Source: a virus. Taken from it: DNA of 64,000 nucleotides. The translations under genes and the position numbers were made by a program. The notes beneath the pieces are model-generated. The model made no database searches. It saw only the letters and a list, made by a program, of their open reading frames with translations, and was not told the origin of the DNA. How positions within the stretch are numbered: position 1 is the first letter of the stretch; each line of letters begins with the position of its first letter. Location of the stretch: the UHGV virus genome UHGV-0306641; one strand, written 5' to 3'. Shown here piece by piece: positions 1-64,000 of this stretch.

Positions 1-9
1 CCAGCTCTT

Positions 10-297
10 GTGCCACAACAATCTTCAAGCTTATCCATTCCCAAGTCTATGCCAACCGTTCAGGACCTGGCGAGCAGTGGAATCCGTCCTTCATTAAGCA
101 CTGACACTGCAAATCACGATGTAGATATCCTGAAAGAGTTAAGAGGCATGGGGTCTACGTTGGAGCAACTTTTAGGCGTTTCAAAACAGAAAGATGGCGC
201 ACCAGAAAAGGTTGTTCATACCGCGCAACCAGCACCGCGTAGAGCTGCATCATTCTCAATCAGAGATGCGGCGCTCGATGGTCTATTGAAGGATTAA
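10..297 (+). CDS. Hypothetical protein; may continue upstream of the window. Sits at the start of the baseplate/tail cluster.
   Basis: ORF with GTG start at 10; frame is open back to position 1. No recognisable motif. Confidence 0.3.
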   Translation: MPQQSSSLSIPKSMPTVQDLASSGIRPSLSTDTANHDVDILKELRGMGSTLEQLLGVSKQKDGAPEKVVHTAQPAPRRAASFSIRDAALDGLLKD

Positions 298-301
298 GTT
301 C

Positions 302-682
302 GTGATATATGAAATTGACGGGTTACTGAGAGTTGATGCTGGTGGTGTGATCGTGATGGAGGGGGCTGATAAGGCAGATCAGGCCCGTCTGGATGAGTGG
401 CTTAGAACACCTATCGGCAGTATTTACGGATTGCCATCATGGGGTAATCCGTTAGTGAATTTCAAACATGAACCGCTGGGATCGGAAAAAAGCGTTTTTG
501 TGGAGGTTGCCATAGAAAACGCATTGATTAAGAAGCTGCGGATTGATTTGCCCTCACTCAGAGTTTTTCAGGTGCGGTGCGCGGCTCTTTCAGTAGATAT
601 GTTGGAAATCATCTTTGCGATGCCGAGCGGCACATTCTCTACAACTTTCCGCATGAAAAACACCGATGGGAGAACATCTTGA
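302..682 (+). CDS. Baseplate wedge protein, gpW/gp25-like
   Basis: 126 aa, roughly the size of gpW. Lies directly upstream of the J-like gene with a TTGA stop/start overlap. Hydrophobic/Gly-Pro pattern (PIGSIYGLPSWGNPL) resembles the GPW_gp25 family. Confidence 0.4.
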   Translation: MIYEIDGLLRVDAGGVIVMEGADKADQARLDEWLRTPIGSIYGLPSWGNPLVNFKHEPLGSEKSVFVEVAIENALIKKLRIDLPSLRVFQVRCAALSVDMLEIIFAMPSGTFSTTFRMKNTDGRTS

Positions 683-2118
683 GCATTCAGGAGTTATTGG
701 AAAAATTTAATGGGTTGCTGCAAGACAAACCATGGTGGGCGCGTTTTGCGAATAGCCAGTTTATTCAGATGATGAGCATCTTTGGTGCCCAGGTTATCTA
801 TATGGCGCAAACCCATGCAAGGAGGGCGCTGGGGGAGGGGTTTATTTCTACGGCAACAAAGCGCTCAAGCATTCTCGCTGCAGCGGAAGATAGGGGGTAC
901 GTCGGGCCACTTATCACGCCATCATCTGGCGCAATAAGTATCAAGAATAAAACTAAGCAAGAACTACAGTTGCCGATTTATTCGGAATTTCTGTCATCAA
1001 TGGAATTACCCTATGTTCTTTCCGACGCTGTTACGATCCCTGCAGGTGAAGCCGTCGAAATCAGTAGTGTCAAACAAATGGAGCTGGTCCACATCCAGGC
1101 GAATATTGAGAAAGAAAGTGCGTTTTACACACTGCTTTTGCCGAAAGATATAACCTCTGAAACGGCCTCTATCGACGTGTTTGTCGTGGTGAACGGTGAG
1201 CGTAGGAAGTGGAAATACAATCCGATGTTCAGGCTGTCACGCGCCACCAGTGAGCATTACGTACTGGTGTATAGACCATCTGAACAGTTGGGCGTTCGAT
1301 TTGGTAATGGTTCGACTGGCGCAATGCCCCCTGCTGGGAGCCGGGTCGAGATCGAAGCCTGGTGTAGTCAGGGTGAAACAACGCTGGCCCAGGGCCAAAA
1401 GTTGACGCCTGCAGGTAATATCGCGTCAATGGTAGAAATGCTGGAAGTGGTTACAACCTCTCCGATCACCGGCGGTAGTGGCTTTGAATCAACGGAGGAT
1501 ACGCGCTATCGCGCGCAGTATTACGTACCGTTTGATGAACAAGTCGTTTGGGGTGGCGATTATAGTTATTTTATCCGGCGACACGTTCCCGGCTTGAGCT
1601 GGCTGGCGGTGTGGGGTGAGCAGCAACAAGAAGCAGCCACAGGCAAAAAAGACCTTCTCAACATCAATACGATTTTCTTCAGTGGGCATAAGCCCGGAGT
1701 AAGTCAGGAGCACCTGTCAGAGCTAATCTATAGCGCTCTAAAAGGCGTACCGAATTATCTGAATAAAAATTTCCGCTGGGTGCCTGTTAACCCGAAGCCC
1801 TTTACTATTTCGCTGACCGGTAGCGCAAATAAGAACGTGGTAATTAACGACGCGATCAAGGAGATACGGGACACGCTTGAAGCCCGCTTCGGCTATGACT
1901 CCACAAGCTTTGGGGATGAGTTAGAAGGTAACGACGTGCAATTTGTGCAGGTTAAAGTGAAAGACATGTGGGCGTGCGTCAATGACATGAAGTTGCTTAG
2001 TACGTTCGAAATAGTTGTTAACGGAATGCTGCCTTCTGAAAACCTGAATGACTTTATCTACCTCAACACGAAAGACTCTGTATTTGATATCCGCCTTCCT
2101 GGGGGGGTTATCCGATGA
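679..2118 (+). CDS. Baseplate J-like protein (gpJ/gp47 family)
   Basis: ~480 aa. Likely TTG start at 679 overlapping the upstream stop (the track ORF starts at 577). Position between the gpW-like and gpI-like genes. ATGA overlap with the next gene. Confidence 0.45.
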   Translation: MSIQELLEKFNGLLQDKPWWARFANSQFIQMMSIFGAQVIYMAQTHARRALGEGFISTATKRSSILAAAEDRGYVGPLITPSSGAISIKNKTKQELQLPIYSEFLSSMELPYVLSDAVTIPAGEAVEISSVKQMELVHIQANIEKESAFYTLLLPKDITSETASIDVFVVVNGERRKWKYNPMFRLSRATSEHYVLVYRPSEQLGVRFGNGSTGAMPPAGSRVEIEAWCSQGETTLAQGQKLTPAGNIASMVEMLEVVTTSPITGGSGFESTEDTRYRAQYYVPFDEQVVWGGDYSYFIRRHVPGLSWLAVWGEQQQEAATGKKDLLNINTIFFSGHKPGVSQEHLSELIYSALKGVPNYLNKNFRWVPVNPKPFTISLTGSANKNVVINDAIKEIRDTLEARFGYDSTSFGDELEGNDVQFVQVKVKDMWACVNDMKLLSTFEIVVNGMLPSENLNDFIYLNTKDSVFDIRLPGGVIR

Positions 2119-2960
2119 TCAAAGACTGGTTGAAAAAACAGTTAATACCAGAAAAGCAGGAAACAGGGCTATGGCCCGATTTTGCTGATGCTGTTCAGGT
2201 TGTTTACGAGGAACAGGTAAAGCCGCTACTGTCCCGATTAAGCGATCGTAAATCATTTTTCACTATGCACCCTGAAGATATGGATACCCGTATCAGTGAA
2301 TACGGGCGATTTTTCGTCATGGGTGAAACCGATAAGGCGAGCAGGCCTATTTTGCTGGCTCAGCGTCTGGATGAGGTCCATTTCAAAGGGACGGATCGTC
2401 CCATTGTTTCGACGTTCTGGCGTGAGTTCGGCAACCTGCCGGTGAACTGGGAACCTCTGTATGCACCACTTGATCAGGATCGCTTCCCATACGGTACGTT
2501 TTTTACAACCGAAAACGGTGTCAAAATCGCACAGGAGAGCTACGGGGAATTCTTTCTTACCTCTCGTGGCACAATCAACGTCGATCTAAACAAACTGTAT
2601 GAAATATACGGATATGAGGAACAGGACAAACTGATCAAACGCCTGATAAAAGACGTTGACCGAATTGTTGCCCCTTTACTTCCATTGGAAACTGTTTTTG
2701 ACGGTATTTCACTCAGGCTTGATTTCTGGTTGGAAGAGGCTGAAGAGGTAATGAAGTATGCCTCTGCAACGGTCGGGAGTAGCCGCGCATTTCTGTTTCA
2801 GCCGTTTCGCGAGTCTATAGAGCTGCAGCATGTGGAGGTAAGCTATGATGCTGGTGAAATTACGCCGCAAACGTGCTCGCAAGATCCTATTTATCTCAGA
2901 CTGGACACTATGCCGGTTGACGCTTGGCCCCTCGACTTGCACATCCTCAATCGTGGGTAG
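2115..2960 (+). CDS. Tail/baseplate protein (gpI-like by position)
   Basis: 281 aa, translationally coupled to the J-like gene (ATGA overlap) and upstream of the tail fibre. Confidence 0.3.
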   Translation: MIKDWLKKQLIPEKQETGLWPDFADAVQVVYEEQVKPLLSRLSDRKSFFTMHPEDMDTRISEYGRFFVMGETDKASRPILLAQRLDEVHFKGTDRPIVSTFWREFGNLPVNWEPLYAPLDQDRFPYGTFFTTENGVKIAQESYGEFFLTSRGTINVDLNKLYEIYGYEEQDKLIKRLIKDVDRIVAPLLPLETVFDGISLRLDFWLEEAEEVMKYASATVGSSRAFLFQPFRESIELQHVEVSYDAGEITPQTCSQDPIYLRLDTMPVDAWPLDLHILNRG

Positions 2961-3032
2961 GGGAGTTATGCGCCTGGTACAAAGTACAGACTGATTATTA
3001 TCCCGTCATAGTTCTAGTGACGGGGTTTTCAT

Positions 3033-3491
3033 ATGTCAGATGGCATCAATTTATCTTCGCCAATCGGCGGGAAGTACAAGGCAAAACTGCTTGATTATTA
3101 CTACACCCGTCGTGCGGAATCAGCGATCGGGATAGGTAGCCGCTTTAAGCTTACGAAAGCTTACTGGGGGCGCTCTGATCTGGTAACAAAAAATCCTGAC
3201 AGTGGCTGGGACATTGCCGAAATTCCAGCTGATTTCACCAACGATCAGCTAATCGGAAAATTTGCTGAGAGCGAACTGATTTGCACTTTGCAGGGAACAA
3301 CCATAACGGTAAGTATTGTCCTGCCTGAAGCGGCCCTGCCGGAAAATGATGTATTCGATTTTAATACTCTTGCGCTGATCGACGATCAGGGCAAAGTCTT
3401 TGCTGTGCTTTGCGCCCAGCAGGACAGTTTGTATAAGGGCAAAAGATACAACATCTTGCTCACGATTGAGCAGAAAGGAAACTCAAGATGA
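3033..3491 (+). CDS. Hypothetical tail-fibre-associated protein
   Basis: 152 aa; ATGA overlap with the tail fibre gene start at 3488. Confidence 0.3.
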   Translation: MSDGINLSSPIGGKYKAKLLDYYYTRRAESAIGIGSRFKLTKAYWGRSDLVTKNPDSGWDIAEIPADFTNDQLIGKFAESELICTLQGTTITVSIVLPEAALPENDVFDFNTLALIDDQGKVFAVLCAQQDSLYKGKRYNILLTIEQKGNSR

Positions 3492-5695
3492 GCGAGACTG
3501 TTAACAAGGTTGCCGTCCTGAGTTCAGCAGTTAAGCATGCTCTCGTGGCAGATGTTCAATATCTTGAGTACCACGCTTCCTCTGCTTTTAACCGCAAGAT
3601 GAAGGGGATTATTACTCCGGGTTTCTACGGTGGGTTTGAGCCTGCTCTTGCTGGTGGTTTAAACCTTAAAATTACATCATCGCAGGGGCCTGGCGGTCAT
3701 GGTGTGGCCTCGGTAGATGTAAATAACCATCAGATAACCGTTCAACAAATTGAAGACGTGACGCTGGCGATCCCGGTAAATGGTATTACACGCGTAATAC
3801 TGGAAGCTAACTACCAGTACGGAGTCAAAACCAGTCAAGTTGACGATAGTTCTGATATCGATGCAGCGCGGATTTTTACTGCAAATATTAGTGTGCCGCT
3901 GGCAGGTAATCATCTGGAAATATGCCGTGTAACGGTACCGGCTGATGCGACAGAATTGACGCTGGATATGATCGATTATTCACACCGGCAAAACAAGGCT
4001 CTTGGCATTACGTTAAGCAGTGAGATAGACAGCGACGCAGAACATATTGGCGCATCATCTCACGCGGTAAAAAAAGCAGTAAAAGCAGCTCGTGATGAAA
4101 CAGAAAAACAGATTGAAGAACTGGTAGATAATGCGCCAGCGAGTCTCGATACGTTGAAGAAAATTGCGGATGCCATTAACAACGATCCTGATTTCTTCAA
4201 CACTCTAAACGCGGTTTTGGCGCTGAAGGCTCCACTGAATGATCCTGCATTTACAGGAATTGTCACAGTACCTACGCCACCATTAAGCGTAATCAACCAG
4301 CAGGTTGCTAATACCGAATTTGTTCACGCAGCCGTTGCAGCGTTAGTTGGTTCATCTCCTGAAGCTCTGGACACCCTGGCTGAGTTAGCGCAGGCATTAG
4401 GCAATGATCCCAACTTTGCCACCACGATGCTCAATGCATTAGCTGGTAAGCAGCCTTTACATGATGTATTAACATCTCTTTCAGGCCTCAATTCTGCAGC
4501 TAACAAACTCGCATATTTTAATGGCCGTAATAGCATGTCCTTGGCAAATTTAACTGCCGTCGGACGTGTCTTGATTGGTCAAGAGTCTGTAGTGAAGGTT
4601 ATCGAATATCTTGGTTTACTCGAAACGATAAGTCTCGCTGCCGGATCACTGCAAAAAGAGCAGAACGGTGCTGATGTACCGCAGAAGGATTCGTTTGTAC
4701 GCAATATTGGGGCTGCGCGGGCTTTCAGTAGCTCTGTAAGCATTGGCGGCGGAGGTGACTGGACGACAGCAGAGTTTATCGTCTGGCTTGAATCTCAGGG
4801 GGCATTTAATCATCCGAACTGGATGTGTAAAGGTTCATGGTCATACGGTGATAACAGGGTTATTACTGATACAGGGTGCGGGAATATCCAGTTAGCCGGG
4901 GCGGTTGTTGAGGTAATGGGCGAGCGTGGTGCGATGACTATTCGTGTCACAACACCAACAACCGCAACAAGTGGAATTCCCAGTGCTCAGTTTACCTACA
5001 TCAATCATGGTGATGGATATTTACCGGGGTGGCGCAGGGATTACAATACCGTGAATCCACCCTCTGAAGCCTATCCTGTCGGCGCGCCTATTCCATGGCC
5101 TTCAGATACGCCACCAGCTAACCACGCTATTATGCAGGGACAAGCGTTCAATAAAGCTGCCTATCCATTACTTGCTGTGGCGTATCCATCCGGCGTTATC
5201 CCTGACATGCGAAGCCAGACGATAAAAGGCAAGCCCGATGGTCGTGCGGTCTTGTCTCAGGAGCTTGATGGTATTAAGTCACACGACCACGGCGCAACGG
5301 TCGCAGCTACCGACCTCGGAAACCTGAATACAACCGGATTCGATTACGGTAATAAATCTGTTACGGCTTTTGACTATGGCACGAAATCAACAAGCAGCGG
5401 AGGCGAACACGCCCACTCGTTAGATGTTTATTATCTCAACACTTCCCAGCAGGCAGCGAAAGTCGGTGCCGGTGGTCAGTGGGCTGGCGGGGTGGGAACT
5501 CAGGGAACTTATGCAGGTGGGGCGCATGCTCATTCTGTTGGTATTGGTGCGCACGATCACGTTGTTGGTATCGGAGCACATGCCCACTCTGTCTACATTG
5601 GTGCGCACAGTCACGGCGTGACCGTTTCGCCGTCTGGTCATGCAGAAAACACCGTAAAAAATACCGCATTTAATTATTTAGTGAGGCTTGCATGA
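3488..5695 (+). CDS. Tail fibre protein with C-terminal His-x-His repeat tip
   Basis: 735 aa, Gly/Ser/Thr-rich. C-terminus carries repeated GAHxHSVxIGAH motifs (5500-5650), as in the metal-binding HxH tip of T4 gp37-type fibres. Followed by a Tfa-type chaperone gene. Confidence 0.6.
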   Translation: MSETVNKVAVLSSAVKHALVADVQYLEYHASSAFNRKMKGIITPGFYGGFEPALAGGLNLKITSSQGPGGHGVASVDVNNHQITVQQIEDVTLAIPVNGITRVILEANYQYGVKTSQVDDSSDIDAARIFTANISVPLAGNHLEICRVTVPADATELTLDMIDYSHRQNKALGITLSSEIDSDAEHIGASSHAVKKAVKAARDETEKQIEELVDNAPASLDTLKKIADAINNDPDFFNTLNAVLALKAPLNDPAFTGIVTVPTPPLSVINQQVANTEFVHAAVAALVGSSPEALDTLAELAQALGNDPNFATTMLNALAGKQPLHDVLTSLSGLNSAANKLAYFNGRNSMSLANLTAVGRVLIGQESVVKVIEYLGLLETISLAAGSLQKEQNGADVPQKDSFVRNIGAARAFSSSVSIGGGGDWTTAEFIVWLESQGAFNHPNWMCKGSWSYGDNRVITDTGCGNIQLAGAVVEVMGERGAMTIRVTTPTTATSGIPSAQFTYINHGDGYLPGWRRDYNTVNPPSEAYPVGAPIPWPSDTPPANHAIMQGQAFNKAAYPLLAVAYPSGVIPDMRSQTIKGKPDGRAVLSQELDGIKSHDHGATVAATDLGNLNTTGFDYGNKSVTAFDYGTKSTSSGGEHAHSLDVYYLNTSQQAAKVGAGGQWAGGVGTQGTYAGGAHAHSVGIGAHDHVVGIGAHAHSVYIGAHSHGVTVSPSGHAENTVKNTAFNYLVRLA

Positions 5696-6303
5696 TTAAA
5701 TTAATTCTTTCAGCACCTGTTCCTGAAATCGCGAAAGCATTTGAGCGAAATTTTTCCGATGATGAAAATGTAGAAATTATCAGAAAGCCGTTTCAAGCAA
5801 TTCCAGATTTTGATTGTATGGTCAGTGCCGCTAACTCTTTTGGTCTAATGGATGGAGGTGTTGATGCTGCTATTACAGCTTTTTTTGGCACGCAACTAAT
5901 GACCAGAGTTCAGCAGAAAATTGTTGATGAATATTTGGGTGAGCAACCCGTTGGTTCTGCTTTTGTTATAGGTAGTGGAGATTATAAACATCCTTGGCTA
6001 GTACATGCCCCAACGATGCGTGTGCCTTTAATTATCGACGGTACTGACGCTGTTTATCTTGCTACGCGGGCAGCATTGCTTGCTGTATATCACCACAACA
6101 AGACACATCCAGAACACAGTAAAATTTGGCGTGTTGTTTTTCCTGCTATGGGGGCTGGATGTGGGCAGGTATCACCCGAAAGTGTAGCTGCACAAATGAA
6201 ATTGGCGTGGCGGAGCGTTATAACCCCGCCGTCCTACATTAATTGGCAGCATGCTATTGGAAGACAGCGTGCAGTTCATTCATCCTGTAGTGGAGCTTTA
6301 TAA
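5692..6303 (+). CDS. Macro domain protein (ADP-ribose binding/hydrolase fold)
   Basis: 'DCMVSAANSFGLMDGGVDAAITAFFG' matches the macrodomain signature 'DAIVNAAN..L.GGGGVDGAI..AAG'. A later 'GSAFVIGSG..HPWLVHAPT' matches 'G.A.iT.aG.L.akyVIHaVGP'. ATGA and TAATG overlaps with both neighbours. Lower GC than flanking genes. Confidence 0.7.
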   Translation: MIKLILSAPVPEIAKAFERNFSDDENVEIIRKPFQAIPDFDCMVSAANSFGLMDGGVDAAITAFFGTQLMTRVQQKIVDEYLGEQPVGSAFVIGSGDYKHPWLVHAPTMRVPLIIDGTDAVYLATRAALLAVYHHNKTHPEHSKIWRVVFPAMGAGCGQVSPESVAAQMKLAWRSVITPPSYINWQHAIGRQRAVHSSCSGAL

Positions 6304-6881
6304 TGACTTTTAAAATGACCAATACTAACCGCACTATTACTATTTACAACTTGTCGTCTTCTACTAACGAATTTATCGGTCAAGGCGATGGATATATCCC
6401 GGCAAATACTGGATTACCTGCTTACAGTACTGATATTGCACCGCCAGCAGAGAAGGATGGATTTGTCGCTGTGTTTGATTTTGAATCGGGCAAATGGTCA
6501 CTTGTAGAAGACCATCGTGGGAAAGTTGTCTACGACATCAACACGGGAGAGTCCATCACAATTAACCAGTTAGGCGCACTACCGGATGACGTTGTTTCCA
6601 TTGCTCCCGAAAGCCATTTTGCGAAATGGGACGGGGAAAAATGGGTGCATGATACTGACGCAGAAAAAACAGCGCAGATTACGCAGGCGACACAGCAAAA
6701 AGAAAGCCTTTTTGCTCTGGCTACATCAAAAATTGGACCATTGCTAGATGCTGTTGATGAGAAAATGGCGACGCCAGAAGAAACCGTGTTACTGTCAGAG
6801 TGGAAAAAATACCGCGTTTTACTTAATCGCATCAATCCAAATGATGCGCCAGATATTAACTGGCCTGAATTGCCGAATTAA
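6303..6881 (+). CDS. Tail fibre assembly chaperone (Tfa / P1 U-like)
   Basis: 192 aa. N-terminal 'TIYNLSS...FIGQGDGYIPANTGLP' and 'WDGEKWVHDTDAE' are typical of Tfa-family proteins. Immediately downstream of the fibre gene. Confidence 0.55.
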   Translation: MTFKMTNTNRTITIYNLSSSTNEFIGQGDGYIPANTGLPAYSTDIAPPAEKDGFVAVFDFESGKWSLVEDHRGKVVYDINTGESITINQLGALPDDVVSIAPESHFAKWDGEKWVHDTDAEKTAQITQATQQKESLFALATSKIGPLLDAVDEKMATPEETVLLSEWKKYRVLLNRINPNDAPDINWPELPN

Positions 6882-6930
6882 TTAAGTATACATACTTAAC
6901 TACTTCACTTGCTCTTTAGTTCTTTTGTTA

Positions 6931-6974
6931 ATAGACTCTCTAACTTTTAATTAGAGTTTGAGAGTCTATTTAAT
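6931..6974. terminator. Bidirectional hairpin between convergent tfa and the GT8 gene
   Basis: AATAGACTCTC...GAGAGTCTATT perfect 11-bp inverted arms around an AT-rich loop, in an AT-rich convergent intergenic region. Confidence 0.4.
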
Positions 6975-7002
6975 GAAGATTGTGATATTGATATAATTAA
7001 AA

Positions 7003-7950
7003 TTATTTTCTTTTAAGTTTGCTTTTAAGATATTTTAAATACCATTTTAAAAAAGAAAAATACTTCCCTTTTTTAGCAAACTGGCGAGCATAAACTCTGT
7101 AATCAGTAGGCCTCATACGCGATGAGTATGAACGAAGAGGTGTGCTACGCCATGGAGTAAGGTTGTGATAGAGGAAATAAATGTGTTGGGCTAAACCAGT
7201 ATGTTCTTTATACCATGGTTTTCTGCTTCCGGTGAAATGAATGATTTTAGGGATAGAATTAGGAGAGTAGAAAAACTTTTCTTTTTCTTCATCCGTATAC
7301 CAAGTAAATAAAAAATTCCAGCGATTATCTATGAACTTGACGCGACCATTTATTGCTATATTTAAGGCGTCTTGATCTGGAAAACGCAATGAATTTCCTT
7401 TTTCAAGTAACACTATGTTAGCTTTGTTCTCGATATCATGCTTTATCCAGTTTTCGACATTGATATAGAGAAAGCCAGAATTAAAATAGTTACCGCTATT
7501 TAAACCGAGGCGATGTGCATTTTTGTTATCATCTGTTTTTATTGAGTCATGACAGACTGCGCAAACTACATCACTAATGTCTATATCATTAATGCTAGTA
7601 ATTTCATCAAAGCACAAGGTGTCTGCATCCAGATAGATAAACCTCTCTACTTTTCCATTAAGTAATCTGGGGGCAAGAAGCCTCATGTAAATAGAGCGGT
7701 TTAGATGCTTGATAGTGAAATCGTCATCATACTTGTCTATTTCTTCATTTTCTATTTTTATAACATTAATAAATTTACTGGTTAGTTTTAACTTTGCAAT
7801 GTCTTCATCGCTTACATCATAAACAAAAACGTAAAATGATAATGACTGGTGAGGATTATTCGTTAGGACAGAAATTATTGATGTGGAGACATATTCCAAA
7901 TAGTTAGCATCTGTACAATAGGCTATGTTTATGACGGAGTTATTTTCCAT
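7003..7950 (-). CDS. Family 8 glycosyltransferase (LPS 1,2/1,3-glycosyltransferase RfaJ/WaaI-like); probable lysogenic-conversion moron
   Basis: 315 aa. 'IAYCTDANYLEY' N-terminus and the 'YLDADTLCFDEI' DxD motif are typical of GT8 (Glyco_transf_8). About 30% GC versus about 50% elsewhere. Opposite strand, flanked by AT-rich spacers. Confidence 0.7.
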   Translation of the reverse strand: MENNSVINIAYCTDANYLEYVSTSIISVLTNNPHQSLSFYVFVYDVSDEDIAKLKLTSKFINVIKIENEEIDKYDDDFTIKHLNRSIYMRLLAPRLLNGKVERFIYLDADTLCFDEITSINDIDISDVVCAVCHDSIKTDDNKNAHRLGLNSGNYFNSGFLYINVENWIKHDIENKANIVLLEKGNSLRFPDQDALNIAINGRVKFIDNRWNFLFTWYTDEEKEKFFYSPNSIPKIIHFTGSRKPWYKEHTGLAQHIYFLYHNLTPWRSTPLRSYSSRMRPTDYRVYARQFAKKGKYFSFLKWYLKYLKSKLKRK

Positions 7951-8425
7951 ATTGTTTATTTTTCCTAAGAAATTATTTTTCGATAATTGATAGTCTTCCC
8001 TGGGGTACGCCTACACCAGAATCGAGAGATTTCCGTCCCGTGATGCTTACATATCTTTTTGAACTTCACTAATAAAAGCTCCAGTCGTTTCGGATACTCC
8101 GCATTATTATAACCATGTTTTGTATGGGTGATCTACGTTCATGCTGACTATTACGGGCTGTTGACATAGTGGCGCGCAAAAAACAGCCAGGATCTGCAAA
8201 AGTTGAAAAAGAGGAGCCGTGATGTAACGCCTCAATGCTTGCTTGTAACTCAACTTCAACTTTTTATCGTAAAAAATTAGCCATTCAACAAGTGACCTAT
8301 CGAAAGTAAGCTTGGGAGAAGGCTTACTCGGTACAAAATCCCACATCTACACTCAACGCTTTTCAACTGCAATACACATACTCACTACTCTGCACCTTTC
8401 AAATCAGCAGTTTTACGGAGGGTTT

Positions 8426-8740
8426 GTGGCAGAAGTAGAAGCGAATCTCATACAGGCGCTTTTCCTGTCGCTACTCAGCGGCATTGGCGTTTTCCTGCAT
8501 GGGGTGCGCGAGGAAAGGATAAAAGCGTCATCCCTTAACTTGCTCACCGAATTGGTGTTAGCGGTACTAGCAGGATTGACCGCTTATTACATCGCCAGAC
8601 ATAAGGCCTGGGACGATAGCTTGCTATATCTCGCCGTGCTCGTTGTTAGCAACAACGGTCGCGAGGTGTCTACAGCTCTCAAAAACCGACTTATCGACAC
8701 AATCCAATATTTATTTGGGCCAAAAGGGGGCCGGGGCTAA
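8426..8740 (+). CDS. Holin-like membrane protein (P1 LydA-like by size and position)
   Basis: Likely GTG start at 8426 after a GGAGGG RBS, giving ~104 aa with two hydrophobic helices. First gene of the darA-operon-like block. Confidence 0.35.
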   Translation: MAEVEANLIQALFLSLLSGIGVFLHGVREERIKASSLNLLTELVLAVLAGLTAYYIARHKAWDDSLLYLAVLVVSNNGREVSTALKNRLIDTIQYLFGPKGGRG

Positions 8741-9189
8741 TGAACGATATTCAACAATATTTCCTTGTGGGAATGGCTGCGATAGCGGTGCTCGATCGCT
8801 TTTTGTGTAAAAGAAAGCAGGTCGTGTTGCTGGGGGCCGGTGAAGGCGTCGTTAAGGACAATGCGATAGCTTTCCCGGTTAAGTTTAAGGTCAATTGCGA
8901 GAAGCTAACCGGCGCGCATATCGAATATTGGTTGCGCGACTCCAGTAACCCCACGGCGGTAATTACAGGCAAGACCAGAACACTGGATTTAACGCCCAAG
9001 GGCTTAAACCAGGAGTATTTACTTATTGATACTCGCTATCTGGATACGGGGACCTGGGAACTAACGATCCGTGTAACACACGGCAATAGTCGAATGAATC
9101 CGCTGTATCGCATTTTCCCGCTTCAGGAATCGACTTCCCGTAATTACCTCATCAAAAAGGAGAAAGGGGGATACAGTGTCATCAACTAA
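8740..9189 (+). CDS. Antiholin-like protein (P1 LydB-like by size and position)
   Basis: 149 aa (P1 LydB is ~147 aa). TAATG coupling to the upstream gene. Confidence 0.3.
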   Translation: MNDIQQYFLVGMAAIAVLDRFLCKRKQVVLLGAGEGVVKDNAIAFPVKFKVNCEKLTGAHIEYWLRDSSNPTAVITGKTRTLDLTPKGLNQEYLLIDTRYLDTGTWELTIRVTHGNSRMNPLYRIFPLQESTSRNYLIKKEKGGYSVIN

Positions 9190-9808
9190 AGATAAGGGCT
9201 ATATCACGCTTAACTTTGACGAGTTGAACGAGAAAGGCCTGGATAAGCTGAAGAAGGCTATTTCTAAATCAGGGTATGAGGTTGTCAAAATCATACCTGC
9301 AGGCACAGCCCGTCGAAAAGATGGTATCCCAGTAAAAACTTTCGAGCTGAAAGGGATTGATGAGCAGGCCATGGTTGTTCAGGTCAACAACACTGGTGAT
9401 ATCTCTGGCATTAAGCTGAACGGCAAGAACGCACCATACACTCCCGTCAAAACTATGGCTGAGCTGGGTAAATCATTGGCTGATTTATTCCGTAAAGGCT
9501 CCACCGCATTTCAGAAAGCGTTAGCCAGAAAGCTCGCGCGGGCTGCGAAAAAAGATGAGGCTGGCAGTAAGCCAAAAACGACTAAAGGCGTTAAATCCAG
9601 TGTGCAGATCCTCAGCGATGCGCGCGCACGTCGTGAGGAACTGAAGGGTGGTATTACCGCGACTCAAAAGAAAATTGAGTCCTTATCCTCTGATTCCGAC
9701 ATGACGCAAAAGTCGCGTGAAAACATCCAGGCCGAGCTAAACCTAGAGCTGGCAAAAACCAGTCAGTTAGAGAAAGAGATCGCACAACTGCAGAAGGGGG
9801 AAAAATGA
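9176..9808 (+). CDS. Coiled-coil protein, Hdf-like by position in a darA-type operon
   Basis: 210 aa, Lys-rich, C-terminal heptad coiled coil. Overlaps the next gene (ATGA). Confidence 0.3.
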   Translation: MSSTKDKGYITLNFDELNEKGLDKLKKAISKSGYEVVKIIPAGTARRKDGIPVKTFELKGIDEQAMVVQVNNTGDISGIKLNGKNAPYTPVKTMAELGKSLADLFRKGSTAFQKALARKLARAAKKDEAGSKPKTTKGVKSSVQILSDARARREELKGGITATQKKIESLSSDSDMTQKSRENIQAELNLELAKTSQLEKEIAQLQKGEK

Positions 9809-11712
9809 CCGTTACACTGACTGACAAAATTCTTCTGAAAGACGTGCCTGGCTATATAGCGCCTGCAGTTTCTGATGATATTTACAACGAACTGATGAAA
9901 GGCCAGAGCGCCGATTTGATGCTGGAAAGCGCCACTATTGAAGAAGTGGACCAGTCTTATCTTGGCGATGAGCTGGTCTATGTCTCTCATGCCGCAATGT
10001 TTGAAGCGATTAGCACTGAACGTATGCGTTTGTCGCAGACCATGCGCGCGTTTGTCAGAGCTTTAAATCGCGGTTTGAACGGAACCGACATTAAAGCTGG
10101 TACGGATGATGCTGGCCTGGACGATAGCGGCGAAAAAACGATTGGAGGGGCTATAATCGGTAAGGTTCGCCGGGTGAACAGTATTCCAATCATGACGGCG
10201 CTGATTCCATTATCAGATGGGCAGTCAATTTCCCTTGTTTTCCACTCTCCGACTGCAGATAACGGGCGCGTAAAGAACAATGATTTGCTGGTGGCTTTCC
10301 GTTTCTTGCTGAACAAGCGCGATGTAACACACATTGTGGCCCCTATTGGCGGTCGCGATGTGTCTCTGCAGCAAGTAACGCAAGCTCTTGCAAACTTGGC
10401 AGAGCGTAACAGCGCAAAATTCACGAAACAGCAAGATGCCCAAGTTAAATTACGCGGTGATATTGACGCGCTGAACGCTGAAAACGATCAGTTAAGCGAA
10501 CAACAATCCTCGTTGCTAACTCAGGTCGAATCACTACAGACCAAGTTAATCGCACATCAGAACGATGAGCGGGACGTGCGGGAGAAGCTCGCTAACCAGC
10601 GTCGAATTAATGCCGAACTGGAGGCTCAAATTGTAGCTTTGCAGGGAGTATCTCAGGCCGGTACCACTGATACCGGTTCATCTTTCACGGATACAACGCG
10701 TAAAGTGAAAGACCGTATGGGTATTGATGGTAAGGCTACTCTGAGTAATGGGGCCATAATCCGTTACAACTCATATGATCAGGACGGCGAGCTGCAAGGT
10801 AGCGTAATTATTACCGATCCATCTGGTAAGGTTTATGAAATGCCATCCCCATCATCCCAGGGTGGGGCTATGGGGGTTACAGCAACTAAATTACTGAAAG
10901 CCTATAGAGAGAATCGCGCTGATCGTTACGTTGTCACGACACCGCCGCCGGAGCCGCCGCCAGAACTCCCCCCGGAGCAACCGCTAGAACAACCGCCGGA
11001 GTTGCCGCCAGAACAGCCGCCGGAACCAACAGCTAAATACCGGTATGCTCTTACAAGTCGCCCTGCGAGTATCGGCGCTGTCCCTGCAGATCACACTGCA
11101 ATTTTGGATGTGCCGGAACAGAGCGATAAATATGGTCGTTTGGCACGTCATGGTTTCATTGAATACGATCGTAAGCTGACAGAGCAGGAAGTCTCTAATT
11201 TTGAGTTGAAGCTGATTCCGACCCTGGCGGATCTCGATGTACTGGCGAAAACGGTCATTAGTGAATCAATGGCTAATTACGCACAGCAATATGTTGAAAT
11301 GGCTGAGACTGACCCGGCAACGTTCGGTTCTCAGGTGAAGCTGAATACGAAGAAAGCTGCGCCGAACATTGCTTACCCGGAAGGCGACGATCTCGATTAC
11401 TTTATGGAGAAAGTTAAAGCCGAGTTAGTAAGCCAAACACCTCCCGCGCCGCCGCAGACTAATGAGGAAACTCCCGTGGTATCTGAAGCCGATAAAGCTG
11501 CAAATGAGGCGTTAGGCTATCTGGATGTTGTTATGCAGCTGCAGTCAAAAGACATAGCGGAAATCCGTGATGCCCGTAGCAAGGTTCGCGGGGCTATTGC
11601 CGCACTGCAGAACGCTGGTCGTTTTGACGAAAATGAAGACAAAGTGAATGCCGCTGCGCAACACCTGTCAGATTTGCTTGTGGCAATTCAAAGAGAGGGG
11701 GCTGGAGCATGA
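9805..11712 (+). CDS. DarA-like internal head / antirestriction-associated protein
   Basis: 635 aa (P1 DarA is ~639 aa). Gene order lydA-lydB-hdf-darA-ddrA-ddrB is matched. Contains a central coiled coil and a tandem PPEQPPEL proline-rich repeat (10930-11030). Confidence 0.4.
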   Translation: MTVTLTDKILLKDVPGYIAPAVSDDIYNELMKGQSADLMLESATIEEVDQSYLGDELVYVSHAAMFEAISTERMRLSQTMRAFVRALNRGLNGTDIKAGTDDAGLDDSGEKTIGGAIIGKVRRVNSIPIMTALIPLSDGQSISLVFHSPTADNGRVKNNDLLVAFRFLLNKRDVTHIVAPIGGRDVSLQQVTQALANLAERNSAKFTKQQDAQVKLRGDIDALNAENDQLSEQQSSLLTQVESLQTKLIAHQNDERDVREKLANQRRINAELEAQIVALQGVSQAGTTDTGSSFTDTTRKVKDRMGIDGKATLSNGAIIRYNSYDQDGELQGSVIITDPSGKVYEMPSPSSQGGAMGVTATKLLKAYRENRADRYVVTTPPPEPPPELPPEQPLEQPPELPPEQPPEPTAKYRYALTSRPASIGAVPADHTAILDVPEQSDKYGRLARHGFIEYDRKLTEQEVSNFELKLIPTLADLDVLAKTVISESMANYAQQYVEMAETDPATFGSQVKLNTKKAAPNIAYPEGDDLDYFMEKVKAELVSQTPPAPPQTNEETPVVSEADKAANEALGYLDVVMQLQSKDIAEIRDARSKVRGAIAALQNAGRFDENEDKVNAAAQHLSDLLVAIQREGAGA

Positions 11713-12047
11713 ATTTAAGCGCACTTGAGCGCCTTGACCTGAATGACCGCTTGGATGAGCTGATGGTTCAGGCCACAACAGCTAAAGGGCTGGATTTGCT
11801 GGATTTGAATGACGAAATCGACGCTATTTTGGTGAAACTGGGTTACGGTACTGAATCAATCCCAGCTGAAGATAATACACCGTCTATCGTTAAAGACTTT
11901 CTCTCCGGAAAGTTTGCAAAACAGGCCCAAATGGATTTTGTGGATACGCTGCGCCAGGTCGGTGAGTACCTTAACGAATTTCTGTCACTGGACGATATGA
12001 AGGGCCAGGCCAATGCGTGGGTTGCTCAGAATGACTACTCCATCTGA
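11709..12047 (+). CDS. Small acidic protein (DdrA-like by position)
   Basis: 112 aa; ATGA overlap with the darA-like gene. Confidence 0.3.
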   Translation: MNLSALERLDLNDRLDELMVQATTAKGLDLLDLNDEIDAILVKLGYGTESIPAEDNTPSIVKDFLSGKFAKQAQMDFVDTLRQVGEYLNEFLSLDDMKGQANAWVAQNDYSI

Positions 12048-12061
12048 TCTATGATAACCGG

Positions 12062-12092
12062 CCCCGTTAATCGGGGCTTTTTCTTCTGCCCT
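12062..12092 (+). terminator. Rho-independent terminator
   Basis: CCCCG-TTAAT-CGGGG hairpin followed by CTTTTTCTTC. Confidence 0.4.
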
Positions 12093-12148
12093 CTGAATAA
12101 CACACACTCCTTATCCTTCACGAAACATAAAACGTGGAGGTATGACCG

Positions 12149-15100
12149 TTGGAAACAGCACAACAGGCCATTAGCAACACACCAGGTCTGGATAGCCTTA
12201 TTGCGTTGGTGGCGTCACTGCAGTTGAGACAAACCCCCATAGGGCGAACCTCGTTTGTTGTGACGAGCAAAGGGGATGAGGTCAAAACCGGCTTTAAAGT
12301 TGTTAATGCCAGTAGCCTGATTATTTCGAATAACCTGGATGGGACGATAAACCCTGCATTCCCGACGGAGCTGCAGCCGAGGGATCGTACCCGAATGTCG
12401 AGTAAGATTCAGGTGAGCAAGATCGCCGGAAACTTACGTCCAGCACAATTAACTGATTCAGGGTTAAGTAGCCACGGTGCGCCTATTGTCGGTCCTGACA
12501 ACGTTGTTGAGTCGGGGAATGGTCGCTCAATGGGAATACTACGAGCCTATGAGCAAGGGCAGGCTGACAGCTATCGCCAGTATCTGATCGACCATGCAGC
12601 CGACTATGGGGTTAAGGCTGAAGATATTGCCCGGATGGATATGCCGGTGCTGGTGAGGGAGCGTGTAACCGACGTCGATCGTGCTCAGTTTGCCAGAGAT
12701 TCAAACCTATCAGATCTGCAGGAAATGGCAGCGAGCGAAAAAGCGTTCGTAGATGCCGAAATGCTCGATGAGCGGCTTATGGCGATGTTTTCCCCTTCCG
12801 AAGACGGAAATCTACTTGCCCGGTCTAATGATGGCTTCATTCAGTCGTTTATGCGCGAAATTGGGGATACTGCAACTGCAGGTCTGGTAACGACTGACGG
12901 CAGGCCGACCAAGCAGCTGATTGATCGCATTCAGAACGCTATTTTTGCAAAAGCGTACAAAGACGAACGACTTGTAAAAATGGTCGCAGAAGAACCCGAT
13001 CCCGAGATGCGTAATATCCTGACTGCACTCAACACCGCAGCCAGTGATTTTGCACAAATGCAGATGCTGTCTGGTGACGTTCACAAAGAGGCTGTGAATG
13101 GGCTGGTGGGTGGTATTGAGGAAGTGGACGGTCTTGATAAACAGGCCATTGCCGCGCTACAGGAGGCCATTAACCTTGTGCGTCAGGCCAAAGACTCAGG
13201 TCAGGCAATCGAAGAGGTGATCGCACAGCAAGGCCTGTTTGAAGACACCAGCAAAGAGGCTGAGGCACTAGCGCTATTTATCGTTGCCAATAGCCGCAGT
13301 TCTAAGCGTATAGGCGCTGCATTTAAGAAGATGGCGCAAAAAATAAATGATGAGCTAATCCACCAGCAGCAGGCGCTGGGGGATATGTTTGGCGGCGGTA
13401 GCCTGTCGCTTGTTGATGTGTTGTCTGCAGTCTCAACCGAAATAGAAGACGAGTTTGGTGAGGGGAAAGGGCTTAACTTTGCGATGTTCGAATCAGCGCC
13501 GGGTGATAACAGCGCCTACATATCGCAAATGATCGCGAGTGCAACCAGCGTAGACGAGCTGGTAAACGCCATCAAAATGACAGGGAAGCTTGCTAAGGCC
13601 AATCCGAACACTGAAGAAAATCTCGCGCGGCTGAGGGATTCAGTGGGTAGAAATATGCTCTATTCGCAGCGACCTCTCATTCAGCAGTGGGTGGAAGCTC
13701 ACGGTTATAGCGGCAACCTGCTTGGCGAAATGGCAACTTCTTCAGAAAATAGCCTCTTCTACTACAAGGCGTTGCAGGAAGCCATTAAAAATAATGAGCC
13801 AGCGCCGTCACTGGCTGATGCCAGAAATATTGATTACCGGGTGAAGTTATTTTTGGAAGCCTCGGAGAGTGGTGCCAGCCCTGATCGATTGTTCATGTTT
13901 ATGCACCGGCTTGAAGACCTAATGCAATCAGACTTGAGTTGGCAGGAGCTGCGAAAGGCCTGCAGAACTTGGCTGGACAATTTCATGAAAATGCCGCATG
14001 CCATCTATGCGAAAGTAACGAGCAAGTTTGATAAAAAACTGGCTGATGCAAAAGGTATTTCTGAAACGATAGCCGCTCTGCAGTGGGCGATCGCTGCAGG
14101 TAAAAAAGCACTCACGGACATTAGCGATGTAATGGAAAGCGGAAAGGCTGCGCTCGATGCTGTAGGGCTGTCGAAAGACTTTAGCAGCGACGAGCTGGCT
14201 GATGCTTACATCGATGTTTTACGCCGCTTGAAAGCACTTGCCGAAGCGAATGATAAGGATGGTCGTCTCAAGCTACCTGAAGAGGCCGATTTTTATATAG
14301 AGCAGATTAATAAAGTTCGTGACCGGCCTGAAAAATTGAAGCCATACCTGAAAGATGTTTTCACGCCACATGGCGGGATAGGTCTGGAGGTAGAGCGGCT
14401 TAAATGGTTTATAGATCGTGAGTCAGATGAAGTCGGTCAGCTATATGAACTTGAGAGGTTATTCAAGGATAAAACTACATATCCACCTCTAATTGTTGAG
14501 AAAATACACAGTAAAGTTAAAGCGGCTATGGATGCCGTAATGCAGTCCTCACCAGTGTCAAAAGAAGATGTCGAAGCGTGGGGTAATACGATTGTATTGG
14601 ATAGCGACGTTAGTGCGAAAACCACTATTACAGCAGGATGGCGTACAGGATATGATGCGCGCGATGTTGCGGAAAAGGTCTTTACTTTGACCGGTGGCAA
14701 GCTGGATACGCTGAAAAAGATAGAGCACCAGGCGAAGGTTAGAGCGAGTGCATGCCGGATTCGCCAAGCTGTGACGATCGACGCGGATACGGACGCCGAG
14801 CATGTTATGTGGCACGAACTTGGACACCATGTGGAATTTTCTAACCCTCATTTGCTGGAGCGCGCAAAAGGCTTTATTAAATCAAAGACAGAAGGTCGGT
14901 TGGTATACAGTAATTTTGGCGGGTACGGTAGTGCGGAGTACAAAGTCAAAACTTCATTAAGTCACTACTACATGTCCAAAATCTACATGGATAACAAGGT
15001 GAGTTTGGCGAGTGGCAAGGTATTATCGAAAGCACCATCTTTGAACAATTGCCGCTCTACTGAAGTGTTTTCAATGGCGCTGCAGTGTTACGCTGATCCT

Positions 15101-15187
15101 GAATTGACCGCAACTTCATACTTAAACGGTGATGGGATTATAGAGTTTTTACTGGGATGCTTTAAGGAGCTGCAGAATGCGCATTAA
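12149..15187 (+). CDS. Large DdrB-like protein with a C-terminal HExxH zinc-metallopeptidase motif
   Basis: 1012 aa. TTG start after a GGAGGT RBS. 'VMWHELGHHVEF' HExxH motif near 14810. Last and largest gene of the darA-like block. Confidence 0.4.
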   Translation: METAQQAISNTPGLDSLIALVASLQLRQTPIGRTSFVVTSKGDEVKTGFKVVNASSLIISNNLDGTINPAFPTELQPRDRTRMSSKIQVSKIAGNLRPAQLTDSGLSSHGAPIVGPDNVVESGNGRSMGILRAYEQGQADSYRQYLIDHAADYGVKAEDIARMDMPVLVRERVTDVDRAQFARDSNLSDLQEMAASEKAFVDAEMLDERLMAMFSPSEDGNLLARSNDGFIQSFMREIGDTATAGLVTTDGRPTKQLIDRIQNAIFAKAYKDERLVKMVAEEPDPEMRNILTALNTAASDFAQMQMLSGDVHKEAVNGLVGGIEEVDGLDKQAIAALQEAINLVRQAKDSGQAIEEVIAQQGLFEDTSKEAEALALFIVANSRSSKRIGAAFKKMAQKINDELIHQQQALGDMFGGGSLSLVDVLSAVSTEIEDEFGEGKGLNFAMFESAPGDNSAYISQMIASATSVDELVNAIKMTGKLAKANPNTEENLARLRDSVGRNMLYSQRPLIQQWVEAHGYSGNLLGEMATSSENSLFYYKALQEAIKNNEPAPSLADARNIDYRVKLFLEASESGASPDRLFMFMHRLEDLMQSDLSWQELRKACRTWLDNFMKMPHAIYAKVTSKFDKKLADAKGISETIAALQWAIAAGKKALTDISDVMESGKAALDAVGLSKDFSSDELADAYIDVLRRLKALAEANDKDGRLKLPEEADFYIEQINKVRDRPEKLKPYLKDVFTPHGGIGLEVERLKWFIDRESDEVGQLYELERLFKDKTTYPPLIVEKIHSKVKAAMDAVMQSSPVSKEDVEAWGNTIVLDSDVSAKTTITAGWRTGYDARDVAEKVFTLTGGKLDTLKKIEHQAKVRASACRIRQAVTIDADTDAEHVMWHELGHHVEFSNPHLLERAKGFIKSKTEGRLVYSNFGGYGSAEYKVKTSLSHYYMSKIYMDNKVSLASGKVLSKAPSLNNCRSTEVFSMALQCYADPELTATSYLNGDGIIEFLLGCFKELQNAH

Positions 15188-15470
15188 GGTAACAATGCCC
15201 GGAGGAAAAGCCGGGGTGGTTGAATGCAATAATGCCGGTACGCTGGTGATCGTTGATGGGGATATCACCCATGATGATATGCGCAACGGTCTTTACGGTG
15301 TACGGCCTAATTCTGCTGTAGGAGAGGTGAACTCTTTAAATGCTGACGCACATTTGGTCTTACGTAGTCTTGAAAGCGCTGGCTGGCAGGTGGACTGGCC
15401 TGAAGTTGATGCTGGCGATGACGATCCGAATGATGACGATATCCCGAATATAGTCAGCCCAATCCACTAA
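15177..15470 (+). CDS. Small protein with a poly-acidic tail
   Basis: 97 aa; C-terminus DAGDDDPNDDDIPNIV. Overlaps the ddrB-like stop; followed by a terminator. Confidence 0.35.
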   Translation: MRIKVTMPGGKAGVVECNNAGTLVIVDGDITHDDMRNGLYGVRPNSAVGEVNSLNADAHLVLRSLESAGWQVDWPEVDAGDDDPNDDDIPNIVSPIH

Positions 15471-15485
15471 GAAACGCCCACTTCG

Positions 15486-15515
15486 TGTGGGCTTCTTTTT
15501 GCCCATAACGTATGT
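15486..15515 (+). terminator. Rho-independent terminator
   Basis: GCCCAC-TTCG-TGTGGGC stem followed by TTCTTTTTG. Confidence 0.5.
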
Positions 15516-15557
15516 GCTGCCGGTTGCAAAGTACAGAGCGGTTACTGTTTCGGCTCA

Positions 15558-16070
15558 TTGCTAACAGAGGAAAAAAGCATGAGTCAGCCCAATGAACCCC
15601 GTTGGATAGTTGAGGCCCGTAAACACATCGGGTTACGTGAAATCAAAGGTGCGGAACATAACCCCGAGATCCTGCAGATGTGGAAGGACATTAAACGTGG
15701 TGGCATCAAAGACGATGAAACTCCGTGGTGTGCTGCATTTGTCGGGGCGATGCTTGAGCGTGTAGGCATCCAGTCTTCTCGATTTGAGTCGGCAAAAAGC
15801 TACACCCCTTGGGGAACCGCGCTGCACGATCCGGCATATGGTTGTATTGTGACGTTTACCCGTGACGGTGGCGGTCATGTCGGCTTTGTTGTTGGTCAGG
15901 ATGCAAACCGTAATTTGTTAGTGCTGGGGGGCAACCAGGGCGATGCTGTAAACATTCGTGCATTCCCGCGTAGCCGTGTAACCAGTTATCGCTGGCCTGC
16001 CGGTGAGCCGGGACCGGAGTCTTACAAGCTACCACTGCAGAATGCGCAGACGTCCACCAGCGAAGCGTGA
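15558..16070 (+). CDS. CHAP/NlpC-P60-like cysteine peptidase (TIGR02594-type phage protein); putative peptidoglycan hydrolase
   Basis: 170 aa with a conserved Cys (ETPWCAAFVG) and His (GGGHVGFVVG) arrangement typical of CHAP-like amidases. Confidence 0.45.
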   Translation: MLTEEKSMSQPNEPRWIVEARKHIGLREIKGAEHNPEILQMWKDIKRGGIKDDETPWCAAFVGAMLERVGIQSSRFESAKSYTPWGTALHDPAYGCIVTFTRDGGGHVGFVVGQDANRNLLVLGGNQGDAVNIRAFPRSRVTSYRWPAGEPGPESYKLPLQNAQTSTSEA

Positions 16071-16988
16071 TTACCGAAAACCATCCGGTTTTTTGCTGTA
16101 ATCCACGTCTTTAAAGCTGGTACGGAATATACCGTCATCACGCTGGTGGATAGATTTTTTCAGGGTATCCATCAGCTTGATGAACATGTGTTTGTAACGT
16201 TTCTCGTTAGCACCGAGTGCAGACTGTCGTTCGTGGTAATTGCGTTCTGCCATATTGAGTTGCCCCTGAATCCGTGTCTTGTTAATACGCTCATTCCACT
16301 GCTGCAGCGTTTTGCCTTTCACTCCTTCTTGCTTATCCACAGGATAACTTTCACCGGTCCCAATATTTGTCTTTTCTTTCTGGCTTTTAGAAGGGGTTAA
16401 TATCTTCTTTTGTGACGCATTTTGCGCCCCCTTTTCGGGTTTCGTTTTGCGCCCCCCTGATTTGTTGAAAAGCACAGCTGACGCGGCTTTCAAAGCGAAG
16501 GCCATTACTTTTTGTTTCACTCTGCTGGTGGTTTTACGAAACAGTGCGATCGCAAGGCAAAACAGCATGGCACCGCGCGTTAGTGTGCGTCTGGCGGTTT
16601 CAATGCCAATTTTATCTTGGGGTATTTCAGAAGTAAAAATAGCGCGCCCGGTAGCGCCTACAGTGAAGCGGTCAAGTGTGGCTATGGATACTTCGGCATC
16701 GAGCGCGAGAGTCTTACGGCTGGCATAGCAAACGCCGGTGTGGGATGGGTTTACTTTGTTGGCGATGCTGGCTGCAATCAGTTTCCCTGTGCGGCTGATA
16801 AGTGCAGCTGGCAGGAAAAGAAAGGCGTGACTGAGTTTGTATCCCGTTGGGTAGTTCTTCTGTACTTCGAGCCAAAGAGCTTCATTATCCAGGTGGTGAT
16901 AGTGTTCAAAATCTGGCAGGTCAGCGCTAATGACACAGTTCGTGATAGACGACGGCATGTCATTTCGTAGTTCCTTTGCGTTATCCAT
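16071..16988 (-). CDS. Hypothetical protein with a Lys-rich C-terminal coiled coil
   Basis: 305 aa. Weak HUH-like 'EHYHH' near the N-terminus, not sufficient for a Rep call. Confidence 0.4.
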   Translation of the reverse strand: MDNAKELRNDMPSSITNCVISADLPDFEHYHHLDNEALWLEVQKNYPTGYKLSHAFLFLPAALISRTGKLIAASIANKVNPSHTGVCYASRKTLALDAEVSIATLDRFTVGATGRAIFTSEIPQDKIGIETARRTLTRGAMLFCLAIALFRKTTSRVKQKVMAFALKAASAVLFNKSGGRKTKPEKGAQNASQKKILTPSKSQKEKTNIGTGESYPVDKQEGVKGKTLQQWNERINKTRIQGQLNMAERNYHERQSALGANEKRYKHMFIKLMDTLKKSIHQRDDGIFRTSFKDVDYSKKPDGFR

Positions 16989-17542
16989 TCTGCTTCTTTT
17001 CCATAGTTATATTGATTTAGAAAACCTCAAGACACGGGGCTTCCTGTCACTGAGTAACATTTGGGCAAAGATGGTCACGGGTGAGCAAAAAAAAGACTTG
17101 AGTGCCGAGATCGGCGCTAGTAAACTGGACGCTAGTCTAGTAACCAGACAACAAAAGGCCTCCGCTCAGTAAAGAACGTTTTCATCTTTGTGGGCTGGGA
17201 AAAGCGGATCGGGTTAATTCATATTTGCCTCCTTTAACGTTTTCTTTTTGTTTTGGCTTGGTTGTTGGCTTATCACATTGAATTTCAGGGGTTTAACCCC
17301 CGGCAAGAACCACCTGGCAGGGTGGTTTTTTGCTTTCAGCGGGTAATATCACCCACAGATTCCCTAAAAGCACGATCTTTTTAGCCGCTACGATCCTGAT
17401 CGTCGGGTACTGGATACTATTCTGATCTCTTGTTTTTGACAATGCTGTGTTTATTTACACCTTAGAATTAAAGTTATTAATGTATTGCGGCAATGGCATA
17501 AAAAACCGCCAGTTAAGGCGGTTCGAGGGGGTTACTTCGAAG

Positions 17543-18571
17543 TTATTTATTCGGACGTAACCAGAGCACATCCTCATCACCGGCGGTAGTGGTTTGTTTC
17601 GCCGGATCGCGCTGGCGGGTAGGACGATCACCGATTGGTAGGCTGGAAGACATATTTCCTGCAGCTGACTCCAGCATCGCAGATAGCACCTGAATATCTT
17701 CTTCAGATTCCATACGAAGCAGCGCCTGGCGTTGCTCTTTGCTGATAAAAACAGGTAGGCTGTTTAATGTTTCCCGCATAATACGGCGGCGGGTTTTCGC
17801 CAGCTCACCGGCGCTTTCCAGCATGGCGTTTTGCTCACTAACCCGCGCCTGCATTTCTGCCAGTTGGCCCTGCAGCATCCACATCTGGCTTTCAAGATGG
17901 CCTGCATGCTGCACTGCTTCAAACATGGCCTGATCTTCTCGTAAGGCTTCAAAGTGATGACAAAGGTCTGTTGCCGCGTTCGCACTGAAACCTGACTCCA
18001 TCAACCCTGCAATCATTACCTCTGAACGTGTTCCGGCAGATTCCAGCATCAATGATGTTCTATCCAGGCTGATATAATTTGGTGTGGTCACATAGTCAAA
18101 ACCATAAAATCCAGTGACAACCGAACGCGCTGGTTTATCGTCGCCACCAGTAACCCAACTCCAGCCTCCTGCTCTCGACGACTCCATTCCCGTCACAATT
18201 TGTCCCGGATCTGTATCGAGAATTTCCTGTGTGTGCGTAACCACGCCATTATCATCAATGGATACTGAAAGGGTGCGGTTTGACGGGACATTTGTCAGCG
18301 TTACAGGTTTACCATCCACCATAACTACGGATACTTCGGGGAGAGTTAGATCTCCTGTTTTGGCGTAATGCATGGCACGACGTCCATGACCATAATAGCC
18401 GTACATTTGACCGAGTGAGATACATTCCTGAACTTGGGGGTCATTAAACGTATCATTGACTGATTTCAGAATATATTTGCGCATATTTTGTGGCGTGTAG
18501 CGACGAATGGTGTCCACCACAGAAAAGCGATCAGTAACTGTTTTGAGTGTTTTATAGGTACGTGGTTTCAA
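17543..18571 (-). CDS. Putative prohead protease/scaffold (Pro-like by position)
   Basis: 342 aa with a C-terminal coiled coil typical of scaffold domains. Translationally adjacent to the putative portal gene. Confidence 0.25.
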   Translation of the reverse strand: MKPRTYKTLKTVTDRFSVVDTIRRYTPQNMRKYILKSVNDTFNDPQVQECISLGQMYGYYGHGRRAMHYAKTGDLTLPEVSVVMVDGKPVTLTNVPSNRTLSVSIDDNGVVTHTQEILDTDPGQIVTGMESSRAGGWSWVTGGDDKPARSVVTGFYGFDYVTTPNYISLDRTSLMLESAGTRSEVMIAGLMESGFSANAATDLCHHFEALREDQAMFEAVQHAGHLESQMWMLQGQLAEMQARVSEQNAMLESAGELAKTRRRIMRETLNSLPVFISKEQRQALLRMESEEDIQVLSAMLESAAGNMSSSLPIGDRPTRQRDPAKQTTTAGDEDVLWLRPNK

Positions 18572-18584
18572 AGTGTGCTCCGTA

Positions 18585-20276
18585 TTACTGTTGTGTCATA
18601 ACGAATTTGGCGAAGTTAAGCAGCTGTTCCCGGCTCCATGTCTCCGGGTTACTGTCATCACCTCTACCTGGGGCGGATTCGTACATCATGTCGTCGTGTT
18701 CTCCTGCGTCTTTGGTCGCATTGAACTCTTTGATCATGGACTGCAGCATCTGCTCATCCATCTTGAGTTGGTCGCAAAACAGGTAACGCATAAACGTTTC
18801 ACTACCCGCCAATTTGGGGCTTTGCTGGATCTGGTCGAGAATCTGCGTGATAACAGCGATGAAGTTGGCGCGTGAATCTTGATCTCTTGCTTCTTCCTGC
18901 ATCAATGCCGTGTTCATTGAGTTGAACTGGACGGAGTAGGGGCGCTGGTTAGACAGGTAGGCTTTACCGTGTTTGTATGCCAGATGAATATCAGCGAGCC
19001 GGTAAATTACATCGGTTGCAGCCTGGCGGAGCCATTGAGCACGGATCGCGGCTTGAATAGCTGTTTGCGCCCAACCTCCTTCACCTAATCCCCCGGACAT
19101 TTGGTCTGCCCAGCCGAGCATGGTCGAATCTATGCCCAGGCTTGAGCACAGCTGGCGAAGATGAAACATGACGTCTTCAATGCCGGTGATATCAGCTGGA
19201 ATGTACTGGGTATCAATAGTGATGTTGTTCTTGCCATCCCCCATAACAGGTATCAGATGGTTAAGCACCGTCGGCATGGTATTCGCCTGCAGAGAACGGC
19301 GTGACATAGCTTCGCTGTTACGCTTCAGGGATTGGCTGACCGTGCGCGTGTAGTTCGCAGCGTTTACCGGATCGAGAGTACCGGTCGTCAGTGCGATCAG
19401 CCGGTCAATTTTTGCCGCGTTGTAACGCGTGGCCTTCAGTGCATTCAGTGCGCCGCAAAGGTTCATAAACGCTTCATACGAGTTTTCCAGAAAGCTGGTC
19501 CCGTAGTTCTGCGTTTCGGTGATAGGGTGCTGGCTTTGTTCAGTTAATAGGGAATATCCACGCGTACCGGTTGTGACCGGAATAATTTTCCCTGATGGCG
19601 TCCAAAACGGATTTTTCATTGCCACGATCTCCCACGGGTCAGCCAGCATGCGCTGCATTGTTTCCGGTGAAAGAAGGTAATCCCCTGAGAATCCCGCGAG
19701 AGTCCCGCCTTTGTTAAATTCCTGAATGAAGTACGGAAGGGTGTAGTAAGACGATTCGATATTTACGATCCCGCGACCTGGCTCACCGTAAGGGCGCATA
19801 TATCCGACGCCAAAAATCGCCATGAGTAACCCCCACGACGGCAGGCCGGTATCAATCATTTCCCCCAGGTCATTCATTAGCTCACTGCAGCGCGCCACTG
19901 TTTCTTTATCCCCAGGGTCTTTAGCAACGATGGAGAACGCCATGCCCGTCCGTTTACTGGGAGATAAGGCTTGCGCGAGGTGGATATTTAACGCCTGGGA
20001 AACCGTGGCGCTTTTTGCCATTTCCTCCAGCACTGTATACCGCGACAACCTTTCCAGAGGCAGCTCAAGGTTGATACCTATCTGATCCGCCTGTGTTGTC
20101 AGTTCTCCAGGTGCGTCTTGCCGGTTGCCGGTCAGAAATGACAGCCCCGACCGTGAAACCACATTGTGACCACTGCTGATGGGGAGTTGTGCCAGTGGCG
20201 CAGTTGGCGCGGCACCGGTGAACAATTTTTTCAGGGCTGCAAGTGGCCCGGAGCTTGTCGTCTTTCTGTTAGCCAT
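18585..20276 (-). CDS. Putative portal protein (Prt-like by position)
   Basis: 563 aa, divergent from the darB-like gene. Size and context fit a portal; no diagnostic motif visible. Confidence 0.3.
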   Translation of the reverse strand: MANRKTTSSGPLAALKKLFTGAAPTAPLAQLPISSGHNVVSRSGLSFLTGNRQDAPGELTTQADQIGINLELPLERLSRYTVLEEMAKSATVSQALNIHLAQALSPSKRTGMAFSIVAKDPGDKETVARCSELMNDLGEMIDTGLPSWGLLMAIFGVGYMRPYGEPGRGIVNIESSYYTLPYFIQEFNKGGTLAGFSGDYLLSPETMQRMLADPWEIVAMKNPFWTPSGKIIPVTTGTRGYSLLTEQSQHPITETQNYGTSFLENSYEAFMNLCGALNALKATRYNAAKIDRLIALTTGTLDPVNAANYTRTVSQSLKRNSEAMSRRSLQANTMPTVLNHLIPVMGDGKNNITIDTQYIPADITGIEDVMFHLRQLCSSLGIDSTMLGWADQMSGGLGEGGWAQTAIQAAIRAQWLRQAATDVIYRLADIHLAYKHGKAYLSNQRPYSVQFNSMNTALMQEEARDQDSRANFIAVITQILDQIQQSPKLAGSETFMRYLFCDQLKMDEQMLQSMIKEFNATKDAGEHDDMMYESAPGRGDDSNPETWSREQLLNFAKFVMTQQ

Positions 20277-20364
20277 GTTTTGACCAGTACCTTTGTTAAA
20301 TACAGACCGCTTAGATTTACGTGGATTTTATTGGGTCTATGTTTTACGGACATAAGGTTAAAAA

Positions 20365-23300
20365 ATGACAAACCAGCTTTCAGAGGCAATTGGTGGGGCA
20401 TCAACGCTAAGTGAGTTGATAACAGCCATACTTCGCGCGCGTAAGGTGCGATCGGTTGTGCAATTCGGCATTGAAAAGGAGAGCGGCGTAAGTATCCAGC
20501 GAGCCAGGCGACAAGCGAACAATGACGCTATGCGATTGCTGAATGAGCTACCTCAAAATTTTAATGGGAACAACCTGAGCGCTGAACAGCGTGAAATTCT
20601 TGCGGGTTACACCGGCGAAGGTGGCCTGACCGATGGTGGAAGCCAGTACGAATACTACACGCCGCAATTTATGGCTGAAGGTGTGTGGGATCTTCTGGCT
20701 GATTATGGCGTAACGTCTGGTCACGTTCTTGAGCCGTCTGCAGGTACCGGTATTTTCCAGGAAACGAAGCCTGCAGGTGCCATTATGACTGCAGCGGAGA
20801 TCTCGTTAGTTTCCGGTCGTATTAACCAGCTGCTGCACCCTGAAGACAGCGTACAGCTGGGGGCGTTTGAGACTTTAGCGGCTAAAGTACCGGATGACAC
20901 CTACGACCATGCAGTCGGAAACGTCCCATTTGGCGAAAGCCGAACTGGTTACGCTGAGCTTGATCCTGCTTACAAAAACGAAACGAACGTCGGGCATTAC
21001 TTCATCCTACGAACCATCGACAAGGTGAAGCCTGGTGGCCTAATTGTGCTGGTGGTACCGAACGGTATGACCGACGGCGGAGGGACGAATAAGAAGCTGC
21101 GCGACCGCGTATCCCGTAAAGCGGAGTTTTTGGGTGCTCACCGTATGCCGTCCGGTACCTTTGCCGAGAGCGGAACATCAACGGTGGTCGATGTATGGGT
21201 GTTACGTAAGCACACGAAACCCCTTGCGGAGATCGTCAATGATGCCACTGACAAAATGCTTACCAGCGCGAATGTGCTGTGGCCTGTATTCATTAAGGGC
21301 AAATGGTTCCTTAGCCCCGAAGGGAAACGCTTTGTTCACGGAGAAACAGAGCGCTCATCATTCAATAATATTCTGACGGTCAAGAAGGATGGCCAACTTA
21401 CCAATGCGGCAATGAAACAGGCGCTGTCACGTCGCTTTGATAGCCGGATTGACTGGTCCATGCTCACCATTGAACAGGATTTGTATCAGGGTGCCGTCGA
21501 AGGTGACAAGCGGCTGGTGGGGGATATCTGGCATACGTTCGACGGCGACAAGTGGATACGAGACACAACGACTAACCATACCGCCATTGATGCTGCCAGA
21601 TTCGGTGTAGCAACGTTTGGGGATTTACAAACGAGATGCCGATCTCTGCAGGGGCTGCTATCGCTGACCGCTAACCAGATCGCCGCCGTCATGGATGTTT
21701 ACCCATCCCTTCTTTCCGATCGTCAAAAAAGCATTGTTTCATTTGCTCTAAAGCAGAAAGCCAGCCAGCGTGAACGGGTAATGCGTGGTGGCTTGATTGG
21801 CCTGACGATTAACGATGCACAGGACATGATCGCCCAGGGGCGTGACGCGGGTTCTTTGCTGGTGGACGCGGCAAGGATTACCGCCGAAGAGGTGGCGCGA
21901 AACGGTTCACCTAATGGTTTGCGGTTATCCGGGTTGTCCGATAGCACCGCCAAGGCCTGGCTCACCTTCCAGGCGAACGTAACCAGAGAAGGCCAACTGT
22001 CGGATTTGTTGACCGGTAATATGAATGAGACTGAACTGAAAACACTGGATACCGCTAATCCAGAGCAAGTTGTCAGTCATTTATTTAGCCAGATTGACCT
22101 GATTCCCGTCACGCTGGAGCAATTCAGAGATGTCTGTACTGCAAAGCTTCCTGAAAGTGATGACGCATTACTGGCTTATCTTGCTGGGTTCCCTGAAATT
22201 GCGCTCGATGGCTATGGAAACATGCTGCCAATGTCCCGCGCTACCAGCGGAAATGTACGCGGCAAAATCAACCACCTTGCAGGGCTGGTAAATGAGTACC
22301 CGGACGGCCCCGAAAAGCAAAACTTTGTTCGCCAGATGGAGCTGATTAATGCCCGTCGAAAAGCGGCCCCAATCGACAAAATTAAAGTCAACCTCAACGC
22401 CCGTTGGCTTGACCGTCGCCTGATTAAAGAATTTCTCGCCGAACAGGGTTATGACGCCTTCCGCTATACAAAGGATCTGGAAGTTGAGAATGGCTACCTG
22501 GTGTCGGCGGATGATTACGAGGGTAAAGACGGTATTTTTACCGGATATCAGCTGCGAACCGTCACCAGCAATAGCGGTGTAACTGAGTTTAAAAAGGCCA
22601 ATAACAGCGATGGTTTCCTCAACCAGCTGGAGAACTACCTTAACGGCGTGAAACCGCGCGGCCCGAAGGCGGGGGAATACCTTTCTCGCATAGCCAAGCT
22701 GGAAGGTAGCTTCAACGATTGGTTGCGATCACATCCTGACGTTGAGGGTGTTGTGAACGACTACAACGATGCTTTTAACAACTACATCCCGTTCGAACAT
22801 TCCAGTGAGTCACTTCACCTGGAAGGACTGTCTGGCAAGCGTATCCCATTAAGTTATCAGAACTCTGAGGTTCGCCGCCTTTCGGAAGATGGGCGCGGGA
22901 TTATGGGCTTTGGTACCGGCCTGGGTAAAACGACGACGGCGCTTGCCCTTGAAGCATTCAACTACCAACACGGACGTTCAAAACGCACTGTTTTTGTTGT
23001 TCCAAAGGCGGTCTACCACAACTGGTACCACGAGGCGCGGGACTTCTACAGCCCGGAGGTCTTTGCGCAAATGTTGTTTGTCGGCATTGACGAGGTCCGT
23101 GGGGAAGATGGCGAGATTCAGACATCCCAGGTTCGCAACGAAAACAACGAGCCGATGACTGATCGTGACGGCAATCCGGTAATGCGTAATGTCATTAAGG
23201 ATGCCGATAGCGCCACGATTCTGGAGCGAATGAACCGCATACCGGCGTCGAATTTCCGTAGCGTCATTATGACCAAAGAGCAGTTTGGCATGATCCCGCT

Positions 23301-26300
23301 GCGTGAAGAAACCATAGAAGAGAACTCGGCACAGGCGCTCTATAACGCTATTGATATGGGGCGTACCGATCTTCTGAAAAGTAGTCATCGTGCTGAGCTG
23401 GCGAAGAACAAAATTAAGGACAAGGCCGCTGACACCGGCACAGCGAAAAAGCACCAGGTTCCTTACTTTGAGGACATGAATTTTGACAATGTGATCGCTG
23501 ATGAAGGTCACAATTACCGAAATTCACTGGCTGCTGGTCGAGAAACCGCGCAGCTGGCCTATTTGCCGAATCCTGCAGTCTCGCAAATCGCGCGCGACAT
23601 GGCTGTAAAAAGCGCCTACCTGATGAAGAAATTCAACGGTCGCGGCGTAACCCTGTTAACAGCTACCCCACTGGTAAACAGCCCGTTAGATGCCTTCAAC
23701 ATGCTATCTCACGTCGTGCCGGTTGAAGAGTGGAAAGCCATGGGGATATTAACCCCTGATGACTTTGTTCGCGTATTTGGCGAAACCGCTAACGTGGTGG
23801 TGCAGAAGATATCCGGCGAGGTGGTTGATAAGCAGGGGCTGGTGGGCTTTAAGAACCTGGACGGCTTACGCGGTATTTTCCATCGCTGGACCACTCTCAA
23901 GACCGCTCAGGACGTCAAGGAAAGCGTCAAAATCCCCGACCTGAACGAAATCAACGTAGACGTGCCGCTAACGCAAGAGCAGGTCGATATCTACGAGGAA
24001 TTGCGCCAGCGCGCGGCGAAGATCGGACAGAAAGACGTCATTGAACGCAATGAGGATGGCACGATTTCCATCACGCCGAACAATAACGATGACTTTATTT
24101 TCTCGGTGATCCGCGACATGGATAAGCTGGTCATTGACCCTGATTTATATCGGTCGTCAATGACGTTTATCTTTCCCGAAGACCAACGCGAAAAGGTTAT
24201 GGCTATTGCCGCCGGTCTTCCCGCTGCAGCTGGTGGGGTAGAGGCGGATGACGATGAGTCTGACACGGGCCTGGTGAGTACATTATCCAGTAAGGTGGTC
24301 GAAACCAAAGTTGGTACCCGTGGGGATGCGGTCGAGCTGGTGGTTAGCGTAGACCTGGAAGCTGCAGTGCTTCAGGCCATCGCGAAGGAAGGGATCGACA
24401 TGAAGACGGTCACACACCCGATCCCGCCGAAATATGCCGCTCTGATTGCCAACCTTAAAGCCGGACTGGTTAACGGTAAGCAAATCATCTTCATGGATGA
24501 GAAAAGCCAGCACGGTAAGCTACGCCGTATTTTGTCGCATGCGCTGGGTATGGATGAGAGTCAGATCGGGATCATCAATGCCACCAGCGTACAGCAAGCC
24601 ACCGGCGTGAAGCTGAAAAAGGTTAAAAAGCCGGTCGAACCGACGGAAAAAGCCGACGGTACATACAAAGACGGTGCCTGGGAGAAGTATTACAGCGAGC
24701 TGGCAAAATATGAGGACTACATTTCCGCGCTGAATGATATGTCGCTCACCGGCATGGAAGGGATCGCCGCTGATTATAACGAAGGGCGAACGCCGATCGT
24801 CATCTGCAACAAAAAGGCGGAAGTAGGGATTAACCTTCACAAAGGTACCACGGACATTCATCACCTGACGCTACCGTGGACCCCTGCCAGTATCAACCAG
24901 CGTAACGGGCGCGGCGCGCGCGTAGGTTCATCACAGGATAGCGTTAACGTCCATTACTACTGTGGCATAGGTTCATTTGACGAGTTCCGGTTAGGTACGC
25001 TGAAACGCAAGGGTAATTGGATCGGCGAAATCATGACGTCTGATGCCTCAACGCTCAAGAACGGCGACATGGACGAAAATGACGATATTCAGCTGCTGCT
25101 GGCGGCGAACCAGGATGAGCGTAAAGCGCGTCTTGAAGCGCAGCTTGCAGCTCGACGCGAAGCGGAACGCCGTAAAGCCGAAAAAGAAGCTGAGGTAGCG
25201 CTGGATGTATACCTGCGTTCGTCCATTGCGGCAAACGAAGATCCGACCGCGCTGGCTGACAATCTCAACGACCTGACCGCACAGCTCAGCACCCAGGAGG
25301 AAGCGGTAGAAGAGGCGCGCAACGAAGTTACGAAGGAGGAATCCGAATATAACAGCTGGGCGGAGAAACACGGTAAGAAAAGCGCTGATGTTTATCACGG
25401 TTCGTCACGACGCAATGCCCGGACCATGCTGAAATATCAGATTGAGAAACTAACCGATCTGAAAGGCCAGGTTAAAACAGCTCGTAATACCCTGACGCGC
25501 AATAAAAACGCCGCCACGATGTTGAAGCGCGCCAAAGGTGATCTGGAGCGTAGTATTGCTGCTGGTGTGATCGACATTGACCCGGATGTGTTGCTGAATC
25601 CGTCAAACTACATGAAAACGAATAGCGGTCGAGTGTTAAAAACCGACGCTTATTACACCATCAATACTGATACCTCACAGCAAGTGATTGTGCGCATTAC
25701 TCGACTGTTACCGGAAAAACAGACGGTAGAAACTGAAATCACTTACACCTCAGTTTATCCGTACTCTACGTATCGCATCGGATCGAAGAGAGAAATGCCG
25801 GTGAGCGATATTATCAACCAGGTTGATGTTTCACTGGATACGGTAGAGGCAAGACGTCGGGCTGCTGAAGGCCTTACACCAGACAAGGTTGCCAGCATCC
25901 TTACCCGCGCGCAGTTTTACGATGCAGTGACGGAGAACGTCTTACGCGTGAGGGACGATTACTGGATGGCATACAATGACGGCAAGCTTGAGCTGGTCTA
26001 TATCTTGCGTGGAGCGTTGCCGGATGATATCGCGCCAACGTCTTATGTTTACCCGGACAGTAGTGATGATGGCCTAAAACGTGCGCTGTTTGCATATAGC
26101 CGCAGCGGTTCGAATATGTATTCAGCAAGGCTCTTTTTCATTGCCGTGTTTGGTGAAAACTACACCGCTGAGCTGGAGGCCTTTGGCGAGCAGGGGACCG
26201 TAGAGGATGTATTGCCGGTGCTCAATGAATCAATCGCTAAGGCTGAGGCCATGTACAACGATTCACTGGCTGGAGCGTCTGATAGCGACATTCGCGCCCA

Positions 26301-27207
26301 GTTTAACGGCAACCATGAGTCTGTCAGGGCTATGTGGAAACACCGAGTTTCAACGTCATCCCTATCTCAGCTACATGAGAAATTCTCAAATAAGAGTCAG
26401 CTGCAAAACATGTTCCTTCAACTGCGTGATGAGCGCCTGGTGGCAAAGCTGCAGGTCATGAAAGAGGGCAATGCAAAGTTAGCGCAAAAACTGTATGAGC
26501 AATTCTCTCGCCTGAGTGGTGCGCGGTCGCTGAAAGTAATCCGTGATCTGGCTGACTCATCCGTAGCCGACTTAATTAAACAGGTGAATAGCCATGATTC
26601 ACTTCTGACGTCATCCCTCGCTGATTACCTTATGGCTGGGGTGCTGGTGGGGGCGTACTCCGAAAGCCGTATATCGGTAGAGGATTTCCTTAACGTTGAT
26701 GTGGTACGCCGCCACATTGAAGGAATTAAATATAAATTACAGGAGATTAAATCCGGGCAATTTGAGCAATTTGCTTCATCATGGGAGGGCTATCTCTCTA
26801 TGATGGCAGGAGAAAAAACCGTTGAAGAGATCGAAGCCGAAAAGCAGGAGCGGGAGGCAAAACAGGCGGAAGCAATTGAGTTTACCCAAGAGCAAACGGA
26901 CGAGAAAGACTTCGGTTACAGCATTCAACAAAACTCTTTAAATCTGGAAGGAAAGCGCGTCTGGCGTCGTAGAACGTTCAAACTCAGCTATCCGGCTGGT
27001 GGCGCGCACGTTCTGTGTGATACGTCGGGACGGGCCACGCTCAAGAAAAAATCCGTGCGGGAAATGCTAAAAGAGAAATACGGTGCGACGTTCTGGAACT
27101 TTGAAGACGATCCGGTTGAAGGTAACGAGTTTACCCAGCCAGCATGGGTAGTCTCAAGCCGGTACGACAAAGCCGAAATCCAAGCCAGCATACAGGCCAT
27201 CATTTAA
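20365..27207 (+). CDS. darB: DarB-like giant antirestriction protein (N6-adenine methyltransferase plus DExH helicase)
   Basis: 2280 aa (P1 DarB is ~2255 aa). MTase motif I 'EPSAGTGIF' and motif IV 'GNVPFGES'. Helicase Walker A 'GFGTGLGKTTTAL' and DExH 'IADEGHNYRN'. Long C-terminal coiled-coil region. Confidence 0.7.
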   Translation: MTNQLSEAIGGASTLSELITAILRARKVRSVVQFGIEKESGVSIQRARRQANNDAMRLLNELPQNFNGNNLSAEQREILAGYTGEGGLTDGGSQYEYYTPQFMAEGVWDLLADYGVTSGHVLEPSAGTGIFQETKPAGAIMTAAEISLVSGRINQLLHPEDSVQLGAFETLAAKVPDDTYDHAVGNVPFGESRTGYAELDPAYKNETNVGHYFILRTIDKVKPGGLIVLVVPNGMTDGGGTNKKLRDRVSRKAEFLGAHRMPSGTFAESGTSTVVDVWVLRKHTKPLAEIVNDATDKMLTSANVLWPVFIKGKWFLSPEGKRFVHGETERSSFNNILTVKKDGQLTNAAMKQALSRRFDSRIDWSMLTIEQDLYQGAVEGDKRLVGDIWHTFDGDKWIRDTTTNHTAIDAARFGVATFGDLQTRCRSLQGLLSLTANQIAAVMDVYPSLLSDRQKSIVSFALKQKASQRERVMRGGLIGLTINDAQDMIAQGRDAGSLLVDAARITAEEVARNGSPNGLRLSGLSDSTAKAWLTFQANVTREGQLSDLLTGNMNETELKTLDTANPEQVVSHLFSQIDLIPVTLEQFRDVCTAKLPESDDALLAYLAGFPEIALDGYGNMLPMSRATSGNVRGKINHLAGLVNEYPDGPEKQNFVRQMELINARRKAAPIDKIKVNLNARWLDRRLIKEFLAEQGYDAFRYTKDLEVENGYLVSADDYEGKDGIFTGYQLRTVTSNSGVTEFKKANNSDGFLNQLENYLNGVKPRGPKAGEYLSRIAKLEGSFNDWLRSHPDVEGVVNDYNDAFNNYIPFEHSSESLHLEGLSGKRIPLSYQNSEVRRLSEDGRGIMGFGTGLGKTTTALALEAFNYQHGRSKRTVFVVPKAVYHNWYHEARDFYSPEVFAQMLFVGIDEVRGEDGEIQTSQVRNENNEPMTDRDGNPVMRNVIKDADSATILERMNRIPASNFRSVIMTKEQFGMIPLREETIEENSAQALYNAIDMGRTDLLKSSHRAELAKNKIKDKAADTGTAKKHQVPYFEDMNFDNVIADEGHNYRNSLAAGRETAQLAYLPNPAVSQIARDMAVKSAYLMKKFNGRGVTLLTATPLVNSPLDAFNMLSHVVPVEEWKAMGILTPDDFVRVFGETANVVVQKISGEVVDKQGLVGFKNLDGLRGIFHRWTTLKTAQDVKESVKIPDLNEINVDVPLTQEQVDIYEELRQRAAKIGQKDVIERNEDGTISITPNNNDDFIFSVIRDMDKLVIDPDLYRSSMTFIFPEDQREKVMAIAAGLPAAAGGVEADDDESDTGLVSTLSSKVVETKVGTRGDAVELVVSVDLEAAVLQAIAKEGIDMKTVTHPIPPKYAALIANLKAGLVNGKQIIFMDEKSQHGKLRRILSHALGMDESQIGIINATSVQQATGVKLKKVKKPVEPTEKADGTYKDGAWEKYYSELAKYEDYISALNDMSLTGMEGIAADYNEGRTPIVICNKKAEVGINLHKGTTDIHHLTLPWTPASINQRNGRGARVGSSQDSVNVHYYCGIGSFDEFRLGTLKRKGNWIGEIMTSDASTLKNGDMDENDDIQLLLAANQDERKARLEAQLAARREAERRKAEKEAEVALDVYLRSSIAANEDPTALADNLNDLTAQLSTQEEAVEEARNEVTKEESEYNSWAEKHGKKSADVYHGSSRRNARTMLKYQIEKLTDLKGQVKTARNTLTRNKNAATMLKRAKGDLERSIAAGVIDIDPDVLLNPSNYMKTNSGRVLKTDAYYTINTDTSQQVIVRITRLLPEKQTVETEITYTSVYPYSTYRIGSKREMPVSDIINQVDVSLDTVEARRRAAEGLTPDKVASILTRAQFYDAVTENVLRVRDDYWMAYNDGKLELVYILRGALPDDIAPTSYVYPDSSDDGLKRALFAYSRSGSNMYSARLFFIAVFGENYTAELEAFGEQGTVEDVLPVLNESIAKAEAMYNDSLAGASDSDIRAQFNGNHESVRAMWKHRVSTSSLSQLHEKFSNKSQLQNMFLQLRDERLVAKLQVMKEGNAKLAQKLYEQFSRLSGARSLKVIRDLADSSVADLIKQVNSHDSLLTSSLADYLMAGVLVGAYSESRISVEDFLNVDVVRRHIEGIKYKLQEIKSGQFEQFASSWEGYLSMMAGEKTVEEIEAEKQEREAKQAEAIEFTQEQTDEKDFGYSIQQNSLNLEGKRVWRRRTFKLSYPAGGAHVLCDTSGRATLKKKSVREMLKEKYGATFWNFEDDPVEGNEFTQPAWVVSSRYDKAEIQASIQAII

Positions 27208-27245
27208 TTTTTATGGAGAGGCCCAGGTGACTGGGCCAAAAAGAA

Positions 27246-27683
27246 ATGACGACATTAATCGACACCATTAAGCCGACAGAAGAGTACATAGAGTCAGTAT
27301 TGCAGGAGCATGCGCTGTCAGGCCGCAGCGAAGAAGAGTTTACCGCAACATATCTGAAGGGGCTGGTTGAGCGCCTGAAAGCAGATGTTAAAACATACCG
27401 ATCGTTCGGCCCATGGTGGCCCTCGCTCAAGGTCTTGCTATTGAAAGATGGTCATACTGACTTTGGGCAAATCGTTGATGGGGATGTGGCGGCGATTTAC
27501 GCCATGAGCCGCCCCGCTCTGACGCTGGTGGCTGCGCACCTTTGTGCTGACGAAGTACTGGAGTCTGGTAATATTCACAGTGCTGTTCATTTTCTCAGTG
27601 TTATGCCGTCGGCGGATGATACTGAGCCATACCAATACACCAGCTACGACGAGTCCATCGAAAAATTCAAACTGACCAGATAA
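27246..27683 (+). CDS. Hypothetical protein
   Basis: 145-aa ORF with an upstream GAGG RBS. Confidence 0.35.
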   Translation: MTTLIDTIKPTEEYIESVLQEHALSGRSEEEFTATYLKGLVERLKADVKTYRSFGPWWPSLKVLLLKDGHTDFGQIVDGDVAAIYAMSRPALTLVAAHLCADEVLESGNIHSAVHFLSVMPSADDTEPYQYTSYDESIEKFKLTR

Positions 27684-27693
27684 AGGAGCATAC

Positions 27694-27963
27694 ATGTCAA
27701 AAGTCAGACCCCAAACTGAGCGCCGGTTTTACACCTCGGACCAGTTGCGGGAAAAGGCTGCAGCTATGGGTTGTTGCTTGCGATTTGCACGGTCACAGGG
27801 GGTTTTCGAGTTGACGATTGATAATCAGCAGGAAAAAAACTGGACGTGGGTAATGCGCCCAGGAAGCAATGAGCGGGTACGTCTGGTGCGAGAGTTGACG
27901 CGGGATGAGTGGGATCTTGCGCTCGCGAACGCACGGGAAACACTTCTTAGTTTTTCAATCTGA
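27694..27963 (+). CDS. Hypothetical protein
   Basis: 89-aa ORF closely spaced after the previous gene. Confidence 0.3.
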   Translation: MSKVRPQTERRFYTSDQLREKAAAMGCCLRFARSQGVFELTIDNQQEKNWTWVMRPGSNERVRLVRELTRDEWDLALANARETLLSFSI

Positions 27964-28357
27964 AGTTTTCTAACAGAAAAATACCTTGCTTTAAATATAT
28001 TAAAGCCTTAGATTTTAATGGAGCAAAAGAAAGGCCCGGCTATGCCGGGCCTCACATTCACCTGTAGGTTTTCGCCGTCAAACTTAGGCCTACAGAGAAC
28101 AACAGGACTATATCATGAAAACATACGCGCAACGCGATTTTGTAAACCATCCTCAGCTTTCTGCGAAAAAAAACGATGTTTCCTCTCTGGAAAAGACCCT
28201 CATCGTATGGGGATCTCTGCTTCTTTCAACCTTCGGCGCGGCTTGGATTCTGAGTCTTATCTACCAATTCGCGATCCGTTGAACAACCTCACCTAAGCCC
28301 ACACAAAAACCGAATAATATCATCGGGTTTTGTATTCTATTCGGCGTTTACATAGCT

Positions 28358-28395
28358 AACAGCCATAAGCTTGGCTGTTGCTATTGTGTTTTTTT
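28358..28395 (+). terminator. Rho-independent terminator
   Basis: AACAGCCA-TAAGCTT-GGCTGTT hairpin followed by GTTTTTTTTG. Confidence 0.5.
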
Positions 28396-28491
28396 TGAAA
28401 CGCCGTGAGAATAAATGTAATCATTCATTATCTCTTAGATAGATTGATATCTTTCGGGGTGTGATACTTCATTAAGCTTCATGGAAAGGGT

Positions 28492-29049
28492 ATGCGATTT
28501 TCATCGGAATGGCTTGAAGGATACAAAAAGAAGCGTCCAGTTCGCGCCGCCTCTTCTAACTCAGACTGGTTAAAAACAGTCGTTAAGGTTTCAGTTCATG
28601 CAGCGGCACTCGCGGCCCTGATAAAAAAACCAGAACTGCTTAAAGGCAACCAGGAACACTACGACCAAGTACAGATTTTTGATCGCATAGAACGGAAACA
28701 CCCCGATCTCTACTCACTTCTTCACGCGACCCCGAACGGCGGATATCGCACCAAAAAAAGCGCGGCGCAAATGCCAGCTGAAGGACAGAAAAAAGGCTAT
28801 CCAGATATGTCTCTTGATAAGCCAGCCGGTATTTATCATGGGATGCGAGTAGAGCTTAAACATGGGAAGAAAAAGCCAACCAAAGAGCAGATTGAATGGC
28901 TCAATTTGCTGACAGATCAAGGCTACTACTGCATCCTGGCATTTACACCGGATGAAGCCGTTGCAGAGTTGGTGGCTTACTCACAGCTTGCTGCCGGTGA
29001 GTCGATGCCAGAGCACCAAAATAACAGCTACTGGAGGGCGGCGGCTTAA
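28492..29049 (+). CDS. VRR-NUC domain nuclease (PD-(D/E)xK fold)
   Basis: 'HATPNGGYRT', 'KGYPDMSL', 'RVELKHGKKKPTKEQIEWL' match the VRR-NUC arrangement (h.PNGG.R ... G.PD ... E.K ... Q). Confidence 0.5.
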   Translation: MRFSSEWLEGYKKKRPVRAASSNSDWLKTVVKVSVHAAALAALIKKPELLKGNQEHYDQVQIFDRIERKHPDLYSLLHATPNGGYRTKKSAAQMPAEGQKKGYPDMSLDKPAGIYHGMRVELKHGKKKPTKEQIEWLNLLTDQGYYCILAFTPDEAVAELVAYSQLAAGESMPEHQNNSYWRAAA

Positions 29050-29059
29050 ACGTAAGGCG

Positions 29060-29347
29060 ATGATAGTGAAGTCAGAAGTTGTGCTGGTGGCTTGTTGCCA
29101 GCGGTGTTTATTACATAGCATGGTAGAGGATCGGGGTTACATGGACATTAATGACGTATACAACACACTCGAAAATAACCCCGAAATGATAGGCCAACGG
29201 GAAGGATCTGCCGATTTTGTAACGTTTGAGCCAAGTGAAGCTGGGGAAGGGGGAATGTTTGTAGTCAATGATATGAATGGGGGGATGGCTCCTTTTGAAC
29301 CATCTTTAGATGACCTACTTGCTGATAACTGGATGTGTCATGCGTAA
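29060..29347 (+). CDS. Hypothetical acidic protein
   Basis: ATG at 29060 after AAGG, in frame with the track ORF 28952-29347. Confidence 0.3.
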   Translation: MIVKSEVVLVACCQRCLLHSMVEDRGYMDINDVYNTLENNPEMIGQREGSADFVTFEPSEAGEGGMFVVNDMNGGMAPFEPSLDDLLADNWMCHA

Positions 29348-29633
29348 ACACTACTACAACCTGTCATTTGTCGGAGAAAAGGGGCATTTCAGGAGCGCGG
29401 TGCTCGCATTGGATCATAATACTGTGACCATACCTGATATCAGTTTAGCCAAACAGTCGTTGGACATGGACGATTCGACCGGACTGATATCAGTTAGCTA
29501 TCTTGGCCTCATGACAGAGCATGAATACTTCCATGGGCTGGGGAAATCGAAGGTATGGCGTCGGTGGCTAAACGTCGCGGCATGGTTTGTACCGTTCCTG
29601 GTATTGGCACTGGTGCTATTACAACAGCGATAA
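29340..29633 (+). CDS. Small membrane-anchored protein
   Basis: ATGCGTAA overlap with the upstream stop. C-terminal hydrophobic helix WFVPFLVLALVLL. Confidence 0.3.
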   Translation: MRKHYYNLSFVGEKGHFRSAVLALDHNTVTIPDISLAKQSLDMDDSTGLISVSYLGLMTEHEYFHGLGKSKVWRRWLNVAAWFVPFLVLALVLLQQR

Positions 29634-29745
29634 GCGCATTAAGGGCTGCAGTGCGGCCCTTTTTTGTGTTCGTTATTAATAGACTATTAGGAAATTACAG
29701 ATTATTATTTGCCTTGTTAATACCATAAAATCTAACAAGGAATAT

Positions 29746-31056
29746 TTGAATATAATGTCTAATGCCGCAGAACAACTCACCACTCCTACCCGCATCACCG
29801 ATGAGGTACTTCACCTGTCCTTTGTCGGCGTCTATAACCAGCTGAATCTGACATTACGCCGTATCAGCGGCGACGACCTCGACCGGCGCGCGTTGGAAAC
29901 CAGCATCAGCATGATCGAGCAGTTGCAGAGTGACGTTAACACGCGTCTGGATGATGAAACCAACGACTGTAACGCCCTTATTGAACAGCTTGAGGCAACG
30001 AAAAACCAGCTACTGGGGATGAACCTGTACAAAGTAGAGGTACAGGAAGAGGCGCTGGCTAAAGAAGACGAGCTGGAGGGGTTACGTCATGACGCCAAAA
30101 TGAAGGCGCTTGAGCTGGAAAACGCAATTATTAATTTAAAGAGCCAGATTGAGTCATCAGCACAGGAATTAACAACGATGCAGCTGGCCTACAATTCATT
30201 GAAAGCGTCCTTTGATACCTATAAGCGCTTACATCCAGAATCCATTCTCCGTGAGCGTGACGATCTGACAAAGCAAGTCTCCAGGTTGCGAGCAGAGCGC
30301 AAAGAAACAAATAAGAGACTTCAAACCATGCAGAGTAAGCTGAATATTGCCGACAAGGAAGTTGCTGCAGCCCGTTCTAGCCTGATCACCAAGCGTCAGG
30401 ATATGGACCGGCTTCATGCTTTGCATGAGAACCTGAAAAAGCGGGTGGATTTTCACGACGGTCGCGAACAAGTGAAGCTGCATACAGTTGTTACTGAGCA
30501 AGGGACTGAGCTTAACCTGTATATCTACAACTTCCACTTTGGCCTTTTGGCGCGCAATAGCTACATAAAGGGGCATGTTATTGAACTGGCTGATTTTCAT
30601 TTCCAGATCCGTACAGCCATGATGGTTGCGATGGACGTGGTGCCTGGTGTGTGGGGAAACCCTATCTACGAACGTCTGAGCGTATTTAAAAATGCTTGGG
30701 ATTCTGCGATAGACGAAGAATTACATCAGCGGATCATGGTCCGGTTAGAAATGGACTTCCCGAAAATCCACAAGCGCGCACTGGATGCCATCGCAGCTGG
30801 CATTGACGAACTGACATTACCGGCAAAGGTGCTCTCAATCCTGAAAGGTGCTGGATTTAAGAACGTGCAGGCCATAGCGTCCGTACTACCGTTTGAGCTG
30901 GTGGATATTAAGGGGATTGGAGAACAGACAGCGACGGAAATCACTAACGCGATAAATAGCTGGGCTATTCGCTGGTCGCGCGAGAATTGCGACATTGAGG
31001 CATACAAATCGAATGTGATCAGCAGCGCTAAACCAGCAAAAAGTAAGAGAAAATAA
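29746..31056 (+). CDS. Coiled-coil protein with a C-terminal helix-hairpin-helix DNA-binding motif
   Basis: 436 aa. Heptad repeats at residues 50-230. 'LPFELVDIKGIGEQTATEI' HhH motif near the C-terminus. Confidence 0.4.
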   Translation: MNIMSNAAEQLTTPTRITDEVLHLSFVGVYNQLNLTLRRISGDDLDRRALETSISMIEQLQSDVNTRLDDETNDCNALIEQLEATKNQLLGMNLYKVEVQEEALAKEDELEGLRHDAKMKALELENAIINLKSQIESSAQELTTMQLAYNSLKASFDTYKRLHPESILRERDDLTKQVSRLRAERKETNKRLQTMQSKLNIADKEVAAARSSLITKRQDMDRLHALHENLKKRVDFHDGREQVKLHTVVTEQGTELNLYIYNFHFGLLARNSYIKGHVIELADFHFQIRTAMMVAMDVVPGVWGNPIYERLSVFKNAWDSAIDEELHQRIMVRLEMDFPKIHKRALDAIAAGIDELTLPAKVLSILKGAGFKNVQAIASVLPFELVDIKGIGEQTATEITNAINSWAIRWSRENCDIEAYKSNVISSAKPAKSKRK

Positions 31057-31149
31057 ATTAAAACCTTAGAATTACATTGATAAAGATTGGAGCAGTACGT
31101 AAAGTACGAGCGCGACATTACGACATTTAACTAATTCCTTTTGCATGCA

Positions 31150-31186
31150 GGGCTGACCTTTTAATCAGCCCTTTTTTTTATTCTTT
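31150..31186 (+). terminator. Strong rho-independent terminator
   Basis: GGGCTGA-CCTTTTAA-TCAGCCC followed by T8. Confidence 0.6.
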
Positions 31187-31289
31187 TTTCTCCAAAACGT
31201 ATCAGGCGCGCTCAAAATTTGAGGTGACGTGATTACCTATACTTATATTTTCCTTAGAATTATGGGTAATGTTAAGCGGAGGAAATGGA

Positions 31290-31700
31290 ATGTCTGAACG
31301 TATAACCAGTGTCGAAGTTGCTGCAGTTATGCTGAAGTGCGGTCGTTACATGACGATTTCTGAAATCATGGCGGCACTCACCGAAGCCTATCCCGATCTT
31401 GAGAACGGGCATACATCAGTCACGAACATCGTGCGCACCTTCATGAAATCACCGTCTGCCAGCTGCTTCTCTTTCCCCGGCGCGTATCCTCGCATGTATC
31501 TGCTTACTTCGGTTTCAGGCTATCTATTCAAGATCAGAGGTAACAGGCATGTATGCTACGACGATTTGCCGTTTCATAGCGGGAGTAAAAAGGATCAGGA
31601 AATAGAGAATAAAAAAAGCCAGGAGGTTTCCCGGCTGGCCTTTAATTTATTTAACAGCATTTGTCGTGAGCGGATCGCATCAGGTATTACTATCGTCTGA
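31290..31700 (+). CDS. Hypothetical protein
   Basis: ATG at 31290, 6 nt after GGAGGA; 136 aa. Confidence 0.35.
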   Translation: MSERITSVEVAAVMLKCGRYMTISEIMAALTEAYPDLENGHTSVTNIVRTFMKSPSASCFSFPGAYPRMYLLTSVSGYLFKIRGNRHVCYDDLPFHSGSKKDQEIENKKSQEVSRLAFNLFNSICRERIASGITIV

Positions 31701-32171
31701 AGGGCGGCTAAGCCTTGCGATTGCGCGTGGCGCACGTTCACTCTCCACCTGATAGGGCTTAGTTCCCGGTGTGCTGCTTTCCACTGGTTTAACAGGCGCA
31801 GCATCATTCGGTAGTGGGGCTGGCTCAGACGCCTTGCCCGGTACCAAAGCCTCAGACTCAACTGGGGCAACTCGGCTGTTTTGTTTCTTTGGCTGGTGGT
31901 CTGCCGCAACCATTCCCATCAATGACATAGCCATGCTGATAAAGCGCTCAGCGCGTTCGTTTTCCGGCAATGCCATCAGATCCTGACGTTCCATTAGTGC
32001 AACCAGAGCGCCCAGCCCCATTTTCTCCAGTGCATAACCGTAACGCAGACAATCCAGCATTAGCCGACGTTTAGCGGCGTTACTCTGCAGGCCATTGTAT
32101 TCGTGTGCCAGCGCGTCAGTTAAGGGGCTGTACTCAGCCAGCCCGGTAATCTTGATGGTTTGTTTTGTCAT
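31680..32171 (-). CDS. ParR-like adaptor (by position downstream of parM-like); Pro/Ala-rich C-terminus
   Basis: 163 aa. ATGA coupling to the upstream actin-like gene. Confidence 0.3.
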   Translation of the reverse strand: MTKQTIKITGLAEYSPLTDALAHEYNGLQSNAAKRRLMLDCLRYGYALEKMGLGALVALMERQDLMALPENERAERFISMAMSLMGMVAADHQPKKQNSRVAPVESEALVPGKASEPAPLPNDAAPVKPVESSTPGTKPYQVESERAPRAIARLSRPSDDSNT

Positions 32172-33346
32172 TAATTCCGCTCGCTAAGTTCAGCCAGTAT
32201 CTCGTCACGCACTGGGTCAAGTGCGAAGTAAACGCCGCGTACAATACTTGTTTCCGGGTATTCAGGGATGAATACCAAATCATGCCAATCGGCAGTGTAA
32301 TCAGGCATGCCATGTAGACGACCACCAATATAGTTTGCACCACCACCTACCAGCAATAGTGCATCAATATCCAGCATGTTTCTGTGAACCTTGCGAATAT
32401 CAGCACGGATAATCTCAGCCAGTTCGCTGGCGGCCTGACTGATAACGCCAGATACATCAATTCGCTTGCTGCGAGCTGATTCCAGGCGCGAACCAATGAA
32501 CCCCTGACGAATTATCGTATCAATGCTCTCGATGTTAAGGCTCTTGGCGTTAATGTTTTTCCCGCTGGTGGCCTCAAACTCCTGCAGTAGAGCATAAACG
32601 CGTTCAATCATACGATGAATGCCGTTCTCAGTCGTTCGACGGCTAATAACCTGCAGATCTTTATCCACCACAGCCATATCACATGTGAAGCGCCCTAAAT
32701 CAACAACCAGAATGCTTTCTGCCTGCAGCAATTCAGAAAAGTCAGCCTGAGCAGAAATAACGGCAGGAACAGCTTCAGGAAATACCTCAACGTGTGCAAT
32801 ACGGGGAGGTTGAATGTCGGCATTGTAATTGCGAACGGGTATCAAAAGGTTGTCAGCTTTCGCCTTGGTACGGACACGATCGATCTTGCCAATGTCAGAG
32901 TAGAACTGGTTCACCGGCAGTGTTTCCGCAAGTATCACGTCAGCACCGTCAAGGCCTGCACGAACAAGAGCTTCATTAACTAATACGCGGTGTGCTGCGC
33001 TTACCTGATAATCAGGGTCGCAGGTATCAACCAGGTCAGTCCCTTTATTAACGACTACATAGCTGCGCTCACGACCGTTATCGGTGGTTAACCATGAGGA
33101 TGATGTTTCACTGGCTAACGTTTGCTGGCTACCTGAGCGAACCAGGGACGGCGTTACATAAGTCTCCATCTTGCCATCGCGTTCAAAGGTCAGGGCCACA
33201 TTACCGGAGCCTGCATCCACTGCAACAAAAACGTAGTTTTTCTTACTCATATCCAAATTCCTATTAGCTAATTTCAAAGTAATAAATCGCAACTGGAATG
33301 TACCATAAAGCCTCAAAAAGTCCATATTAAAGGAACTATTTAGCAA
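32171..33346 (-). CDS. Actin-like ATPase (ParM/StbA family) plasmid segregation protein
   Basis: 391 aa. Phosphate-1 'VFVAVDAGSGNV', phosphate-2 'LVVDLGRFTCDMAVV' and adenosine 'LLLVGGGANY' motifs of the actin/Hsp70 fold, in ParM-like order. Confidence 0.55.
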   Translation of the reverse strand: MLNSSFNMDFLRLYGTFQLRFITLKLANRNLDMSKKNYVFVAVDAGSGNVALTFERDGKMETYVTPSLVRSGSQQTLASETSSSWLTTDNGRERSYVVVNKGTDLVDTCDPDYQVSAAHRVLVNEALVRAGLDGADVILAETLPVNQFYSDIGKIDRVRTKAKADNLLIPVRNYNADIQPPRIAHVEVFPEAVPAVISAQADFSELLQAESILVVDLGRFTCDMAVVDKDLQVISRRTTENGIHRMIERVYALLQEFEATSGKNINAKSLNIESIDTIIRQGFIGSRLESARSKRIDVSGVISQAASELAEIIRADIRKVHRNMLDIDALLLVGGGANYIGGRLHGMPDYTADWHDLVFIPEYPETSIVRGVYFALDPVRDEILAELSERN

Positions 33347-33386
33347 TCATATGGGCAATAAATGTCCTTATTAAAAGGACATAAAA

Positions 33387-33456
33387 TGATCAGTAAGCAG
33401 GGAGAAACCTACATGATCAAATGAGTGATCAAAAAAAGTGATCATTTGCGTGATCA
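33387..33456. repeat. Cluster of five TGATCA (Dam-site) hexamers at the pacA 5' end; pac-like site, possibly also parC-like
   Basis: TGATCA at 33387, 33414, 33426, 33439 and 33451 with ~12-13 bp spacing; includes TGATCACTCTAA. The P1 pac site is built from TGATCA/G hexamers regulated by Dam methylation. Confidence 0.45.
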
Positions 33457-33512
33457 CTCTAAAAACCAGACCGCCTATCCTCGCGGCAGAGTGGTTTTGG
33501 GCGGTAGGCGTA

Positions 33513-34742
33513 ATGGCAAAGATTGACTGGGATTGGCACAGGGAAAATTATAAAAAACATAAACTTGAGTCAGGTGTGACTTACAAGGAGTATGCCGAAT
33601 ACCATTCCTTAAACCCGAATACCGCACGCCGCGAACTGAGTAAAAAGGTGGGTGATGAGGGGCAGGCACCCACGGTCCCGTCGCGTGATCAGGATGATGA
33701 TCTAACCATCAGGAGAAAGGGGAGAAAACTCAAGCATAGCAGTGCCTTAGAGGAAATTACCGGGCAGGGTGAACCCGGCGAAACACGCGCAGGCACGAAA
33801 AATAAAAAAAATAATTCCAAAGGCACACGCGCCAAAATGATCAAACCAGTGCATGAGGGGGAAGTGATCCCACATGTACCGAAACAACGAGGTAAGGGTA
33901 AGCAATTCGAAACCGGCAACGAGGTGAATGTTGTCGCGAATACCAGAGGAAAGCCACGCGAGGTTGATCGTGATGCTGCTGTCTCATTGTTGGAAGCTGG
34001 CCTGGAAGAATGCGAGGCATCCACAGTTAAAACAGCTGTCGAGCATATGCAGCTGTTGTCGCGAACCACAGCCAGGGCAGTAGAGCTATTCGAAACTGAA
34101 ATAGCCAATATGAATATCCCACGAGAAAAGGGTGACAAGGATGGTGATGACGATGCTCCGTCCGGGCCACACCCGCTGTTAAAGCTGACAAAACTCCTGA
34201 TTGAAGTCGGCTACAGGATGGATGACCACGCTACCCGTATCAGTTCTATCCGTTCCTCACGAGAAAAGCTCAAGATTGACCGTGAAAAGCTGGGCGCAAA
34301 AGCGACCGAAGCACAGGTTATTGCCACCGCCTACCAGCTGCGTGATGAAAACGACTGGGATATAGCAGAAACCGCTGAGTACATCGAGCGTCATGGGGTA
34401 AAACTGCCGGATTCAATCGCCTTGAGGCTGGCTAAGGAGATCAAGGAAGCAGAACCGCCAGTTAGTGACGTCAACGCTGTAGATGATGACCAACTGGAAG
34501 AAGAGGCCCGTAAATATCGTGAAGCGCAGGCCGGTAAAGAAGCCTTCCTGAAAGAGCGCCGGGAAACTATCGCCAGGATTGTAGACGAGGGCGGGTATGG
34601 CGATACGAACCATGACGGTATCAGGCGCGAAGGGGAGCTAGACCCGGATGAAGAGGGCTTAGATCTCGATTACGAAGCGACCCGCGAGTTATACGGCGAA
34701 GGCGATGAGATCGCGATAGCGCCCCCGGATGAGGACGAATAA
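33513..34742 (+). CDS. pacA: Terminase small subunit, PacA-like
   Basis: Probable ATG at 33513 after AGGCG (track ORF starts 33438). TAATG coupling to the large subunit. Acidic C-terminus. Lies beside the TGATCA cluster. Confidence 0.45.
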   Translation: MAKIDWDWHRENYKKHKLESGVTYKEYAEYHSLNPNTARRELSKKVGDEGQAPTVPSRDQDDDLTIRRKGRKLKHSSALEEITGQGEPGETRAGTKNKKNNSKGTRAKMIKPVHEGEVIPHVPKQRGKGKQFETGNEVNVVANTRGKPREVDRDAAVSLLEAGLEECEASTVKTAVEHMQLLSRTTARAVELFETEIANMNIPREKGDKDGDDDAPSGPHPLLKLTKLLIEVGYRMDDHATRISSIRSSREKLKIDREKLGAKATEAQVIATAYQLRDENDWDIAETAEYIERHGVKLPDSIALRLAKEIKEAEPPVSDVNAVDDDQLEEEARKYREAQAGKEAFLKERRETIARIVDEGGYGDTNHDGIRREGELDPDEEGLDLDYEATRELYGEGDEIAIAPPDEDE

Positions 34743-36253
34743 TGGCATCCGGGAAGAAGAAAATTAAATGTGTAACCTCTGATCCGCGCTGGCGTGAAAT
34801 GGCTATCCGCTATCGCCATGACTGGGGGTTAGCGGTCGTTGAATTGTTCGGAATGCAACCGAGCTGGCAGCAGGATGAAATACTGCAGTCTGTCCAGCAG
34901 ATAAAGAGCATGACAACCGTTACTTCGGGGCATGGTACTGGTAAGTCATCCCTGACAGCCATGATGCTGATGATTTACATGATCCTGTACCCGGATGCGC
35001 GCGTCGTCATCATCGCGAACAAGATTGCGCAGGTAAAATCCGGCGTATTCAAGTACGTGAAAACCTTTTGGGCCAACGCCGTAAAACGTCATCCGTGGCT
35101 GCAGAACCACTTTGTTTTAACCGACACCATGTTTTATGAGAGAAGCCGGAAAGGGGTGTGGGAAGTTCTCTGTAAAGGCTATCGTCTGGGTAATGAGGAA
35201 GGGCTGGCAGGGGAACACTCCAAACACTTACTGATCATCTTGGATGAGGCGTCCGGTATCTCTGATAAGGCGATCGGCATCCTGACCGGTGCGCTGACGG
35301 AAGCTGATAACCGCATGCTTATGCTGTCCCAGCCAACGCGCCCGTCTGGTTACTTCTACGACTCTCACCACAGCCTGGCGAAGACTGAACATAACCCTAA
35401 AGGGATCTGGACGTCGATTGTCCTCAACTCTGAGGAATCACCGTTTGTAACAGACGACTTTATTGTCATGAAGCTGGCGGAATATGGCGGTCGTGACAGC
35501 ATGGAATACAAAATCAAGGTACTGGGCCAGTTCCCGTCCGTGATTGATGGCTTCCTGTTGGGCCGCGATGCCTGTGAGCGCGCCCAGCGTCGTAAAGTGT
35601 ACCTTGAGAAAAACTGGGGCTGGGTGGCGCTGGCTGACGTTGGGAACGGTCGTGACAAATCCGTCCTGAACATTATGAAGGTAAGCGGCTATCGTGAGAA
35701 ACGTCGGTTCGTTCCGTTCGTTGTGCTTGAAATGCCGGGTACCATGAACCCTACAGAGTTCGGTGACTTTATTGCGAACGAATGTACTCAGGAGCGGTTC
35801 CCCAATATCACTATAGGCGTGGATAGTGACGGCGTAGGCTCAGCTACTGCCGATCAGCTGGAGCGCAGGGGGGTTAACGTTGTCCGTATCCGCTGGGGTA
35901 AACCTATGTTCGCCAAAACAGATAAGGACCGATTCGTAAGCCAGAGAGCCTATGCCAACATCGCAGCTCGTGACGCCATACAGACGGGACGTATGAGGCT
36001 GGACTCATCGCCAAAGACAGCAGAACAGGCTTCAAAGATACCTTGGAAGATAAACGAAGATGGGCGTGTGGCGATGATGAAAAAGGATTACATGCGGCAG
36101 AAGATGAATATCAAGTCGCCAGACCGTTGGGATACGTACTGTTTTTCAACGCTTATATCGTATCGCCCTGCAAATGATGACCTGGGTGGAGACATGGAAG
36201 AAACCCGCGCAGATGCACTGGCAGAACTGTCGAAATATGACGATGTGATTTAA
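34742..36253 (+). CDS. pacB: Terminase large subunit, PacB-like (ATPase plus nuclease)
   Basis: 503 aa. Walker A 'TSGHGTGKSS'; Walker B 'LLIILDEASGI'; C-terminal acidic nuclease-domain residues. Confidence 0.65.
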   Translation: MASGKKKIKCVTSDPRWREMAIRYRHDWGLAVVELFGMQPSWQQDEILQSVQQIKSMTTVTSGHGTGKSSLTAMMLMIYMILYPDARVVIIANKIAQVKSGVFKYVKTFWANAVKRHPWLQNHFVLTDTMFYERSRKGVWEVLCKGYRLGNEEGLAGEHSKHLLIILDEASGISDKAIGILTGALTEADNRMLMLSQPTRPSGYFYDSHHSLAKTEHNPKGIWTSIVLNSEESPFVTDDFIVMKLAEYGGRDSMEYKIKVLGQFPSVIDGFLLGRDACERAQRRKVYLEKNWGWVALADVGNGRDKSVLNIMKVSGYREKRRFVPFVVLEMPGTMNPTEFGDFIANECTQERFPNITIGVDSDGVGSATADQLERRGVNVVRIRWGKPMFAKTDKDRFVSQRAYANIAARDAIQTGRMRLDSSPKTAEQASKIPWKINEDGRVAMMKKDYMRQKMNIKSPDRWDTYCFSTLISYRPANDDLGGDMEETRADALAELSKYDDVI

Positions 36254-36283
36254 TGGCTGGGGGCTGGTGGCCCCCTGCCACTT

Positions 36284-37318
36284 TCAATCTTTCTTAGTCA
36301 GGATGTTAAAATTCTTACCGCGACGGCTGCGTGTATCTCCAAACATAGAACGCAGCTCTGAGATAGTAAGAATATTGTTATTGTCGGTCGCAAACTTCCT
36401 TTCAAGTAATTTACGGTCCTCTTCTGTAAGCAATTCAAGCTTACGCCTACCCGCCTCTATTGAGCGGTTAGCTTTTTCTATTTCAGCCTCTGTTTTTGCC
36501 TTTGCCAGCTTAGTTTTAGCCCGTCTTTCAAAGTGGGTAATACGGCTTAAAATTGATTGCTCAACGATAGTTTTTTGCGCAGCTTTGGCCTCTGCAATCT
36601 CTATTTGGTCAATGCCGTAAATATCCCCAACCGTAAATATTGAGCACTTCAATGGTTTTATAAGACTATACTTATTGAAATATTCTGTTTTAGGCTCAGT
36701 TGATATTTTAATGTCGTCCTTTGTCCATTGCGGGTGATAAATCATGACGCCATGAGTCCCGCAACGTGCGCGCGTACTCTCATTTTCACCTTTAAAAACA
36801 ACATCTAAGACAGTATCCTGATACCCACTGACACGGTATCGGAACTTGTGTCCTTCGGGGTATGCTTCAAATGTTTCCATTTCCTCAGTGAGCGCTTTAA
36901 CGGCTTCATTTGTATGAGGAAACTTTCTAAGTTTCTTTATTTGCTTTTCATATCTATTAAGCAAATCCTCGCGTGTATGAGTGCATGTTGTTGCAGCATT
37001 AAAAAAACCAATAGCTACGGACACTGGTTCAATTATTAACATTGGAACCGGTGAATATATAGCTGTCGATATGGCTATGCTTTTGTTTTTCTTCATCTCA
37101 GTAGCAAGTTCAGCAAACTTTTTCCACCGAATTTGTAAATCAACAGCTTTATTAAAAATAGCCTCATCGTTTGAAAATGCGATAGGACGAATCTTCTCGT
37201 CTTTGGCATTTCTGCTGTGACAGATGGCGAGTGAATCAACCAGTTGCATCCAGTCTTTTTTGGTCTGCAAAAACAACTTGTACTGCTGCTCAAACATCAC
37301 GTCATTAAACGCTGGCAT
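36284..37318 (-). CDS. Hypothetical protein in a low-GC island (possible defence/accessory moron); Lys/Glu-rich coiled coil in the transcript 3' part
   Basis: 344 aa on the opposite strand, between pacB and lox-cre. Lower GC (~37%) than the neighbours. Confidence 0.45.
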   Translation of the reverse strand: MPAFNDVMFEQQYKLFLQTKKDWMQLVDSLAICHSRNAKDEKIRPIAFSNDEAIFNKAVDLQIRWKKFAELATEMKKNKSIAISTAIYSPVPMLIIEPVSVAIGFFNAATTCTHTREDLLNRYEKQIKKLRKFPHTNEAVKALTEEMETFEAYPEGHKFRYRVSGYQDTVLDVVFKGENESTRARCGTHGVMIYHPQWTKDDIKISTEPKTEYFNKYSLIKPLKCSIFTVGDIYGIDQIEIAEAKAAQKTIVEQSILSRITHFERRAKTKLAKAKTEAEIEKANRSIEAGRRKLELLTEEDRKLLERKFATDNNNILTISELRSMFGDTRSRRGKNFNILTKKD

Positions 37319-37664
37319 TGTGTGATTGTCCTTTTGGTTGTACTAACACGTTCTTACCCACTTGCTACCCACATTGAAAGTAATCAACGAACACGATAAA
37401 GCCTTAGAAAGACAGCGATCTCAATAAAGCCATGCTTCCAGCACCTTATGCGTCACGTCGTCTGGCAGGTGATCACGCAAAATGATCACCAATCTGAGGT
37501 AACGACGACCAGGTAACACAATGACCGACCTGAATCCCATCGCCCTCATCCTGAGTTAGCTCATTCATGTGGCCTGTCATGAGTACATACTAAAGCAAAC
37601 CTTTCCCTTTATATATACTTTTGATTCTAAGCTCACTCACGTTTCAACCAAAATAGGCAAAAAA

Positions 37665-37698
37665 ATAACTATAGATAATGGGGGTTATATAAAGTTAC
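37665..37698. other. lox-like recombination site (13-bp inverted arms, 8-bp spacer)
   Basis: ATAACTATAGATA-ATGGGGGT-TATATAAAGTTAC, against loxP ATAACTTCGTATA-ATGTATGC-TATACGAAGTTAT. Outer ATAACT/AAGTTA and the spacer ATG are conserved. Lies ~180 bp upstream of the cre homolog. Confidence 0.5.
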
Positions 37699-37874
37699 GT
37701 GCTATGATCAGCTCAACGGGTTATCTTGGTGATCATTTTAGAGGCCTGTGAAAGATTGGGACCATTGGCGTTGCTGGTGGCCTTATTTTTTACGTAGCAC
37801 GTCGTTTCTTAGAAAGTATGTATTTTGAATGAGGACGTTTTACACGGTTCTCGCGTTATCAAGGAGGTCATAAC

Positions 37875-38900
37875 TTGAACTATCCGAATATTATCAACAT
37901 GAATTCGAGTTTTCCCGAGCTTACGGGGATCACTCCAGAGGAAGTTGCACAGAATCTACGCAAATTCATGGCGGATAAAGAGGCATATTCTGAAAATACG
38001 TTCAAAAAACTAACATCGGTTGTCCGGGCGTGGGCTGTGTGGTGCCAGAAAAATCAGATCGCACCGCTGCCGATTATGCCCGATTGCGCCAGAGCTTATT
38101 TTCTGGAACTACATGAAGCCGGTGTTGCATCCACCAGCATCACCAATCATTTTGCGATGCTTAACATGTTGGCCCGAATTTGTGGGCTTCCTGATCTGAA
38201 AAACTGTACAGAAGTGCAGCTGGCGATGAAGAAAATTCGCCGCCAGTCCGTTCTTGGCGGAGAAAAGACCGGGCAGGCCGTCCCGTTCCGGCTCGCCGAC
38301 CTGCAGTTAGCCAGCCATATTTTGTCCCAGTCCGACCGGCTTGCCGATTTGCGCAACCTCGCTTTTCTGTACGTAGCCTATAACTCCCTTCTTCGAATAC
38401 AGGAGATCGCCCGAATCCGGGTAAAAGACTTATCCGTTAACGATGAGCGGATAATCATGGATATTTCTCACACGAAAACAGTCGTGACCGCCGCAGGCGT
38501 CATCAAACATCTGAGTGTTCCAGCCAGTAATATGTTGAAAAAATGGCTAAATACTTCAGAGCTGATCAGCCATCCCGACGCGGTTGTGTTTTGTCGTGTA
38601 TTTAAAAATGATCGGGTACAGATATCCGAAACACCGATGACGACACCTTCACTGGAAAAAATATTCCAAGATACCTGGCGGCTGCTGGGCAGACCATCAC
38701 AAACCACCAACAAAGGAAGGTATGAAATGTGGTCTGGACATAGCGCCCGAGTCGGAGCTGCACAAGATATGGCTGAGCGCGGAGTGAGTATGGCGCAGAT
38801 AATGCACGAAGGAACATGGTCAAAACCGGAGACAGTAATGCGCTATTTACGACGCCTGAAGAACGAAAACAGCGCCATGAGTGACATAATGGAAAGGTAG
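37875..38900 (+). CDS. cre: Cre-family tyrosine recombinase
   Basis: 341 aa, TTG start after AAGGAGGT. Long colinear matches to P1 Cre: 'IRNLAFLGIAYNTLLRIAEIARIRVKD' vs 'LRNLAFLYVAYNSLLRIQEIARIRVKD'; 'WSGHSARVGAARDMA' vs 'WSGHSARVGAAQDMA'; catalytic R..H-R-W and a Tyr in 'VMRYL'. Confidence 0.85.
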   Translation: MNYPNIINMNSSFPELTGITPEEVAQNLRKFMADKEAYSENTFKKLTSVVRAWAVWCQKNQIAPLPIMPDCARAYFLELHEAGVASTSITNHFAMLNMLARICGLPDLKNCTEVQLAMKKIRRQSVLGGEKTGQAVPFRLADLQLASHILSQSDRLADLRNLAFLYVAYNSLLRIQEIARIRVKDLSVNDERIIMDISHTKTVVTAAGVIKHLSVPASNMLKKWLNTSELISHPDAVVFCRVFKNDRVQISETPMTTPSLEKIFQDTWRLLGRPSQTTNKGRYEMWSGHSARVGAAQDMAERGVSMAQIMHEGTWSKPETVMRYLRRLKNENSAMSDIMER

Positions 38901-38981
38901 ATACGCATCATTCTAAGGCTTTAATTTGTTGTAACGTGACTATTATTAGGACAAAATCGGACACGCGCCAAAGGAGGTGTT

Positions 38982-39302
38982 ATGTCGGATCTTGTCCTGC
39001 TTCACAGGCACTTTGTCATTGACCATTGCAAGCTTAGTTTTACTGCAGGCATCAAACATGGTCGTGCCGTGGTAGTTTTTGGCATAGCCACTCAATCCGA
39101 AGTAACCCCCCTCCTGACGCTTGAAAAAGAGTACCCGGACCGTAACGCCGCTTGTCAGTACGTACAGCGAGTGACAGAAACGGCAGCGCGCAAGTTGCTG
39201 GTTTACTACCAGAACGAGCACCAACCATTAGTTGACCGCATCAATAACGTGTTTTCCGGGCCAATCCGACTGGAATATTCCAGCCGCCACAAACCAGCGT
39301 AA
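38982..39302 (+). CDS. Hypothetical protein
   Basis: 106 aa with a GGAGGT RBS upstream; an ATTCTAAGG motif lies 60 bp upstream. Confidence 0.4.
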   Translation: MSDLVLLHRHFVIDHCKLSFTAGIKHGRAVVVFGIATQSEVTPLLTLEKEYPDRNAACQYVQRVTETAARKLLVYYQNEHQPLVDRINNVFSGPIRLEYSSRHKPA

Positions 39303-39305
39303 GAG

Positions 39306-39764
39306 ATGTGTATGTCCGTATCGTCAAACGTTGTGCGCCTGTTCGTCGCCGTCGCAAGCGCCCATGACATAAATGATCCAGTCGGCAACTTCAGCAATGG
39401 GTCTTATGTGGATTCATACAGTGGATATTACTTCGGTCCTGACATTTTCCAGCACCCCAAGACATTAGCAACCTTGGTTAAGAACGGGGTGATCGAGTTT
39501 TGCCGCGACCAGGAGCATGGCGAGGTGATCCGGTTCGACGACCGGCGTGACGTTCTTGACGAGTTCCAGCGCGGGATATTAGACGCCGAGGCCGGTAATC
39601 CTGATGACGCGGAGGACTCCACCAGCCCTTACGCCTACCTTGCCGGTAGAAAGTTCTTCAATCAGCGCCAGCGCTACGGAGGAATGGCGTACAGAGAGGA
39701 CCAGGGACGCGTCTGTCATGGAATGGTGTGCGCTGACACTGGGGAACGATGGGAACAAGGGTGA
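39306..39764 (+). CDS. Hypothetical protein
   Basis: 152-aa ORF. Confidence 0.35.
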   Translation: MCMSVSSNVVRLFVAVASAHDINDPVGNFSNGSYVDSYSGYYFGPDIFQHPKTLATLVKNGVIEFCRDQEHGEVIRFDDRRDVLDEFQRGILDAEAGNPDDAEDSTSPYAYLAGRKFFNQRQRYGGMAYREDQGRVCHGMVCADTGERWEQG

Positions 39765-39846
39765 TAGACAGAAAAAAGGGGGCCATTACAGCCCCCCTTC
39801 TTCATTGCGATTTAGCCTTTGAAAAAGCCACTGACAGGATAGCAAA

Positions 39847-40329
39847 TTGAACAACGCCTTCCCACAATTACAGATCTTTTCTTCTCCATACCCGGACGTT
39901 GCCGCCGCCATTATTGCGATCTATTGCGGTGAAAAGCGCGGCCTGACGCTTTCCCGACGGGATTTTACCGCCCTTCTGCCTGGCGTCAGCACCGATCACA
40001 TTCGCAAAACGCTACGCGACTTTCTTGAAAACAAGACGCTGGCCCGGAGCGGATGCCGGTACCGGCTCGCAGTTACTCCCGCCAGAATTATTGGCATGAA
40101 GCCGTACCGCCTTTATCGCGTGGATTTACAGATTCTACGGCTCATACAGTCAAGAGGTGTCATCACGGCAAGCGACATGCTGCGGGTACACGGCGTGTCA
40201 CGAACAATATTTCTGAGATCCGCCGCAAGGCTGAAAAAGCTGGGACTGATTGAGTCCTATCAAGACAAACCACTCCCGGCAGCATGCCGGTACTACAAAT
40301 TTAAAACACAGGAAAATATCCATGAGTAA
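39847..40329 (+). CDS. Putative winged-helix DNA-binding protein
   Basis: 160 aa. 'ITASDMLRVHGVSRTIFLRSAARLKKLGLIE' looks like a wHTH. Confidence 0.3.
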   Translation: MNNAFPQLQIFSSPYPDVAAAIIAIYCGEKRGLTLSRRDFTALLPGVSTDHIRKTLRDFLENKTLARSGCRYRLAVTPARIIGMKPYRLYRVDLQILRLIQSRGVITASDMLRVHGVSRTIFLRSAARLKKLGLIESYQDKPLPAACRYYKFKTQENIHE

Positions 40330-40792
40330 ATTACAGATTTGCAAGATTGATGAAGGCGCAACGGTGCCAATGCTGGCTGGTGGCTCTACTTTCCCTATTG
40401 AGGCTACAGATATTCGCTTTGAGGCCGTCATCCGCAATGCCGGTAATCACGCAAAGGCGTACTGGCTGAAAACAGGGCTGGCGTTTAACGTCCCTGAAGG
40501 CCACGTTCTGAAGGTTTACTCTGCACCTGATATAGCAAGGGCTAACCATGCCAGACTTGCCGAATGCGTAGCGCTGGTGGAGCCTGGCGACCATTCAGAA
40601 TTGACTCTGCGAATGGTGATCGACGATGGCGGTAAATCATTTGAGCCTAAGCCGGGGATGATTGTCGCCCGTGCCATGCTGGAAAAAATTGTCTGCCTGG
40701 AGCTGGAAGAAGTAGACAGCTTTGATGCGCCAAAATCAGTAAAAAACACCAGCCAGCCCAAAGGGGATGTAACCGCAAAGGCTGGTAAATAA
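40322..40792 (+). CDS. dUTPase-fold protein (possibly non-catalytic)
   Basis: ATG at 40322 (ATGAGTAA overlap). All-beta pattern with 'ATVPMLAGGSTF' and 'LRMVIDDGG' reminiscent of dUTPase motifs I and III. Confidence 0.3.
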   Translation: MSKLQICKIDEGATVPMLAGGSTFPIEATDIRFEAVIRNAGNHAKAYWLKTGLAFNVPEGHVLKVYSAPDIARANHARLAECVALVEPGDHSELTLRMVIDDGGKSFEPKPGMIVARAMLEKIVCLELEEVDSFDAPKSVKNTSQPKGDVTAKAGK

Positions 40793-40793
40793 C

Positions 40794-41468
40794 ATGGAAT
40801 ACATCATCGGCAAGGGGGTGAGTGTCTTCACCCTCGATGGCAACGAAATCGACCAGAGAAGTATCGACCTAGCCTTGTTTACCCTTACCGGCTTCACGCC
40901 CATTAATACCAATGGTGTTACGGTATGGGAGCGCGGTAGCGAGCGCTACTGGACGCCACCAGACACGCAGGTAGAGGACGCGGATAGCATATCTGATCAT
41001 CTGAATGCGAAGGTAATGGTACCGTCACAGGATGCCGGTTTCGCGCAACGGCTATTGCGCCTGGTGCCGATGGTGGTCAATCCGATCGTGTTTATTGAAG
41101 GTCGTTTGGTTGGTGGCTGGCAGGTCGAGAATAACCCGGAGCCAAGCACCGGCGACATTATGACAAACGGTCATCAATCCCATTCTTACCAGGACACAGT
41201 TTTACCCATGGCTATTGCAATGGTGTTTCTGCAGGTACAGGGGTTGGGCCAACAAGCCTGGGTCTATATCGGGGAGCACGATGGCGCGCAGCCGGAGCTG
41301 CATTACGTGGTCCCTCACCCGCGCACCCTGGCATTGTTGGAAAGCACACCTTCATTCATCCGCGCGCCGGAACTTGATAAGTTCGCGGTAGTCGGTCCGT
41401 CGCCAGACTTTATACAAGAAGCGTTTACGACCGCTAAGCTAAAGCAGGCCGCTCGCGTTCCTGAATAA
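40794..41468 (+). CDS. Hypothetical protein
   Basis: 224 aa; TAACATGG coupling to the previous gene. Confidence 0.35.
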   Translation: MEYIIGKGVSVFTLDGNEIDQRSIDLALFTLTGFTPINTNGVTVWERGSERYWTPPDTQVEDADSISDHLNAKVMVPSQDAGFAQRLLRLVPMVVNPIVFIEGRLVGGWQVENNPEPSTGDIMTNGHQSHSYQDTVLPMAIAMVFLQVQGLGQQAWVYIGEHDGAQPELHYVVPHPRTLALLESTPSFIRAPELDKFAVVGPSPDFIQEAFTTAKLKQAARVPE

Positions 41469-41500
41469 TCTCCGACCGGCCCCCGTCAGGGGGCTGTTAT

Positions 41501-41932
41501 TCACCCTTCGGCATCTTCCGCTAACAATTCAAGCATTGACGGTTTAGGGTTATCAGCCACGATCTGAGTTGGTGAGCTGCAGGCGTCTACTTCCGCCTCT
41601 TTTCGAGGCTTGCTGTCAGCATTCAACCACTGATGGATTAGCGCTGGCATCTGGCCCTTCGTTAAGTCGGGTTTAAACCATAAGCTGTAAGCCGTCCGGG
41701 AGCCACCAGCAGCTGCATATTCTGCGAAATTGACAATGTAGCCCTCTACCCCCTTCTTAAACTCAACGTCATCCATTTTATTACCATTTAACGCAACCAT
41801 GCCTGAGTCCTGATAAATGATAACTTTGCGTGTGCCGCAATCGAAATTAAGCGCGCGTAAGCTGGTGGGTTGTCCTACTGTCGGGACAAAAATTAGTAAT
41901 GCAGAAATTAAAAGCCATTTTATATTTTTCAT
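41501..41932 (-). CDS. Secreted/periplasmic protein with an N-terminal signal peptide
   Basis: N-terminus MKNIKWLLISALLIFVPTVGQ; 143 aa; followed by a 440-bp AT-rich noncoding stretch. Confidence 0.4.
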   Translation of the reverse strand: MKNIKWLLISALLIFVPTVGQPTSLRALNFDCGTRKVIIYQDSGMVALNGNKMDDVEFKKGVEGYIVNFAEYAAAGGSRTAYSLWFKPDLTKGQMPALIHQWLNADSKPRKEAEVDACSSPTQIVADNPKPSMLELLAEDAEG

Positions 41933-42374
41933 ATTTCCCTACCAGATCAAATAGCAATAAATATGCTTGCCCTCATATCTGGCGAGATAGGTTATAGGAC
42001 TTTCCGCAATAACAGTAATTTTTTACGCAATAATCTTTAACGCAACAGCACCTGCCGAGCGCCATGTGACTATCTAATCCGCTCTACGACTTGTCGCACC
42101 CTGATTTGACATTGAATTCTAAGGATTTACTTTATGTTTACTTGCTAATAACTGAGGGCAGTAAGCATGTTAGGGTAAAAACTCATTTGCTCACCTGCCC
42201 CCATGGAAAATAAAATAGCAGCACGGTAACAATTACAAACGAGAGGAATATATGAAAATTAAAATCAAGCTTATTATCTTTACTTTCAAAATAAACTTAC
42301 ATATTGAGAGATTATGCAATTAAATAAAAATGGGGGATTCGACCAGATGTGTCCTCCCCTATAGTTTCCGTATC

Positions 42375-42872
42375 CTACTTGTAGTAGTAGGCTATATTCA
42401 TTGCCTTATAGAGTTCCTTAAATCTTTCTTCTCTATATAACGAAAGCCATTCCGTCCAATTACTTATTACGATCTTCCAGAGTGGTGAATCAAACAATGC
42501 AGATTGAGCCGGTAATTGCTCTCCTGGTTGGAGGTATACCGCCTCAATCATTCTTACACAGCGTCCAAAATCATCAGGGTCAAGAGGGTAGGCAAATTCC
42601 GCCTCACAGCCTCCTGTCAATATGGATGCCATATATAGACTGCTAGCCCCAACATCATCACTGGCAAGCCATGCCTCCAGCCCTATTCCCTCCTTGCCTA
42701 CTCCCTTCAGGACTACAGCTGGCTTACGAGCGTACTCCGCCACAATTAAGTTCGCCGCTCCTATTATCGTGCTGTAACGGTTATCTGCAGTGAGGCCTGG
42801 AATCTGGCGGCACAGCTCCGTAGAAATGGCATTTATCAAAGCAATCTGATCTATCTGGTAGGTTTCGCTCAT
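42375..42872 (-). CDS. Hypothetical protein
   Basis: Probable start at the Met of 'MSETYQ' (42872) after AGGAAG; 165 aa. Confidence 0.35.
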   Translation of the reverse strand: MSETYQIDQIALINAISTELCRQIPGLTADNRYSTIIGAANLIVAEYARKPAVVLKGVGKEGIGLEAWLASDDVGASSLYMASILTGGCEAEFAYPLDPDDFGRCVRMIEAVYLQPGEQLPAQSALFDSPLWKIVISNWTEWLSLYREERFKELYKAMNIAYYYK

Positions 42873-42894
42873 TGCTGTCTTCCTTGTAATGGAT

Positions 42895-43335
42895 TCAGGC
42901 GACCTGGTGGCAGGTAACGCCCATAGAACGGATAGCGGCGCACACGTCCGGGTTATCATCGAACGCGCACAAAATGTTTTCGGTGCCGATGTTCCTGATC
43001 CAGTCACGCTTAATTTCAGCTGGTGGGCGGTGCTCTTTCTCCCCACGCATAATCAGGCGGTCATAAGGGATCTGGTATCGTGATAACCAAGCAGCTGTTT
43101 CCGCATAGGCCACCTCTCCCCGGCTTGTAAGAATGAAAATCCTGTAATGTCTGCTCAGTGCCACCAGCAACGCGATATTCGCCATGATGGGAGTATCTTT
43201 CTCACACGCCAGGCTAAAACGGTCCCAGTTCGGCGCGTGGCTCATCATGTCCAGGCGAGGAATGAGATCCTCACGGTGGCGGTGGTCAGCCAACGTATTG
43301 TCCAGGTCAAACACCACGATATCTGCAGTGGTCAC
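42895..43335 (-). CDS. HAD-superfamily phosphatase (5'-nucleotidase / polynucleotide 3'-phosphatase-like)
   Basis: HAD motif I 'VVFDLDNTLAD' at the N-terminus; downstream 'FILTSRG' (motif II) and 'AFDDNPD' (motif IV). Confidence 0.5.
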   Translation of the reverse strand: MTTADIVVFDLDNTLADHRHREDLIPRLDMMSHAPNWDRFSLACEKDTPIMANIALLVALSRHYRIFILTSRGEVAYAETAAWLSRYQIPYDRLIMRGEKEHRPPAEIKRDWIRNIGTENILCAFDDNPDVCAAIRSMGVTCHQVA

Positions 43336-43473
43336 AAAAACACTCCTGTCATTCGTAAGTGAACAATAATAATCAATATGATTCTAAGGTATTTGTATTT
43401 ATCGAATGGATAAATTACAGCATTCCGTTTTATACTCTGAGAATACCATTAAATCTAAGGGTTTTTAAAAGGG

Positions 43474-44148
43474 TTGTTCATGCTTAGTACAGAGGATCGG
43501 GATGCACTCTACGAAAAACAGCGAATCGCAGCGCAACGGCAGCGCGAACGTCAGAAGACCAAGCTGGCTGACCCAGCTTATCGGCAACATCAACAGGAAA
43601 AACGGCAGGCGGCAGCACAACGATCCGCCGAAAAACGATTAGCCCGTATCCGTTCACCGGAGTATCAGGAAGCGCAGCGTGAAAAACAGCGCATTAAGCG
43701 ACAGGAAACAGCACAGAAACCACGTACAGCACTTACCGTTACCAAAACCCGTAAAACCTCAACGCGAGGACTGAAAGGCAGAACCCCGACCGCAGACGAA
43801 CGGCGCGTAATGAATGCGTTAGCCAAACTCCCCTGCACCGCTTGCTGGCTGCATAAACACCACCAGCCAATTGTCAGCCTGCATCATGTAAATGGGCGCA
43901 CTGCAGCTGGCGCGCATATGGATGTTTTACCGTTGTGCCGGTGGCATCACCAGGACGCGGCCCCAAAAGCAGATCGCGAGCAATACCCGTGGCTGGTGCC
44001 GGTTCATGCCAGCGGCAATGTTGGCGGAAAGGCCGAATTTACGCGCCTGAACGCCTCCGAAGAAGATTTGCTACTCATGGCCTACGAACAGGCTGGAATA
44101 ATCAGAGAGGTACATGGTGTGCCACTCGTAAAAAGGAACGAACAATAA
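43474..44148 (+). CDS. HNH endonuclease with a basic disordered N-terminus (P1 Ref-like architecture)
   Basis: 224 aa. N-terminal ~100 aa Arg/Lys/Gln-rich coiled region; C-terminal 'CTACWLHKHH...HHVNG...CRWHH' Cys/His HNH-type metal site. TAATG coupling to the next gene. Confidence 0.5.
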   Translation: MFMLSTEDRDALYEKQRIAAQRQRERQKTKLADPAYRQHQQEKRQAAAQRSAEKRLARIRSPEYQEAQREKQRIKRQETAQKPRTALTVTKTRKTSTRGLKGRTPTADERRVMNALAKLPCTACWLHKHHQPIVSLHHVNGRTAAGAHMDVLPLCRWHHQDAAPKADREQYPWLVPVHASGNVGGKAEFTRLNASEEDLLLMAYEQAGIIREVHGVPLVKRNEQ

Positions 44149-44936
44149 TGAGAATAAAACATTGCGCCACATCTGATCCACGTTGGGTGGAGCTGGTAGA
44201 GAAATATCAGAGTAACTGGAATCAAGCGATGATAGACATCTTTGGTATGACACCTACAGATCAGCAAAAACTGGTGATAGAAAGAGCAAGCAAACCGGGT
44301 TCACATACAACGGTAACAACCCCTAGTGGAATTGGTTGTAAACACCTCATAAGTGCTATTGCCATTCTCCTCGTAATTCTTTATCCCAATGGGCGAGTTA
44401 TCATCCCATCAATGGACGTTGCCGCCACCAAAAGCCAAATAATGAAGTACATGAAGCAACATTGGTATAAAGCGATTCAAAATCATCCATGGCTTGATAT
44501 TTACTTTGACCTAACGAGCAACGGAATCCATGAACGAAGCACCGACCGCCTTTGGTTTAGCAGTTTTAAAAGCGTCAGAAAGTATCCAGAAAGCATAGCT
44601 GGTGAATATGCCAAACATCTGTTTTTCATTTGCCCTAATGCCAATAGCTTATCCGAAAAGATAATGGGAATTATCAATGCCTCATTGGTTGAAAGGGACA
44701 ATGGAATACTGCTCACAGGAATACCATCAGAACACCGTACTTACTTTTATCATAGCCACCATAGGCTATCAGGGGATCTATATTCAGCGATTCAATTGAG
44801 TGCCGAAGATTCTCCACTCGTAACGCCGGAATACATAGAGATGAAAAGACGTGAACTTGGAGGACGCGACACAAACGCTTATCGGATGCAGGTCCTGGGC
44901 CTTTTCCCAAACGAATCATCCACCAGCGATATATAG
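44148..44936 (+). CDS. Truncated paralog of the terminase large subunit ATPase domain, with degenerate Walker A/B
   Basis: Colinear with the PacB N-terminus: 'CATSDPRWVELVEKYQSNW' vs 'CVTSDPRWREMAIRYRHDW'; 'IFGMTPTDQQ' vs 'LFGMQPSWQQ'; 'YFYHSHHRL' vs 'YFYDSHHSL'; 'QVLGLFP' vs 'KVLGQFP'. Walker A is 'SGIGCKH' instead of 'GHGTGKS'; Walker B 'LLIILDEASG' is replaced by 'LFFICPNANS'. No nuclease domain (262 aa). Confidence 0.6.
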   Translation: MRIKHCATSDPRWVELVEKYQSNWNQAMIDIFGMTPTDQQKLVIERASKPGSHTTVTTPSGIGCKHLISAIAILLVILYPNGRVIIPSMDVAATKSQIMKYMKQHWYKAIQNHPWLDIYFDLTSNGIHERSTDRLWFSSFKSVRKYPESIAGEYAKHLFFICPNANSLSEKIMGIINASLVERDNGILLTGIPSEHRTYFYHSHHRLSGDLYSAIQLSAEDSPLVTPEYIEMKRRELGGRDTNAYRMQVLGLFPNESSTSDI

Positions 44937-44944
44937 GTGTAACA

Positions 44945-45175
44945 GTGACAAGAACAGCAACGGAACGGGCCTTAAATCCCCACGGACACGTATATATACT
45001 GGATGGATTAACCAAACTCCATATTTGTAAGATTTGCGGAACCTGTGAGCGCCGGAACGGACAATATTGGTGGGCTGGTAAGTGGAGTAAGACAGAGCCG
45101 CCGTGCGGCCTCAACACAGATGGACAACGGGACTGGCATAACAATGCAAACCCTGACAACGAAGACGAACCATGA
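44945..45175 (+). CDS. Small Cys-rich (zinc-ribbon-like) protein
   Basis: 76 aa with 'CKICGTCERR...C' in the sequence. Confidence 0.2.
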   Translation: MTRTATERALNPHGHVYILDGLTKLHICKICGTCERRNGQYWWAGKWSKTEPPCGLNTDGQRDWHNNANPDNEDEP

Positions 45176-45369
45176 CCGGCTGCAGGACGATAAATAATTC
45201 CTTGACGCAAAAAAAACACAAAGTACAAACCGCATAAAATCCTCGCAGCTTTTGTGTTCCCTTGAGGGTACTTTTGACAATTTAACTTCCTGCTTTAGCG
45301 CGGTTGGGAACATCAATAGCCAGTAAGGGGCCGCAATCGCGGCCTTTTTGCTTTCTGGAGGATAGAAAA

Positions 45370-46029
45370 TTGAGTCAAAAAATAGCTGTTTTCAGTCTCT
45401 CAACATCAACCCCGCTCTATGTCACCGCCATCTATAACGATGACAACAACCTGATAATGAGCACCCCGAAATCACTTCCCAACTCATTAAAACAACAACG
45501 AGTAAAGGTGATCCCCGCCGTCGAGAAGTTACTTAAAGCTGACTTTAAGGTGCTGGTGGATGAAACCAGTGGGACCATTGCGAGCGAAAGTGGCGCTCAC
45601 CATGTTTCACTGAAGACGCGACATACAGACTCGCGCGCTGCAGTTTTGGTCGGCATCGAGCGTTACAACGAATTGCGCCTCCAGAAAGCCATTTCTCTTC
45701 CAGAGAAAAACCCCGGCGCATATGAGATCCCGTCTTCTATCGTGGACATTGATTACAACGCCGCCGGTGACGAGGTATATCACATCAACTGGCAGGATAT
45801 TCGACCCGAGCACCTGCTTACGATCATGTGCTGTTTTGCCACGGTATACCATCCTGTTACTTCTGCTGCGTATATCAAAGCCATGACCGGCTGCAGCGAA
45901 GAACGCGAGCAGCACCCGCTATTACGCGTTTTCGGGAATCTCATTAAGCATCAGGAAGTGACCAGTGCAAACGCCGTACCGCCATCGCTAACCGGGAAGC
46001 GAATCAGTGATAACGAGGTCATTCTATGA
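45370..46029 (+). CDS. Hypothetical protein (first of a 3-gene overlapping operon)
   Basis: Probable TTG start at 45370 after GGAGGA (track ORF starts 45304). Confidence 0.35.
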   Translation: MSQKIAVFSLSTSTPLYVTAIYNDDNNLIMSTPKSLPNSLKQQRVKVIPAVEKLLKADFKVLVDETSGTIASESGAHHVSLKTRHTDSRAAVLVGIERYNELRLQKAISLPEKNPGAYEIPSSIVDIDYNAAGDEVYHINWQDIRPEHLLTIMCCFATVYHPVTSAAYIKAMTGCSEEREQHPLLRVFGNLIKHQEVTSANAVPPSLTGKRISDNEVIL

Positions 46030-46355
46030 GTTACAACCGCCTGGATGACCGCACAATTGACGATCCTATCCTGCTGGCATTGTTTCATCAGGAAGTCATT
46101 GCACGGGCCACCAGCTACAGCGCCGACAACATCTCTTACACCATCAAGCCCGATGAGGTTTACCGTTCTGATTTGTCGGCGTTTCGCTGTTACGGCAATG
46201 AAGAATTACGCTGGGTATTCCGCCTGCTGGTGGGGCATGAATCTGAAACTGAAGCCATGCCGGTTGGCACAACGTTAACCGTGCCGCCGGTGGCCTGGAT
46301 ACGTGACCGGATGCGCGACTATGCGTCGGGAACGGTGGAGTTAATCAGTGGCTGA
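46026..46355 (+). CDS. Hypothetical protein
   Basis: 109 aa; ATGA overlaps with both neighbours. Confidence 0.35.
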   Translation: MSYNRLDDRTIDDPILLALFHQEVIARATSYSADNISYTIKPDEVYRSDLSAFRCYGNEELRWVFRLLVGHESETEAMPVGTTLTVPPVAWIRDRMRDYASGTVELISG

Positions 46356-47550
46356 TTTTCCCCGCGCCAGTAACGGTCGATATCAAACAGAAGGCCTAAG
46401 CGCTCGCGAGTTCGAACGCCTATTCAACCAGATTGAGAAGGATAAGCGAAGCAAGCGCCGCGCCGCTCGCCGCACTCTGACGCCGTTTTCACTGAAGAAC
46501 AAAACAGCCGAAGATATCCTCTCGCTTGGCAAGAAGAAAAAAGGCGGTACGTTCTTCACGGTCGAAGACCTGAAGGCATTTGAAAGTCGCCGCAAGGATA
46601 TCCGACAGACGTTCAATTCAGGCGTCGCCGGGATTACCTATGCCCAGCTCATAGCCGGAAGTGAAGCGATTGACGTTAAACGTGCTAACAACGCCGTAGA
46701 CGACGGTTCCGGCATTAAGCGCGCCGTGCCTTCATCATTGAAGCATAACGTCGTCACAGTCAGCGTGGAGGCTTCAGATCGATCCGAAGACCAGCATCAC
46801 CGCGTAAAAGTACGCTTTGAGGAATGGGATTCACTGATTGATGAGCTGGGGGATGAGACTAGCGCGGTAAAAGTGACGAAAAAGCTGTGTGCCGGTCGCG
46901 TATCCTTCGATTGTGATTGTGGTCGTCATCAATACTGGTATCGCTACATCGCGACCGCTGGTAACTTTGCCCTGGCACCACCAAAGGAATATGCCTTCCC
47001 CAAAATCCGTAACCCTAATCTCAAAGGGATCGCCTGTAAGCACGTGATCCACGCAATGACCCGACTCCAGTCGGCAAGCTGGCAATTGCGGATCGGTCAG
47101 GCCATGCTGCAGGCCGCTAAGCGTGTAGGGTTCGGTGACGACAAGCGGAGAACTACCAAACATTTCACTGAGGAAGACCGGAAAAGATTCAACAAGAACC
47201 GTAACTCACAGACTAACCAGGGGGCGATGCGTCAGGAGTGGGATAAATACCAGCGCCGCCAGAAAGCGCTGGGTAATCAGATTGCGCGAGACAGTACAAA
47301 GCTACGTTCCCTCAGCGACAAACTACTAAAAGCCCGGAAAATGACGCAAAAACAACGGGCAAAGGCAGAAGAAAGTCAGCAAAAGCTTAAAGCCGAGCAG
47401 GATAAAAACAAGGTGCTGCAGCAGCAGCTCGCCGATCGTTTCAAGGTGGAACGCCAGGCGTTTATTGATGCGATGATAATGACTGGTGTATCACGTCAGG
47501 ACGCCGAGAAGCGCTTCCTGGACTACGTGAAAAACAAAGGCAGGGGTTAA
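46348..47550 (+). CDS. SWIM zinc-finger protein with a C-terminal coiled coil
   Basis: 400 aa. 'FDCDCGRHQYW...GIACKHVIHAM' is a CxCx(n)CxH SWIM motif. The last ~150 aa are Lys/Gln-rich heptads. Confidence 0.4.
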   Translation: MADFPRASNGRYQTEGLSAREFERLFNQIEKDKRSKRRAARRTLTPFSLKNKTAEDILSLGKKKKGGTFFTVEDLKAFESRRKDIRQTFNSGVAGITYAQLIAGSEAIDVKRANNAVDDGSGIKRAVPSSLKHNVVTVSVEASDRSEDQHHRVKVRFEEWDSLIDELGDETSAVKVTKKLCAGRVSFDCDCGRHQYWYRYIATAGNFALAPPKEYAFPKIRNPNLKGIACKHVIHAMTRLQSASWQLRIGQAMLQAAKRVGFGDDKRRTTKHFTEEDRKRFNKNRNSQTNQGAMRQEWDKYQRRQKALGNQIARDSTKLRSLSDKLLKARKMTQKQRAKAEESQQKLKAEQDKNKVLQQQLADRFKVERQAFIDAMIMTGVSRQDAEKRFLDYVKNKGRG

Positions 47551-47586
47551 TACAAAAGCCCCCAACCTTTCGGTCAGGGGGCTATT

Positions 47587-48006
47587 TTACGCGTCCATGA
47601 ATGAGCTTGCCGGAATGTTAAAGCGCCGCGCAAGTGCTTTCATGTGATCCAGTGTTAATGAGCGAGTCCCGTTAAGGATACGGCTCACAAGCGATTTCTT
47701 ACCAATCTCTTCCTCAAAATCACTCTGAGTCAGTTTGTGCTGGTCCATCAGGACACGCAGCAGGGCCACGCCGCTTGGTAACGCTGCAATACGCTCGTTG
47801 AACTCAGCCAACTCTTCCGCCTCATCTTCATACTGGGAAATTTTCGCAACCAGCATGTCCACCAGCGGATGATCTGGCTCGTGTTCAATCAGGTATTCAA
47901 CCAGCGTCAGCGCGTCTTCATAGTCCTTACGAGAGGCATTGCCCCCCAGGAGGGGGACAATGCTAACCAGGCTGTTTGCCGCCTGGAGAGCATCGGTATA
48001 CATCAT
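47587..48006 (-). CDS. higA: HigA-like antitoxin (HTH, Xre-type)
   Basis: 139 aa, downstream of and overlapping the toxin gene. C-terminal HTH 'LTQSDFEEEIGKKSLVSRILNGTRSLTLDHMKALARRFNI'. Confidence 0.5.
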   Translation of the reverse strand: MMYTDALQAANSLVSIVPLLGGNASRKDYEDALTLVEYLIEHEPDHPLVDMLVAKISQYEDEAEELAEFNERIAALPSGVALLRVLMDQHKLTQSDFEEEIGKKSLVSRILNGTRSLTLDHMKALARRFNIPASSFMDA

Positions 48007-48347
48007 TCTTTCGTTCTCCGGTAAAAATCTGTCAGCTTGTCGTATTCGGCATGTGTGGTTATGTGCTTTATGAAGATTTTCCCACGTTCAAAATCAGCAA
48101 AAAACATCACTCTCAAATTCCCGCCGCCTACATCGATCACCCACCACTTCTCCCGATATTTCATTCTGTCCAGCGAGGCAAATCGCTTCTTCATGTCGTC
48201 CGGTGAAGTGTAATTATCTTTCTTCAAAGTCCGGTATACGCTTTCAAGTGCCGCTGCCTGATTGGGAAATTGCCTGGTGGCTGTATCGAAGGGAATCCTC
48301 GATACAACGTGCATCCTTATCTCCTTTCGTTTCCATCTTGGAAACAT
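48003..48347 (-). CDS. higB: HigB-like toxin (RelE/ParE superfamily)
   Basis: 114 aa, toxin-first gene order. Basic, with 'WWVIDVGGGNLRVMF...IKHITTHAEYD' resembling HigB. Confidence 0.5.
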   Translation of the reverse strand: MFPRWKRKEIRMHVVSRIPFDTATRQFPNQAAALESVYRTLKKDNYTSPDDMKKRFASLDRMKYREKWWVIDVGGGNLRVMFFADFERGKIFIKHITTHAEYDKLTDFYRRTKE

Positions 48348-48463
48348 AGTATCTCACTATCCGAATGTTGACAAGATGGATACTAAAATAATTTATGCAT
48401 CTGCAATTCACAATCTCCATACAGTGCTCACATCCGCAAATTAACCCGTCAGTGAGGCACAGA

Positions 48464-49225
48464 ATGGGCCGTTTTGATGAATGGCTTAACGACACAAAGC
48501 CGGTAACAGTCACACCGGTTAGCTCTGCCGTTATCCAGCCAGAGGAAACAACCGAAGTCACCCCACCAGCAATTACCGATATGGATGAGCTGGTGGAGGT
48601 GGATATTGCTGCCCCGCAGCAGCCAGAAGAAACGCTTTTTGATGAGATAGGCTCAACAGAAAGCGCGCCGGTCGCAGCATTGCCAGGTGAACTGGCGACA
48701 CGCGATCAGGACATAAGTCTGAAGCCGCGTTTTAAAGGTCACTCCCCGCTCAATTCGATGGTTCGCCTGGACTGGATGAAACTCATTGAACTGCACCCGG
48801 ATAACTTTGACGCCCTGCTCTTTCGGCCTGACCCCGAGGATGTGGGCGAAGTTGACGAAGAAAGCGGCATTGAAGGCCCATCCTACACCGAACTGAACAA
48901 CAATCAGCGTGACCTACGCTATCTCGATCCGGTCCCGGTCAAAGTGCTGGATTGTCCTGATGAACGGGACTCATTTCAGGTCGTGGATTCTGACGGCGAA
49001 CAGGATGGACTGAGTGACGAGCTTCAGTTACTACGTATAGCCGCAGAAAACGTGTCTATCGGCTCAATACTCACCTGGAATGAGGAAATGGCATCCGGGA
49101 AGCTGGCCCAGCGCTGGTGGTATGTACACCGCATTTACAGCTTTGGTACGCAGCACGTCGGATCGCTGTATTACTGCATTCCTGCACGAAACATGGATAC
49201 AACTGAGGGAGGGATCGTTAAATGA
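48464..49225 (+). CDS. Highly acidic protein (possible scaffold or DNA mimic)
   Basis: Start at the Met of MGRFDEW after GTGAGG; 253 aa. Very Asp/Glu-rich N-terminal two-thirds. Confidence 0.4.
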   Translation: MGRFDEWLNDTKPVTVTPVSSAVIQPEETTEVTPPAITDMDELVEVDIAAPQQPEETLFDEIGSTESAPVAALPGELATRDQDISLKPRFKGHSPLNSMVRLDWMKLIELHPDNFDALLFRPDPEDVGEVDEESGIEGPSYTELNNNQRDLRYLDPVPVKVLDCPDERDSFQVVDSDGEQDGLSDELQLLRIAAENVSIGSILTWNEEMASGKLAQRWWYVHRIYSFGTQHVGSLYYCIPARNMDTTEGGIVK

Positions 49226-49986
49226 GTAGAGAACTTTTAGCCAAAACGCGCCAGTGGAAAAAAACACGTACAGGAAAGTTCGAAATAACCGGATTTTCCG
49301 CGATCGATGAAGCTGTGGCGCGTGAAATTAATATAATTTTCAGCGACGTCGTAGTGACTCACCCCAGCAGGGGCCGTGAGCGGTTTGCAGAGTTCCTGAA
49401 GCGTAAGCCGGAAGACCGCGTATTCGTGGGCAATTTTGATAACGTGGTTGAGTTTTTGGGCGCGGTTCGTCGCGCAGCTGCCGGACGCCGTAGCATTCCA
49501 TCCGATAAAATCATTAACCGCGACGCCATGCCGTTTATCAACATTTCACGGACCTTTGACGCTGACTACGAAAATAACGACAACCAACGTCATCGGCGCG
49601 AGGTAGGAGACTTAATGGCTGATGATGGCGAAACACCTATCGCTGAGGTGGACGCAATGCAGGTATTGCTAACCTACAACGTTACGTTGATTGCTGCCGA
49701 AAAATCTACTCTCAGCCTGATGTGTAACACCTTAGCGTCATCATTACGCTGGCGCGAATCCACCAGCTTTACGGCTATCGACTATCTGGTTAACGCAAAA
49801 ACGGAAATTGATTGCTCCTTCCAGGATGCAAAGGCTATCGGTTACAGCGATTTATCTACGCCGATCACCGAAAACCGGATATTTGCAGCCCAGGCGACGT
49901 TAACGGTTATGGCAGACATGCTAACCGCGTTCGAAGTTGATGCGAGCGAGGTTCGTATTCATACGTACAGCAGCACTCAGGGTTAG
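49222..49986 (+). CDS. Hypothetical virion protein
   Basis: 254 aa; ATGA coupling. Confidence 0.35.
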   Translation: MSRELLAKTRQWKKTRTGKFEITGFSAIDEAVAREINIIFSDVVVTHPSRGRERFAEFLKRKPEDRVFVGNFDNVVEFLGAVRRAAAGRRSIPSDKIINRDAMPFINISRTFDADYENNDNQRHRREVGDLMADDGETPIAEVDAMQVLLTYNVTLIAAEKSTLSLMCNTLASSLRWRESTSFTAIDYLVNAKTEIDCSFQDAKAIGYSDLSTPITENRIFAAQATLTVMADMLTAFEVDASEVRIHTYSSTQG

Positions 49987-49988
49987 TT

Positions 49989-50969
49989 ATGGCTCAGTTA
50001 CAGCAATACTTTCTTCAGTCGGCAACGCTTAACGATCAGGTCATCCCCCGAGAATGGATAAATTCGGTTCTCTACATTGAGAAAACAGCGCTTACCGGCC
50101 CCCTTCTACGCCTGGAAGTGAGGGATGCCACGGGTTCTATTGTTGACGAATACAAAGCGGCCTACGGCGCTAAGCTGGTGGTCGAAACGGGCGATCCCAC
50201 CGGCGACCGCAAGACGGTAAAAGAAACCTTTTTCGTTACGTCAGCACCAGCACAGGGTGATGTGGTCCAGATAACGGCGATCCTTGACGCTCTGAAGACA
50301 ATCAAGACGCCCACCAGCGCGGCAAAACTGTTTTCAAACAGACAGCCAAGAGACATTCTCAAAGACTTTGCAGGTTCTTTAACCGTTGAGGCTGATACGT
50401 TTAAAAAGGCAGGTACGTATCACCTAAATATGGGGGAAAAGCCGTCGCTGGTGCTCAGCCAAATAGCTGCCGATCATGGTGCTCTGGTGTGGATAGCGCG
50501 CGGTAAGTTTTACGTGAAAGAAATGGCGCGCTTAATCAAGACAAAAGCGGTGATGGTGTATGAGTCCAATAACCCCTCAGCTCAATACACGATCAGCCGT
50601 TCCGAGCATATCAATCAGGATTTTGCCGCCACACAGGATAGCCAGTATCGCTTTGTGGGTTACTCAGAAACTGATGGGTATGTCGAAACTGGGGACGCCT
50701 CCCTGCCCGTTCGATACGTTTCTGATGCAGATATGTCCACGCTGAAGAACATGCAGCAGGTACTGGTACCGAAATTAGACATTGAGGTATCAGGTAACAC
50801 AGATATCACTGCAGGCATGGTGATCGGTATCCAGATCCATCGCTACGACCAGAAAAACCAGGTAGATGAATCCCTCCCGAAAAACTTCATTGTCGAGCGA
50901 GTGGCGCATTACGAAGACCGCATATCGTATATCACGCGCATGATATTAGGAGTGCCATATATTGAGTAA
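49989..50969 (+). CDS. Putative baseplate hub / gpD-like tail protein (by position upstream of the gpV-like spike)
   Basis: 326 aa. Overlaps the gpV-like gene start. Confidence 0.3.
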   Translation: MAQLQQYFLQSATLNDQVIPREWINSVLYIEKTALTGPLLRLEVRDATGSIVDEYKAAYGAKLVVETGDPTGDRKTVKETFFVTSAPAQGDVVQITAILDALKTIKTPTSAAKLFSNRQPRDILKDFAGSLTVEADTFKKAGTYHLNMGEKPSLVLSQIAADHGALVWIARGKFYVKEMARLIKTKAVMVYESNNPSAQYTISRSEHINQDFAATQDSQYRFVGYSETDGYVETGDASLPVRYVSDADMSTLKNMQQVLVPKLDIEVSGNTDITAGMVIGIQIHRYDQKNQVDESLPKNFIVERVAHYEDRISYITRMILGVPYIE

Positions 50970-51618
50970 GAAAAGAGCTGTCATTGTGGGAACCAAACAC
51001 CCAGGCGGATTAATGCGCGCGCAAGTAAGGGTGTTGCCGGATTGGGTTGGCGTACCGGATGAATCGTTACCGTGGGCGGAATACATGATGCCCATAGGCA
51101 ATGCTTTTACACCAACTGTTACCGGCGATCTGGTATGGGTAGAGTTTCCATATACCGATGTACGAGGAAAGCCTGATACGCGACGACCATTGATTGTAGG
51201 CGCGGCCTCCGATTCGCCTGGCGGGGTTCCTAACGTTGCGCCTGAAGCGTCCGGGCAAGGTGCCGCGTGGGAGCCGCCGCCGGTTGATGGTGCGCCAGCG
51301 CGCCCACAATTCACACCAAGTGAAGATTTTGTTGTGCATCGCAATAACGTTTTTGAGGTTCGTACAGCTGGTGGCGGGTATGAGATAGCCAATACCGCAG
51401 CTGGTACGCGCATAGGCATGAATGAGGCCGGTAAAGCCTACATTATCGGGCCTGGTGATATGGTCTTTGATGCTGGTGGAGACTTCATTGTAAAAGCTGG
51501 TGGAAAGATCAGCATGGAATCTAAGGATAAAACAGAAATTAAGTCAGGCGCAGCAATGGACCTTACTGCATCTGGCAAGCTGAGCGGCAAAGCTTCTCAA
51601 GTTGATTTTTCAAAATAA
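50962..51618 (+). CDS. Baseplate spike, gpV/Mu gp45-like
   Basis: 218 aa. N-terminal OB-fold-like 'GTKHPGGLMRAQVRVLPDW...MPIGNAF...GDLVWVEFPYTD' resembles the gpV family ('V.V.lPG.....WLPv......G.gf.ffPevGdeVlV.F'). Confidence 0.45.
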   Translation: MSKKRAVIVGTKHPGGLMRAQVRVLPDWVGVPDESLPWAEYMMPIGNAFTPTVTGDLVWVEFPYTDVRGKPDTRRPLIVGAASDSPGGVPNVAPEASGQGAAWEPPPVDGAPARPQFTPSEDFVVHRNNVFEVRTAGGGYEIANTAAGTRIGMNEAGKAYIIGPGDMVFDAGGDFIVKAGGKISMESKDKTEIKSGAAMDLTASGKLSGKASQVDFSK

Positions 51619-51684
51619 ATAACATTAATTCTAAGGAACAATGTGATTTAATCTACCTGTCTTTATCAGGTAGGTAATCACAGG

Positions 51685-52593
51685 ATGAAATCTCCTTTCT
51701 TAAAAAACGTCTGTATCTATCGCCTTTCGCGTGATTTTTCCCTGTCACGCGAGGCGTTTCACGAGCAATTAGCCCAGTTCGCTTTCACGCCTTGTGCAGC
51801 TCAGGATATGGCTACGTCTGGTTGGGTAAACGTTACCCCGGAGACAATGGTTATTGAGCATGAAGGCTCTTACCTGATCTGCTATTGCAATGAAAGCAAG
51901 ATACTCCCCACGCATGTAGTCAACGAGGAAGTGGCGAAGCGTGTAAGCAAGGTAGAAACCACTCAAGGCCGTAAAGTTCGCCGCGCCGAACGTCTGGCCC
52001 TCAAAGATGAAGCACTGATGGCTCTCATTCCGCGCGCATTCACCAAGCCTTCTATGCATTACGTCTGGATAGACCTGAACCTACAACGTGTGATCGTCGA
52101 AGCCGGTAGCGCCAGAACTGCAGAAAACATACTGGCCCTGTTACGTAAAACCATCGGTTCTCTGCCCGTTGTGCCGTTGATGATGGAAAACCCCATTGAG
52201 CTGACGATGACCGATTGGCTCAAATCAAATCAGATGCCCGCAGGTTTCACTATCGGCTCTGATGCCGTGTTTAAAGCCATTCTGGAGGATGGCGGCGCAC
52301 TCCGTGTCAGCAAGCAAGATCTGTTTAGCGATGAGATATCCACGCACCTGGAAGCCGGTAAGCTGGCGACCGCTGCAGGGCTGCACTGGCAGGACCGTAT
52401 GTCGTTTCGACTGATGGACGATATGACGATTAAAGCCATTAACTTCGCCGACGAGCTACGCGACCAAAATGACGATATCGATCGTGAAGACGCTCATTCC
52501 CGGCTGGTGGCTGATTTCATACTTTTCTCAGGCGAGTTCAACGCCATGATGAGCGCTCTCACCGTTGCGCTGGGTGGCGTCTGTGAACGCTAA
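51685..52593 (+). CDS. rdgC: Recombination-associated protein RdgC homolog
   Basis: 302 aa, colinear with E. coli RdgC (303 aa): '[16 protein letters not shown]...[15 protein letters not shown]...[30 protein letters not shown]' vs 'WFKNLMVYRLSREISL...FTPCGSQDMAKMGWV...[30 protein letters not shown]'. Confidence 0.8.
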   Translation: [302 protein letters not shown]

Positions 52594-54916
52594 CCACGTA
52601 ATACGCCACCAGCTGACCTATGGCTCAGTGTGTAGCGGCGTAGAGGCGGCAAGTCTGGCATGGGAACCGCTGGGCTTACGTCCTCTCTGGTTCGCTGAGA
52701 TTGAAGAATTCCCTTCTATGGTACTGGCTGAGCGCTGGCCCCATGTCCCGAACCTGGGCGATATGACAACTATCGCCGATCGTATCCGCGCGGGTGAAGT
52801 TCCCGCTCCTGATGTGCTGGTGGGCGGTACCCCCTGCCAGGACTTTTCTCTTGCTGGCTTACGCGCTGGGATGAAGGGAAAGCGCGGTCAATTAACCCTC
52901 GCATTTGTTGAGTTAGCTAATGTCATTGACGATAAACGCGCCGAAGAAGGCAAGCCGCCTGTCATCATCGTCTGGGAAAACGTCCCTGGCGTCTACAGCG
53001 ATAACAACAACGCTTTCGGAAACTTCCTCGCTGCACTGGCTGGAGAATTTGAAGCGTTTGAACCTGGCCCAAGACCTGCCCACGGAAAAACCTCTGACTA
53101 CTGGGGCTGGAACAAAAAAACCAGCATACAGTTTCCAAAGTGGTCAAAGCACGGTTGTGTTATTGGAAGAAGTCGCCGCCTGGGATGGACAACCAAAGAC
53201 GCTCAATATTTCGGAGTGGCACAACGACGCCGCCGTTGTTTCCTTGTGGCAAGTGCTCGAACGGACTTCGATCCCACGTCGGTATTTCTTGAGTCCGGCA
53301 GCGTGTGCAGGGATTCTGCACCGAGCCGCGAAGCGTGGTCGGTCGCTTCCTCCCTTACTCGAAATGGGGTTGGTGTCCGTGGCGCAGACGACAACCAAGC
53401 CCAAGCCCAGCACCTGATATGTATGGCGCATGGGCAAGCTGGCGCAGAAATCAACGATAACCTGTCACCTACCCTGACGTGTAACCATGAGCAGCCGATC
53501 ATCTTCAGTGAGCAGTCTGTGAAGACATTCCGCATGGAGGCATTAGGCCAGTATTCAGAGTGCGACTTCGCCTCAACGATTAAAGCCCGCGACTTCAAAG
53601 AAGCGACTGATCTCGTGTTGAGCTTTCCGGCACAAATGACTAGCACACAATACGCCAGCGCAGATCCAGACGTCAGTCAGACTATTCAGGCACTAAACCC
53701 GACCGCCGTTTGCTATCCCACCAGCGATAAGACAATCAGAATCGTGGTGCGTCGCATTACCCCCGTAGAAGCCGAGCGCTTACAGGGAATGCCTGACAAT
53801 CACACCCTGATCCCCGTTCACAAGATGAAACGCCTTGTTGATGATGAAATCGCCTATCTGAAACACCATTGCCCGGACATTACGGACGATATGATTTTCA
53901 AGATGGCGAAGGATGGCCCGCGCCATAAAGCCATCGGCAACAGCATGGCGGTTCCAGTTATGCGCTGGCTGATGACGCGCATTCTTACTGAATTGCCGGT
54001 TAATGCACCACAGCAATCCCCCTCTCCTGCAGCTAAAACCGTTGAAAAAATGACAAAGAAAAAACGCAAAACCTCTAAGGCGGTGAATACGTCGTCTTTT
54101 GTACGCCCGTTCCTCAAATGGCCCGGAGGGAAATATGCCCAGCTGGACCAGATCATACCGTTTATTGGAACGGGTAAGCGCCTCATTGAGCCGTTCGTCG
54201 GCGCTGGTTCGGTATTCCTCAATGCTCAAGGATTTGAGCGGTACATTGGCGGGGATACCAGTGCAGACCTTATTGGCCTTTACCATGCACTGCAGCAAAC
54301 CCCCGGCGCGCTGGTGGATAAAGCCAGGGCAATGTTTGATGGGTATAACTCCGAAAAGGGTTACTTCGACATTCGCGAGAAGTTCAATCGTATTCACTAC
54401 ACACCACTGGAGCGCGCTGCGGCGCTTCTTTACCTCAACCGCCATTCCTACAATGGCCTGATGCGTTACAACCTAAAGGGCGGGTTCAACTCATCCTACG
54501 GCAAGTATAAAGCCCCCTATTTCCCTGCAGATGAAATGGAGGCCTTTAGCAAGCTCTCCCCTTCATGCGAATTTCACTGCCAGTCCTTCGTTGACACTAT
54601 TCGCCAGGCCGGTGAAGGCGATGTGCTGTTTTGCGATCCGCCTTATATGCCGTTACCGGGTAAGGAAGGTTTCACGACATACACCGGCACTACGTTCACA
54701 GACGAACACCAATGGCAGTTGCTCAATGAAATGGTTGCGGCCCACCAGCGAGGCGCGCGCGTAGTCGCTACGAACTCCAGCAACGAAAAACTGGTTGAGG
54801 CATACCGCAAAGCTGGCTTTAACGTGCGCGACCTGTTTGCGCGCCGCTCTATGTCTTGCAAAGGCGACTCTCGTGAAATCGCTATTGATATCGTGGCGAC
54901 ACTCGGCATTTCTTAA
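52565..54916 (+). CDS. dmt: Bifunctional DNA methyltransferase: N-terminal C5-cytosine MTase fused to C-terminal Dam-like N6-adenine MTase (P1 Dmt-like)
   Basis: 783 aa (P1 Dmt is 754 aa). C5 motifs: 'SVCSGVEAASLAW' (I), 'GGTPCQDFSLAG' (IV PCQ), 'VWENV' (VI ENV). Dam motifs: 'KWPGGKYAQL' N-terminus of the second half, and 'FCDPPY' (DPPY). Confidence 0.75.
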   Translation: MRWVASVNANHVIRHQLTYGSVCSGVEAASLAWEPLGLRPLWFAEIEEFPSMVLAERWPHVPNLGDMTTIADRIRAGEVPAPDVLVGGTPCQDFSLAGLRAGMKGKRGQLTLAFVELANVIDDKRAEEGKPPVIIVWENVPGVYSDNNNAFGNFLAALAGEFEAFEPGPRPAHGKTSDYWGWNKKTSIQFPKWSKHGCVIGRSRRLGWTTKDAQYFGVAQRRRRCFLVASARTDFDPTSVFLESGSVCRDSAPSREAWSVASSLTRNGVGVRGADDNQAQAQHLICMAHGQAGAEINDNLSPTLTCNHEQPIIFSEQSVKTFRMEALGQYSECDFASTIKARDFKEATDLVLSFPAQMTSTQYASADPDVSQTIQALNPTAVCYPTSDKTIRIVVRRITPVEAERLQGMPDNHTLIPVHKMKRLVDDEIAYLKHHCPDITDDMIFKMAKDGPRHKAIGNSMAVPVMRWLMTRILTELPVNAPQQSPSPAAKTVEKMTKKKRKTSKAVNTSSFVRPFLKWPGGKYAQLDQIIPFIGTGKRLIEPFVGAGSVFLNAQGFERYIGGDTSADLIGLYHALQQTPGALVDKARAMFDGYNSEKGYFDIREKFNRIHYTPLERAAALLYLNRHSYNGLMRYNLKGGFNSSYGKYKAPYFPADEMEAFSKLSPSCEFHCQSFVDTIRQAGEGDVLFCDPPYMPLPGKEGFTTYTGTTFTDEHQWQLLNEMVAAHQRGARVVATNSSNEKLVEAYRKAGFNVRDLFARRSMSCKGDSREIAIDIVATLGIS

Positions 54917-54957
54917 AAGCATCTAATTTTCAACAAACTGTAGTTAAGGACTTTGAA

Positions 54958-55371
54958 ATGGATAAACAAGCTTTCGCAAGCAACTTAATCGTCAACGCAA
55001 CGCCTATGACACGGCAGGCATACAATGACTTGCGTGGATGGAAACTCCCTGAAAATGGTGAGGATGAAGGCTATTTAGTGGAACAAATAGATTTTGGCCC
55101 TGTAGATAGTCATCTTACGTGGGTGCCCAAAGATGCGTTTGAACGTCATCATTTGCCAATGGGTGTTAATGCTGAGAATACGTTACCGTGGAAACTGCGA
55201 GTGCTGGCAGAAAAAACGCAGCTGGAGCAACGATTAGCGGGACTGACAAAGTATCGCGAATCTGAACATTTCAGTTCTCTATCGTTCGCTCAACGATTAT
55301 TGCTCATTGAGCAACACAGGTTGATGACTGAATATTCGAACGTGCTGCAAGTTCGACTTGATTCAAATTAA
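54958..55371 (+). CDS. Hypothetical protein
   Basis: 137 aa, abutting the next gene. Confidence 0.35.
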   Translation: MDKQAFASNLIVNATPMTRQAYNDLRGWKLPENGEDEGYLVEQIDFGPVDSHLTWVPKDAFERHHLPMGVNAENTLPWKLRVLAEKTQLEQRLAGLTKYRESEHFSSLSFAQRLLLIEQHRLMTEYSNVLQVRLDSN

Positions 55372-56061
55372 GTGTTTGTCATGACGCACGACGAACTAAA
55401 CCAAATAGCCAAGCGTTGGCTGCTCAGGGCTGAAAGTGCAAAGGGACCGGGTTGTAAGGTCGCTTTCGTGGAAGTTGGAGCTGTAGGCGATACAGAGCGC
55501 GCTGACGCATGGGGTTATCGCTGGGGATGGCGCGGTGGTAGCGTGCTGGTGGAGGTTAAAGTATCCCGTTCTGACTTTTTACGGGATAAGCATAAGCCAC
55601 ACAGGAAAAGCGGTGGCATGGGAGATTACCGCTATTACATGTGTCCTGAAGGGATAATCAACATTAGTGACTTGCCGGACCGCTGGGGGCTTTTATGGGT
55701 TAACAAGCGGGGACACGTCAAACTGATGGCTGGTCATATCTGCTGTCTCGTGGGTAACAGTTGGGGTGGAAACCGTGATCTCGCCTTCTTCTGGCAGCAC
55801 GAGACGGATATGGAAGTTGAGCGCGGTCTTCTGGCCTACATGGTGTCCCGCGTGGGTGATCCTGATGCACTTCTGCAGGAGCAGCGAGGTTATTTGCGGC
55901 TTAATCAGAAACAGGCATCCCACATCATTGAATTGGAGAAAGGAGAGCGTCGTTATAGAAACGAGATTGCCAGGCTACGGCATACGCTGGAAAGAAACGG
56001 TTGGGAAGACCCTAGGACAAATACTACCGCAATCCCCCGTAAACTTGATCCCATACTCTGA
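55372..56061 (+). CDS. PD-(D/E)xK nuclease-fold protein (MmcB-like)
   Basis: 'ADAWGY...GGSVLVEVKVSRSDF' has the D...E.K arrangement of PD-(D/E)xK enzymes. Confidence 0.4.
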   Translation: MFVMTHDELNQIAKRWLLRAESAKGPGCKVAFVEVGAVGDTERADAWGYRWGWRGGSVLVEVKVSRSDFLRDKHKPHRKSGGMGDYRYYMCPEGIINISDLPDRWGLLWVNKRGHVKLMAGHICCLVGNSWGGNRDLAFFWQHETDMEVERGLLAYMVSRVGDPDALLQEQRGYLRLNQKQASHIIELEKGERRYRNEIARLRHTLERNGWEDPRTNTTAIPRKLDPIL

Positions 56062-56132
56062 AAAAGCAAAAAGGCCGCGTTAGTAACGGCCTCTTTCACA
56101 CAACATGCACATACATTGGCAATGCTACGTAA

Positions 56133-56411
56133 TTACATTTTTGGAAACTCAAGCAACCAGTGATTTCTCTCGTTCTCAGGCATTTTCGAGTAAGCACACA
56201 ATGCCGCTTTCAAAACATCCGTATTTCCAAATCCTGTACGCAGAGCTTCTGCTTCCATAATATCAATGAACACCGGATTCAGGCGATACGTGCGCTGCAC
56301 CGTTTTAGTGGTGTTGGGGCGCTTGTCACCTTCATTGATAAATCTGGAGACTTCGTAGTTTGAAGGTGCTTCCGTTGATTTTAAATCAACGCTTGGTGGT
56401 TTTAGCTTCAT
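56133..56411 (-). CDS. ParG-like ribbon-helix-helix centromere-binding protein
   Basis: 92 aa. Disordered basic N-terminus, then an RHH fold: strand 'TYRLNPVFI', helices 'DIMEAEALRTG' and 'TDVLKAALCAYSKM'. Confidence 0.5.
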   Translation of the reverse strand: MKLKPPSVDLKSTEAPSNYEVSRFINEGDKRPNTTKTVQRTYRLNPVFIDIMEAEALRTGFGNTDVLKAALCAYSKMPENERNHWLLEFPKM

Positions 56412-56419
56412 GAGTACCT

Positions 56420-56500
56420 ACCGTATATTCACTATGTACATACAACGCAATTACATTAAGGTAAATACATTGTATTGTCCATTTGTATTTACATCGTATT
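56420..56500. repeat. Centromere/operator-like repeats (GTAAATACA / TGTATTTAC) between parF- and parG-like genes
   Basis: GGTAAATACATTGTATT and TTTGTATTTACATCGTATT, inverted copies of the same 9-mer. Confidence 0.45.
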
Positions 56501-56501
56501 A

Positions 56502-57164
56502 CTAGAGAATGCCAATTTCTTGAGCCACCAGCTCGATTTGTGCCTTTGCTTTTCCAAGGCTATTACCGCGCGCTACATCATGAACACCGGCCCCTTCATT
56601 ACATGCGCTTTCAAAAATATCGAGAGCCGCGAGGCGGTTTTTTAACGGTTGAATCCATACAGGATCTGAACGCAGGTACTTATCCAGCTCGATGGCATCT
56701 TTAACTTTGCTTGGCTTATTGGTTTCTATCCTGGTAAGAAGAACCCACGGGGATAATTTAGGGTTGGCGTTTTGAGCTTTACGCACTTTCTCGGTTACAG
56801 CTGTAAGCGTATTACGTTCAAATTTAGATGATGGCTTAACCAGAGTGATAAGGATATCCGCAACGGTTAACGCACTACGGAACTCCTTGCTATCGTGACC
56901 GGCACAGTCAACAAGGACGTATTCAAACATAGCCGTCAGCTTTACGATCTCTTTACTGATCTCGCCATACGCCTCATAAACAGGAACAACGGGTAAGCCA
57001 TTGCTTCTGCGGTCCTCTCCCCAGTTGACCATGTCCTGGTTTTTATCGGACTTCAGAATGCAGCACGTCTTTCCCTTGTTAACGAGCATTGACGCCGTAT
57101 TAGCTGCAGTAGTGGACTTCCCCACGCCGCCTTTATCCGACACATAAACAATCGACTTACCCAT
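56502..57164 (-). CDS. ParA-family partition ATPase, small type Ib (ParF-like)
   Basis: 220 aa. Deviant Walker A 'SDKGGVGKSTTA'. Confidence 0.65.
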   Translation of the reverse strand: MGKSIVYVSDKGGVGKSTTAANTASMLVNKGKTCCILKSDKNQDMVNWGEDRRSNGLPVVPVYEAYGEISKEIVKLTAMFEYVLVDCAGHDSKEFRSALTVADILITLVKPSSKFERNTLTAVTEKVRKAQNANPKLSPWVLLTRIETNKPSKVKDAIELDKYLRSDPVWIQPLKNRLAALDIFESACNEGAGVHDVARGNSLGKAKAQIELVAQEIGIL

Positions 57165-57180
57165 ATATCATCCCCATAGC

Positions 57181-57370
57181 GCACATAGTATTATCAATGT
57201 AATTACACTGTACATGCGTGTAATGTTTGGCATATCCGCATGAAGTGTAATGCGTAACCAGCTCATGTCAATACTTTGTATTTACATTACTGACACCACA
57301 ATGTAAATACATAGGCAATACACAACAGTAAATACACCAGACATACAACGCATTTACAACCAATCTAAGA
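57181..57370. repeat. Centromere-like repeat array upstream of parF-like (parC/parH analog)
   Basis: At least 6 copies of GTAAATACA/TGTATTTAC and TGTAATG units in both orientations within 190 bp. Confidence 0.5.
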
Positions 57371-57430
57371 CGTAAAACCAAATCACAGACTCCCTATCCT
57401 CACCCCTGCGTAACCAACACAGGAGGCGTT

Positions 57431-57715
57431 ATGAGCGCAGCAGGAACTATTGATTCTGTTTGTTCTGGTCATGGTGGATTTCCAGCCCGGAAAACTGCAG
57501 AAGCAGAGCCATTCCTAACCATCAACGGAAAGCCGGTGCTGGTGGATGGAAACCTCTTCCCCGACCACTCAGACGGCAATTCCACTCACAGCGGCGTAGC
57601 GGTATCTACACGCCCATGGTTCACCATAAACGGGAAACCTATCGCATGCGTTTCCGACCCCGTGTCGTGTGGCTCAGTGGTAGCAACCGGCGATGATTTC
57701 TTTCAGGTGGCATGA
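57431..57715 (+). CDS. PAAR-motif protein (spike-tip-like)
   Basis: 94 aa. 'CSGHGGFP', two 'INGKPV/I' elements, and conserved His/Cys spacing as in PAAR repeats. Confidence 0.4.
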   Translation: MSAAGTIDSVCSGHGGFPARKTAEAEPFLTINGKPVLVDGNLFPDHSDGNSTHSGVAVSTRPWFTINGKPIACVSDPVSCGSVVATGDDFFQVA

Positions 57716-58494
57716 TGTTAGATAACGATAAACAAATTGATGCTTTCGGCATCCTGACGGCACAAGGCTCAGCAACCCCAGCGCCCATTATTAGTTACCG
57801 CAAAGCGACAGGCCTGTCTGACAGCCTAAAGAGTGCAGTTACCGCTCTTTACCTGGCTGACGTCACCTACCCTCCATCAATATCCGGGTACACGGATATG
57901 CTACCCAAATACATCAATACACTGGCTGCAGCAGCTGCGGAGGCCAGCCGGTTTATTGCAGCGATTCAGGGGTACACCACTCCATCGGATCTTCTGCAGA
58001 TGAAAATCGGCTGGGAATGCCATGCAAAAGGCAACCGCTTAACGCCGGTACCGCCATTTGCGCTGGTGGAAGGGTTATGTGACACCGCCACCAGTGAAAG
58101 CATGAACGACGCACTGAATCATATTGAGCTAACGGCACTGTCCGATGCGATGACCATCATTAACGAAAAAATGCTTGCCGCCGCCGTTCCGCCCGGAGGC
58201 GAAGGAGAAGCAACTCCCCCGCCGGTACCGCCCAGCTTTACACCAGCTGAAATTGAAGCGCTGAAAGTTGCAACTGAAACGCTTTCCCCGCTGTTTTCGG
58301 TACTTGATGCCACCAGCACAGTAACCAGCGATTACACAGACCGGGTAAATAACTCTACGGCTGTAGCCACAAAATCACTGGCTAATGCCGTAGCCATAAC
58401 ACTGACGGTAGGGCTAACCGCCGATCCTGTTATGTCACAAGCCATAGCGTCAATCATGCCCCCCGGCGTTATAGACGCACTCAAAGAGGAATGA
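57712..58494 (+). CDS. Hypothetical Ala/Pro-rich protein
   Basis: 260 aa; ATGA overlaps with both neighbours. Confidence 0.35.
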   Translation: MMLDNDKQIDAFGILTAQGSATPAPIISYRKATGLSDSLKSAVTALYLADVTYPPSISGYTDMLPKYINTLAAAAAEASRFIAAIQGYTTPSDLLQMKIGWECHAKGNRLTPVPPFALVEGLCDTATSESMNDALNHIELTALSDAMTIINEKMLAAAVPPGGEGEATPPPVPPSFTPAEIEALKVATETLSPLFSVLDATSTVTSDYTDRVNNSTAVATKSLANAVAITLTVGLTADPVMSQAIASIMPPGVIDALKEE

Positions 58495-59003
58495 ACATGT
58501 TAAGTGCCTGGCGAACGCCGGTTATAGCAGTCACGCTGGCCCTATTCAGTTACGTATTGATTAAGGGATATAACGCCTATTCAGATCACGTTAAGTACGT
58601 AAAAGGTCTGGAAACCGACAACAAAACGCTGCAGGAAGACAACGACAACCTTGATGCCCAAAAACGCGGCCTGAGTGTCGCTCTCCAGCAACAGCAATCG
58701 CAAAACGAAGAGTTGCGGCTTGAACTGCAAAGGCGCGCCGACCTTCAGGCTGAAAGCGATAAGAAAGAGAGTGATCTGGAAGAACAGCTAAGCAAACAGA
58801 AACAGGAAACAGCAGATGCAATTTCAAACCTTACTAAGCAGCTCCAGAAGGCGGGTCTTCGCAATTTGCGTCTTCCTGACAGTGTTATCAGGATGCAACG
58901 GGAACGCGCCGAGGAAGTCAACCGCAGAGCCAATAGTCGTTACAAAGGTAGTGAGCCTACCAAAGCAGGAAGCCAAAACGTACCTACCGTGCCTGATTCC
59001 TGA
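58491..59003 (+). CDS. i-spanin, Rz-like (N-terminal TM plus periplasmic coiled coil)
   Basis: 170 aa. TM helix 'VIAVTLALFSYVLI', then an Asp/Glu/Gln-rich coiled coil. Confidence 0.55.
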   Translation: MNMLSAWRTPVIAVTLALFSYVLIKGYNAYSDHVKYVKGLETDNKTLQEDNDNLDAQKRGLSVALQQQQSQNEELRLELQRRADLQAESDKKESDLEEQLSKQKQETADAISNLTKQLQKAGLRNLRLPDSVIRMQRERAEEVNRRANSRYKGSEPTKAGSQNVPTVPDS

Positions 59004-59118
59004 AGATACTCCCGAATACCTGGAACTATACCCGGTGTATACGAGAGTGCTTTTTGATGCAATTGAGGAATGCAATTCGCGTAACGCAATCCGGTCCGAT
59101 TACAACATGAAGCTATGA
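58816..59118 (+). CDS. o-spanin, Rz1-like lipoprotein, embedded out of frame in the Rz-like gene's 3' end
   Basis: Lipobox 'FLTVLSGC'; Pro-rich mature region. The +1-frame overlap extending past the Rz stop is the classic Rz/Rz1 arrangement. Confidence 0.5.
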   Translation: MQFQTLLSSSRRRVFAICVFLTVLSGCNGNAPRKSTAEPIVVTKVVSLPKQEAKTYLPCLIPEDTPEYLELYPVYTRVLFDAIEECNSRNAIRSDYNMKL

Positions 59119-59209
59119 TGGTGTGATGATGGGTATTGGAAAGGCTGCGTTTGCGGCCTTTTTTTCTACCCGAGGTTTAACAAACATACAGCTAACCTTA
59201 GTGCTACAC

Positions 59210-59277
59210 CATGAGATCAACGCTGGCGGGTAATATCAACGCTAGCGGGTAAAAACCATCAACGCTGGCGGGTGCTC
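59210..59277. repeat. Copy-control iterons (incA-like) downstream of repA
   Basis: Three ATCAACGCT(G/A)GCGGGT repeats at 22-bp spacing, inverted relative to the origin iterons. Confidence 0.55.
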
Positions 59278-60178
59278 AGGTTATTTTCTTATCGCGGCTA
59301 AGAATGTTCAGGACAAAATCACCACGAACTTTTTCAATACTGTATTTGAGAAATCCGGCTTCAGATAATTGCTCAAGCGCCTTTTTAATGGTCGCATTTT
59401 GCGCCCCTTTATGGGATGTAAGCTGTAAGCGATCACGCAATCTATCGAAACCAATACGATAAAAATTATCAGGCAATTCAACGAGGTAAAGGTATAGAGC
59501 CTGTGCTGACTCTTTTCTTGATAAGGTCTTCAGTACCTTCAGGTATAAGCGAGTCTTCCCGTCAACCTGATAGAGTGTATTCAGGTCGGGGTTTGGGCGA
59601 ATAATGACCTCGTCCGTACCTTCGTCATAGTAAGAAGTCGTAACAAGGCCCATGTTGATATTGACCTTTTTACCCTCTACCGATGATGGTTTCACAAACT
59701 TAAAGCTGGTACGCTGAATACGGGTTAATGAATCGTTGAATCTCTTTCTAAGCTTTGAGTCAACGCGCTTAGTAGCAAGCCCACAACTCATTGCAAAGTC
59801 TATGAAATTCATGCGAACCGTGCCGTTTGCATCCAGGTGCTGATGTGCCAAAGTATCAACGATCCCCAGCCACACTTTGAAGTCGGTATCCATATCGAGC
59901 CTCGGACCATAAATACTGACGCTTTCATAGCCTTCACCCGCCAGCGTTGATAGGCGGCAAAGTTCTTCAGTAGCATCAACGGTATGGCTACGTTTCATAG
60001 GATCAACACCGTCTTTCACCGTCGGAACAAACACACCCAGGCGCAGTAAAGACTTAGGCTGAATACTTTGTTTTGAGTTAGGAATCAGGTGGATAACTTC
60101 ACCAGAAGTTTTGTCAACTTCCGTGATCAAAAGAGCTAAGCCATTGTTTTCTTTTTCCATTCCATCTTCCGCAATCAA
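59276..60178 (-). CDS. repA: Iteron-binding replication initiator RepA (P1 R-replicon type)
   Basis: 300 aa, flanked on both sides by iterons. Basic C-terminus. Confidence 0.6.
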   Translation of the reverse strand: MIAEDGMEKENNGLALLITEVDKTSGEVIHLIPNSKQSIQPKSLLRLGVFVPTVKDGVDPMKRSHTVDATEELCRLSTLAGEGYESVSIYGPRLDMDTDFKVWLGIVDTLAHQHLDANGTVRMNFIDFAMSCGLATKRVDSKLRKRFNDSLTRIQRTSFKFVKPSSVEGKKVNINMGLVTTSYYDEGTDEVIIRPNPDLNTLYQVDGKTRLYLKVLKTLSRKESAQALYLYLVELPDNFYRIGFDRLRDRLQLTSHKGAQNATIKKALEQLSEAGFLKYSIEKVRGDFVLNILSRDKKIT

Positions 60179-60194
60179 TGTGGACTTTTTTAAG

Positions 60195-60420
60195 AGAATA
60201 CCCGCTAGCGTTGATGATTTCTACCCGCTAGCGTTGATAGTTTACCCTCTAACGCTGATGCGTAACCCGCCAGCGTTGACAATCTACCCGCTAGCGTTGA
60301 TCCGATCAACCTGAGAGCCGCGATATACAAGGGCTGCGAGAGATCCTATTCTTTTATTAAACTTAGTTTGATCCTCTGTTGATCTTTTTATTTGATCTAA
60401 TCAGTGAATAACTTAAGGAA
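60195..60420. repeat. Plasmid origin (oriR-like): 5 iterons plus an AT-rich segment with 5 GATC sites
   Basis: ACCCGCTAGCGTTGAT x5 (one degenerate) at ~22-bp spacing, 60199-60303. GATC at about 60303, 60341, 60369, 60381 and 60394 in AT-rich DNA, as in the Dam-dependent P1 oriR. Confidence 0.55.
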
Positions 60421-60475
60421 TTAGATAGTGACAGGGTGAATAAGTCCGAAATGCTTAGCGCCAAAAAAAGCCCCA

Positions 60476-60748
60476 TTAAGGGGCTAGATCTTCATCGGAT
60501 AAATGCGCTTTACACGCTGCCTTAAAGGTCAGGCAAGAACGGCTGCGTAACGCCGGTGCAAACGCCTTTAGCAATTCCTCTCTGTTAAAACCATCTGCAG
60601 CAAACAAAGATATCTTCTTCTCAATGCGTTCTTTGGCTTCAGAGAGCTTCACATCTTTGTTATTCCGTAAAAAGCGTAAGATGTAGTCGGCAATAATTCG
60701 AACCGGTTTAGTGATATCACACTCAGCGTGGAGGGACTGTGTATTCAC
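60476..60748 (-). CDS. Hypothetical small protein
   Basis: 90 aa; overlaps the upstream gene's stop. Confidence 0.3.
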   Translation of the reverse strand: MNTQSLHAECDITKPVRIIADYILRFLRNNKDVKLSEAKERIEKKISLFAADGFNREELLKAFAPALRSRSCLTFKAACKAHLSDEDLAP

Positions 60749-61872
60749 TTTCTTACCTCCCAGCGACGAACGATTTCAATCCAGTTGGCACCCAGTGCGA
60801 ACATCATGGTTTCAGCAACTGCATCGCCGATACTCATTACGGTGTCTCCTTCCTGCATGAACTGACGCATTTTGCTGCGAATCTCCCTTTCGTTATCTGC
60901 ATCTGCGCGGCCTGTTAGACTTGGTTTAACTTCCCAAAATGAAGCGGCTAAAGGGTTAAATGTTACCTGTGGAGCAACGTCAGATACCCGGACAGCATAT
61001 CCACCATCACGACGCTTAATGATCAGGTGAAGCATAAAACGCGGTACGTCAGCCCCAAGAGAAACCAGTTCATTGATTTCCAGTGCCTTAGCATGCTCAG
61101 AATTCAGATCATCCTGTTCCATTTTATCCATTGCTGAATGCAGCATGCCGTGCAACAGCCCCATATTTTCTGCGTTCTCTTTGTTGAACTGGGCATTGAT
61201 TTCTTTAACGTGAAAACCAACGTCCATTGCCAAAGCTTCGGTGTGAGCTGCTGCCACCAGCTGAAGTTGATTATGGCCTCCGCTGCTCAGGTAATCGAAA
61301 CGGGCAGCGTTGCCATAGGCCTCGTTAATTTTGTAGGCCTCACCTTGTGCTTTTTGAAGGATCTTTGTCTTCAATGTCTCTGGATGCCCTTGCCAACAAT
61401 CAGCCATTTCAGGTGAGGCTAGGAACAACAAGTTCGCCTCTATGGTTTCATCCATCGCAAGTGCTTCATCATGGGCATATTCGAGTTCAATTAAACGACC
61501 TATTTCGTCGGCGTTATCCCATGCGTCCTGCATCATTTGCGCATCCAACTTTATCGCCGCTACGTGCGCTCCTTCAATTTCTGCCGCGCGCCCTACTGCG
61601 TTCATCTGGTAGAAAAAATCCAACTGGTAGATATATGCCGCATTCTGCTCTCGCGTTAACAGAGGCGTTATTTTCTTGGCGTTCATTTCCAGCGCTTCGG
61701 CGTGGGCGTCCTCGTAGTCCTGAATCGCTGCATCAATACGGGTATGCACGTTCTTGCCATGGTGTACGCGCCAGAATGGGTATGAGCCGTTGTGACTGTT
61801 CTTAACACGAATAAAATACTGGTTTCCACAGCGGGTATATTCTTTACCTTCCAGAGTAATGTGGTATTCCAT
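60745..61872 (-). CDS. Internally repetitive protein (about five 'AH.EAL.MD'-containing ~45-aa repeats)
   Basis: 375 aa. 'DAHAEALEMN', 'GAHVAAIKLD', 'AHDEALAMDE', 'AHTEALAMDV', 'EHAKALEINE' recur at regular spacing. Confidence 0.4.
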   Translation of the reverse strand: MEYHITLEGKEYTRCGNQYFIRVKNSHNGSYPFWRVHHGKNVHTRIDAAIQDYEDAHAEALEMNAKKITPLLTREQNAAYIYQLDFFYQMNAVGRAAEIEGAHVAAIKLDAQMMQDAWDNADEIGRLIELEYAHDEALAMDETIEANLLFLASPEMADCWQGHPETLKTKILQKAQGEAYKINEAYGNAARFDYLSSGGHNQLQLVAAAHTEALAMDVGFHVKEINAQFNKENAENMGLLHGMLHSAMDKMEQDDLNSEHAKALEINELVSLGADVPRFMLHLIIKRRDGGYAVRVSDVAPQVTFNPLAASFWEVKPSLTGRADADNEREIRSKMRQFMQEGDTVMSIGDAVAETMMFALGANWIEIVRRWEVRK

Positions 61873-61997
61873 ATCGTCGCCAATGACACGGAGTAACTTA
61901 ACCCCACGACCACGCAGATCAGAGTGATGCTTTGGAAGTCTGTTTCATAATCTGTTCCTGATTTCTCATCGTCGGCCGCGCCATGCCACCGACTCAA

Positions 61998-62057
61998 TGA
62001 GTAAATATTTACTCAATTGTAATCAGTAGTCAATGGCAAAGAGTAAATATTTACTCA
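61998..62057. promoter_or_regulatory. Pair of 17/18-bp perfect palindromes (TGAGTAAATATTTACTCA) 43 bp apart in a divergent promoter region
   Basis: 61998-62015 and 62041-62057, between the minus gene ending at 61872 and the plus gene starting at 62079. Confidence 0.5.
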
Positions 62058-62078
62058 TAGCCATTCGGCAGATATGAT

Positions 62079-62522
62079 GTGATTAACCTAATTAGCCAGG
62101 ACATGAGTATGAAAGTAAATTATGTGAGGAAAGGTACCGGCACACGCACGACGATAGTTATACCCGATCATCTATGCCAGCTATGGTTAGCAACCACGCC
62201 TTCTGATGCAGTAAAACGCGATACGCAGCGCATTAAAGAGCGCCTGGAGCAACTGGATGTACCCAGCGAAGGCGAACCATTCCAGCGCTTAGCAGAGTCT
62301 GCGCTGGTGGCTGATATTGAGGCATACCAGGCCCGTTTGCTTGCCTCCGGCGAGCAGATGAAGGTCCGTGTTATTGATGCCCTGTTAGCGTGGCTGCAGG
62401 GAGCTGTAGAGCCGACCGCCAGCGTTAATGATGTGTTCAAAGCGATCGAGCAATTTAAGTCTATTCCGTGGGAAATTGAGGAATCATTCGAAAGCCTGGA
62501 GAAACAGCGCTATCCGGGTTGA
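62079..62522 (+). CDS. Hypothetical protein
   Basis: 147-aa ORF immediately downstream of the palindromic operators. Confidence 0.35.
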   Translation: MINLISQDMSMKVNYVRKGTGTRTTIVIPDHLCQLWLATTPSDAVKRDTQRIKERLEQLDVPSEGEPFQRLAESALVADIEAYQARLLASGEQMKVRVIDALLAWLQGAVEPTASVNDVFKAIEQFKSIPWEIEESFESLEKQRYPG

Positions 62523-62608
62523 CCTTCGTCATTAAATAACGATGCATACAGTGACAATTAACGTAATGCGTTGCTATAAAAAACAAACGCTTCGTAACAG
62601 GATGAAAA

Positions 62609-63178
62609 ATGGCTAACTGTATTCCGCTGGACCCAAAATTGCCCGCCAATTTTGACATTACTCCAAACGACAAACGATCTAAGAACCAGCTCGACACCTG
62701 GTGGGATCATCCTTACTGCATCACCCATGACGGTGCATTCCTGGTGTACTGTCTGAATGGTGGAGCATGGGACCGCCCTACACTGTTTGGAAAAGCTGAC
62801 ACTTATGATGAGGCTTGCGAGCTGGCAGAAAAAAAACAGGCCGAGTGGGTAAAAACACGCGCACAACCGACGTTCTTGTACTCGACAGAACCACCGTTTG
62901 TCCTCATCCGACAGCCACAACGTCCAGACCACCAGCAGGTCATTGTGGGGGAGTTCGCCACAATGGAAGAAATGAATACGTTCTCGCTGGCGCAGGAAAA
63001 TAACGAGACTGTAGAGGTTGTACCTACCCTCAACCATAATCACATGAGCCTGCCTCAACTTGCCTGGTACAGCAATGAGCTTGAGCTGTCTATCTCTAAG
63101 CTGGGTAATGAAGCAAACGCGCTACGTGAAGTACGGGAAATTGTGATTAAACGCATCCGCGAAGTGCAGAACGGATAA
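62609..63178 (+). CDS. Hypothetical protein
   Basis: 189-aa ORF. Confidence 0.35.
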   Translation: MANCIPLDPKLPANFDITPNDKRSKNQLDTWWDHPYCITHDGAFLVYCLNGGAWDRPTLFGKADTYDEACELAEKKQAEWVKTRAQPTFLYSTEPPFVLIRQPQRPDHQQVIVGEFATMEEMNTFSLAQENNETVEVVPTLNHNHMSLPQLAWYSNELELSISKLGNEANALREVREIVIKRIREVQNG

Positions 63179-63192
63179 AAGGGAATAAGAGA

Positions 63193-63534
63193 ATGGCAAA
63201 AATTCAATACCACCGTGACTGGGGTAATTACCTGGAAGTGTACGATCACGACTCAGTTGCAGAAATGAACGATCAGCTACTTCAGCACTGTGAAGAGACA
63301 ATGGGGGCTAACTCTCCAGATATCGTCGTTGAATATCCGGTATATCTCCGTGATATCTATTCTGTGAAAGAACCAGGGAAATTAACTCGCATCGGCTACG
63401 TGAGCCTGGTTTTTGAAGACGCAGCCGACGGTTATGTTGTCCACCATTACACGCTCGACAAGAAAGAGCTTCCTAATGAATGGAGCGCCTTTAGTTTTTA
63501 TGGCGGGGAATACGGACTAAAACAAGCTCAGTAA
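63193..63534 (+). CDS. Hypothetical protein
   Basis: 113 aa; GAGAATGG RBS-like context. Confidence 0.35.
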   Translation: MAKIQYHRDWGNYLEVYDHDSVAEMNDQLLQHCEETMGANSPDIVVEYPVYLRDIYSVKEPGKLTRIGYVSLVFEDAADGYVVHHYTLDKKELPNEWSAFSFYGGEYGLKQAQ

Positions 63535-63545
63535 AATTAGACGGA

Positions 63546-63836
63546 GTGATGGCATCAATGGCGGTAAGGCTATATTACAACTCAGCTGATATGCGAACGA
63601 GGGCCAGTGATGCCTGGCATACTGAATGGATCAGTAAAAGCGGTTTGAAAGCGCGACTTTGGACTGATAAGGCCATCTCAGATTTTCTCGGAAAACCTCA
63701 GAAAGCTGGTCCCATTATGGCGTGGAAGCAAAAAGAAGTGCAGCAGGTTGAAAATACCACGGCGTTTCAAAACTGGATGGTGAAACGCCGTGCATGGTTA
63801 ACCGCGCGAGGGAAATTACCCGCAGATGATAGTTGA
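63546..63836 (+). CDS. Hypothetical protein
   Basis: 96-aa ORF. Confidence 0.3.
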   Translation: MMASMAVRLYYNSADMRTRASDAWHTEWISKSGLKARLWTDKAISDFLGKPQKAGPIMAWKQKEVQQVENTTAFQNWMVKRRAWLTARGKLPADDS

Positions 63837-64000
63837 CTGGCTACCGTCTTGTTTACGGCATTTTGGGCACCGGTTGTCGCAGAAATACGGAAAGCTGTTA
63901 TCCAGCTCGTCCACCCAGCGCTTGTGATCGTAACAGTAGAAAACCTCCCACGGCAGGCCATACTCAAACATCCATTCCTGGACCTGCGCTGTCATAGGTA

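Follow-up and report, generated by a model that had tools for sequence, protein, structure and literature searches.

A predicted Macro2/Ymx7-type macrodomain gene is carried between the tail fibre and Tfa chaperone genes of a mobile host-range cassette

The window analysed here is the whole 64,000-nucleotide stretch of the virus genome UHGV-0306641. It contains a tail fibre operon in which a macrodomain gene is lodged between the fibre gene and a gene for a Tfa chaperone (Table 1). The fibre gene product had been described as HxH-tipped in the initial annotation, and it does match Pfam Collar and many tail-fibre PHROGs and possesses six HxH motifs. Its N-terminal part belongs to a P1/D6-like backbone, and the match to pCfr13-1 stops at position 4688; its C-terminal part consists of the Collar domain and a gp37-like HxH-repeat tip that ends in ...NTAFNYLVRLA. 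The hypervariable insert between the two HxH arms is the sole part of the cassette that lacks a nucleotide match to N15-like relatives. Fibre-tip sequences vary among carriers, and the insert is probably the part of the fibre that contacts the receptor. The downstream gene had been correctly assigned as a Tfa chaperone gene (Pfam Caudo_TAP, E 5.1e-36; phrog_105, E 7e-84).

Table 1. Genes and segments of the tail fibre region, in window coordinates
Feature	Position	Strand	Description
Tail fibre gene	3488-5695	+	735 aa; Pfam Collar, tail-fibre PHROGs, six HxH motifs
Replaced segment	4689-8283		Fibre C-terminal half, macrodomain gene, Tfa gene and reverse-strand glycosyltransferase gene; blastn boundaries
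Hypervariable fibre-tip insert	5359-5562	+	Between outgoing and returning HxH arms; no nucleotide match to N15-like relatives
Macrodomain gene, predicted Macro2/Ymx7-type	5692-6303	+	ATG start, 203 aa; short form without Cys4 and HxH tail
Tfa tail fibre assembly chaperone gene	6303-6881	+	192 aa; lambda Tfa / P2 gpG type; Caudo_TAP, phrog_105
Family-8 glycosyltransferase gene	7003-7950	-	LPS galactosyltransferase-like; Glyco_transf_8, E 3.5e-50; GC 0.335

Both junctions of the macrodomain gene overlap, as had been noted: the fibre and macrodomain genes share ATGA in GCATGATTAAA, the macrodomain and Tfa genes share TAATG in TTATAATGACT, and a GAGG or GGAG Shine-Dalgarno-like motif precedes each junction start. 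The region as a whole contains 7 promoter-like sites, against 11.6 +/- 4.3 in shuffled sequences. We infer that translation of the macrodomain gene is coupled to that of the fibre gene and that its expression is late. For an enzyme of general counter-defence, such late and fibre-coupled expression would be unusual. The macrodomain gene was thought to be lower in GC than both of its neighbours; this is true of the fibre gene (0.431 versus 0.487) but not of the Tfa gene, which it equals (0.435). Third-position GC is 0.289 in the macrodomain gene, compared with 0.424 in the fibre gene and 0.394 in the Tfa gene. The glycosyltransferase also matches NF011718 (E 4.6e-41), below the cutoff of that model. 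Other carriers encode an acetyltransferase at the same position and in the same orientation, and the glycosyltransferase gene, which is attached to the cassette, may serve in receptor modification (lysogenic conversion).

Judged by its sequence, the reading frame between the fibre and Tfa genes is a genuine, intact ADP-ribose-type macrodomain gene. The reported ATG-initiated frame and its quoted sequence were recovered, and the Pfam Macro (PF01661) search that had been proposed scored the protein at 57.9 bits (E 1.2e-15; cutoff 22), and the match aligns residues 44-168 to positions 1-117 of the 118 in the profile. The phrog_2613 profile matches residues 1-198 (E 3.9e-94). The AF2 model of the 203-aa protein (pLDDT 97.1, pTM 0.93) has a three-layer alpha/beta/alpha macro fold. 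A phmmer search with the single protein found no match among PDB sequences; the structural relatives in the PDB were reached by profile search, for which the single-sequence search was insufficient. An alignment of 77 diverse homologues shows N48 and G158 without variation and G55, G56 and D58 conserved to 90% or more. In MacroD2 the residues aligned with N48 and D58 are the catalytic Asn and Asp. The macrodomain signature noted initially is accompanied by intact ADP-ribose-pocket motifs, namely the Asn followed by a GG[VLI]D loop 1 and a Gly-rich loop 2. The gene is under purifying selection (dN/dS 0.13-0.19 in comparisons with two homologues, among short forms), and the open reading frame is therefore real and not a chance one. 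It is intact in all 80 viral loci found in IMG/VR, and many protein clusters of the family are full length. The predicted enzyme is folded in the model and is probably active.

The closest solved structure and the closest profile match for the 203-aa protein are the same, the yeast Ymx7 protein (YMR087W; PDB 1NJR, 1TXZ and 1TY8), a Macro2-type ADP-ribose-1''-monophosphatase that is its closest fold relative at an identity of only 20-22%. Ymx7 is a cellular enzyme tied in the literature to the pathway for tRNA-splicing by-products, whereas the phage gene sits in a presumed phage late operon. The Pfam Macro_2 profile (PF14519) matches residues 38-101 with 24.5 bits, less than its 27-bit cutoff, and a precomputed PF14519 match is present in many close homologues. 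Taken together, the profile and model comparisons place the protein as a Macro2/Ymx7-type macrodomain. Significant profile and fold matches are also found to MacroD-type hydrolases (human MacroD2, Escherichia coli YmdB and an Oceanobacillus macrodomain), and the conserved Asn/Asp pair is used by MacroD-type protein de-ADP-ribosylases as well. In MacroD enzymes the loop-2 motif, G-[VIA]-[YF]-G, includes an aromatic residue. The Tyr of GIYG in MacroD2 loop 2 (FPCISTGIYG) is replaced in the phage protein (FPAMGAGCGQ) by the invariant G158, and the 203-aa protein reaches 20-50 bits with NCBIfam equivalog models whose cutoffs are 200-315. A published overview describes the Macro2 clade as processing ADP-ribose-1''-phosphate and as lacking de-MARylating activity (PMC6397177); the lack of de-MARylation was established for one studied member. 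The ADP-ribose-1''-phosphate phosphatase activity is known solely for the yeast enzyme (PMC6397177; PDB entry title).

The position of the gene, which the initial annotation regarded as unfamiliar in P1-type fibre operons, is largely routine. True P1-type plasmids of E. coli and Escherichia albertii have an S fibre-macrodomain-Tfa arrangement in the same slot, and the same gene order is found in N15-like plasmid prophages, Gifsy-1, SEN5, Chuche and P2-like phages. In 77 of the 80 IMG/VR loci the fibre ends in ...NYIVRLA and overlaps the macrodomain start by 4 nt, with a Tfa gene downstream in nearly all. One allele group of the cassette occurs in 128 of 5,426 complete E. coli genomes (~2%), and the macrodomain family is very common in Salmonella prophages. 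The family is a fixed passenger of a mobile host-range cassette composed of the HxH-tipped fibre C-terminus, the macrodomain gene and Tfa, and the gene in the window is a short but otherwise unremarkable version of a prophage gene that is very common and already annotated: the Gifsy-1 entry, PGAP names and PHROGs, for example, document the family, its identity as a macrodomain and its location beside the tail fibre genes. The nearest outgroups (64-65% identity) belong to phages but do not lie in fibre modules, and cellular homologues (46-53% identity) are standalone genes for proteins of ~200 aa with no phage context. A homologue in a jumbo phage lies close to an RNA 2'-phosphotransferase gene. 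The label "tail protein" attached to jumbo-phage homologues was rejected as structural evidence; these genes stand amid nucleotide and RNA metabolism genes, and the label is apparently an annotation transfer.

Most members of the family are longer than the protein in the window. Gifsy-1 STM2588.1n and the other members of phrog_2613 (SEN4/SEN5 gp19, Chuche CDS0053 and the "macro domain-containing protein" of the E. coli and E. albertii P1-type plasmids) are 69-75% identical to it over residues 1-198. These relatives have the same position between a fibre ending in ...NYIVRLA and Tfa, and the same ATGA overlap. They differ in being 269-300 aa long, with a Cys4 and HxH C-terminal tail that the 203-aa protein lacks. 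DNA alignment of the window gene with the long forms reveals a clean in-frame gap of 210-290 nt, and the missing tail corresponds to phrog_2613 profile positions ~199-274. The short form is common only to the window, Citrobacter N15-like elements and three IMG/VR contigs. The long-form tail contains four near-invariant Cys residues and two to four IGAHxH repeats that match the HxH repeats of the fibre itself (50% identity over 40 aa, E 5e-9). AF2 modelling of one long-form homologue (P0042) gave a mean pLDDT of 61, with 28-54 in the tail, and no confident tail structure. Strict linkage to one fibre type, together with the fibre-like tail of most homologues, is a hint at a fibre-related role that lies outside the explanation favoured below.

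Host-range cassettes of fibre tip and Tfa are horizontally exchanged among P1-, P2-, Mu- and lambda-type phages. The cassette in the window resembles these in being a block-exchanged fibre C-terminus and chaperone common to P1-like, N15-like, lambdoid and P2-like backbones; it differs in having an extra enzyme gene between fibre and chaperone, and in having replaced an invertible multi-tip segment rather than belonging to one. By blastn the window matches pCfr13-1 at positions 1-4688 (94%) and 8284-12000 (95%), and in the slot between these matches the closest P1-like relatives possess an invertible segment of ~6.1 kb, as read from the annotation and open reading frames of pCfr13-1, with three fibre tips and three Tfa genes, plus a recombinase. 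N15-like elements match positions 4271-5358 and 5563-6865 at 82-88%. The macrodomain gene had been interpreted as a moron insertion, a view that finds no support here: it has no promoter or terminator of its own, such sites being absent from the gene borders, and comparison with the N15-like elements reveals no breakpoint at the gene. The N15-like similarity runs unbroken through the fibre 3' end, the macrodomain gene and Tfa, so the macrodomain gene came as part of the cassette. In our model the cassette and the low-GC glycosyltransferase gene would have replaced the invertible multi-tip segment and its recombinase in a Citrobacter P1/D6-like phage-plasmid. An N15-like plasmid prophage, or an element resembling one, is the probable donor, and it is plausible that the macrodomain was anciently captured from a cellular gene.

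The constancy of a gene of predicted ADP-ribose-processing type within a widely exchanged host-range cassette of enterobacterial temperate phages is a puzzle, and the fibre-tip-like tail on most family members is a second one. We would give about even weight to the proposal that the gene is a Macro2-type passenger of the fibre cassette whose product acts on a small ADP-ribose-1''-linked molecule, to the presumed benefit of the phage. According to this proposal synthesis of the protein would be late and translationally coupled to that of the fibre, and in the cytoplasm the protein would hydrolyse such a molecule or bind it tightly; the molecule could be ADP-ribose-1''-phosphate or an NAD-derived product of the infected host. 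Erasure of a small ADP-ribose-derived molecule would fit the fold class better than a DarG-like role. Full-text literature searches covering the macrodomain family found no biochemical or genetic data for members of the phage clade.

It is possible, though we think it unlikely, that the macrodomain instead rescues infection by reversing the ADP-ribosylation of phage DNA, RNA or proteins that a host defence such as DarT, CmdT or another ADP-ribosyltransferase brings about. The Asn/Asp pair is retained as in the MacroD-type enzymes that act on proteins, and a macromolecular substrate would be compatible with it. However, the invariant Gly in place of the loop-2 aromatic residue, the reported absence of de-MARylation in the Macro2 clade and the expected late expression all argue against such an activity. 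A DarG-like role as an eraser of ADP-ribosylated DNA is less likely than action on a small molecule. The catalytic Lys of DarG2, which is K80 in the Thermus aquaticus enzyme and works together with an Asn (PMC13309987), has no counterpart in the phage family, since none of the columns conserved to 90% or more, invariant ones included, is a Lys in either the 77-sequence family alignment or a 32-sequence alignment of the phage clade. The PADLOC DarG and ThsA models gave no match to the 203-aa protein at E <= 0.01. The anti-DarT macrodomains known as AdfM (T4 Tk.4; PhiKZ gp104 and PhiPA3 gp108 of the chimalliviruses) and the DarG2 antitoxin are of the DarG-like class and not of Macro2, and their genes stand outside tail fibre operons. 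A Tk.4 homologue is a weak structural match to the phage macrodomain (rank 46 in BFVD, TMq 0.50), and the PhiPA3 relative of the window protein is gene 271 rather than the AdfM gp108. Because the cassette moves among four unrelated backbones, a fixed ADP-ribosyltransferase partner would have to be in the cassette or in the host, and the cassette holds no ADP-ribosyltransferase gene.

A role at the fibre itself seems to us quite unlikely. The macrodomain would dock on the fibre tip or Tfa and be virion-borne, as an adhesin or surface enzyme or as a protein delivered at infection, or it would act on the fibre as this is assembled. Linkage to one fibre-tip type is ~100% across the four phage backbones, the 4-nt overlap is conserved, and the Cys4 and IGAHxH tail of most members resembles the fibre HxH repeats. 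A Microcystis phage encodes a homologue of 41% identity whose gene is flanked by those for a virion structural protein and a DNA ejection protein. On the other hand, the protein in the window has no tail and is still under purifying selection, the AF2 model of the long form lends the tail no confident structure, and the jumbo-phage "tail protein" labels look like annotation transfer. As noted, the nearest outgroups do not lie in fibre modules, the wider family consists of cellular proteins that look cytoplasmic, and hitchhiking between the two recombination-prone ends of the fibre/Tfa cassette can account for the linkage.

Side tail fibres and their chaperones are reported to be sensed by type II Thoeris, with His-ADPR as the signal (bioRxiv 10.64898/2026.06.04.730250). 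By analogy, a host TIR or other NAD-consuming immune system might sense the fibre tip and Tfa, and the macrodomain would hydrolyse or sequester the ADP-ribose-1''-linked signal just as its trigger appears; we consider this improbable. Fibre-coupled expression, near-absolute linkage and a fold class suited to ADP-ribose-1'' derivatives are compatible with such an antidote. If it were true, the host-range cassette would bring its own immune silencer wherever it recombined, and the fibre-like Cys4 and HxH tail of the long forms would position the enzyme where fibres are assembled. More generally, were the enzyme to remove an immune signal derived from NAD, or some other ADP-ribose mark, it would represent a very common, overlooked counter-defence gene, and its presence would affect the behaviour of fibre modules transplanted into engineered phages. 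The question is directly testable, since long and tail-less forms occur as a natural pair and Chuche, SEN4/5, Gifsy-1 and the P1-type plasmids are tractable.

That the macrodomain gene is a functionless hitchhiker between a jointly exchanged fibre tip and Tfa is very improbable, for although the cassette is exchanged en bloc and the atypical third-position GC suggests a foreign origin, the low dN/dS, the intact frame at every viral locus and the family-wide conservation of the pocket residues speak against it. A role as an O-acetyl esterase acting on O-antigen, by analogy with O-acetyl-ADP-ribose deacetylases, would be speculation.

The macrodomain gene between the tail fibre gene and its Tfa-type chaperone gene is an ordinary member of a very common, already annotated family without a characterised function, and a literature search covering the fibre-linked family found no paper studying it. 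What is specific to the window is a short, tail-less allele, together with the replacement of an invertible fibre segment by a cassette of fibre tip, macrodomain gene and Tfa. The open reading frame is as first described (203 aa, ATG start), and a Pfam Macro (PF01661) profile search, proposed as a check in the initial annotation, gives a match of 57.9 bits against a cutoff of 22 (E 1.2e-15); the phage family phrog_2613 matches the protein over almost its full length (E 3.9e-94). The start and stop overlaps at both ends also stand: the macrodomain ATG overlaps the fibre TGA (GCATGATTAAA) and the Tfa ATG overlaps the macrodomain TAA (TTATAATGACT), and a GAGG or GGAG motif precedes each junction. 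A GC content below that of both neighbours had been claimed; this is true against the fibre gene (0.431 vs 0.487) but not against Tfa (0.435), and it is only at third codon positions that the macrodomain gene lies below both (0.289 vs 0.424 for the fibre and 0.394 for Tfa). Comparison of the window with two homologues of approximately 89% protein identity gave dN/dS values of 0.13-0.19, which indicates purifying selection.

Features of the fibre region in the window and of related macrodomain loci
Feature	Location	Strand	Characteristics
Tail fibre	3488-5695	+	Collar domain, many tail-fibre PHROG matches, six HxH motifs, C-terminus ...GHAENTVKNTAFNYLVRLA
Macrodomain protein	5692-6303	+	Pfam Macro, phrog_2613
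Tfa-type chaperone	6303-6881	+	Caudo_TAP, E 5e-36
Family-8 glycosyltransferase	7003-7950	-	LPS galactosyltransferase-like, GC 0.335, 3' of Tfa
Outgroup macrodomain genes (loci L174 and L087)	L174 4134-4757; L087 479-1171		One flanked by a ParB/methyltransferase gene and additional ParB-like genes, upstream of terminase; the other immediately upstream of a holin-endolysin-spanin cassette
Long-form macrodomain proteins	Homologues P0010, P0012, P0042, P0105; L001 4001-4825; L011 9001-9903		Carry the C-terminal tail

The window genome is a P1/D6-like phage-plasmid of Citrobacter, and its closest relatives, such as plasmid pCfr13-1, match it at 94-95% over positions 1-4688 and from 8284 onward, with no match to them in the interval 4689-8283. 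The corresponding interval of the relatives is approximately 6.1 kb long and holds three alternative fibre tips, three Tfa genes and one recombinase (pCfr13-1 5189-11333), the layout of an invertible host-range segment. The window has instead approximately 3.6 kb with a single fixed fibre C-terminus, the macrodomain gene, one Tfa gene and a family-8 glycosyltransferase gene on the opposite strand. The cassette is absent from all seven close Citrobacter relatives. The invertible multi-tip segment and its recombinase, lost in the window, appear to be retained in all seven of these relatives in PLSDB. Positions 4271-5358 and 5563-6865 of the window match, at 82-88%, N15-like linear plasmid prophages of Citrobacter, elements that encode a protelomerase and SopA/ParB-type partition genes. 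The second of these blocks runs unbroken across the fibre 3' end, the entire macrodomain gene and Tfa, and the macrodomain gene therefore arrived within the cassette rather than by a separate insertion here. Together with the lack of any promoter-like or terminator-like site of its own, this argues against the moron insertion initially suggested. The sole part of the cassette unmatched in the N15-like relatives, approximately 200 nt of the fibre gene at 5359-5562, forms a hypervariable tip insert that separates the outgoing HxH arm of the fibre from the returning one, and is probably a receptor-binding loop. The glycosyltransferase gene appears to accompany the fibre cassette as a candidate receptor-modifying (lysogenic conversion) gene. 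In other carriers (two N15-like elements and the P1-type plasmid L011) an acetyltransferase gene takes its place in the same orientation.

The order fibre, macrodomain, Tfa, with the 4-nt overlap, is also found in the lambdoid prophage Gifsy-1, whose record already carries the text "contains pfam01661, Macro domain", in the P2-like phages SEN4/SEN5 and Chuche, in N15-like elements, and in true P1-type plasmids of E. albertii and E. coli, one of which, an IncY replicon, also has genes for a holin and a lysis protein as well as ddrA in the vicinity. Among 80 IMG/VR loci whose macrodomain relatives reach 65% identity or more, the upstream ORF ends in (F/Y/L)NYIVRLA and overlaps the macrodomain start by 4 nt in 77, the other three being either cut by a contig end or the outgroup locus L087; Tfa lies downstream in nearly all. 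At 90% identity the family forms 1,675 clusters in the protein database. Salmonella, Escherichia, Citrobacter and Erwinia account for most of the matches listed, which bear the names "macro domain-containing protein" or "phage tail protein". A single allele group is by itself present in 128 of 5,426 complete E. coli genomes, at 109 chromosomal and 22 plasmid sites. In PLSDB the gene is present on 46 plasmids, approximately 30 of them within the P1-type size range and two of those verified as P1-type, compared with approximately 634 plasmids carrying a homologue of a P1/D6-type tail gene, so that the cassette macrodomain is a recurrent minority. To the initial annotation a macrodomain in P1-type fibre operons was unfamiliar. 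True P1-type plasmids do have one. The classical P1, P7 and D6 records are absent among the protein matches, and this absence, with that from the close Citrobacter relatives, explains the unfamiliarity.

Most cassette-borne macrodomain proteins are longer than that of the window, at 269-300 aa. Beyond residue ~198 these long forms possess four near-invariant cysteines (C202, C208, C225 and C232 in homologue P0042) and, after them, two to four "IGAHxH" nonamer repeats. The repeats can be aligned to the HxH repeats of the fibre at residues 678-715, with 50% identity across 40 aa (E 5e-9). The tail thus resembles a fibre-tip fragment joined to the enzyme, and might serve to trimerise the protein or to anchor it to the fibre or Tfa; confidence in the tail is low in an AF2 monomer model of a long form. 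A clean, in-frame indel of 210-290 nt accounts for the absence of the tail from the window protein. A neighbour-joining tree places the short forms in a single clade (100% bootstrap) within the long forms, beside a 269-aa protein of Citrobacter braakii, and the long forms are monophyletic to the exclusion of the short forms in just 11% of replicates. The short form is thus most likely a derived deletion, and the purifying selection still acting on it indicates that the macrodomain functions without the tail.

Relatives of 46-53% identity are chromosomal in Cyanobacteria, Chloroflexota, Bacteroidota and Planctomycetota, as standalone genes of approximately 200 aa with unrelated neighbours, for example EF-G paralogues, FemAB, phosphorylases and methyltransferases. 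Neither fibre nor Tfa families are among the 25 commonest families of 84 proteins neighbouring these genes. Closest to the fibre-cassette clade among its outgroups are two tail-less phage genes (64-65% identity) at other accessory positions. In the jumbo Klebsiella phage FBKp24 the neighbourhood of the homologue includes an RNA 2'-phosphotransferase gene, a few genes away, and thymidylate synthase (locus L008, 1451-2014 and 3911-4510). RNA 2'-phosphotransferase produces the precursor of ADP-ribose-1''-phosphate, and its proximity would fit processing of that metabolite, the chemistry of the Macro2-type class. With such neighbours, the "tail protein" label of the FBKp24 homologue looks like annotation transfer. 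Taken together, the chromosomal relatives, the outgroups outside fibre modules and the jumbo-phage context suggest that phages have acquired a cellular enzyme on more than one occasion, and that in one case it settled between fibre tip and chaperone and spread afterwards with a highly mobile cassette. Hitchhiking alone can explain the linkage to the fibre; purifying selection indicates that the gene is useful even so. In Microcystis phage Mae-JY35 a 41%-identical gene (locus L009, 3935-4492) is flanked by those for a virion structural protein (phrog_3287) and for a DNA ejection protein (phrog_4287), which may be an independent case of a macrodomain inside a block of virion-protein genes.

N48, P107 and G158 do not vary across the family alignment, and S49, G51, M53, G55, G56, D58, G83, G88, T108, M109, R110 and P112 are at least 90% conserved. 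By profile alignment N48 and D58 fall on the Asn and Asp of human MacroD2, which we take to be its catalytic residues, and G158 occupies the position of its loop-2 Tyr. No conserved Lys is present in the family or phage-clade alignments, in contrast to the N22/K80 used by DarG2-type enzymes (PMC13309987). No PADLOC model matches the protein. Its best matches in a viral structure library are giant-virus macro proteins and jumbo-phage proteins (Noxifer and PhiPA3 gene 271), a T4-type Tk.4 homologue ranking 46th. The characterised anti-DarT macrodomain (AdfM) of PhiPA3 is gp108 (PMC13309987), a protein distinct from gene 271; PhiPA3 thus has two different macrodomain proteins, the DarG2-like gp108 and gene 271, the Macro2-like relative of the window protein. 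The absence of a PADLOC match, the low rank of the Tk.4 homologue and the separate identity of gp108 place the window protein outside both macrodomain families so far shown to defeat DarTG2, and the DarG-like role first considered finds no support in the missing Lys, the PADLOC models or the structural ranking. Yeast YMR087W is assigned to the Macro2-type clade in PMC6397177, where the clade, studied in this one member, is said to turn ADP-ribose-1''-phosphate into ADP-ribose "with no de-MARylating activity".

The explanation we favour, to which we give about an even chance, is that the protein would be a cytoplasmic Macro2-type enzyme or binder, produced late, acting on a small ADP-ribose-1''-linked molecule such as ADP-ribose-1''-phosphate or a product that the infected host derives from NAD, and that its gene is a fixed passenger of the fibre-tip/Tfa cassette. 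Within this explanation our confidence is high for the identity, class and genomic history of the protein and low for the substrate. It is unlikely that the protein erases ADP-ribosylation of DNA, RNA or protein: the retained Asn/Asp pair favours this reading, whereas the fold class, the lack of a conserved Lys and the remoteness of the AdfM families speak to the contrary. Less probable again is a fibre-associated or virion protein, an idea that draws on the linkage to the fibre and on the tail of the long forms, a tail that the window protein does not have. According to a 2026 preprint (bioRxiv 10.64898/2026.06.04.730250), how sensitive Pseudomonas phages are to type II Thoeris, whose signal is His-ADPR, is determined by side tail fibres together with the associated chaperones. 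By analogy, a macrodomain between fibre tip and chaperone might be a "trigger-linked antidote" that removes a Thoeris-like His-ADPR signal, which we consider a long shot. A functionless hitchhiker is contradicted by purifying selection and is very improbable. At the level of the single locus there is no surprise; the question raised is why a host-range cassette always includes a predicted ADP-ribose-processing enzyme, and it is worth a simple experiment.

Elsewhere in the window, ORF 9805-11712 encodes a 635-aa protein with a homologue annotated "head protein" in the related plasmid; at 10950-11150, a locally GC-rich stretch, this ORF includes a repeat rich in Pro and Glu (PPPEPPPELPPEQPLEQPPELPPEQPPEP). 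The mechanically called ORF 577-2118 (GTG start) overlaps ORF 302-682 by approximately 100 nt; since a related plasmid has its baseplate gene annotated from the equivalent of window position 679, the true start is probably downstream of the listed GTG.

Follow-up and report, generated by a model that had tools for sequence, protein, structure and literature searches.

A dispersed intergenic word, ATTCTAAGG, as a probable C1-type operator in a P1/D6-like phage-plasmid

The operators of the P1 repressor C1 are dispersed and monovalent, with the consensus ATTGCTCTAATAAATTT. P1 C1 binds 22 dispersed 17-bp asymmetric operators and controls Lpa (PMC8546580). The window analysed here, the whole 64,000-nucleotide stretch of UHGV virus genome UHGV-0306641, is a Citrobacter P1/D6-like phage-plasmid; a megablast of 20 kb against a phage collection gave no match. 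The window and P1 have pacB, c1, lox and cre in the same order, and the repressor homologue occupies the same genome position in both. The two genes on which the comparison turns are as follows.

36284-37318, minus strand: C1-like immunity repressor gene (344 aa), presumed to encode the protein that binds the motif
31269-31700, plus strand: lpa homologue, late-promoter activator (PF25716 BPP1_LPA, E 2e-24), presumed key target of repression

The 344-aa repressor shares 24% identity with P1 C1 across 248 aa (BLASTP, E 3e-11), matches NCBIfam NF041318 phage_rep_C1 with an E of 3e-12, under the equivalog cut-off, and has homologues that carry PF27008 Phage_P7_repressor_C1. No solved structure was found for the family. 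Unlike P1 C1, it has a C-terminal extension of ~90 aa, which is shared by the C1-like prophage repressor of phage D6, a protein of similar length (345 aa; 31% identity by tblastn, 29% in the alignment) encoded in a similar gene order. The window also differs from P1 in that none of the immunity genes for Lxc (Bof), Coi and c4/ant is recognisable: BLASTP of the window ORFs against the P1 proteome gave no match to any of them, a comparison that could miss such divergent small proteins, and the 89-aa ORF in the place that lxc holds by synteny scored E 0.38 against P1 Lxc.

The initial annotation had described seven perfect intergenic copies of the 9-mer ATTCTAAGG, where ~0.5 would be expected by chance. 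We recovered seven at the same coordinates and on the same strands, against a computed expectation of 0.45, and none of 100 dinucleotide-preserving shuffles reached that number. The non-coding part of the window, 5,335 bases (8.3%), holds all seven, and a first-order model of the non-coding bases predicts 0.055 copies there. The related heptamer TCTAAGG is intergenic in 10 of 13 occurrences. By contrast with the exact word, its one-mismatch copies are not enriched as a class (16 found versus 13.2 expected), and near-copies can therefore be judged by context alone. Those listed by the initial annotation exist, at 37624 (ATTCTAAGC), 43452 (AATCTAAGG), 28006-28014 on the minus strand (AATCTAAGG) and 57362-57370 (AATCTAAGA); the membership of the last in the set is doubtful. 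A further near-copy, at 37402 (TTTCTAAGG), was absent from that list. The copies at 28006, 37402 and 43452, which are intergenic and kept in relatives, belong together with the exact copies. The operator candidates are thus ten intergenic sites, spread from 17.4 to 51.6 kb rather than gathered in one clustered palindromic region. Neither the 9-mer, which lacks self-complementarity, nor its flanking consensus is symmetric; with the flanks included, the consensus reads ~wATTCTAAGGnTTTwwTnT, a degenerate T/A-rich half following the strongly conserved 9-mer. The sites, including two whose membership is in question, are listed in order of position.

17460-17468, minus strand: exact copy, just past the terminator-like hairpin that follows pro and ~470 bp upstream of a 305-aa gene (16071-16988)
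28006-28014, minus strand: AATCTAAGG, preceding a small ORF and the pmgM homologue; counterpart of P1 O26
31064-31072, minus strand: exact copy, 8 nt past the pmgS stop codon; distal member of the pair upstream of lpa
31252-31260, minus strand: exact copy, ~30 nt ahead of position 31290, the likely start of lpa; counterpart of P1 Olpa
37402-37410, minus strand: variant TTTCTAAGG, pointing toward c1 from 84 bp upstream; candidate autoregulatory operator, compare P1 Oc1
37624-37632, plus strand: weak near-copy ATTCTAAGC, flanked by c1 and the lox-like repeat; a doubtful member
38910-38918, plus strand: exact copy, 10 nt past the stop codon of cre and ahead of the post-cre operon (38982-41468)
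42116-42124, plus strand: exact copy, in the spacer of a good sigma-70-like promoter (TTGACA-N16-TACTTT), inside a 442-bp gap
43381-43389, plus strand: exact copy upstream of ref; counterpart of P1 Oref
43452-43460, plus strand: AATCTAAGG, the second of two copies ahead of ref, ~20 nt from its ATG
51518-51526, plus strand: AATCTAAGG, in the 3' end of a gp5-like gene, 110 bp ahead of the copy at 51628; an uncertain member
51628-51636, plus strand: exact copy, 48 nt upstream of hrdC (rdgC)-dmt; counterpart of P1 Odmt

Both P1 and the window carry many single asymmetric operators or candidate operators genome-wide, ~10 in the window versus 22 in P1, and the two sets share locations upstream of c1, ref, hrdC-dmt, lpa and the pmgL/M homologues. 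Specifically, the annotated P1 operators Oc1, Oref, Odmt, Olpa and O26 lie at positions matching the c1, ref, hrdC-dmt, lpa and pmgM sites, and P1 O26 is antisense to pmgL and pmgM, the same antisense arrangement that is seen at 28006. In both genomes the motif consists of a TCTAA core and then an A/T-rich half. These data bear out the likeness that the initial annotation drew to the dispersed asymmetric C1 operators of P1, including the shared TCTAA core and the match of the sites upstream of ref and dmt to Oref and Odmt. However, the P1 operator 17-mer itself has no match in the window at ≤3 mismatches, and the TCTAA core is all that is shared, which places the window in a specificity group other than that of P1 or P7 immunity. 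No clear P1 counterpart was identified for the sites at 17460, 38910 and 42116, and the genes downstream of these three gave only unknown-function families in PHROGs, Pfam and NCBIfam. A scan of the whole window with Rfam matched no RNA family and therefore no c4-like RNA at 42116 or 17460. The 305-aa protein was considered as a relative of D6 RepL and showed no similarity to it. Downstream of motif sites there are also several small genes without an assigned function.

A motif search in relatives found the 9-mer exact at orthologous sites in elements whose C1 proteins are 95%, 79% and 59% identical to that of the window, with diverging flanks. Upstream of lpa the complement, CCTTAGAAT, is invariant in four relatives with variable flanks, and its distal partner at 31064 is kept in L003, L011 and L014-L017. 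The block ATTCTAAGGC(T)TTWATTTGTTGTAACGT at 38910 is likewise kept in four relatives, the stretch from the cre stop codon to the motif having diverged. The copy at 43381 is kept in L003, L011 and L015-L016 with unrelated upstream flanks; that at 51628 in L003 with changed flanks; and that at 17460 in CP114569 (L012, 9838-). Among the near-copies, 28006 and 43452 are kept in L003 (7017- and 22739+), and the TTTCTAAGG variant also stands upstream of c1 in L010 (9918+) and L011 (9911+). The 51518 copy is kept in L003 as well, which says little because the site is coding sequence. No exact copy equivalent to 42116 was found at the expected position in L003, L015 or L016, and one-mismatch scans of L010 and L011 did not show the 37624 near-copy.

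We surveyed 93 loci, including 26 D6-type and 50 P1-type, for co-variation between the motif and the C1 clade. ATTCTAAGG was confined to loci with window-type C1 (0/26 D6-type, 0/50 P1-type). Every one of the 26 D6-type loci has TTTTCTAACA, as does D6, and across the 93 loci this word occurs mainly with D6-type C1. ATTGCTCTAAT was restricted to the P1-type group, where 48 of 50 loci carry it, and to P1, which has 11 copies of it and none of ATTCTAAGG, with the reverse exclusion in the window. All three words share the TCTAA core; between D6 and the window, it is the flanks of the core that differ. In D6, TTTTCTAACA is intergenic and lies upstream of c1, directly after pmgS and between pmgR and pmgS, and a shorter match, TTTTCTAA, lies upstream of lpa. 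Judged by sequence, the D6 sites would also be C1-type operators. The motif strictly co-occurs with the C1 clade, yet this co-variation does not single out C1, because other clade-specific proteins co-vary too.

Taken together, these data make it highly probable that ATTCTAAGG is the conserved half of an asymmetric operator, the most likely ligand being the element's own C1-family repressor. The link between motif and repressor comes from synteny and co-variation, and C1 is predicted to bind the sites, probably as a monomer as in P1 and with occlusion of promoters as the outcome. In the plasmid-prophage state, repressor bound at some ten operators scattered genome-wide, several of which overlap or adjoin sigma-70-like candidate promoters, would block RNA polymerase and keep early and lytic genes off. 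The targets would be early and lytic-switch genes, namely lpa, ref, hrdC-dmt, pmgM, the post-cre operon and c1 itself, and with lpa off the late promoters would remain silent. The view of the initial annotation that the motif identifies a regulon is upheld. At lpa and pmgM the candidate -10 hexamer would be the operator complement itself: CCTTAGAAT at 31252 contains the best candidate lpa hexamer, TAGAAT (TTACCT-N16-TAGAAT), and the complement at 28006 contains a possible TAGATT (TTGCTT-N17-TAGATT). At 17460 and 38910, by contrast, simple occlusion is not obvious because the best promoters, as scored heuristically, sit 35-60 bp downstream of the motif. Matches to the sigma-70-like consensus across 37300-45400 were fewer than in shuffles, that is, not enriched. 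Our literature search found no paper giving ATTCTAAGG as a phage operator. The motif is most likely a control element of the expected kind whose recognition sequence was not found described in the literature searched.

P1 late promoters carry a 9-bp box 4 bp upstream of a TANNNT -10 element (AAGTNACTT-N4-TANNNT), and the initial annotation had also suggested that the 9-mer could be an Lpa-type late-promoter element, which would make it such a -22-type box. Like that box, the 9-mer is a short word dispersed between the genes of a P1-like genome with an Lpa homologue, and TANNNT does occur three bases past the motif at four sites (28006, 31064, 38910 and 42116). However, spacing to the -10 and -10 quality vary among the sites, when fixed spacing is expected of an Lpa box, and the sites, unlike P1 Lpa promoters, hold early-gene positions in inconsistent orientation, those at 28006, 31064 and 31252 being antisense to the downstream gene. 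The genes behind them have C1-controlled P1 homologues, lpa included; none of the structural/morphogenesis or lysis operons in the window is preceded by the motif; and 22.6 kb of structural genes from the plasmid of a close relative (L009), largely outside the window, contain no copy. We rejected the Lpa reading, which we hold to be extremely improbable, because the late promoters carry a separate motif instead, AADYACARA-N5-TANNNT. This motif has 6 matches in the window (0.13 expected), precedes structural, lysis and other P1-late-type genes at positions matching P1 LPs, LPlyz, LPmat, LP23 and LPsit, and has 3 more matches upstream of capsid, baseplate and tail genes in sequence outside its derivation. 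The P1 late-promoter pattern itself was found 13 times in the window versus 14 expected.

The near-consensus -10 hexamer in the complement raises the alternative that the motif is a promoter element for host RNA polymerase and not a repressor site. The candidate promoters of lpa and pmgM given above, with plausible -10 and usable -35 elements, would fit, as would 43381, where TAGAAT on the opposite strand provides the -10 element for a late-type promoter reading leftward to a pap-like gene. Nevertheless, promoters at 38910, 51628 and 17460 would run antisense into cre, gp5 and the terminator-like hairpin, respectively, and a host -10 element gives no reason for the conserved CCT extension or for a sequence that switches with the C1 clade; we consider this explanation very unlikely. 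The operator of another element-encoded DNA-binding protein, either an unrecognised early regulator or a C1 partner, would co-vary with the lineage just as well, since C1-clade co-variation is also whole-lineage co-variation, and the small unknown-function genes downstream of the sites could be sources of such a protein. No other candidate regulator was identified, though, and at five positions the sites correspond to C1 operators mapped in P1, among them those upstream of c1 and lpa; the TCTAA core common to the P1, D6 and window motifs fits the divergence of one repressor-operator pair. We regard this possibility, too, as improbable, if somewhat less so than a host promoter. Also discarded were a Shine-Dalgarno sequence, since AAGG stands ~20 to ~470 nt away from the closest start codon downstream in the window; an IHF site, since the motif flanks that were read do not, by eye, fit WATCAANNNNTTR; and a mobile-element repeat, as likeness among the sites spans only ~20 bp.

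The C1-operator reading leaves room for a further feature, polarity. Copies to the left of c1-lox are all on the minus strand and those to the right all on the plus strand, so that every site points away from c1-lox, and the half of D6 that was examined has the same pattern on its lpa side. Relative to genes, orientation is inconsistent. It is conceivable, if unlikely, that the 9-mer represents a third immunity specificity not found described and, in addition, that its polarity is functional, with the asymmetrically bound repressor looping in a set orientation to the c1 region, or blocking passage in one direction, as opposed to simple occlusion, and competing with sigma-70 for the same hexamer at lpa and pmgM.

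The sites are most probably C1-type operators of a third specificity group. They supply an operator word and a likely repressed regulon for this phage-plasmid lineage of Citrobacter and related Enterobacteriaceae, for which no published operator was found. P1-like elements would accordingly comprise at least three repressor-operator specificity groups with a common TCTAA core, which predicts heteroimmunity between them and offers a natural series for how a monomeric repressor of asymmetric sites shifts its specificity. With the operator and late-promoter words in hand, early and late transcription units can be annotated from sequence. Fragments of these phage-plasmids are also present in large Klebsiella and Raoultella plasmids.

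Megablast of the window returned no match among phage records and identified ~95%-identical Citrobacter plasmids of ~85 kb (e.g. NZ_CP114569). When all window ORFs were compared by BLASTP with the proteins of the annotated P1 record, they revealed a P1-like gene set, with amino-acid identities of 21–68%. Among its members are tail fibre, dar, prt/pro, darB, pmgM/R/S, lpa and pacAB, together with c1, cre, ref, mat, tail genes, hrdC-dmt, upfC and repA. In such an element, C1-type operators are an expected feature. Two regulator genes are listed below.

Regulator genes of the window
36284-37318, minus strand: C1-like ORF, 344 aa, between pacB and lox-cre, the exact place of P1 c1
31269-31700: Lpa homologue (PF25716, E 2e-24)

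The C1-like protein is 24% identical to P1 C1 (E 3e-11) and matches NCBIfam phage_rep_C1 at E 3e-12, under the equivalog cut-off; its database homologues carry PF27008 Phage_P7_repressor_C1. It shows 31% identity to the prophage repressor of phage D6, and these two proteins have in common a C-terminal extension that is missing from P1 C1.

The 9-mer ATTCTAAGG occurs in seven exact copies in the 64-kb window, all at precisely the coordinates and on the strands that had been reported for them. This is well above the mean of 0.45 obtained from dinucleotide-preserving shuffles, none of which reached seven in 100 trials. With the longest non-overlapping ORFs taken as genes, the non-coding part of the window amounts to 5,335 bases (8.3%), and it contains all seven copies. 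For this non-coding part a first-order Markov model predicts 0.055 copies. The one-mismatch class of ATTCTAAGG is, overall, not enriched in the window (16 seen versus 13.2 expected). TCTAAGG heptamers, however placed, number 13 in the window and 10 are intergenic, which adds sites at 28006, 43452 and 37402, the last of which the initial annotation had overlooked. The near-copies at 37624 (ATTCTAAGC) and 57362 (AATCTAAGA) that it had listed do exist; their membership in the set is doubtful.

As a reference for site positions we used the P1 record, which annotates experimentally defined C1 operators and Lpa-dependent late promoters. P1 C1 binds 22 dispersed operators with an asymmetric 17-bp consensus, ATTGCTCTAATAAATTT, and Lpa is among the genes under its control (PMC8546580). 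The window sites fall in eight intergenic regions, five of which match P1 regions bearing a C1 operator.

Candidate operators of the window and their P1 equivalents
17460, minus strand: past the terminator-like hairpin of pro; no clear P1 equivalent
28006, minus strand, AATCTAAGG: upstream of a small ORF and pmgM, antisense to both; P1 O26, likewise antisense
31064 and 31252, minus strand: pmgS-lpa gap; P1 Olpa
37402, minus strand, TTTCTAAGG: c1 start 84 bp downstream; P1 Oc1
38910, plus strand: between cre and the post-cre operon; no clear P1 equivalent
42116, plus strand: in a 442-bp gap; no clear P1 equivalent
43381 and 43452 (the latter AATCTAAGG), plus strand: upstream of ref; P1 Oref
51628, plus strand: upstream of hrdC-dmt; P1 Odmt

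Alignment of 22 sites from three genomes showed TCTAAGG to be invariant, with (A/T)(T/A) on its 5' side and, on its 3' side, nTTT and then a less pronounced T/A-rich stretch of ~8 bases. Statistics on the flanks are not independent here because the sites are partly orthologous. The operator thus defined resembles that of P1 in combining a strong half with a degenerate A/T-rich half. Candidate promoters were scored with a sigma-70 heuristic that serves as a guide only. By this guide the motif would lie over the candidate -10 of lpa, because its complement there contains TAGAAT, and over that of pmgM (TAGATT in the complement). It may fall within the spacer of a candidate promoter, TTGACA-N16-TACTTT, at 42116 and around the +1 of candidate promoters at ref and hrdC. 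For 17460 and 38910, the top-scoring candidates would be 35-60 bp downstream of the motif.

The candidate operators also display a strand polarity. The minus strand carries all five to the left of c1-lox (17460, 28006, 31064, 31252 and 37402), the plus strand all five to the right (38910, 42116, 43381, 43452 and 51628); hence every site is directed away from c1-lox, antisense to the genes on the lpa side and sense on the cre side. The naive chance of this perfect 5/5 split is ~0.008, in a post hoc test. For D6, of which half the genome was examined, the lpa-side sites are likewise all directed away from c1. P1 operators are of mixed orientation.

The motif positions are conserved in relatives, with the exact 9-mer at orthologous sites between changed flanks. 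In a 95%-identical plasmid the 9-mer is unbroken at every orthologous site present while adjoining bases differ, and at ref the upstream flank is unrelated to that of the window. Two more distant contigs, L011 and L010, encode C1 proteins 79% and 59% identical to that of the window, respectively. Both carry exact ATTCTAAGG 3' of cre and 5' of lpa and, as in the window, the TTTCTAAGG variant 5' of c1; L011 has an exact copy 5' of ref as well. When the sequences 3' of cre and 5' of lpa are aligned, ATTCTAAGG stands out as an invariant block.

An alignment of C1 proteins, used as the query against viral contigs, retrieved 80 loci in three groups: window-type (n=4, 92-99% identity), D6-type (n=26, ~29%) and P1-type (n=50, 25%). 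Motif counts over 93 loci showed that three words, which have TCTAA in common, separate cleanly by C1 group. ATTCTAAGG is confined to loci of window-type elements and ATTGCTCTAAT to P1-type loci; the P1 genome holds 11 copies of ATTGCTCTAAT and none of ATTCTAAGG, the reverse of the window. The D6 word, TTTTCTAACA, is present in all 26 D6-type loci, each with one copy ~40 nt 5' of c1. In D6 itself this word is intergenic and lies 5' of c1, in the immI-like region and around pmgS; a shorter match, TTTTCTAA, is located 5' of lpa. Such a separation is to be expected had a single repressor-operator pair split into three specificities with its operators staying at their genomic positions. Window-type elements have a lone TTTTCTAACA copy of their own, at ~27966-27975 in the window, ~30 bp from the 28006 site and 5' of pmgM, and it is kept in three others (L003, at 6977-6986; L014-L016). 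This copy could be a relic or mark a second specificity, or be there by chance.

The initial annotation had offered two readings of ATTCTAAGG, a C1-type operator or, as a fallback, an Lpa-type late-promoter element. P1 late promoters have the form AAGTNACTT-N4-TANNNT, which is not enriched in the window. Another word, AADYACARA-N5-TANNNT, recurs 5' of genes that have late promoters in P1. The window contains six matches against 0.13 expected, a statistic inflated because the pattern was derived from the same sequences. In sequence of a relative outside the window there are four matches against 0.03 expected, three of them new.

Matches to AADYACARA-N5-TANNNT
2982-3001, 15529-15548, 20298-20317, 45221-45240 and 57381-57400, plus strand: before R/S tail-fibre genes, a TIGR02594 lysozyme-like gene, darB, mat and upfC (PAAR)
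43381-43400, minus strand: before a pap-like gene
1115, 5948 and 8079 in L009, the structural genes of a close relative's plasmid: before a capsid gene, a baseplate gene and a tail-gene block

AADYACARA-N5-TANNNT is probably the Lpa-dependent late promoter of this lineage, and its location before the relative's capsid, baseplate and tail genes argues that late promoters are a motif distinct from ATTCTAAGG. ATTCTAAGG is absent from these 22.6 kb of structural genes, which lie mostly outside the window. Late-type upstream regions carry the other motif instead, which rules out ATTCTAAGG as an Lpa late promoter. The two motifs meet at 43381-43400, where the -10 of the late-type match is the complement of the operator, an arrangement that suggests dual control of that site; dual control was reportedly described for P1 mat by Lehnherr et al. 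in 1992.

The best-supported reading is that the ATTCTAAGG sites are, very probably, operators of the element's own C1-family immunity repressor; the motif first noted is real and its C1-type interpretation was correct. The predicted regulon would include lpa, ref, hrdC-dmt, pmgM, the post-cre operon and c1 itself, and we infer C1 binding, its stoichiometry and the mechanism of repression at these sites. The element shares the architecture of the P1 system and probably its mode of working. It clearly departs from P1 in one family trait, the operator sequence, and would therefore represent a distinct immunity type, adding a third specificity group to those of P1/P7 and D6.

Several other features of the window were observed. 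The 17460 operator is separated from the next gene by ~470 bp (16989-17459) in which no ORF is convincing. This region, which has no match in Rfam, contains a strong sigma-70-like promoter (TTGTCA-N17-TAGTAT), a hairpin at ~17310-17340 with runs of A and T on its flanks, and a mini-ORF of two codons that has a strong ribosome-binding site. The region could be a leader or a small RNA. The PmgS homologue (29746-31056), whose gene is flanked by operator copies in the window lineage and D6 alike, has a C-terminal helix-hairpin-helix domain like the RNA polymerase alpha-CTD (PF03118, E 2.8e-6). Several TGATCA/TGATCAT repeats, each with a GATC Dam site, are located at 33347-33437, where pacA and a ParM-like gene (33346, minus strand) diverge. 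This gap could be a centromere of the parC type or a region under Dam control; P1 has the late promoter LPpac 5' of pacA. An ORF at 43935-44936, overlapping the ref 3' end, is 40% identical over 258 aa to a portion of the large terminase subunit PacB and is a second, truncated terminase-like gene distant from pacAB. Within the tail cluster, HigB-like toxin and HTH antitoxin genes, named from a relative's annotation, occupy 47587-48347, with a gp25-like and a gp7-like gene on either side and in the opposite orientation to the cluster. Repeats of TCAACGCTGGCGGGT and TCAACGCTAGCGGGT, both direct and inverted, at 59217-59275 and 60199-60300, on either side of a RepA-like gene (59276-60178), look like iterons of a plasmid origin and copy-control locus, by analogy with P1 incC and incA. 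P1 is Chi-rich, and Chi (GCTGGTGG) occurs 62 times across the whole window against 1.8 expected (e.g. 338, 3650, 10287 ... 62929), with 21 of the 22 copies between 16142 and 37780 on the plus strand.

Follow-up and report, generated by a model that had tools for sequence, protein, structure and literature searches.

The window analysed here, a 64,000-nt stretch of DNA, carries a Cre/Dre-family tyrosine recombinase gene next to a divergent C1-type repressor gene, and the intergenic region between the two (37319-37874) holds a candidate recombination site. The genes and the parts of the site are the following.

34742..36253, plus strand: pacB (terminase large subunit), in the conserved pac-c1-site-recombinase module
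36284..37318, minus strand: divergent C1-type repressor gene, 344 aa
37666..37697, plus strand: 32-bp rox-type site, TAACTATAGATAAT GGGG GTTATATAAAGTTA, 177 nt 5' of the recombinase start codon
37666..37679, plus strand: left arm of the site, TAACTATAGATAAT, to which one recombinase monomer is predicted to bind
37679..37684, plus strand: predicted 6-bp strand-exchange (overlap) region TGGGGG, placed by loxP alignment and the Cre stagger
37684..37697, minus strand: right arm of the site, reading TAACTTTATATAAC on this strand, 11/14 match to the left arm
37861..37867, plus strand: Shine-Dalgarno sequence AAGGAGG, 7 nt ahead of the TTG, read directly from the sequence
37875..38900, plus strand: gene for a Cre/Dre-family tyrosine recombinase of 341 aa, beginning with TTG; the interval includes the stop codon

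By alignment, the open reading frame 37875-38900 encodes a Cre-family tyrosine recombinase of full length in which none of the six catalytic residues is missing. Residues 3-340 align to residues 7-346 of P1 Cre (E 9e-80, match to Cre structures), which bears out the claim of an earlier note on this DNA that the homology runs along the whole protein. It thus spans both the N-terminal helical and the C-terminal catalytic domain, and the length of 341 aa lies within the range of 300-400 aa; Pfam Phage_integrase (PF00589) is matched as well (E 2e-19). When judged by equivalence to Cre R173, K201, H289, R292, W315 and Y324, the catalytic residues R174, K201, H289, R292, W315 and Y324 are all present and are invariant across an alignment of 21 sequences. 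The assignment of TTG as the start codon is supported by the aligned N-termini and by the fact that relatives at 81-89% identity keep the same TTG and the same AAGGAGG in the intergenic alignment. The same note had put the identity to Cre at roughly half, which is too high: the value is 42.5% by tblastn and 43% by MAFFT, and Dre of phage D6 is closer, with 50.9% over 98% of the protein (tblastn). The database label for the protein, which has the accession WP_234105101.1, is only "tyrosine-type recombinase/integrase". Its catalytic activity, its cleavage positions and its biological roles are predictions from this homology.

The recombination site

A mismatch-tolerant scan of the intergenic region 37319-37874 returned 37666-37697 as the sole inverted repeat of its kind, and the candidate lox that had been placed at 37665-37698 therefore stands. 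The exact runs common to both arms are no longer than 5 nt, so that a repeat search with 6-nt exact seeds missed it. The outer ends ATAACT and AAGTTA, which had been described as kept, are both present at 37665-37698. The ATG noted at the start of the spacer is there when the comparison is made with loxP in its conventional orientation, but not in the cre orientation, where the P1 spacer reads GCATACAT. Since the 34th base is C, arms of 13 bp agree at only 10/13 positions, while the arm-to-arm match is 11/14 when the site is read as a rox-type 14-4-14 arrangement. At about 32-34 bp, beside the gene and with inverted arms and an asymmetric centre, it has the form of a simple target. The Cre cleavage stagger is 6 bp, and the family-wide variable central bases, as seen when sites are compared across relatives, fall within 37679..37684. 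The predicted overlap TGGGGG is asymmetric and would thus give the site a direction.

The half-sites of 37666-37697 are the only matches to themselves within the 64-kb window, and they are also the sole matches in the complete matching plasmid of 85.6 kb.

In relatives at 99% down to about 41% identity, a site built in the same way occupies the equivalent position and shows symmetric arm changes that are specific to each lineage, and the site is the best-conserved block in the intergenic alignment. A rox-type ATAAT-N4-NTTAT core located 120-350 bp upstream of the gene was found in all but 34 of 171 scanned related loci; 20 of these 34 are P1-type loci with loxP (confirmed in four), and the other 14 were not examined. 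The core is common to many relatives from Pantoea, Erwinia, Rahnella and Xenorhabdus at 41-49% identity. The symmetric arm changes follow the recombinase lineage. The site is identical at 83-100% protein identity and then acquires stepwise arm changes at 81% (one base different), 74%, 72%, 68%, 57% and 51%. The arm asymmetry (A7/G10 versus T7/T10) persists down to 83% identity, and at 81% with one arm position changed. The right arm 37684..37697 is also the left arm of a relative at 49% identity (L137), except for the innermost base, which is C instead of T, and the right arm of L137 is identical to it. These graded relatives constitute a ready-made natural data set for the co-evolution of recombinases and their sites.

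A phage-plasmid module

P1/D6-type phage-plasmids, which are circular plasmid prophages of about 85-100 kb, are characterised by an immC module with the gene order pacA-pacB-c1(reverse)-site-recombinase, and this order is found here. The records that match the region are complete circular plasmids of 84-95 kb with phage structural genes, which also encode RepB, ParM, Ref and a Dam-family methyltransferase. Megablast against annotated phages left the region unmatched, and the element is known only as Citrobacter plasmids. PacB is 74% identical to D6 PacB, and the annotation of the matching plasmid has "terminase" for it. The same synteny of terminase, C1, site and recombinase recurs in seven further lineages, as well as in D6 and P7 as annotated. 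The C1-type repressor, whose homologues in the relatives match Pfam PF27008 (Phage_P7_repressor_C1), is only 29% identical to D6 C1 (323 aa, E 7e-37), and the immunity would for this reason differ from that of D6. A 42-aa minus-strand open reading frame (37421-37549) at the position of coi in P1 and P7 was considered as a coi-like gene and rejected, since it is poorly conserved, shows large indels among the relatives and is unannotated in the plasmids.

Given the homology, the intact catalytic residues, the conserved synteny, and a site that is unique and co-varies with the recombinase across lineages, it is very probable that the Cre/Dre-family recombinase and its single 32-bp site serve a Citrobacter phage-plasmid of the D6/P1 type as its module for cyclisation and dimer resolution. 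With this, the central proposal of the earlier note, a diverged Cre-type recombinase with a lox-like site directly upstream, gains the support of the P1-type synteny pacA-pacB-c1-site-recombinase. By analogy with the known enzymes, one recombinase monomer would bind each 14-bp arm, and two sites would synapse as a tetramer. Tyr324, together with R174, K201, H289, R292 and W315, would then cleave and exchange strands across TGGGGG by way of a Holliday intermediate, for which accessory factors would not be expected. After injection, the recombinase may circularise phage DNA with terminal redundancy. As in P1, a pac-like TGATCA cluster, the putative pac at about 33387-33456, precedes the site by about 4.2 kb. 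The recombinase may also resolve dimers of the plasmid prophage and so allow the ParM system to partition it.

Dam sites and expression of the recombinase

The following features of the intergenic region bear on the control of the recombinase gene.

37470..37475, unstranded: TGATCA (Dam site), upstream of the divergent c1-type repressor gene by about 150 nt; GATC kept in 5/9 lineages
37479..37492, unstranded: AAAATGATCACCAA, left arm of a perfect 14-nt inverted repeat; the 89% relative has only its GTGATC core in common
37483..37488, unstranded: TGATCA (Dam site), 13 bp from the 37470 hexamer; GATC kept in 7/9 lineages
37705..37710, unstranded: TGATCA (Dam site), inside a -10-like TATGAT, 8 bp past the site; GATC kept in 5/9 lineages
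37726..37739, unstranded: right arm of the perfect 14-nt inverted repeat, TTGGTGATCATTTT
37730..37735, unstranded: TGATCA (Dam site), aligned with the -35 column of the P1 pR1/P3cre-like promoter of the 68% clade; GATC kept in 7/9 lineages
37786..37816, plus strand: conserved block TTTTTTACGTAGCACGTCGTTTCTTAGAAAG, about 60 nt before the recombinase start, a candidate operator or weak proximal promoter

All four TGATCA hexamers that had been reported (37470, 37483, 37705 and 37730) are thus in place, and a parallel with the Dam-regulated cre gene of P1 had been drawn from them. As an analogy, this parallel is reasonable, although the evidence for it here is weak. According to its annotation, P1 has Dam sites at places that correspond to those here: of the three in the cre regulatory region, one directly follows lox and the other two lie in the P3cre/pR1 -35. 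The 37705 hexamer matches the P1 "Dam methylation site 1" in position, and both read TATGATCA. As for the promoter itself, clear homology to the Dam-sensitive one of P1 cre is confined to a sister clade. In that clade (L169-L171, 68% identity), the P1 pR1 core is conserved with a score that none of 200 shuffles reached, whereas 66 of 200 shuffles reached the score of the window, in which the -10 part of the element has diverged.

Whether the cluster goes beyond a resemblance and is a working Dam-methylation switch for the recombinase and the divergent c1-type gene, like P1 pR1/P3cre, has to be weighed against this background. TGATCA is not enriched in the window as a whole (23 found, 18.3 expected), and the clustering nevertheless exceeds chance: four hexamers within 270 bp occurred in one of 1000 shuffles. 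The hexamer context is biased as well, since four of the five intergenic GATC lie in TGATCA, as compared to 8.6% of the GATCs window-wide. Two of the hexamers are inside the arms of the perfect 14-nt inverted repeat (37479-37492 and 37726-37739), which bracket the recombination site. The corresponding P1 annotation, the 68% clade with its pR1 core and a TGATCA in the -35, and the Dam-family methyltransferase of the element also favour a switch. Against it stand the sigma-70 scan, which predicted no promoter in 37250-37950, the similarity to P1 pR1 in the window, which is not significant, and the phylogenetic distribution of the sites. Relatives at 81-83% identity lack three of the four GATC although their recombination site is identical (83%) or one base off (81%), and in D6 no GATC lies between rox and dre. 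On this evidence a working switch is conceivable, but we lean against it.

The block 37786..37816 consists of invariant columns in the intergenic alignment and received no call in the sigma-70 scan; it includes TCTTAGAA at 37807-37814, and its motif is over-represented in the window and found at the equivalent position in relatives. An extended motif common to the pac-like cluster and to the hexamer pair upstream of c1 was rejected as a conserved feature, because the two have a 13-mer in common in the window, but no stretch of 11 nt or more in the Leclercia lineage. The TTG start and the lack of a strong promoter suggest that expression of the recombinase is probably low. It is speculative that this expression is modulated by Dam methylation and by the CCTTAGAA motif as a possible C1 operator.

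Specificity and comparison with known systems

The earlier note had framed the locus as a Cre/lox pair. On sequence grounds, however, the nearest known system is not Cre/loxP but Dre/rox of phage D6 (GenBank AY753669), which was reportedly described by Sauer & McDermott in 2004. This holds for the protein (50.9% versus 42.5% identity, Dre being the closest characterised relative), for the site (26/32 positions identical to the annotated rox versus 20/34 to loxP in gene orientation), and for the 32-bp architecture of two 14-bp arms and 4 central bases. The site also lies at a similar place in D6, 150-180 nt 5' of the recombinase gene, within the same pacA-pacB-c1-site-recombinase synteny, and P259, E262 and K263 are common to both enzymes.

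The likeness to Dre/rox has its limits. Each arm carries two changes relative to rox, at lox positions 7 and 10 (positions 6 and 9 of the left arm 37666..37679, which become 7 and 10 in 13-bp lox numbering), and two of the four central bases differ (GGGG here, TGGC in rox). Furthermore, the arms match each other at 11/14 positions, whereas those of rox are perfect (14/14). In the enzyme, K43, T258, Q266 and E284 replace R, A, S and R of Dre, positions 44, 89, 90, 241 and 243 also deviate, and about half of all residues differ. Dre specificity would call for R43, P259 and K263 with A258, S266 and R284, and for arms identical or near-identical to rox; the arms here are not near-identical, and the key residues match in two of three cases. 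Cre specificity would call for a loxP-type 13-8-13 site with K43, R259 and G263, and here the site identity is 20/34 and P259 and K263 are present. The residues whose roles in specificity have been described (43, 259 and 263; PMC7438526) thus form a mosaic, K43 being as in Cre and P259 and K263 as in Dre. This mosaic (K43/T258/P259/K263/Q266/E284) and the changes in the arms at lox positions 7 and 10 make it plausible that the specificity is neither that of Cre nor that of Dre. It is not assured, because closely related Cre-type enzymes often recombine each other's sites (PMC10250229).

The pair could therefore be functional and yet not heterospecific in arm recognition, in which case the site would be a natural rox variant and the barrier would reside in the central bases only. 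Only 2 of the 14 positions in each arm deviate from rox, and of the three residues by which rox is told apart from loxP, two (P259 and K263) are Dre-like. Published cross-tests have Dre recombining lox2 and lox11, and Dre and Panto mutually recombining their sites (PMC10250229), and the differences at three positions between the enzyme's own two arms imply tolerance there. On the other side, the identity to Dre is only 50.9%, position 43 is K and not R, and 44, 89, 90, 241, 243, 258, 266 and 284 are non-Dre as well. Moreover, the Cre and Dre sites are fully discriminated though only 3 of 13 positions differ per arm (PMC7438526), and position 10, one of those at which the site described here departs from rox, is inside the discriminating region. 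Taken together, a mere rox variant is unlikely, if far from implausible.

A more ambitious reading, which we regard as improbable, is that of a third orthogonal class between Cre and Dre, in which the half-sites are naturally non-identical and the recombinase gene, unlike P1 cre, is controlled jointly by Dam methylation and a C1-type operator (CCTTAGAA). If it were true, positions 7 and 10 would be read loosely, or the arm asymmetry would set the order of strand exchange. Finally, that the inverted repeat is mainly an operator or promoter element, the true recombination site lying elsewhere or needing extra flanks, is very improbable: the site does overlap possible promoter elements, given the -10-like TATGAT that comes after it in most lineages and the promoter-like TTGGCA-16 nt-TATAAT arrangement that spans rox in D6, but its homologue in D6 was defined by experiment as rox, according to the annotation from the original study, no further copy or similar repeat was found in the 64-kb window or the complete 85.6-kb plasmid, and the two arms co-vary symmetrically in many lineages, which fits binding by a co-evolving recombinase dimer.

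Compared to Cre/loxP of P1 and P7, the module shares the fold, the catalytic residues and the full-length alignment of the enzyme, K43 and T258, the outer arm ends ATAACT/AAGTTA, the position beside c1 and pac, and the Dam sites downstream of the site that are found in the P1 annotation. It differs in having P and K in place of Cre R259 and G263, in the absence of the coi and imc genes between c1 and the site and of the cra open reading frame, and in the distance from site to gene, which is 177 nt as opposed to 416 in P1.

Multi-step genome engineering and lineage tracing make use of orthogonal Cre-type recombinases, and every new pair that is validated opens another channel. This one may be of use as another such tool. 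With residues about midway between Cre and Dre and with asymmetric arms, it could also help to show how half-site positions 7 and 10 are read. A literature search found no publication describing the pair (the supplementary list of PMC10250229 lay outside its scope) and no paper with the arm and centre sequences of the site. P1/D6-like phage-plasmids generally have a module of this kind, so its presence is biologically expected, and the pair does not overturn current understanding.

Panto/pox, Vika/vox, VCre, YR1-YR12 and about 500 predicted Y-SSR pairs are used or predicted for genome engineering (PMC10250229). The pipeline behind these predictions looked for a Cre-type recombinase of 300-400 aa with the catalytic hexad and a palindromic target at most 1 kb from the gene, accepted arms with up to 2 mismatches around a spacer of 8 bp, and validated about half of its predicted pairs. 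With its Cre-type recombinase, nearby palindromic target and conserved catalytic hexad, the pair described here resembles these systems. It departs from them in having three mismatches in the 13-bp arms where at most two were allowed, and an A at lox position 7 of the left arm, where all active sites of that study had T. As far as sequence comparison goes, such imperfect arms (11/14) count against the function of the site when set beside the perfect arms of rox and loxP. The recombinase and its site add one more ordinary member to a large family that is already known, with Dre/rox as the nearest characterised neighbour.

The element, its recombinase and the probable target site

The region 37300-39000 matches seven complete circular Citrobacter plasmids (C. 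freundii and C. portucalensis; 84-95 kb) at 97.4-97.5% identity; a search of annotated phages with the same region gave no near match. One of these plasmids, NZ_CP114569 (85,590 bp), carries genes for head, portal, tail, baseplate and terminase, a Cin-like invertase gene adjoining the tail-fibre genes, and genes for RepB, ParM, Ref and a Dam-family methyltransferase, as well as toxin-antitoxin genes. The element is a phage-plasmid of the P1/D6 type, and its gene order is the one annotated in D6 and P7, pacA-pacB-C1 (opposite strand)-intergenic region-recombinase:

33438-34742, pacA, ordered as in D6/P7
34742-36253, pacB, product 74% identical to D6 PacB
36284-37318, C1-type repressor gene, on the strand opposite to the pac and recombinase genes, product 29% identical to D6 C1
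37666-37697, probable target site TAACTATAGATAAT GGGG GTTATATAAAGTTA, in recombinase-gene orientation
37861-37867 (+), strong Shine-Dalgarno sequence AAGGAGG, 7 nt 5′ of the TTG start
37875..38900 (+), recombinase gene, 341 aa, TTG start

With so low an identity of the repressor to D6 C1, immunity differs from that of D6. The recombinase aligns with P1 Cre (PDB 1kbu) over essentially its whole length, as the earlier note had claimed (residues 3-340 against 7-346, E 9e-80), and it has a Pfam Phage_integrase match. The six Cre catalytic positions (R174, K201, H289, R292, W315 and Y324 in the window's numbering) are invariant in a 21-sequence alignment, and the TTG start with its Shine-Dalgarno sequence is found again in relatives of 81-89% identity. 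Identity to Cre had been put at roughly half, but the measured value is lower, 42.5%; among characterised proteins, Dre of phage D6 comes nearest (50.9% across 98% of the length).

The proposed lox-like sequence is indeed present at 37666-37697. It is identical to the annotated rox of D6 (TAACTTTAAATAAT TGGC ATTATTTAAAGTTA in gene orientation) at 26/32 positions and to P1 loxP (ATAACTTCGTATA GCATACAT TATACGAAGTTAT in gene orientation) at 20/34, or 23/34 if loxP is flipped to its conventional orientation. The agreement with loxP in the ATG noted at the spacer start requires this flip; hence, the site is rox-like rather than loxP-like. No other inverted repeat of its type exists in the 556-bp intergenic region, nothing else in the 64-kb window matches its half-sites, and the complete plasmid has exactly one copy, as should be expected of a site for cyclisation and dimer resolution.

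Conservation and specificity of the pair

We gathered approximately 170 loci encoding relatives of the recombinase from genomes, viral contigs and metagenome assemblies. The synteny of terminase, C1 and recombinase is retained in every lineage looked up individually, and all loci except 34 have a 32-bp site with an ATAAT-N4-NTTAT core 120-350 bp upstream of the gene. Twenty of these are P1-type and carry loxP (confirmed in 4/20), and 14 come from other genera. Relatives of 83-99% protein identity have the window's site, save for a changed centre at 89%.

Sites of relatives, by protein identity to the window's recombinase
89%: central bases GGGA
81%: right arm GTTATATATAGTTA
74%: TAGGTATAGATAAT GGGG CTTATATAAAGTTA
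72%: TAGGTTTAGATAAT AGGC ATTATCTAAAGTTA
68%: TTACTATAGATAAT AGGC ATTATCTATACCTA
57%: AAACTTTAAATAAT AAGC CTTATATAAAGTTT
51%: rox

The site is the most conserved block in an intergenic alignment of nine lineages. In remoter lineages both arms change jointly, e.g., TAACATAGGATAAT...ATTATCCCATGTTA and TGACTTCATATAAT...ATTATATGAAGTCA, a pattern that would be expected if one co-evolving protein binds both half-sites. The centre, on the other hand, varies independently of the arms: GGGG, GGGA and GGGT are found again in several lineages, Rahnella and Xenorhabdus among them. A D6-like IMG/VR contig (L129, 51% identity) has perfect rox arms, yet the centre GGGG like the window's.

Unlike rox and loxP, whose arms are perfect, the window's site has unequal arms, TAACTATAGATAAT on the left and, on the other strand, TAACTTTATATAAC on the right, which agree at 11/14 positions. 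The rox arms differ from them at positions 7 and 10 (13-bp lox numbering). The residues that tell loxP from rox by reading positions 8-10 are K43, R259 and G263 in Cre, which correspond to R, P and K in Dre; residues 258, 262, 266 and 284 modulate this discrimination (PMC7438526).

Residues at specificity positions (Cre numbering; window, Cre, Dre)
43: K, K, R
258: T, T, A
259: P, R, P
263: K, G, K
266: Q, E, S
284: E, L, R

Judged from these residues and the arm differences, a specificity distinct from both Cre and Dre is plausible, and the pair is neither Dre/rox itself nor Cre/loxP itself. The inferred 6-bp overlap is TGGGGG as against TTGGCA in rox, and the differing central bases should block recombination with rox itself. 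Related pairs often cross-recombined in tests by the laboratory that mapped the discriminating residues (PMC10250229), and heterospecificity of the pair is a prediction rather than a result.

TGATCA hexamers and the upstream region

All four TGATCA hexamers described around the site are present. The hexamer is not enriched across the window (23 found, 18.3 expected), but four copies inside 270 bp occur in only 1/1000 shuffles, and 4/5 intergenic GATCs are TGATCA, as compared to 8.6% of GATCs window-wide. A perfect 14-nt inverted repeat (37479-37492/37726-37739) holding two of them brackets the site. The cre regulatory region of P1 has three annotated Dam sites, two in the -35 of P3cre/pR1 and one right after lox, in TATGATCA, and the same octamer comes after the window's site. 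The pR1 core (TGATCA-N4-TGCGCTACGT-AAAAT) is clearly conserved in the 68% clade, where 0/200 shuffles reach its score, and its TGATCA aligns with the window's hexamer at 37730.

Three results make a working Dam switch in the window itself less likely: the remainder of the window's pR1 core has diverged (66/200 shuffles reach its score), a sigma-70 scan found no promoter, and GATC is retained at the four positions in only 5, 7, 5 and 7 of nine lineages. Relatives of 81-83% have lost 3/4 GATCs, though their site is identical (83%) or one base off (81%), and D6 has no GATC between rox and dre. The parallel with Dam-regulated cre expression in P1 is no more than a fair lead. NZ_CP114569.1 encodes a large Dam-family adenine methyltransferase and a 2280-aa N-6 DNA methylase (45223-47556 and 12725-19567), which by annotation resemble P1 Dmt and DarB, such that Dam methylation of the TGATCA clusters need not rely on the host.

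A block that is invariant in the nine-lineage alignment, ACGTAGCnC...TTTCTTAGAA, lies approximately 60 nt 5′ of the recombinase start and may be more important for regulation than the Dam sites. The window has more copies of its core, CCTTAGAA/TCTTAGAA, than expected (9 against 3.1; 1/100 shuffles reach 9), and most of them have A+T-rich flanks:

17460, 31064, 31252, 37402 and 37807 (+), CCTTAGAA(T) motif
38911, 42117, 43382 and 51629 (-), CCTTAGAA(T) motif

Three copies surround the recombinase gene, near the c1 start, 5′ of the recombinase and directly after its stop; of the relatives checked, those at 74% and 68% retain the trio, and the one at 83% retains 2/3. The motif could be the operator of the element's C1-type repressor: read on the opposite strand, as TTCTAAGG, it resembles CTCTAAT, the core of the C1 operator in P1. 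The D6 fragment, which encodes a C1 of just 29% identity, lacks the motif. An imperfect 19-nt direct repeat, 79% identical, flanks the motif just 5′ of the c1-type gene (37385-37403 CAACGAACACGATAAAGCC/37413-37431 CAGCGATCTCAATAAAGCC). A terminator-like hairpin with a T-run behind it (37762-37789, +) separates the downstream TGATCA sites from the conserved proximal block and could attenuate read-through transcription that enters the recombinase gene from the region of the site.

Right where the pacA ORF begins, five further TGATCA hexamers lie inside 70 bp (33387-33456), with others at 33686 and 33838; the cluster is probably a P1-type pac site. A Leclercia relative has four at exact 12-bp spacing just 5′ of pacA (L175 1222-1258) and P7 has known pac clusters; none is present in the D6 fragment. 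The window's site lies approximately 4.2 kb downstream of the cluster, as P1 lox lies downstream of pac. Within the cluster, GTGATCATTTGCGTGATCAC (33438-33457) is nearly the reverse complement of the c1-upstream hexamer pair at 37469-37489, GTGATCATTTTGCGTGATCAC, with an exact 13-mer in common. This likeness looks lineage-specific or coincidental, since in the Leclercia lineage the two share no 11-mer or longer.

Standing among known pairs

Database names for the recombinase are generic only, and we found no publication on it or its site, in a comparison that did not extend to the supplementary list of the 2023 study. That study predicted hundreds of Cre-type recombinase/target pairs and validated eight more, with a filter of at most two arm mismatches and an 8-bp spacer (PMC10250229), which would probably have left out the window's site. 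The family is already known, and the pair would not surprise specialists. Next to Cre/loxP and Dre/rox, it is a reasonable candidate for one more orthogonal recombinase, and it adds a useful point to the natural series of recombinase-site co-evolution.
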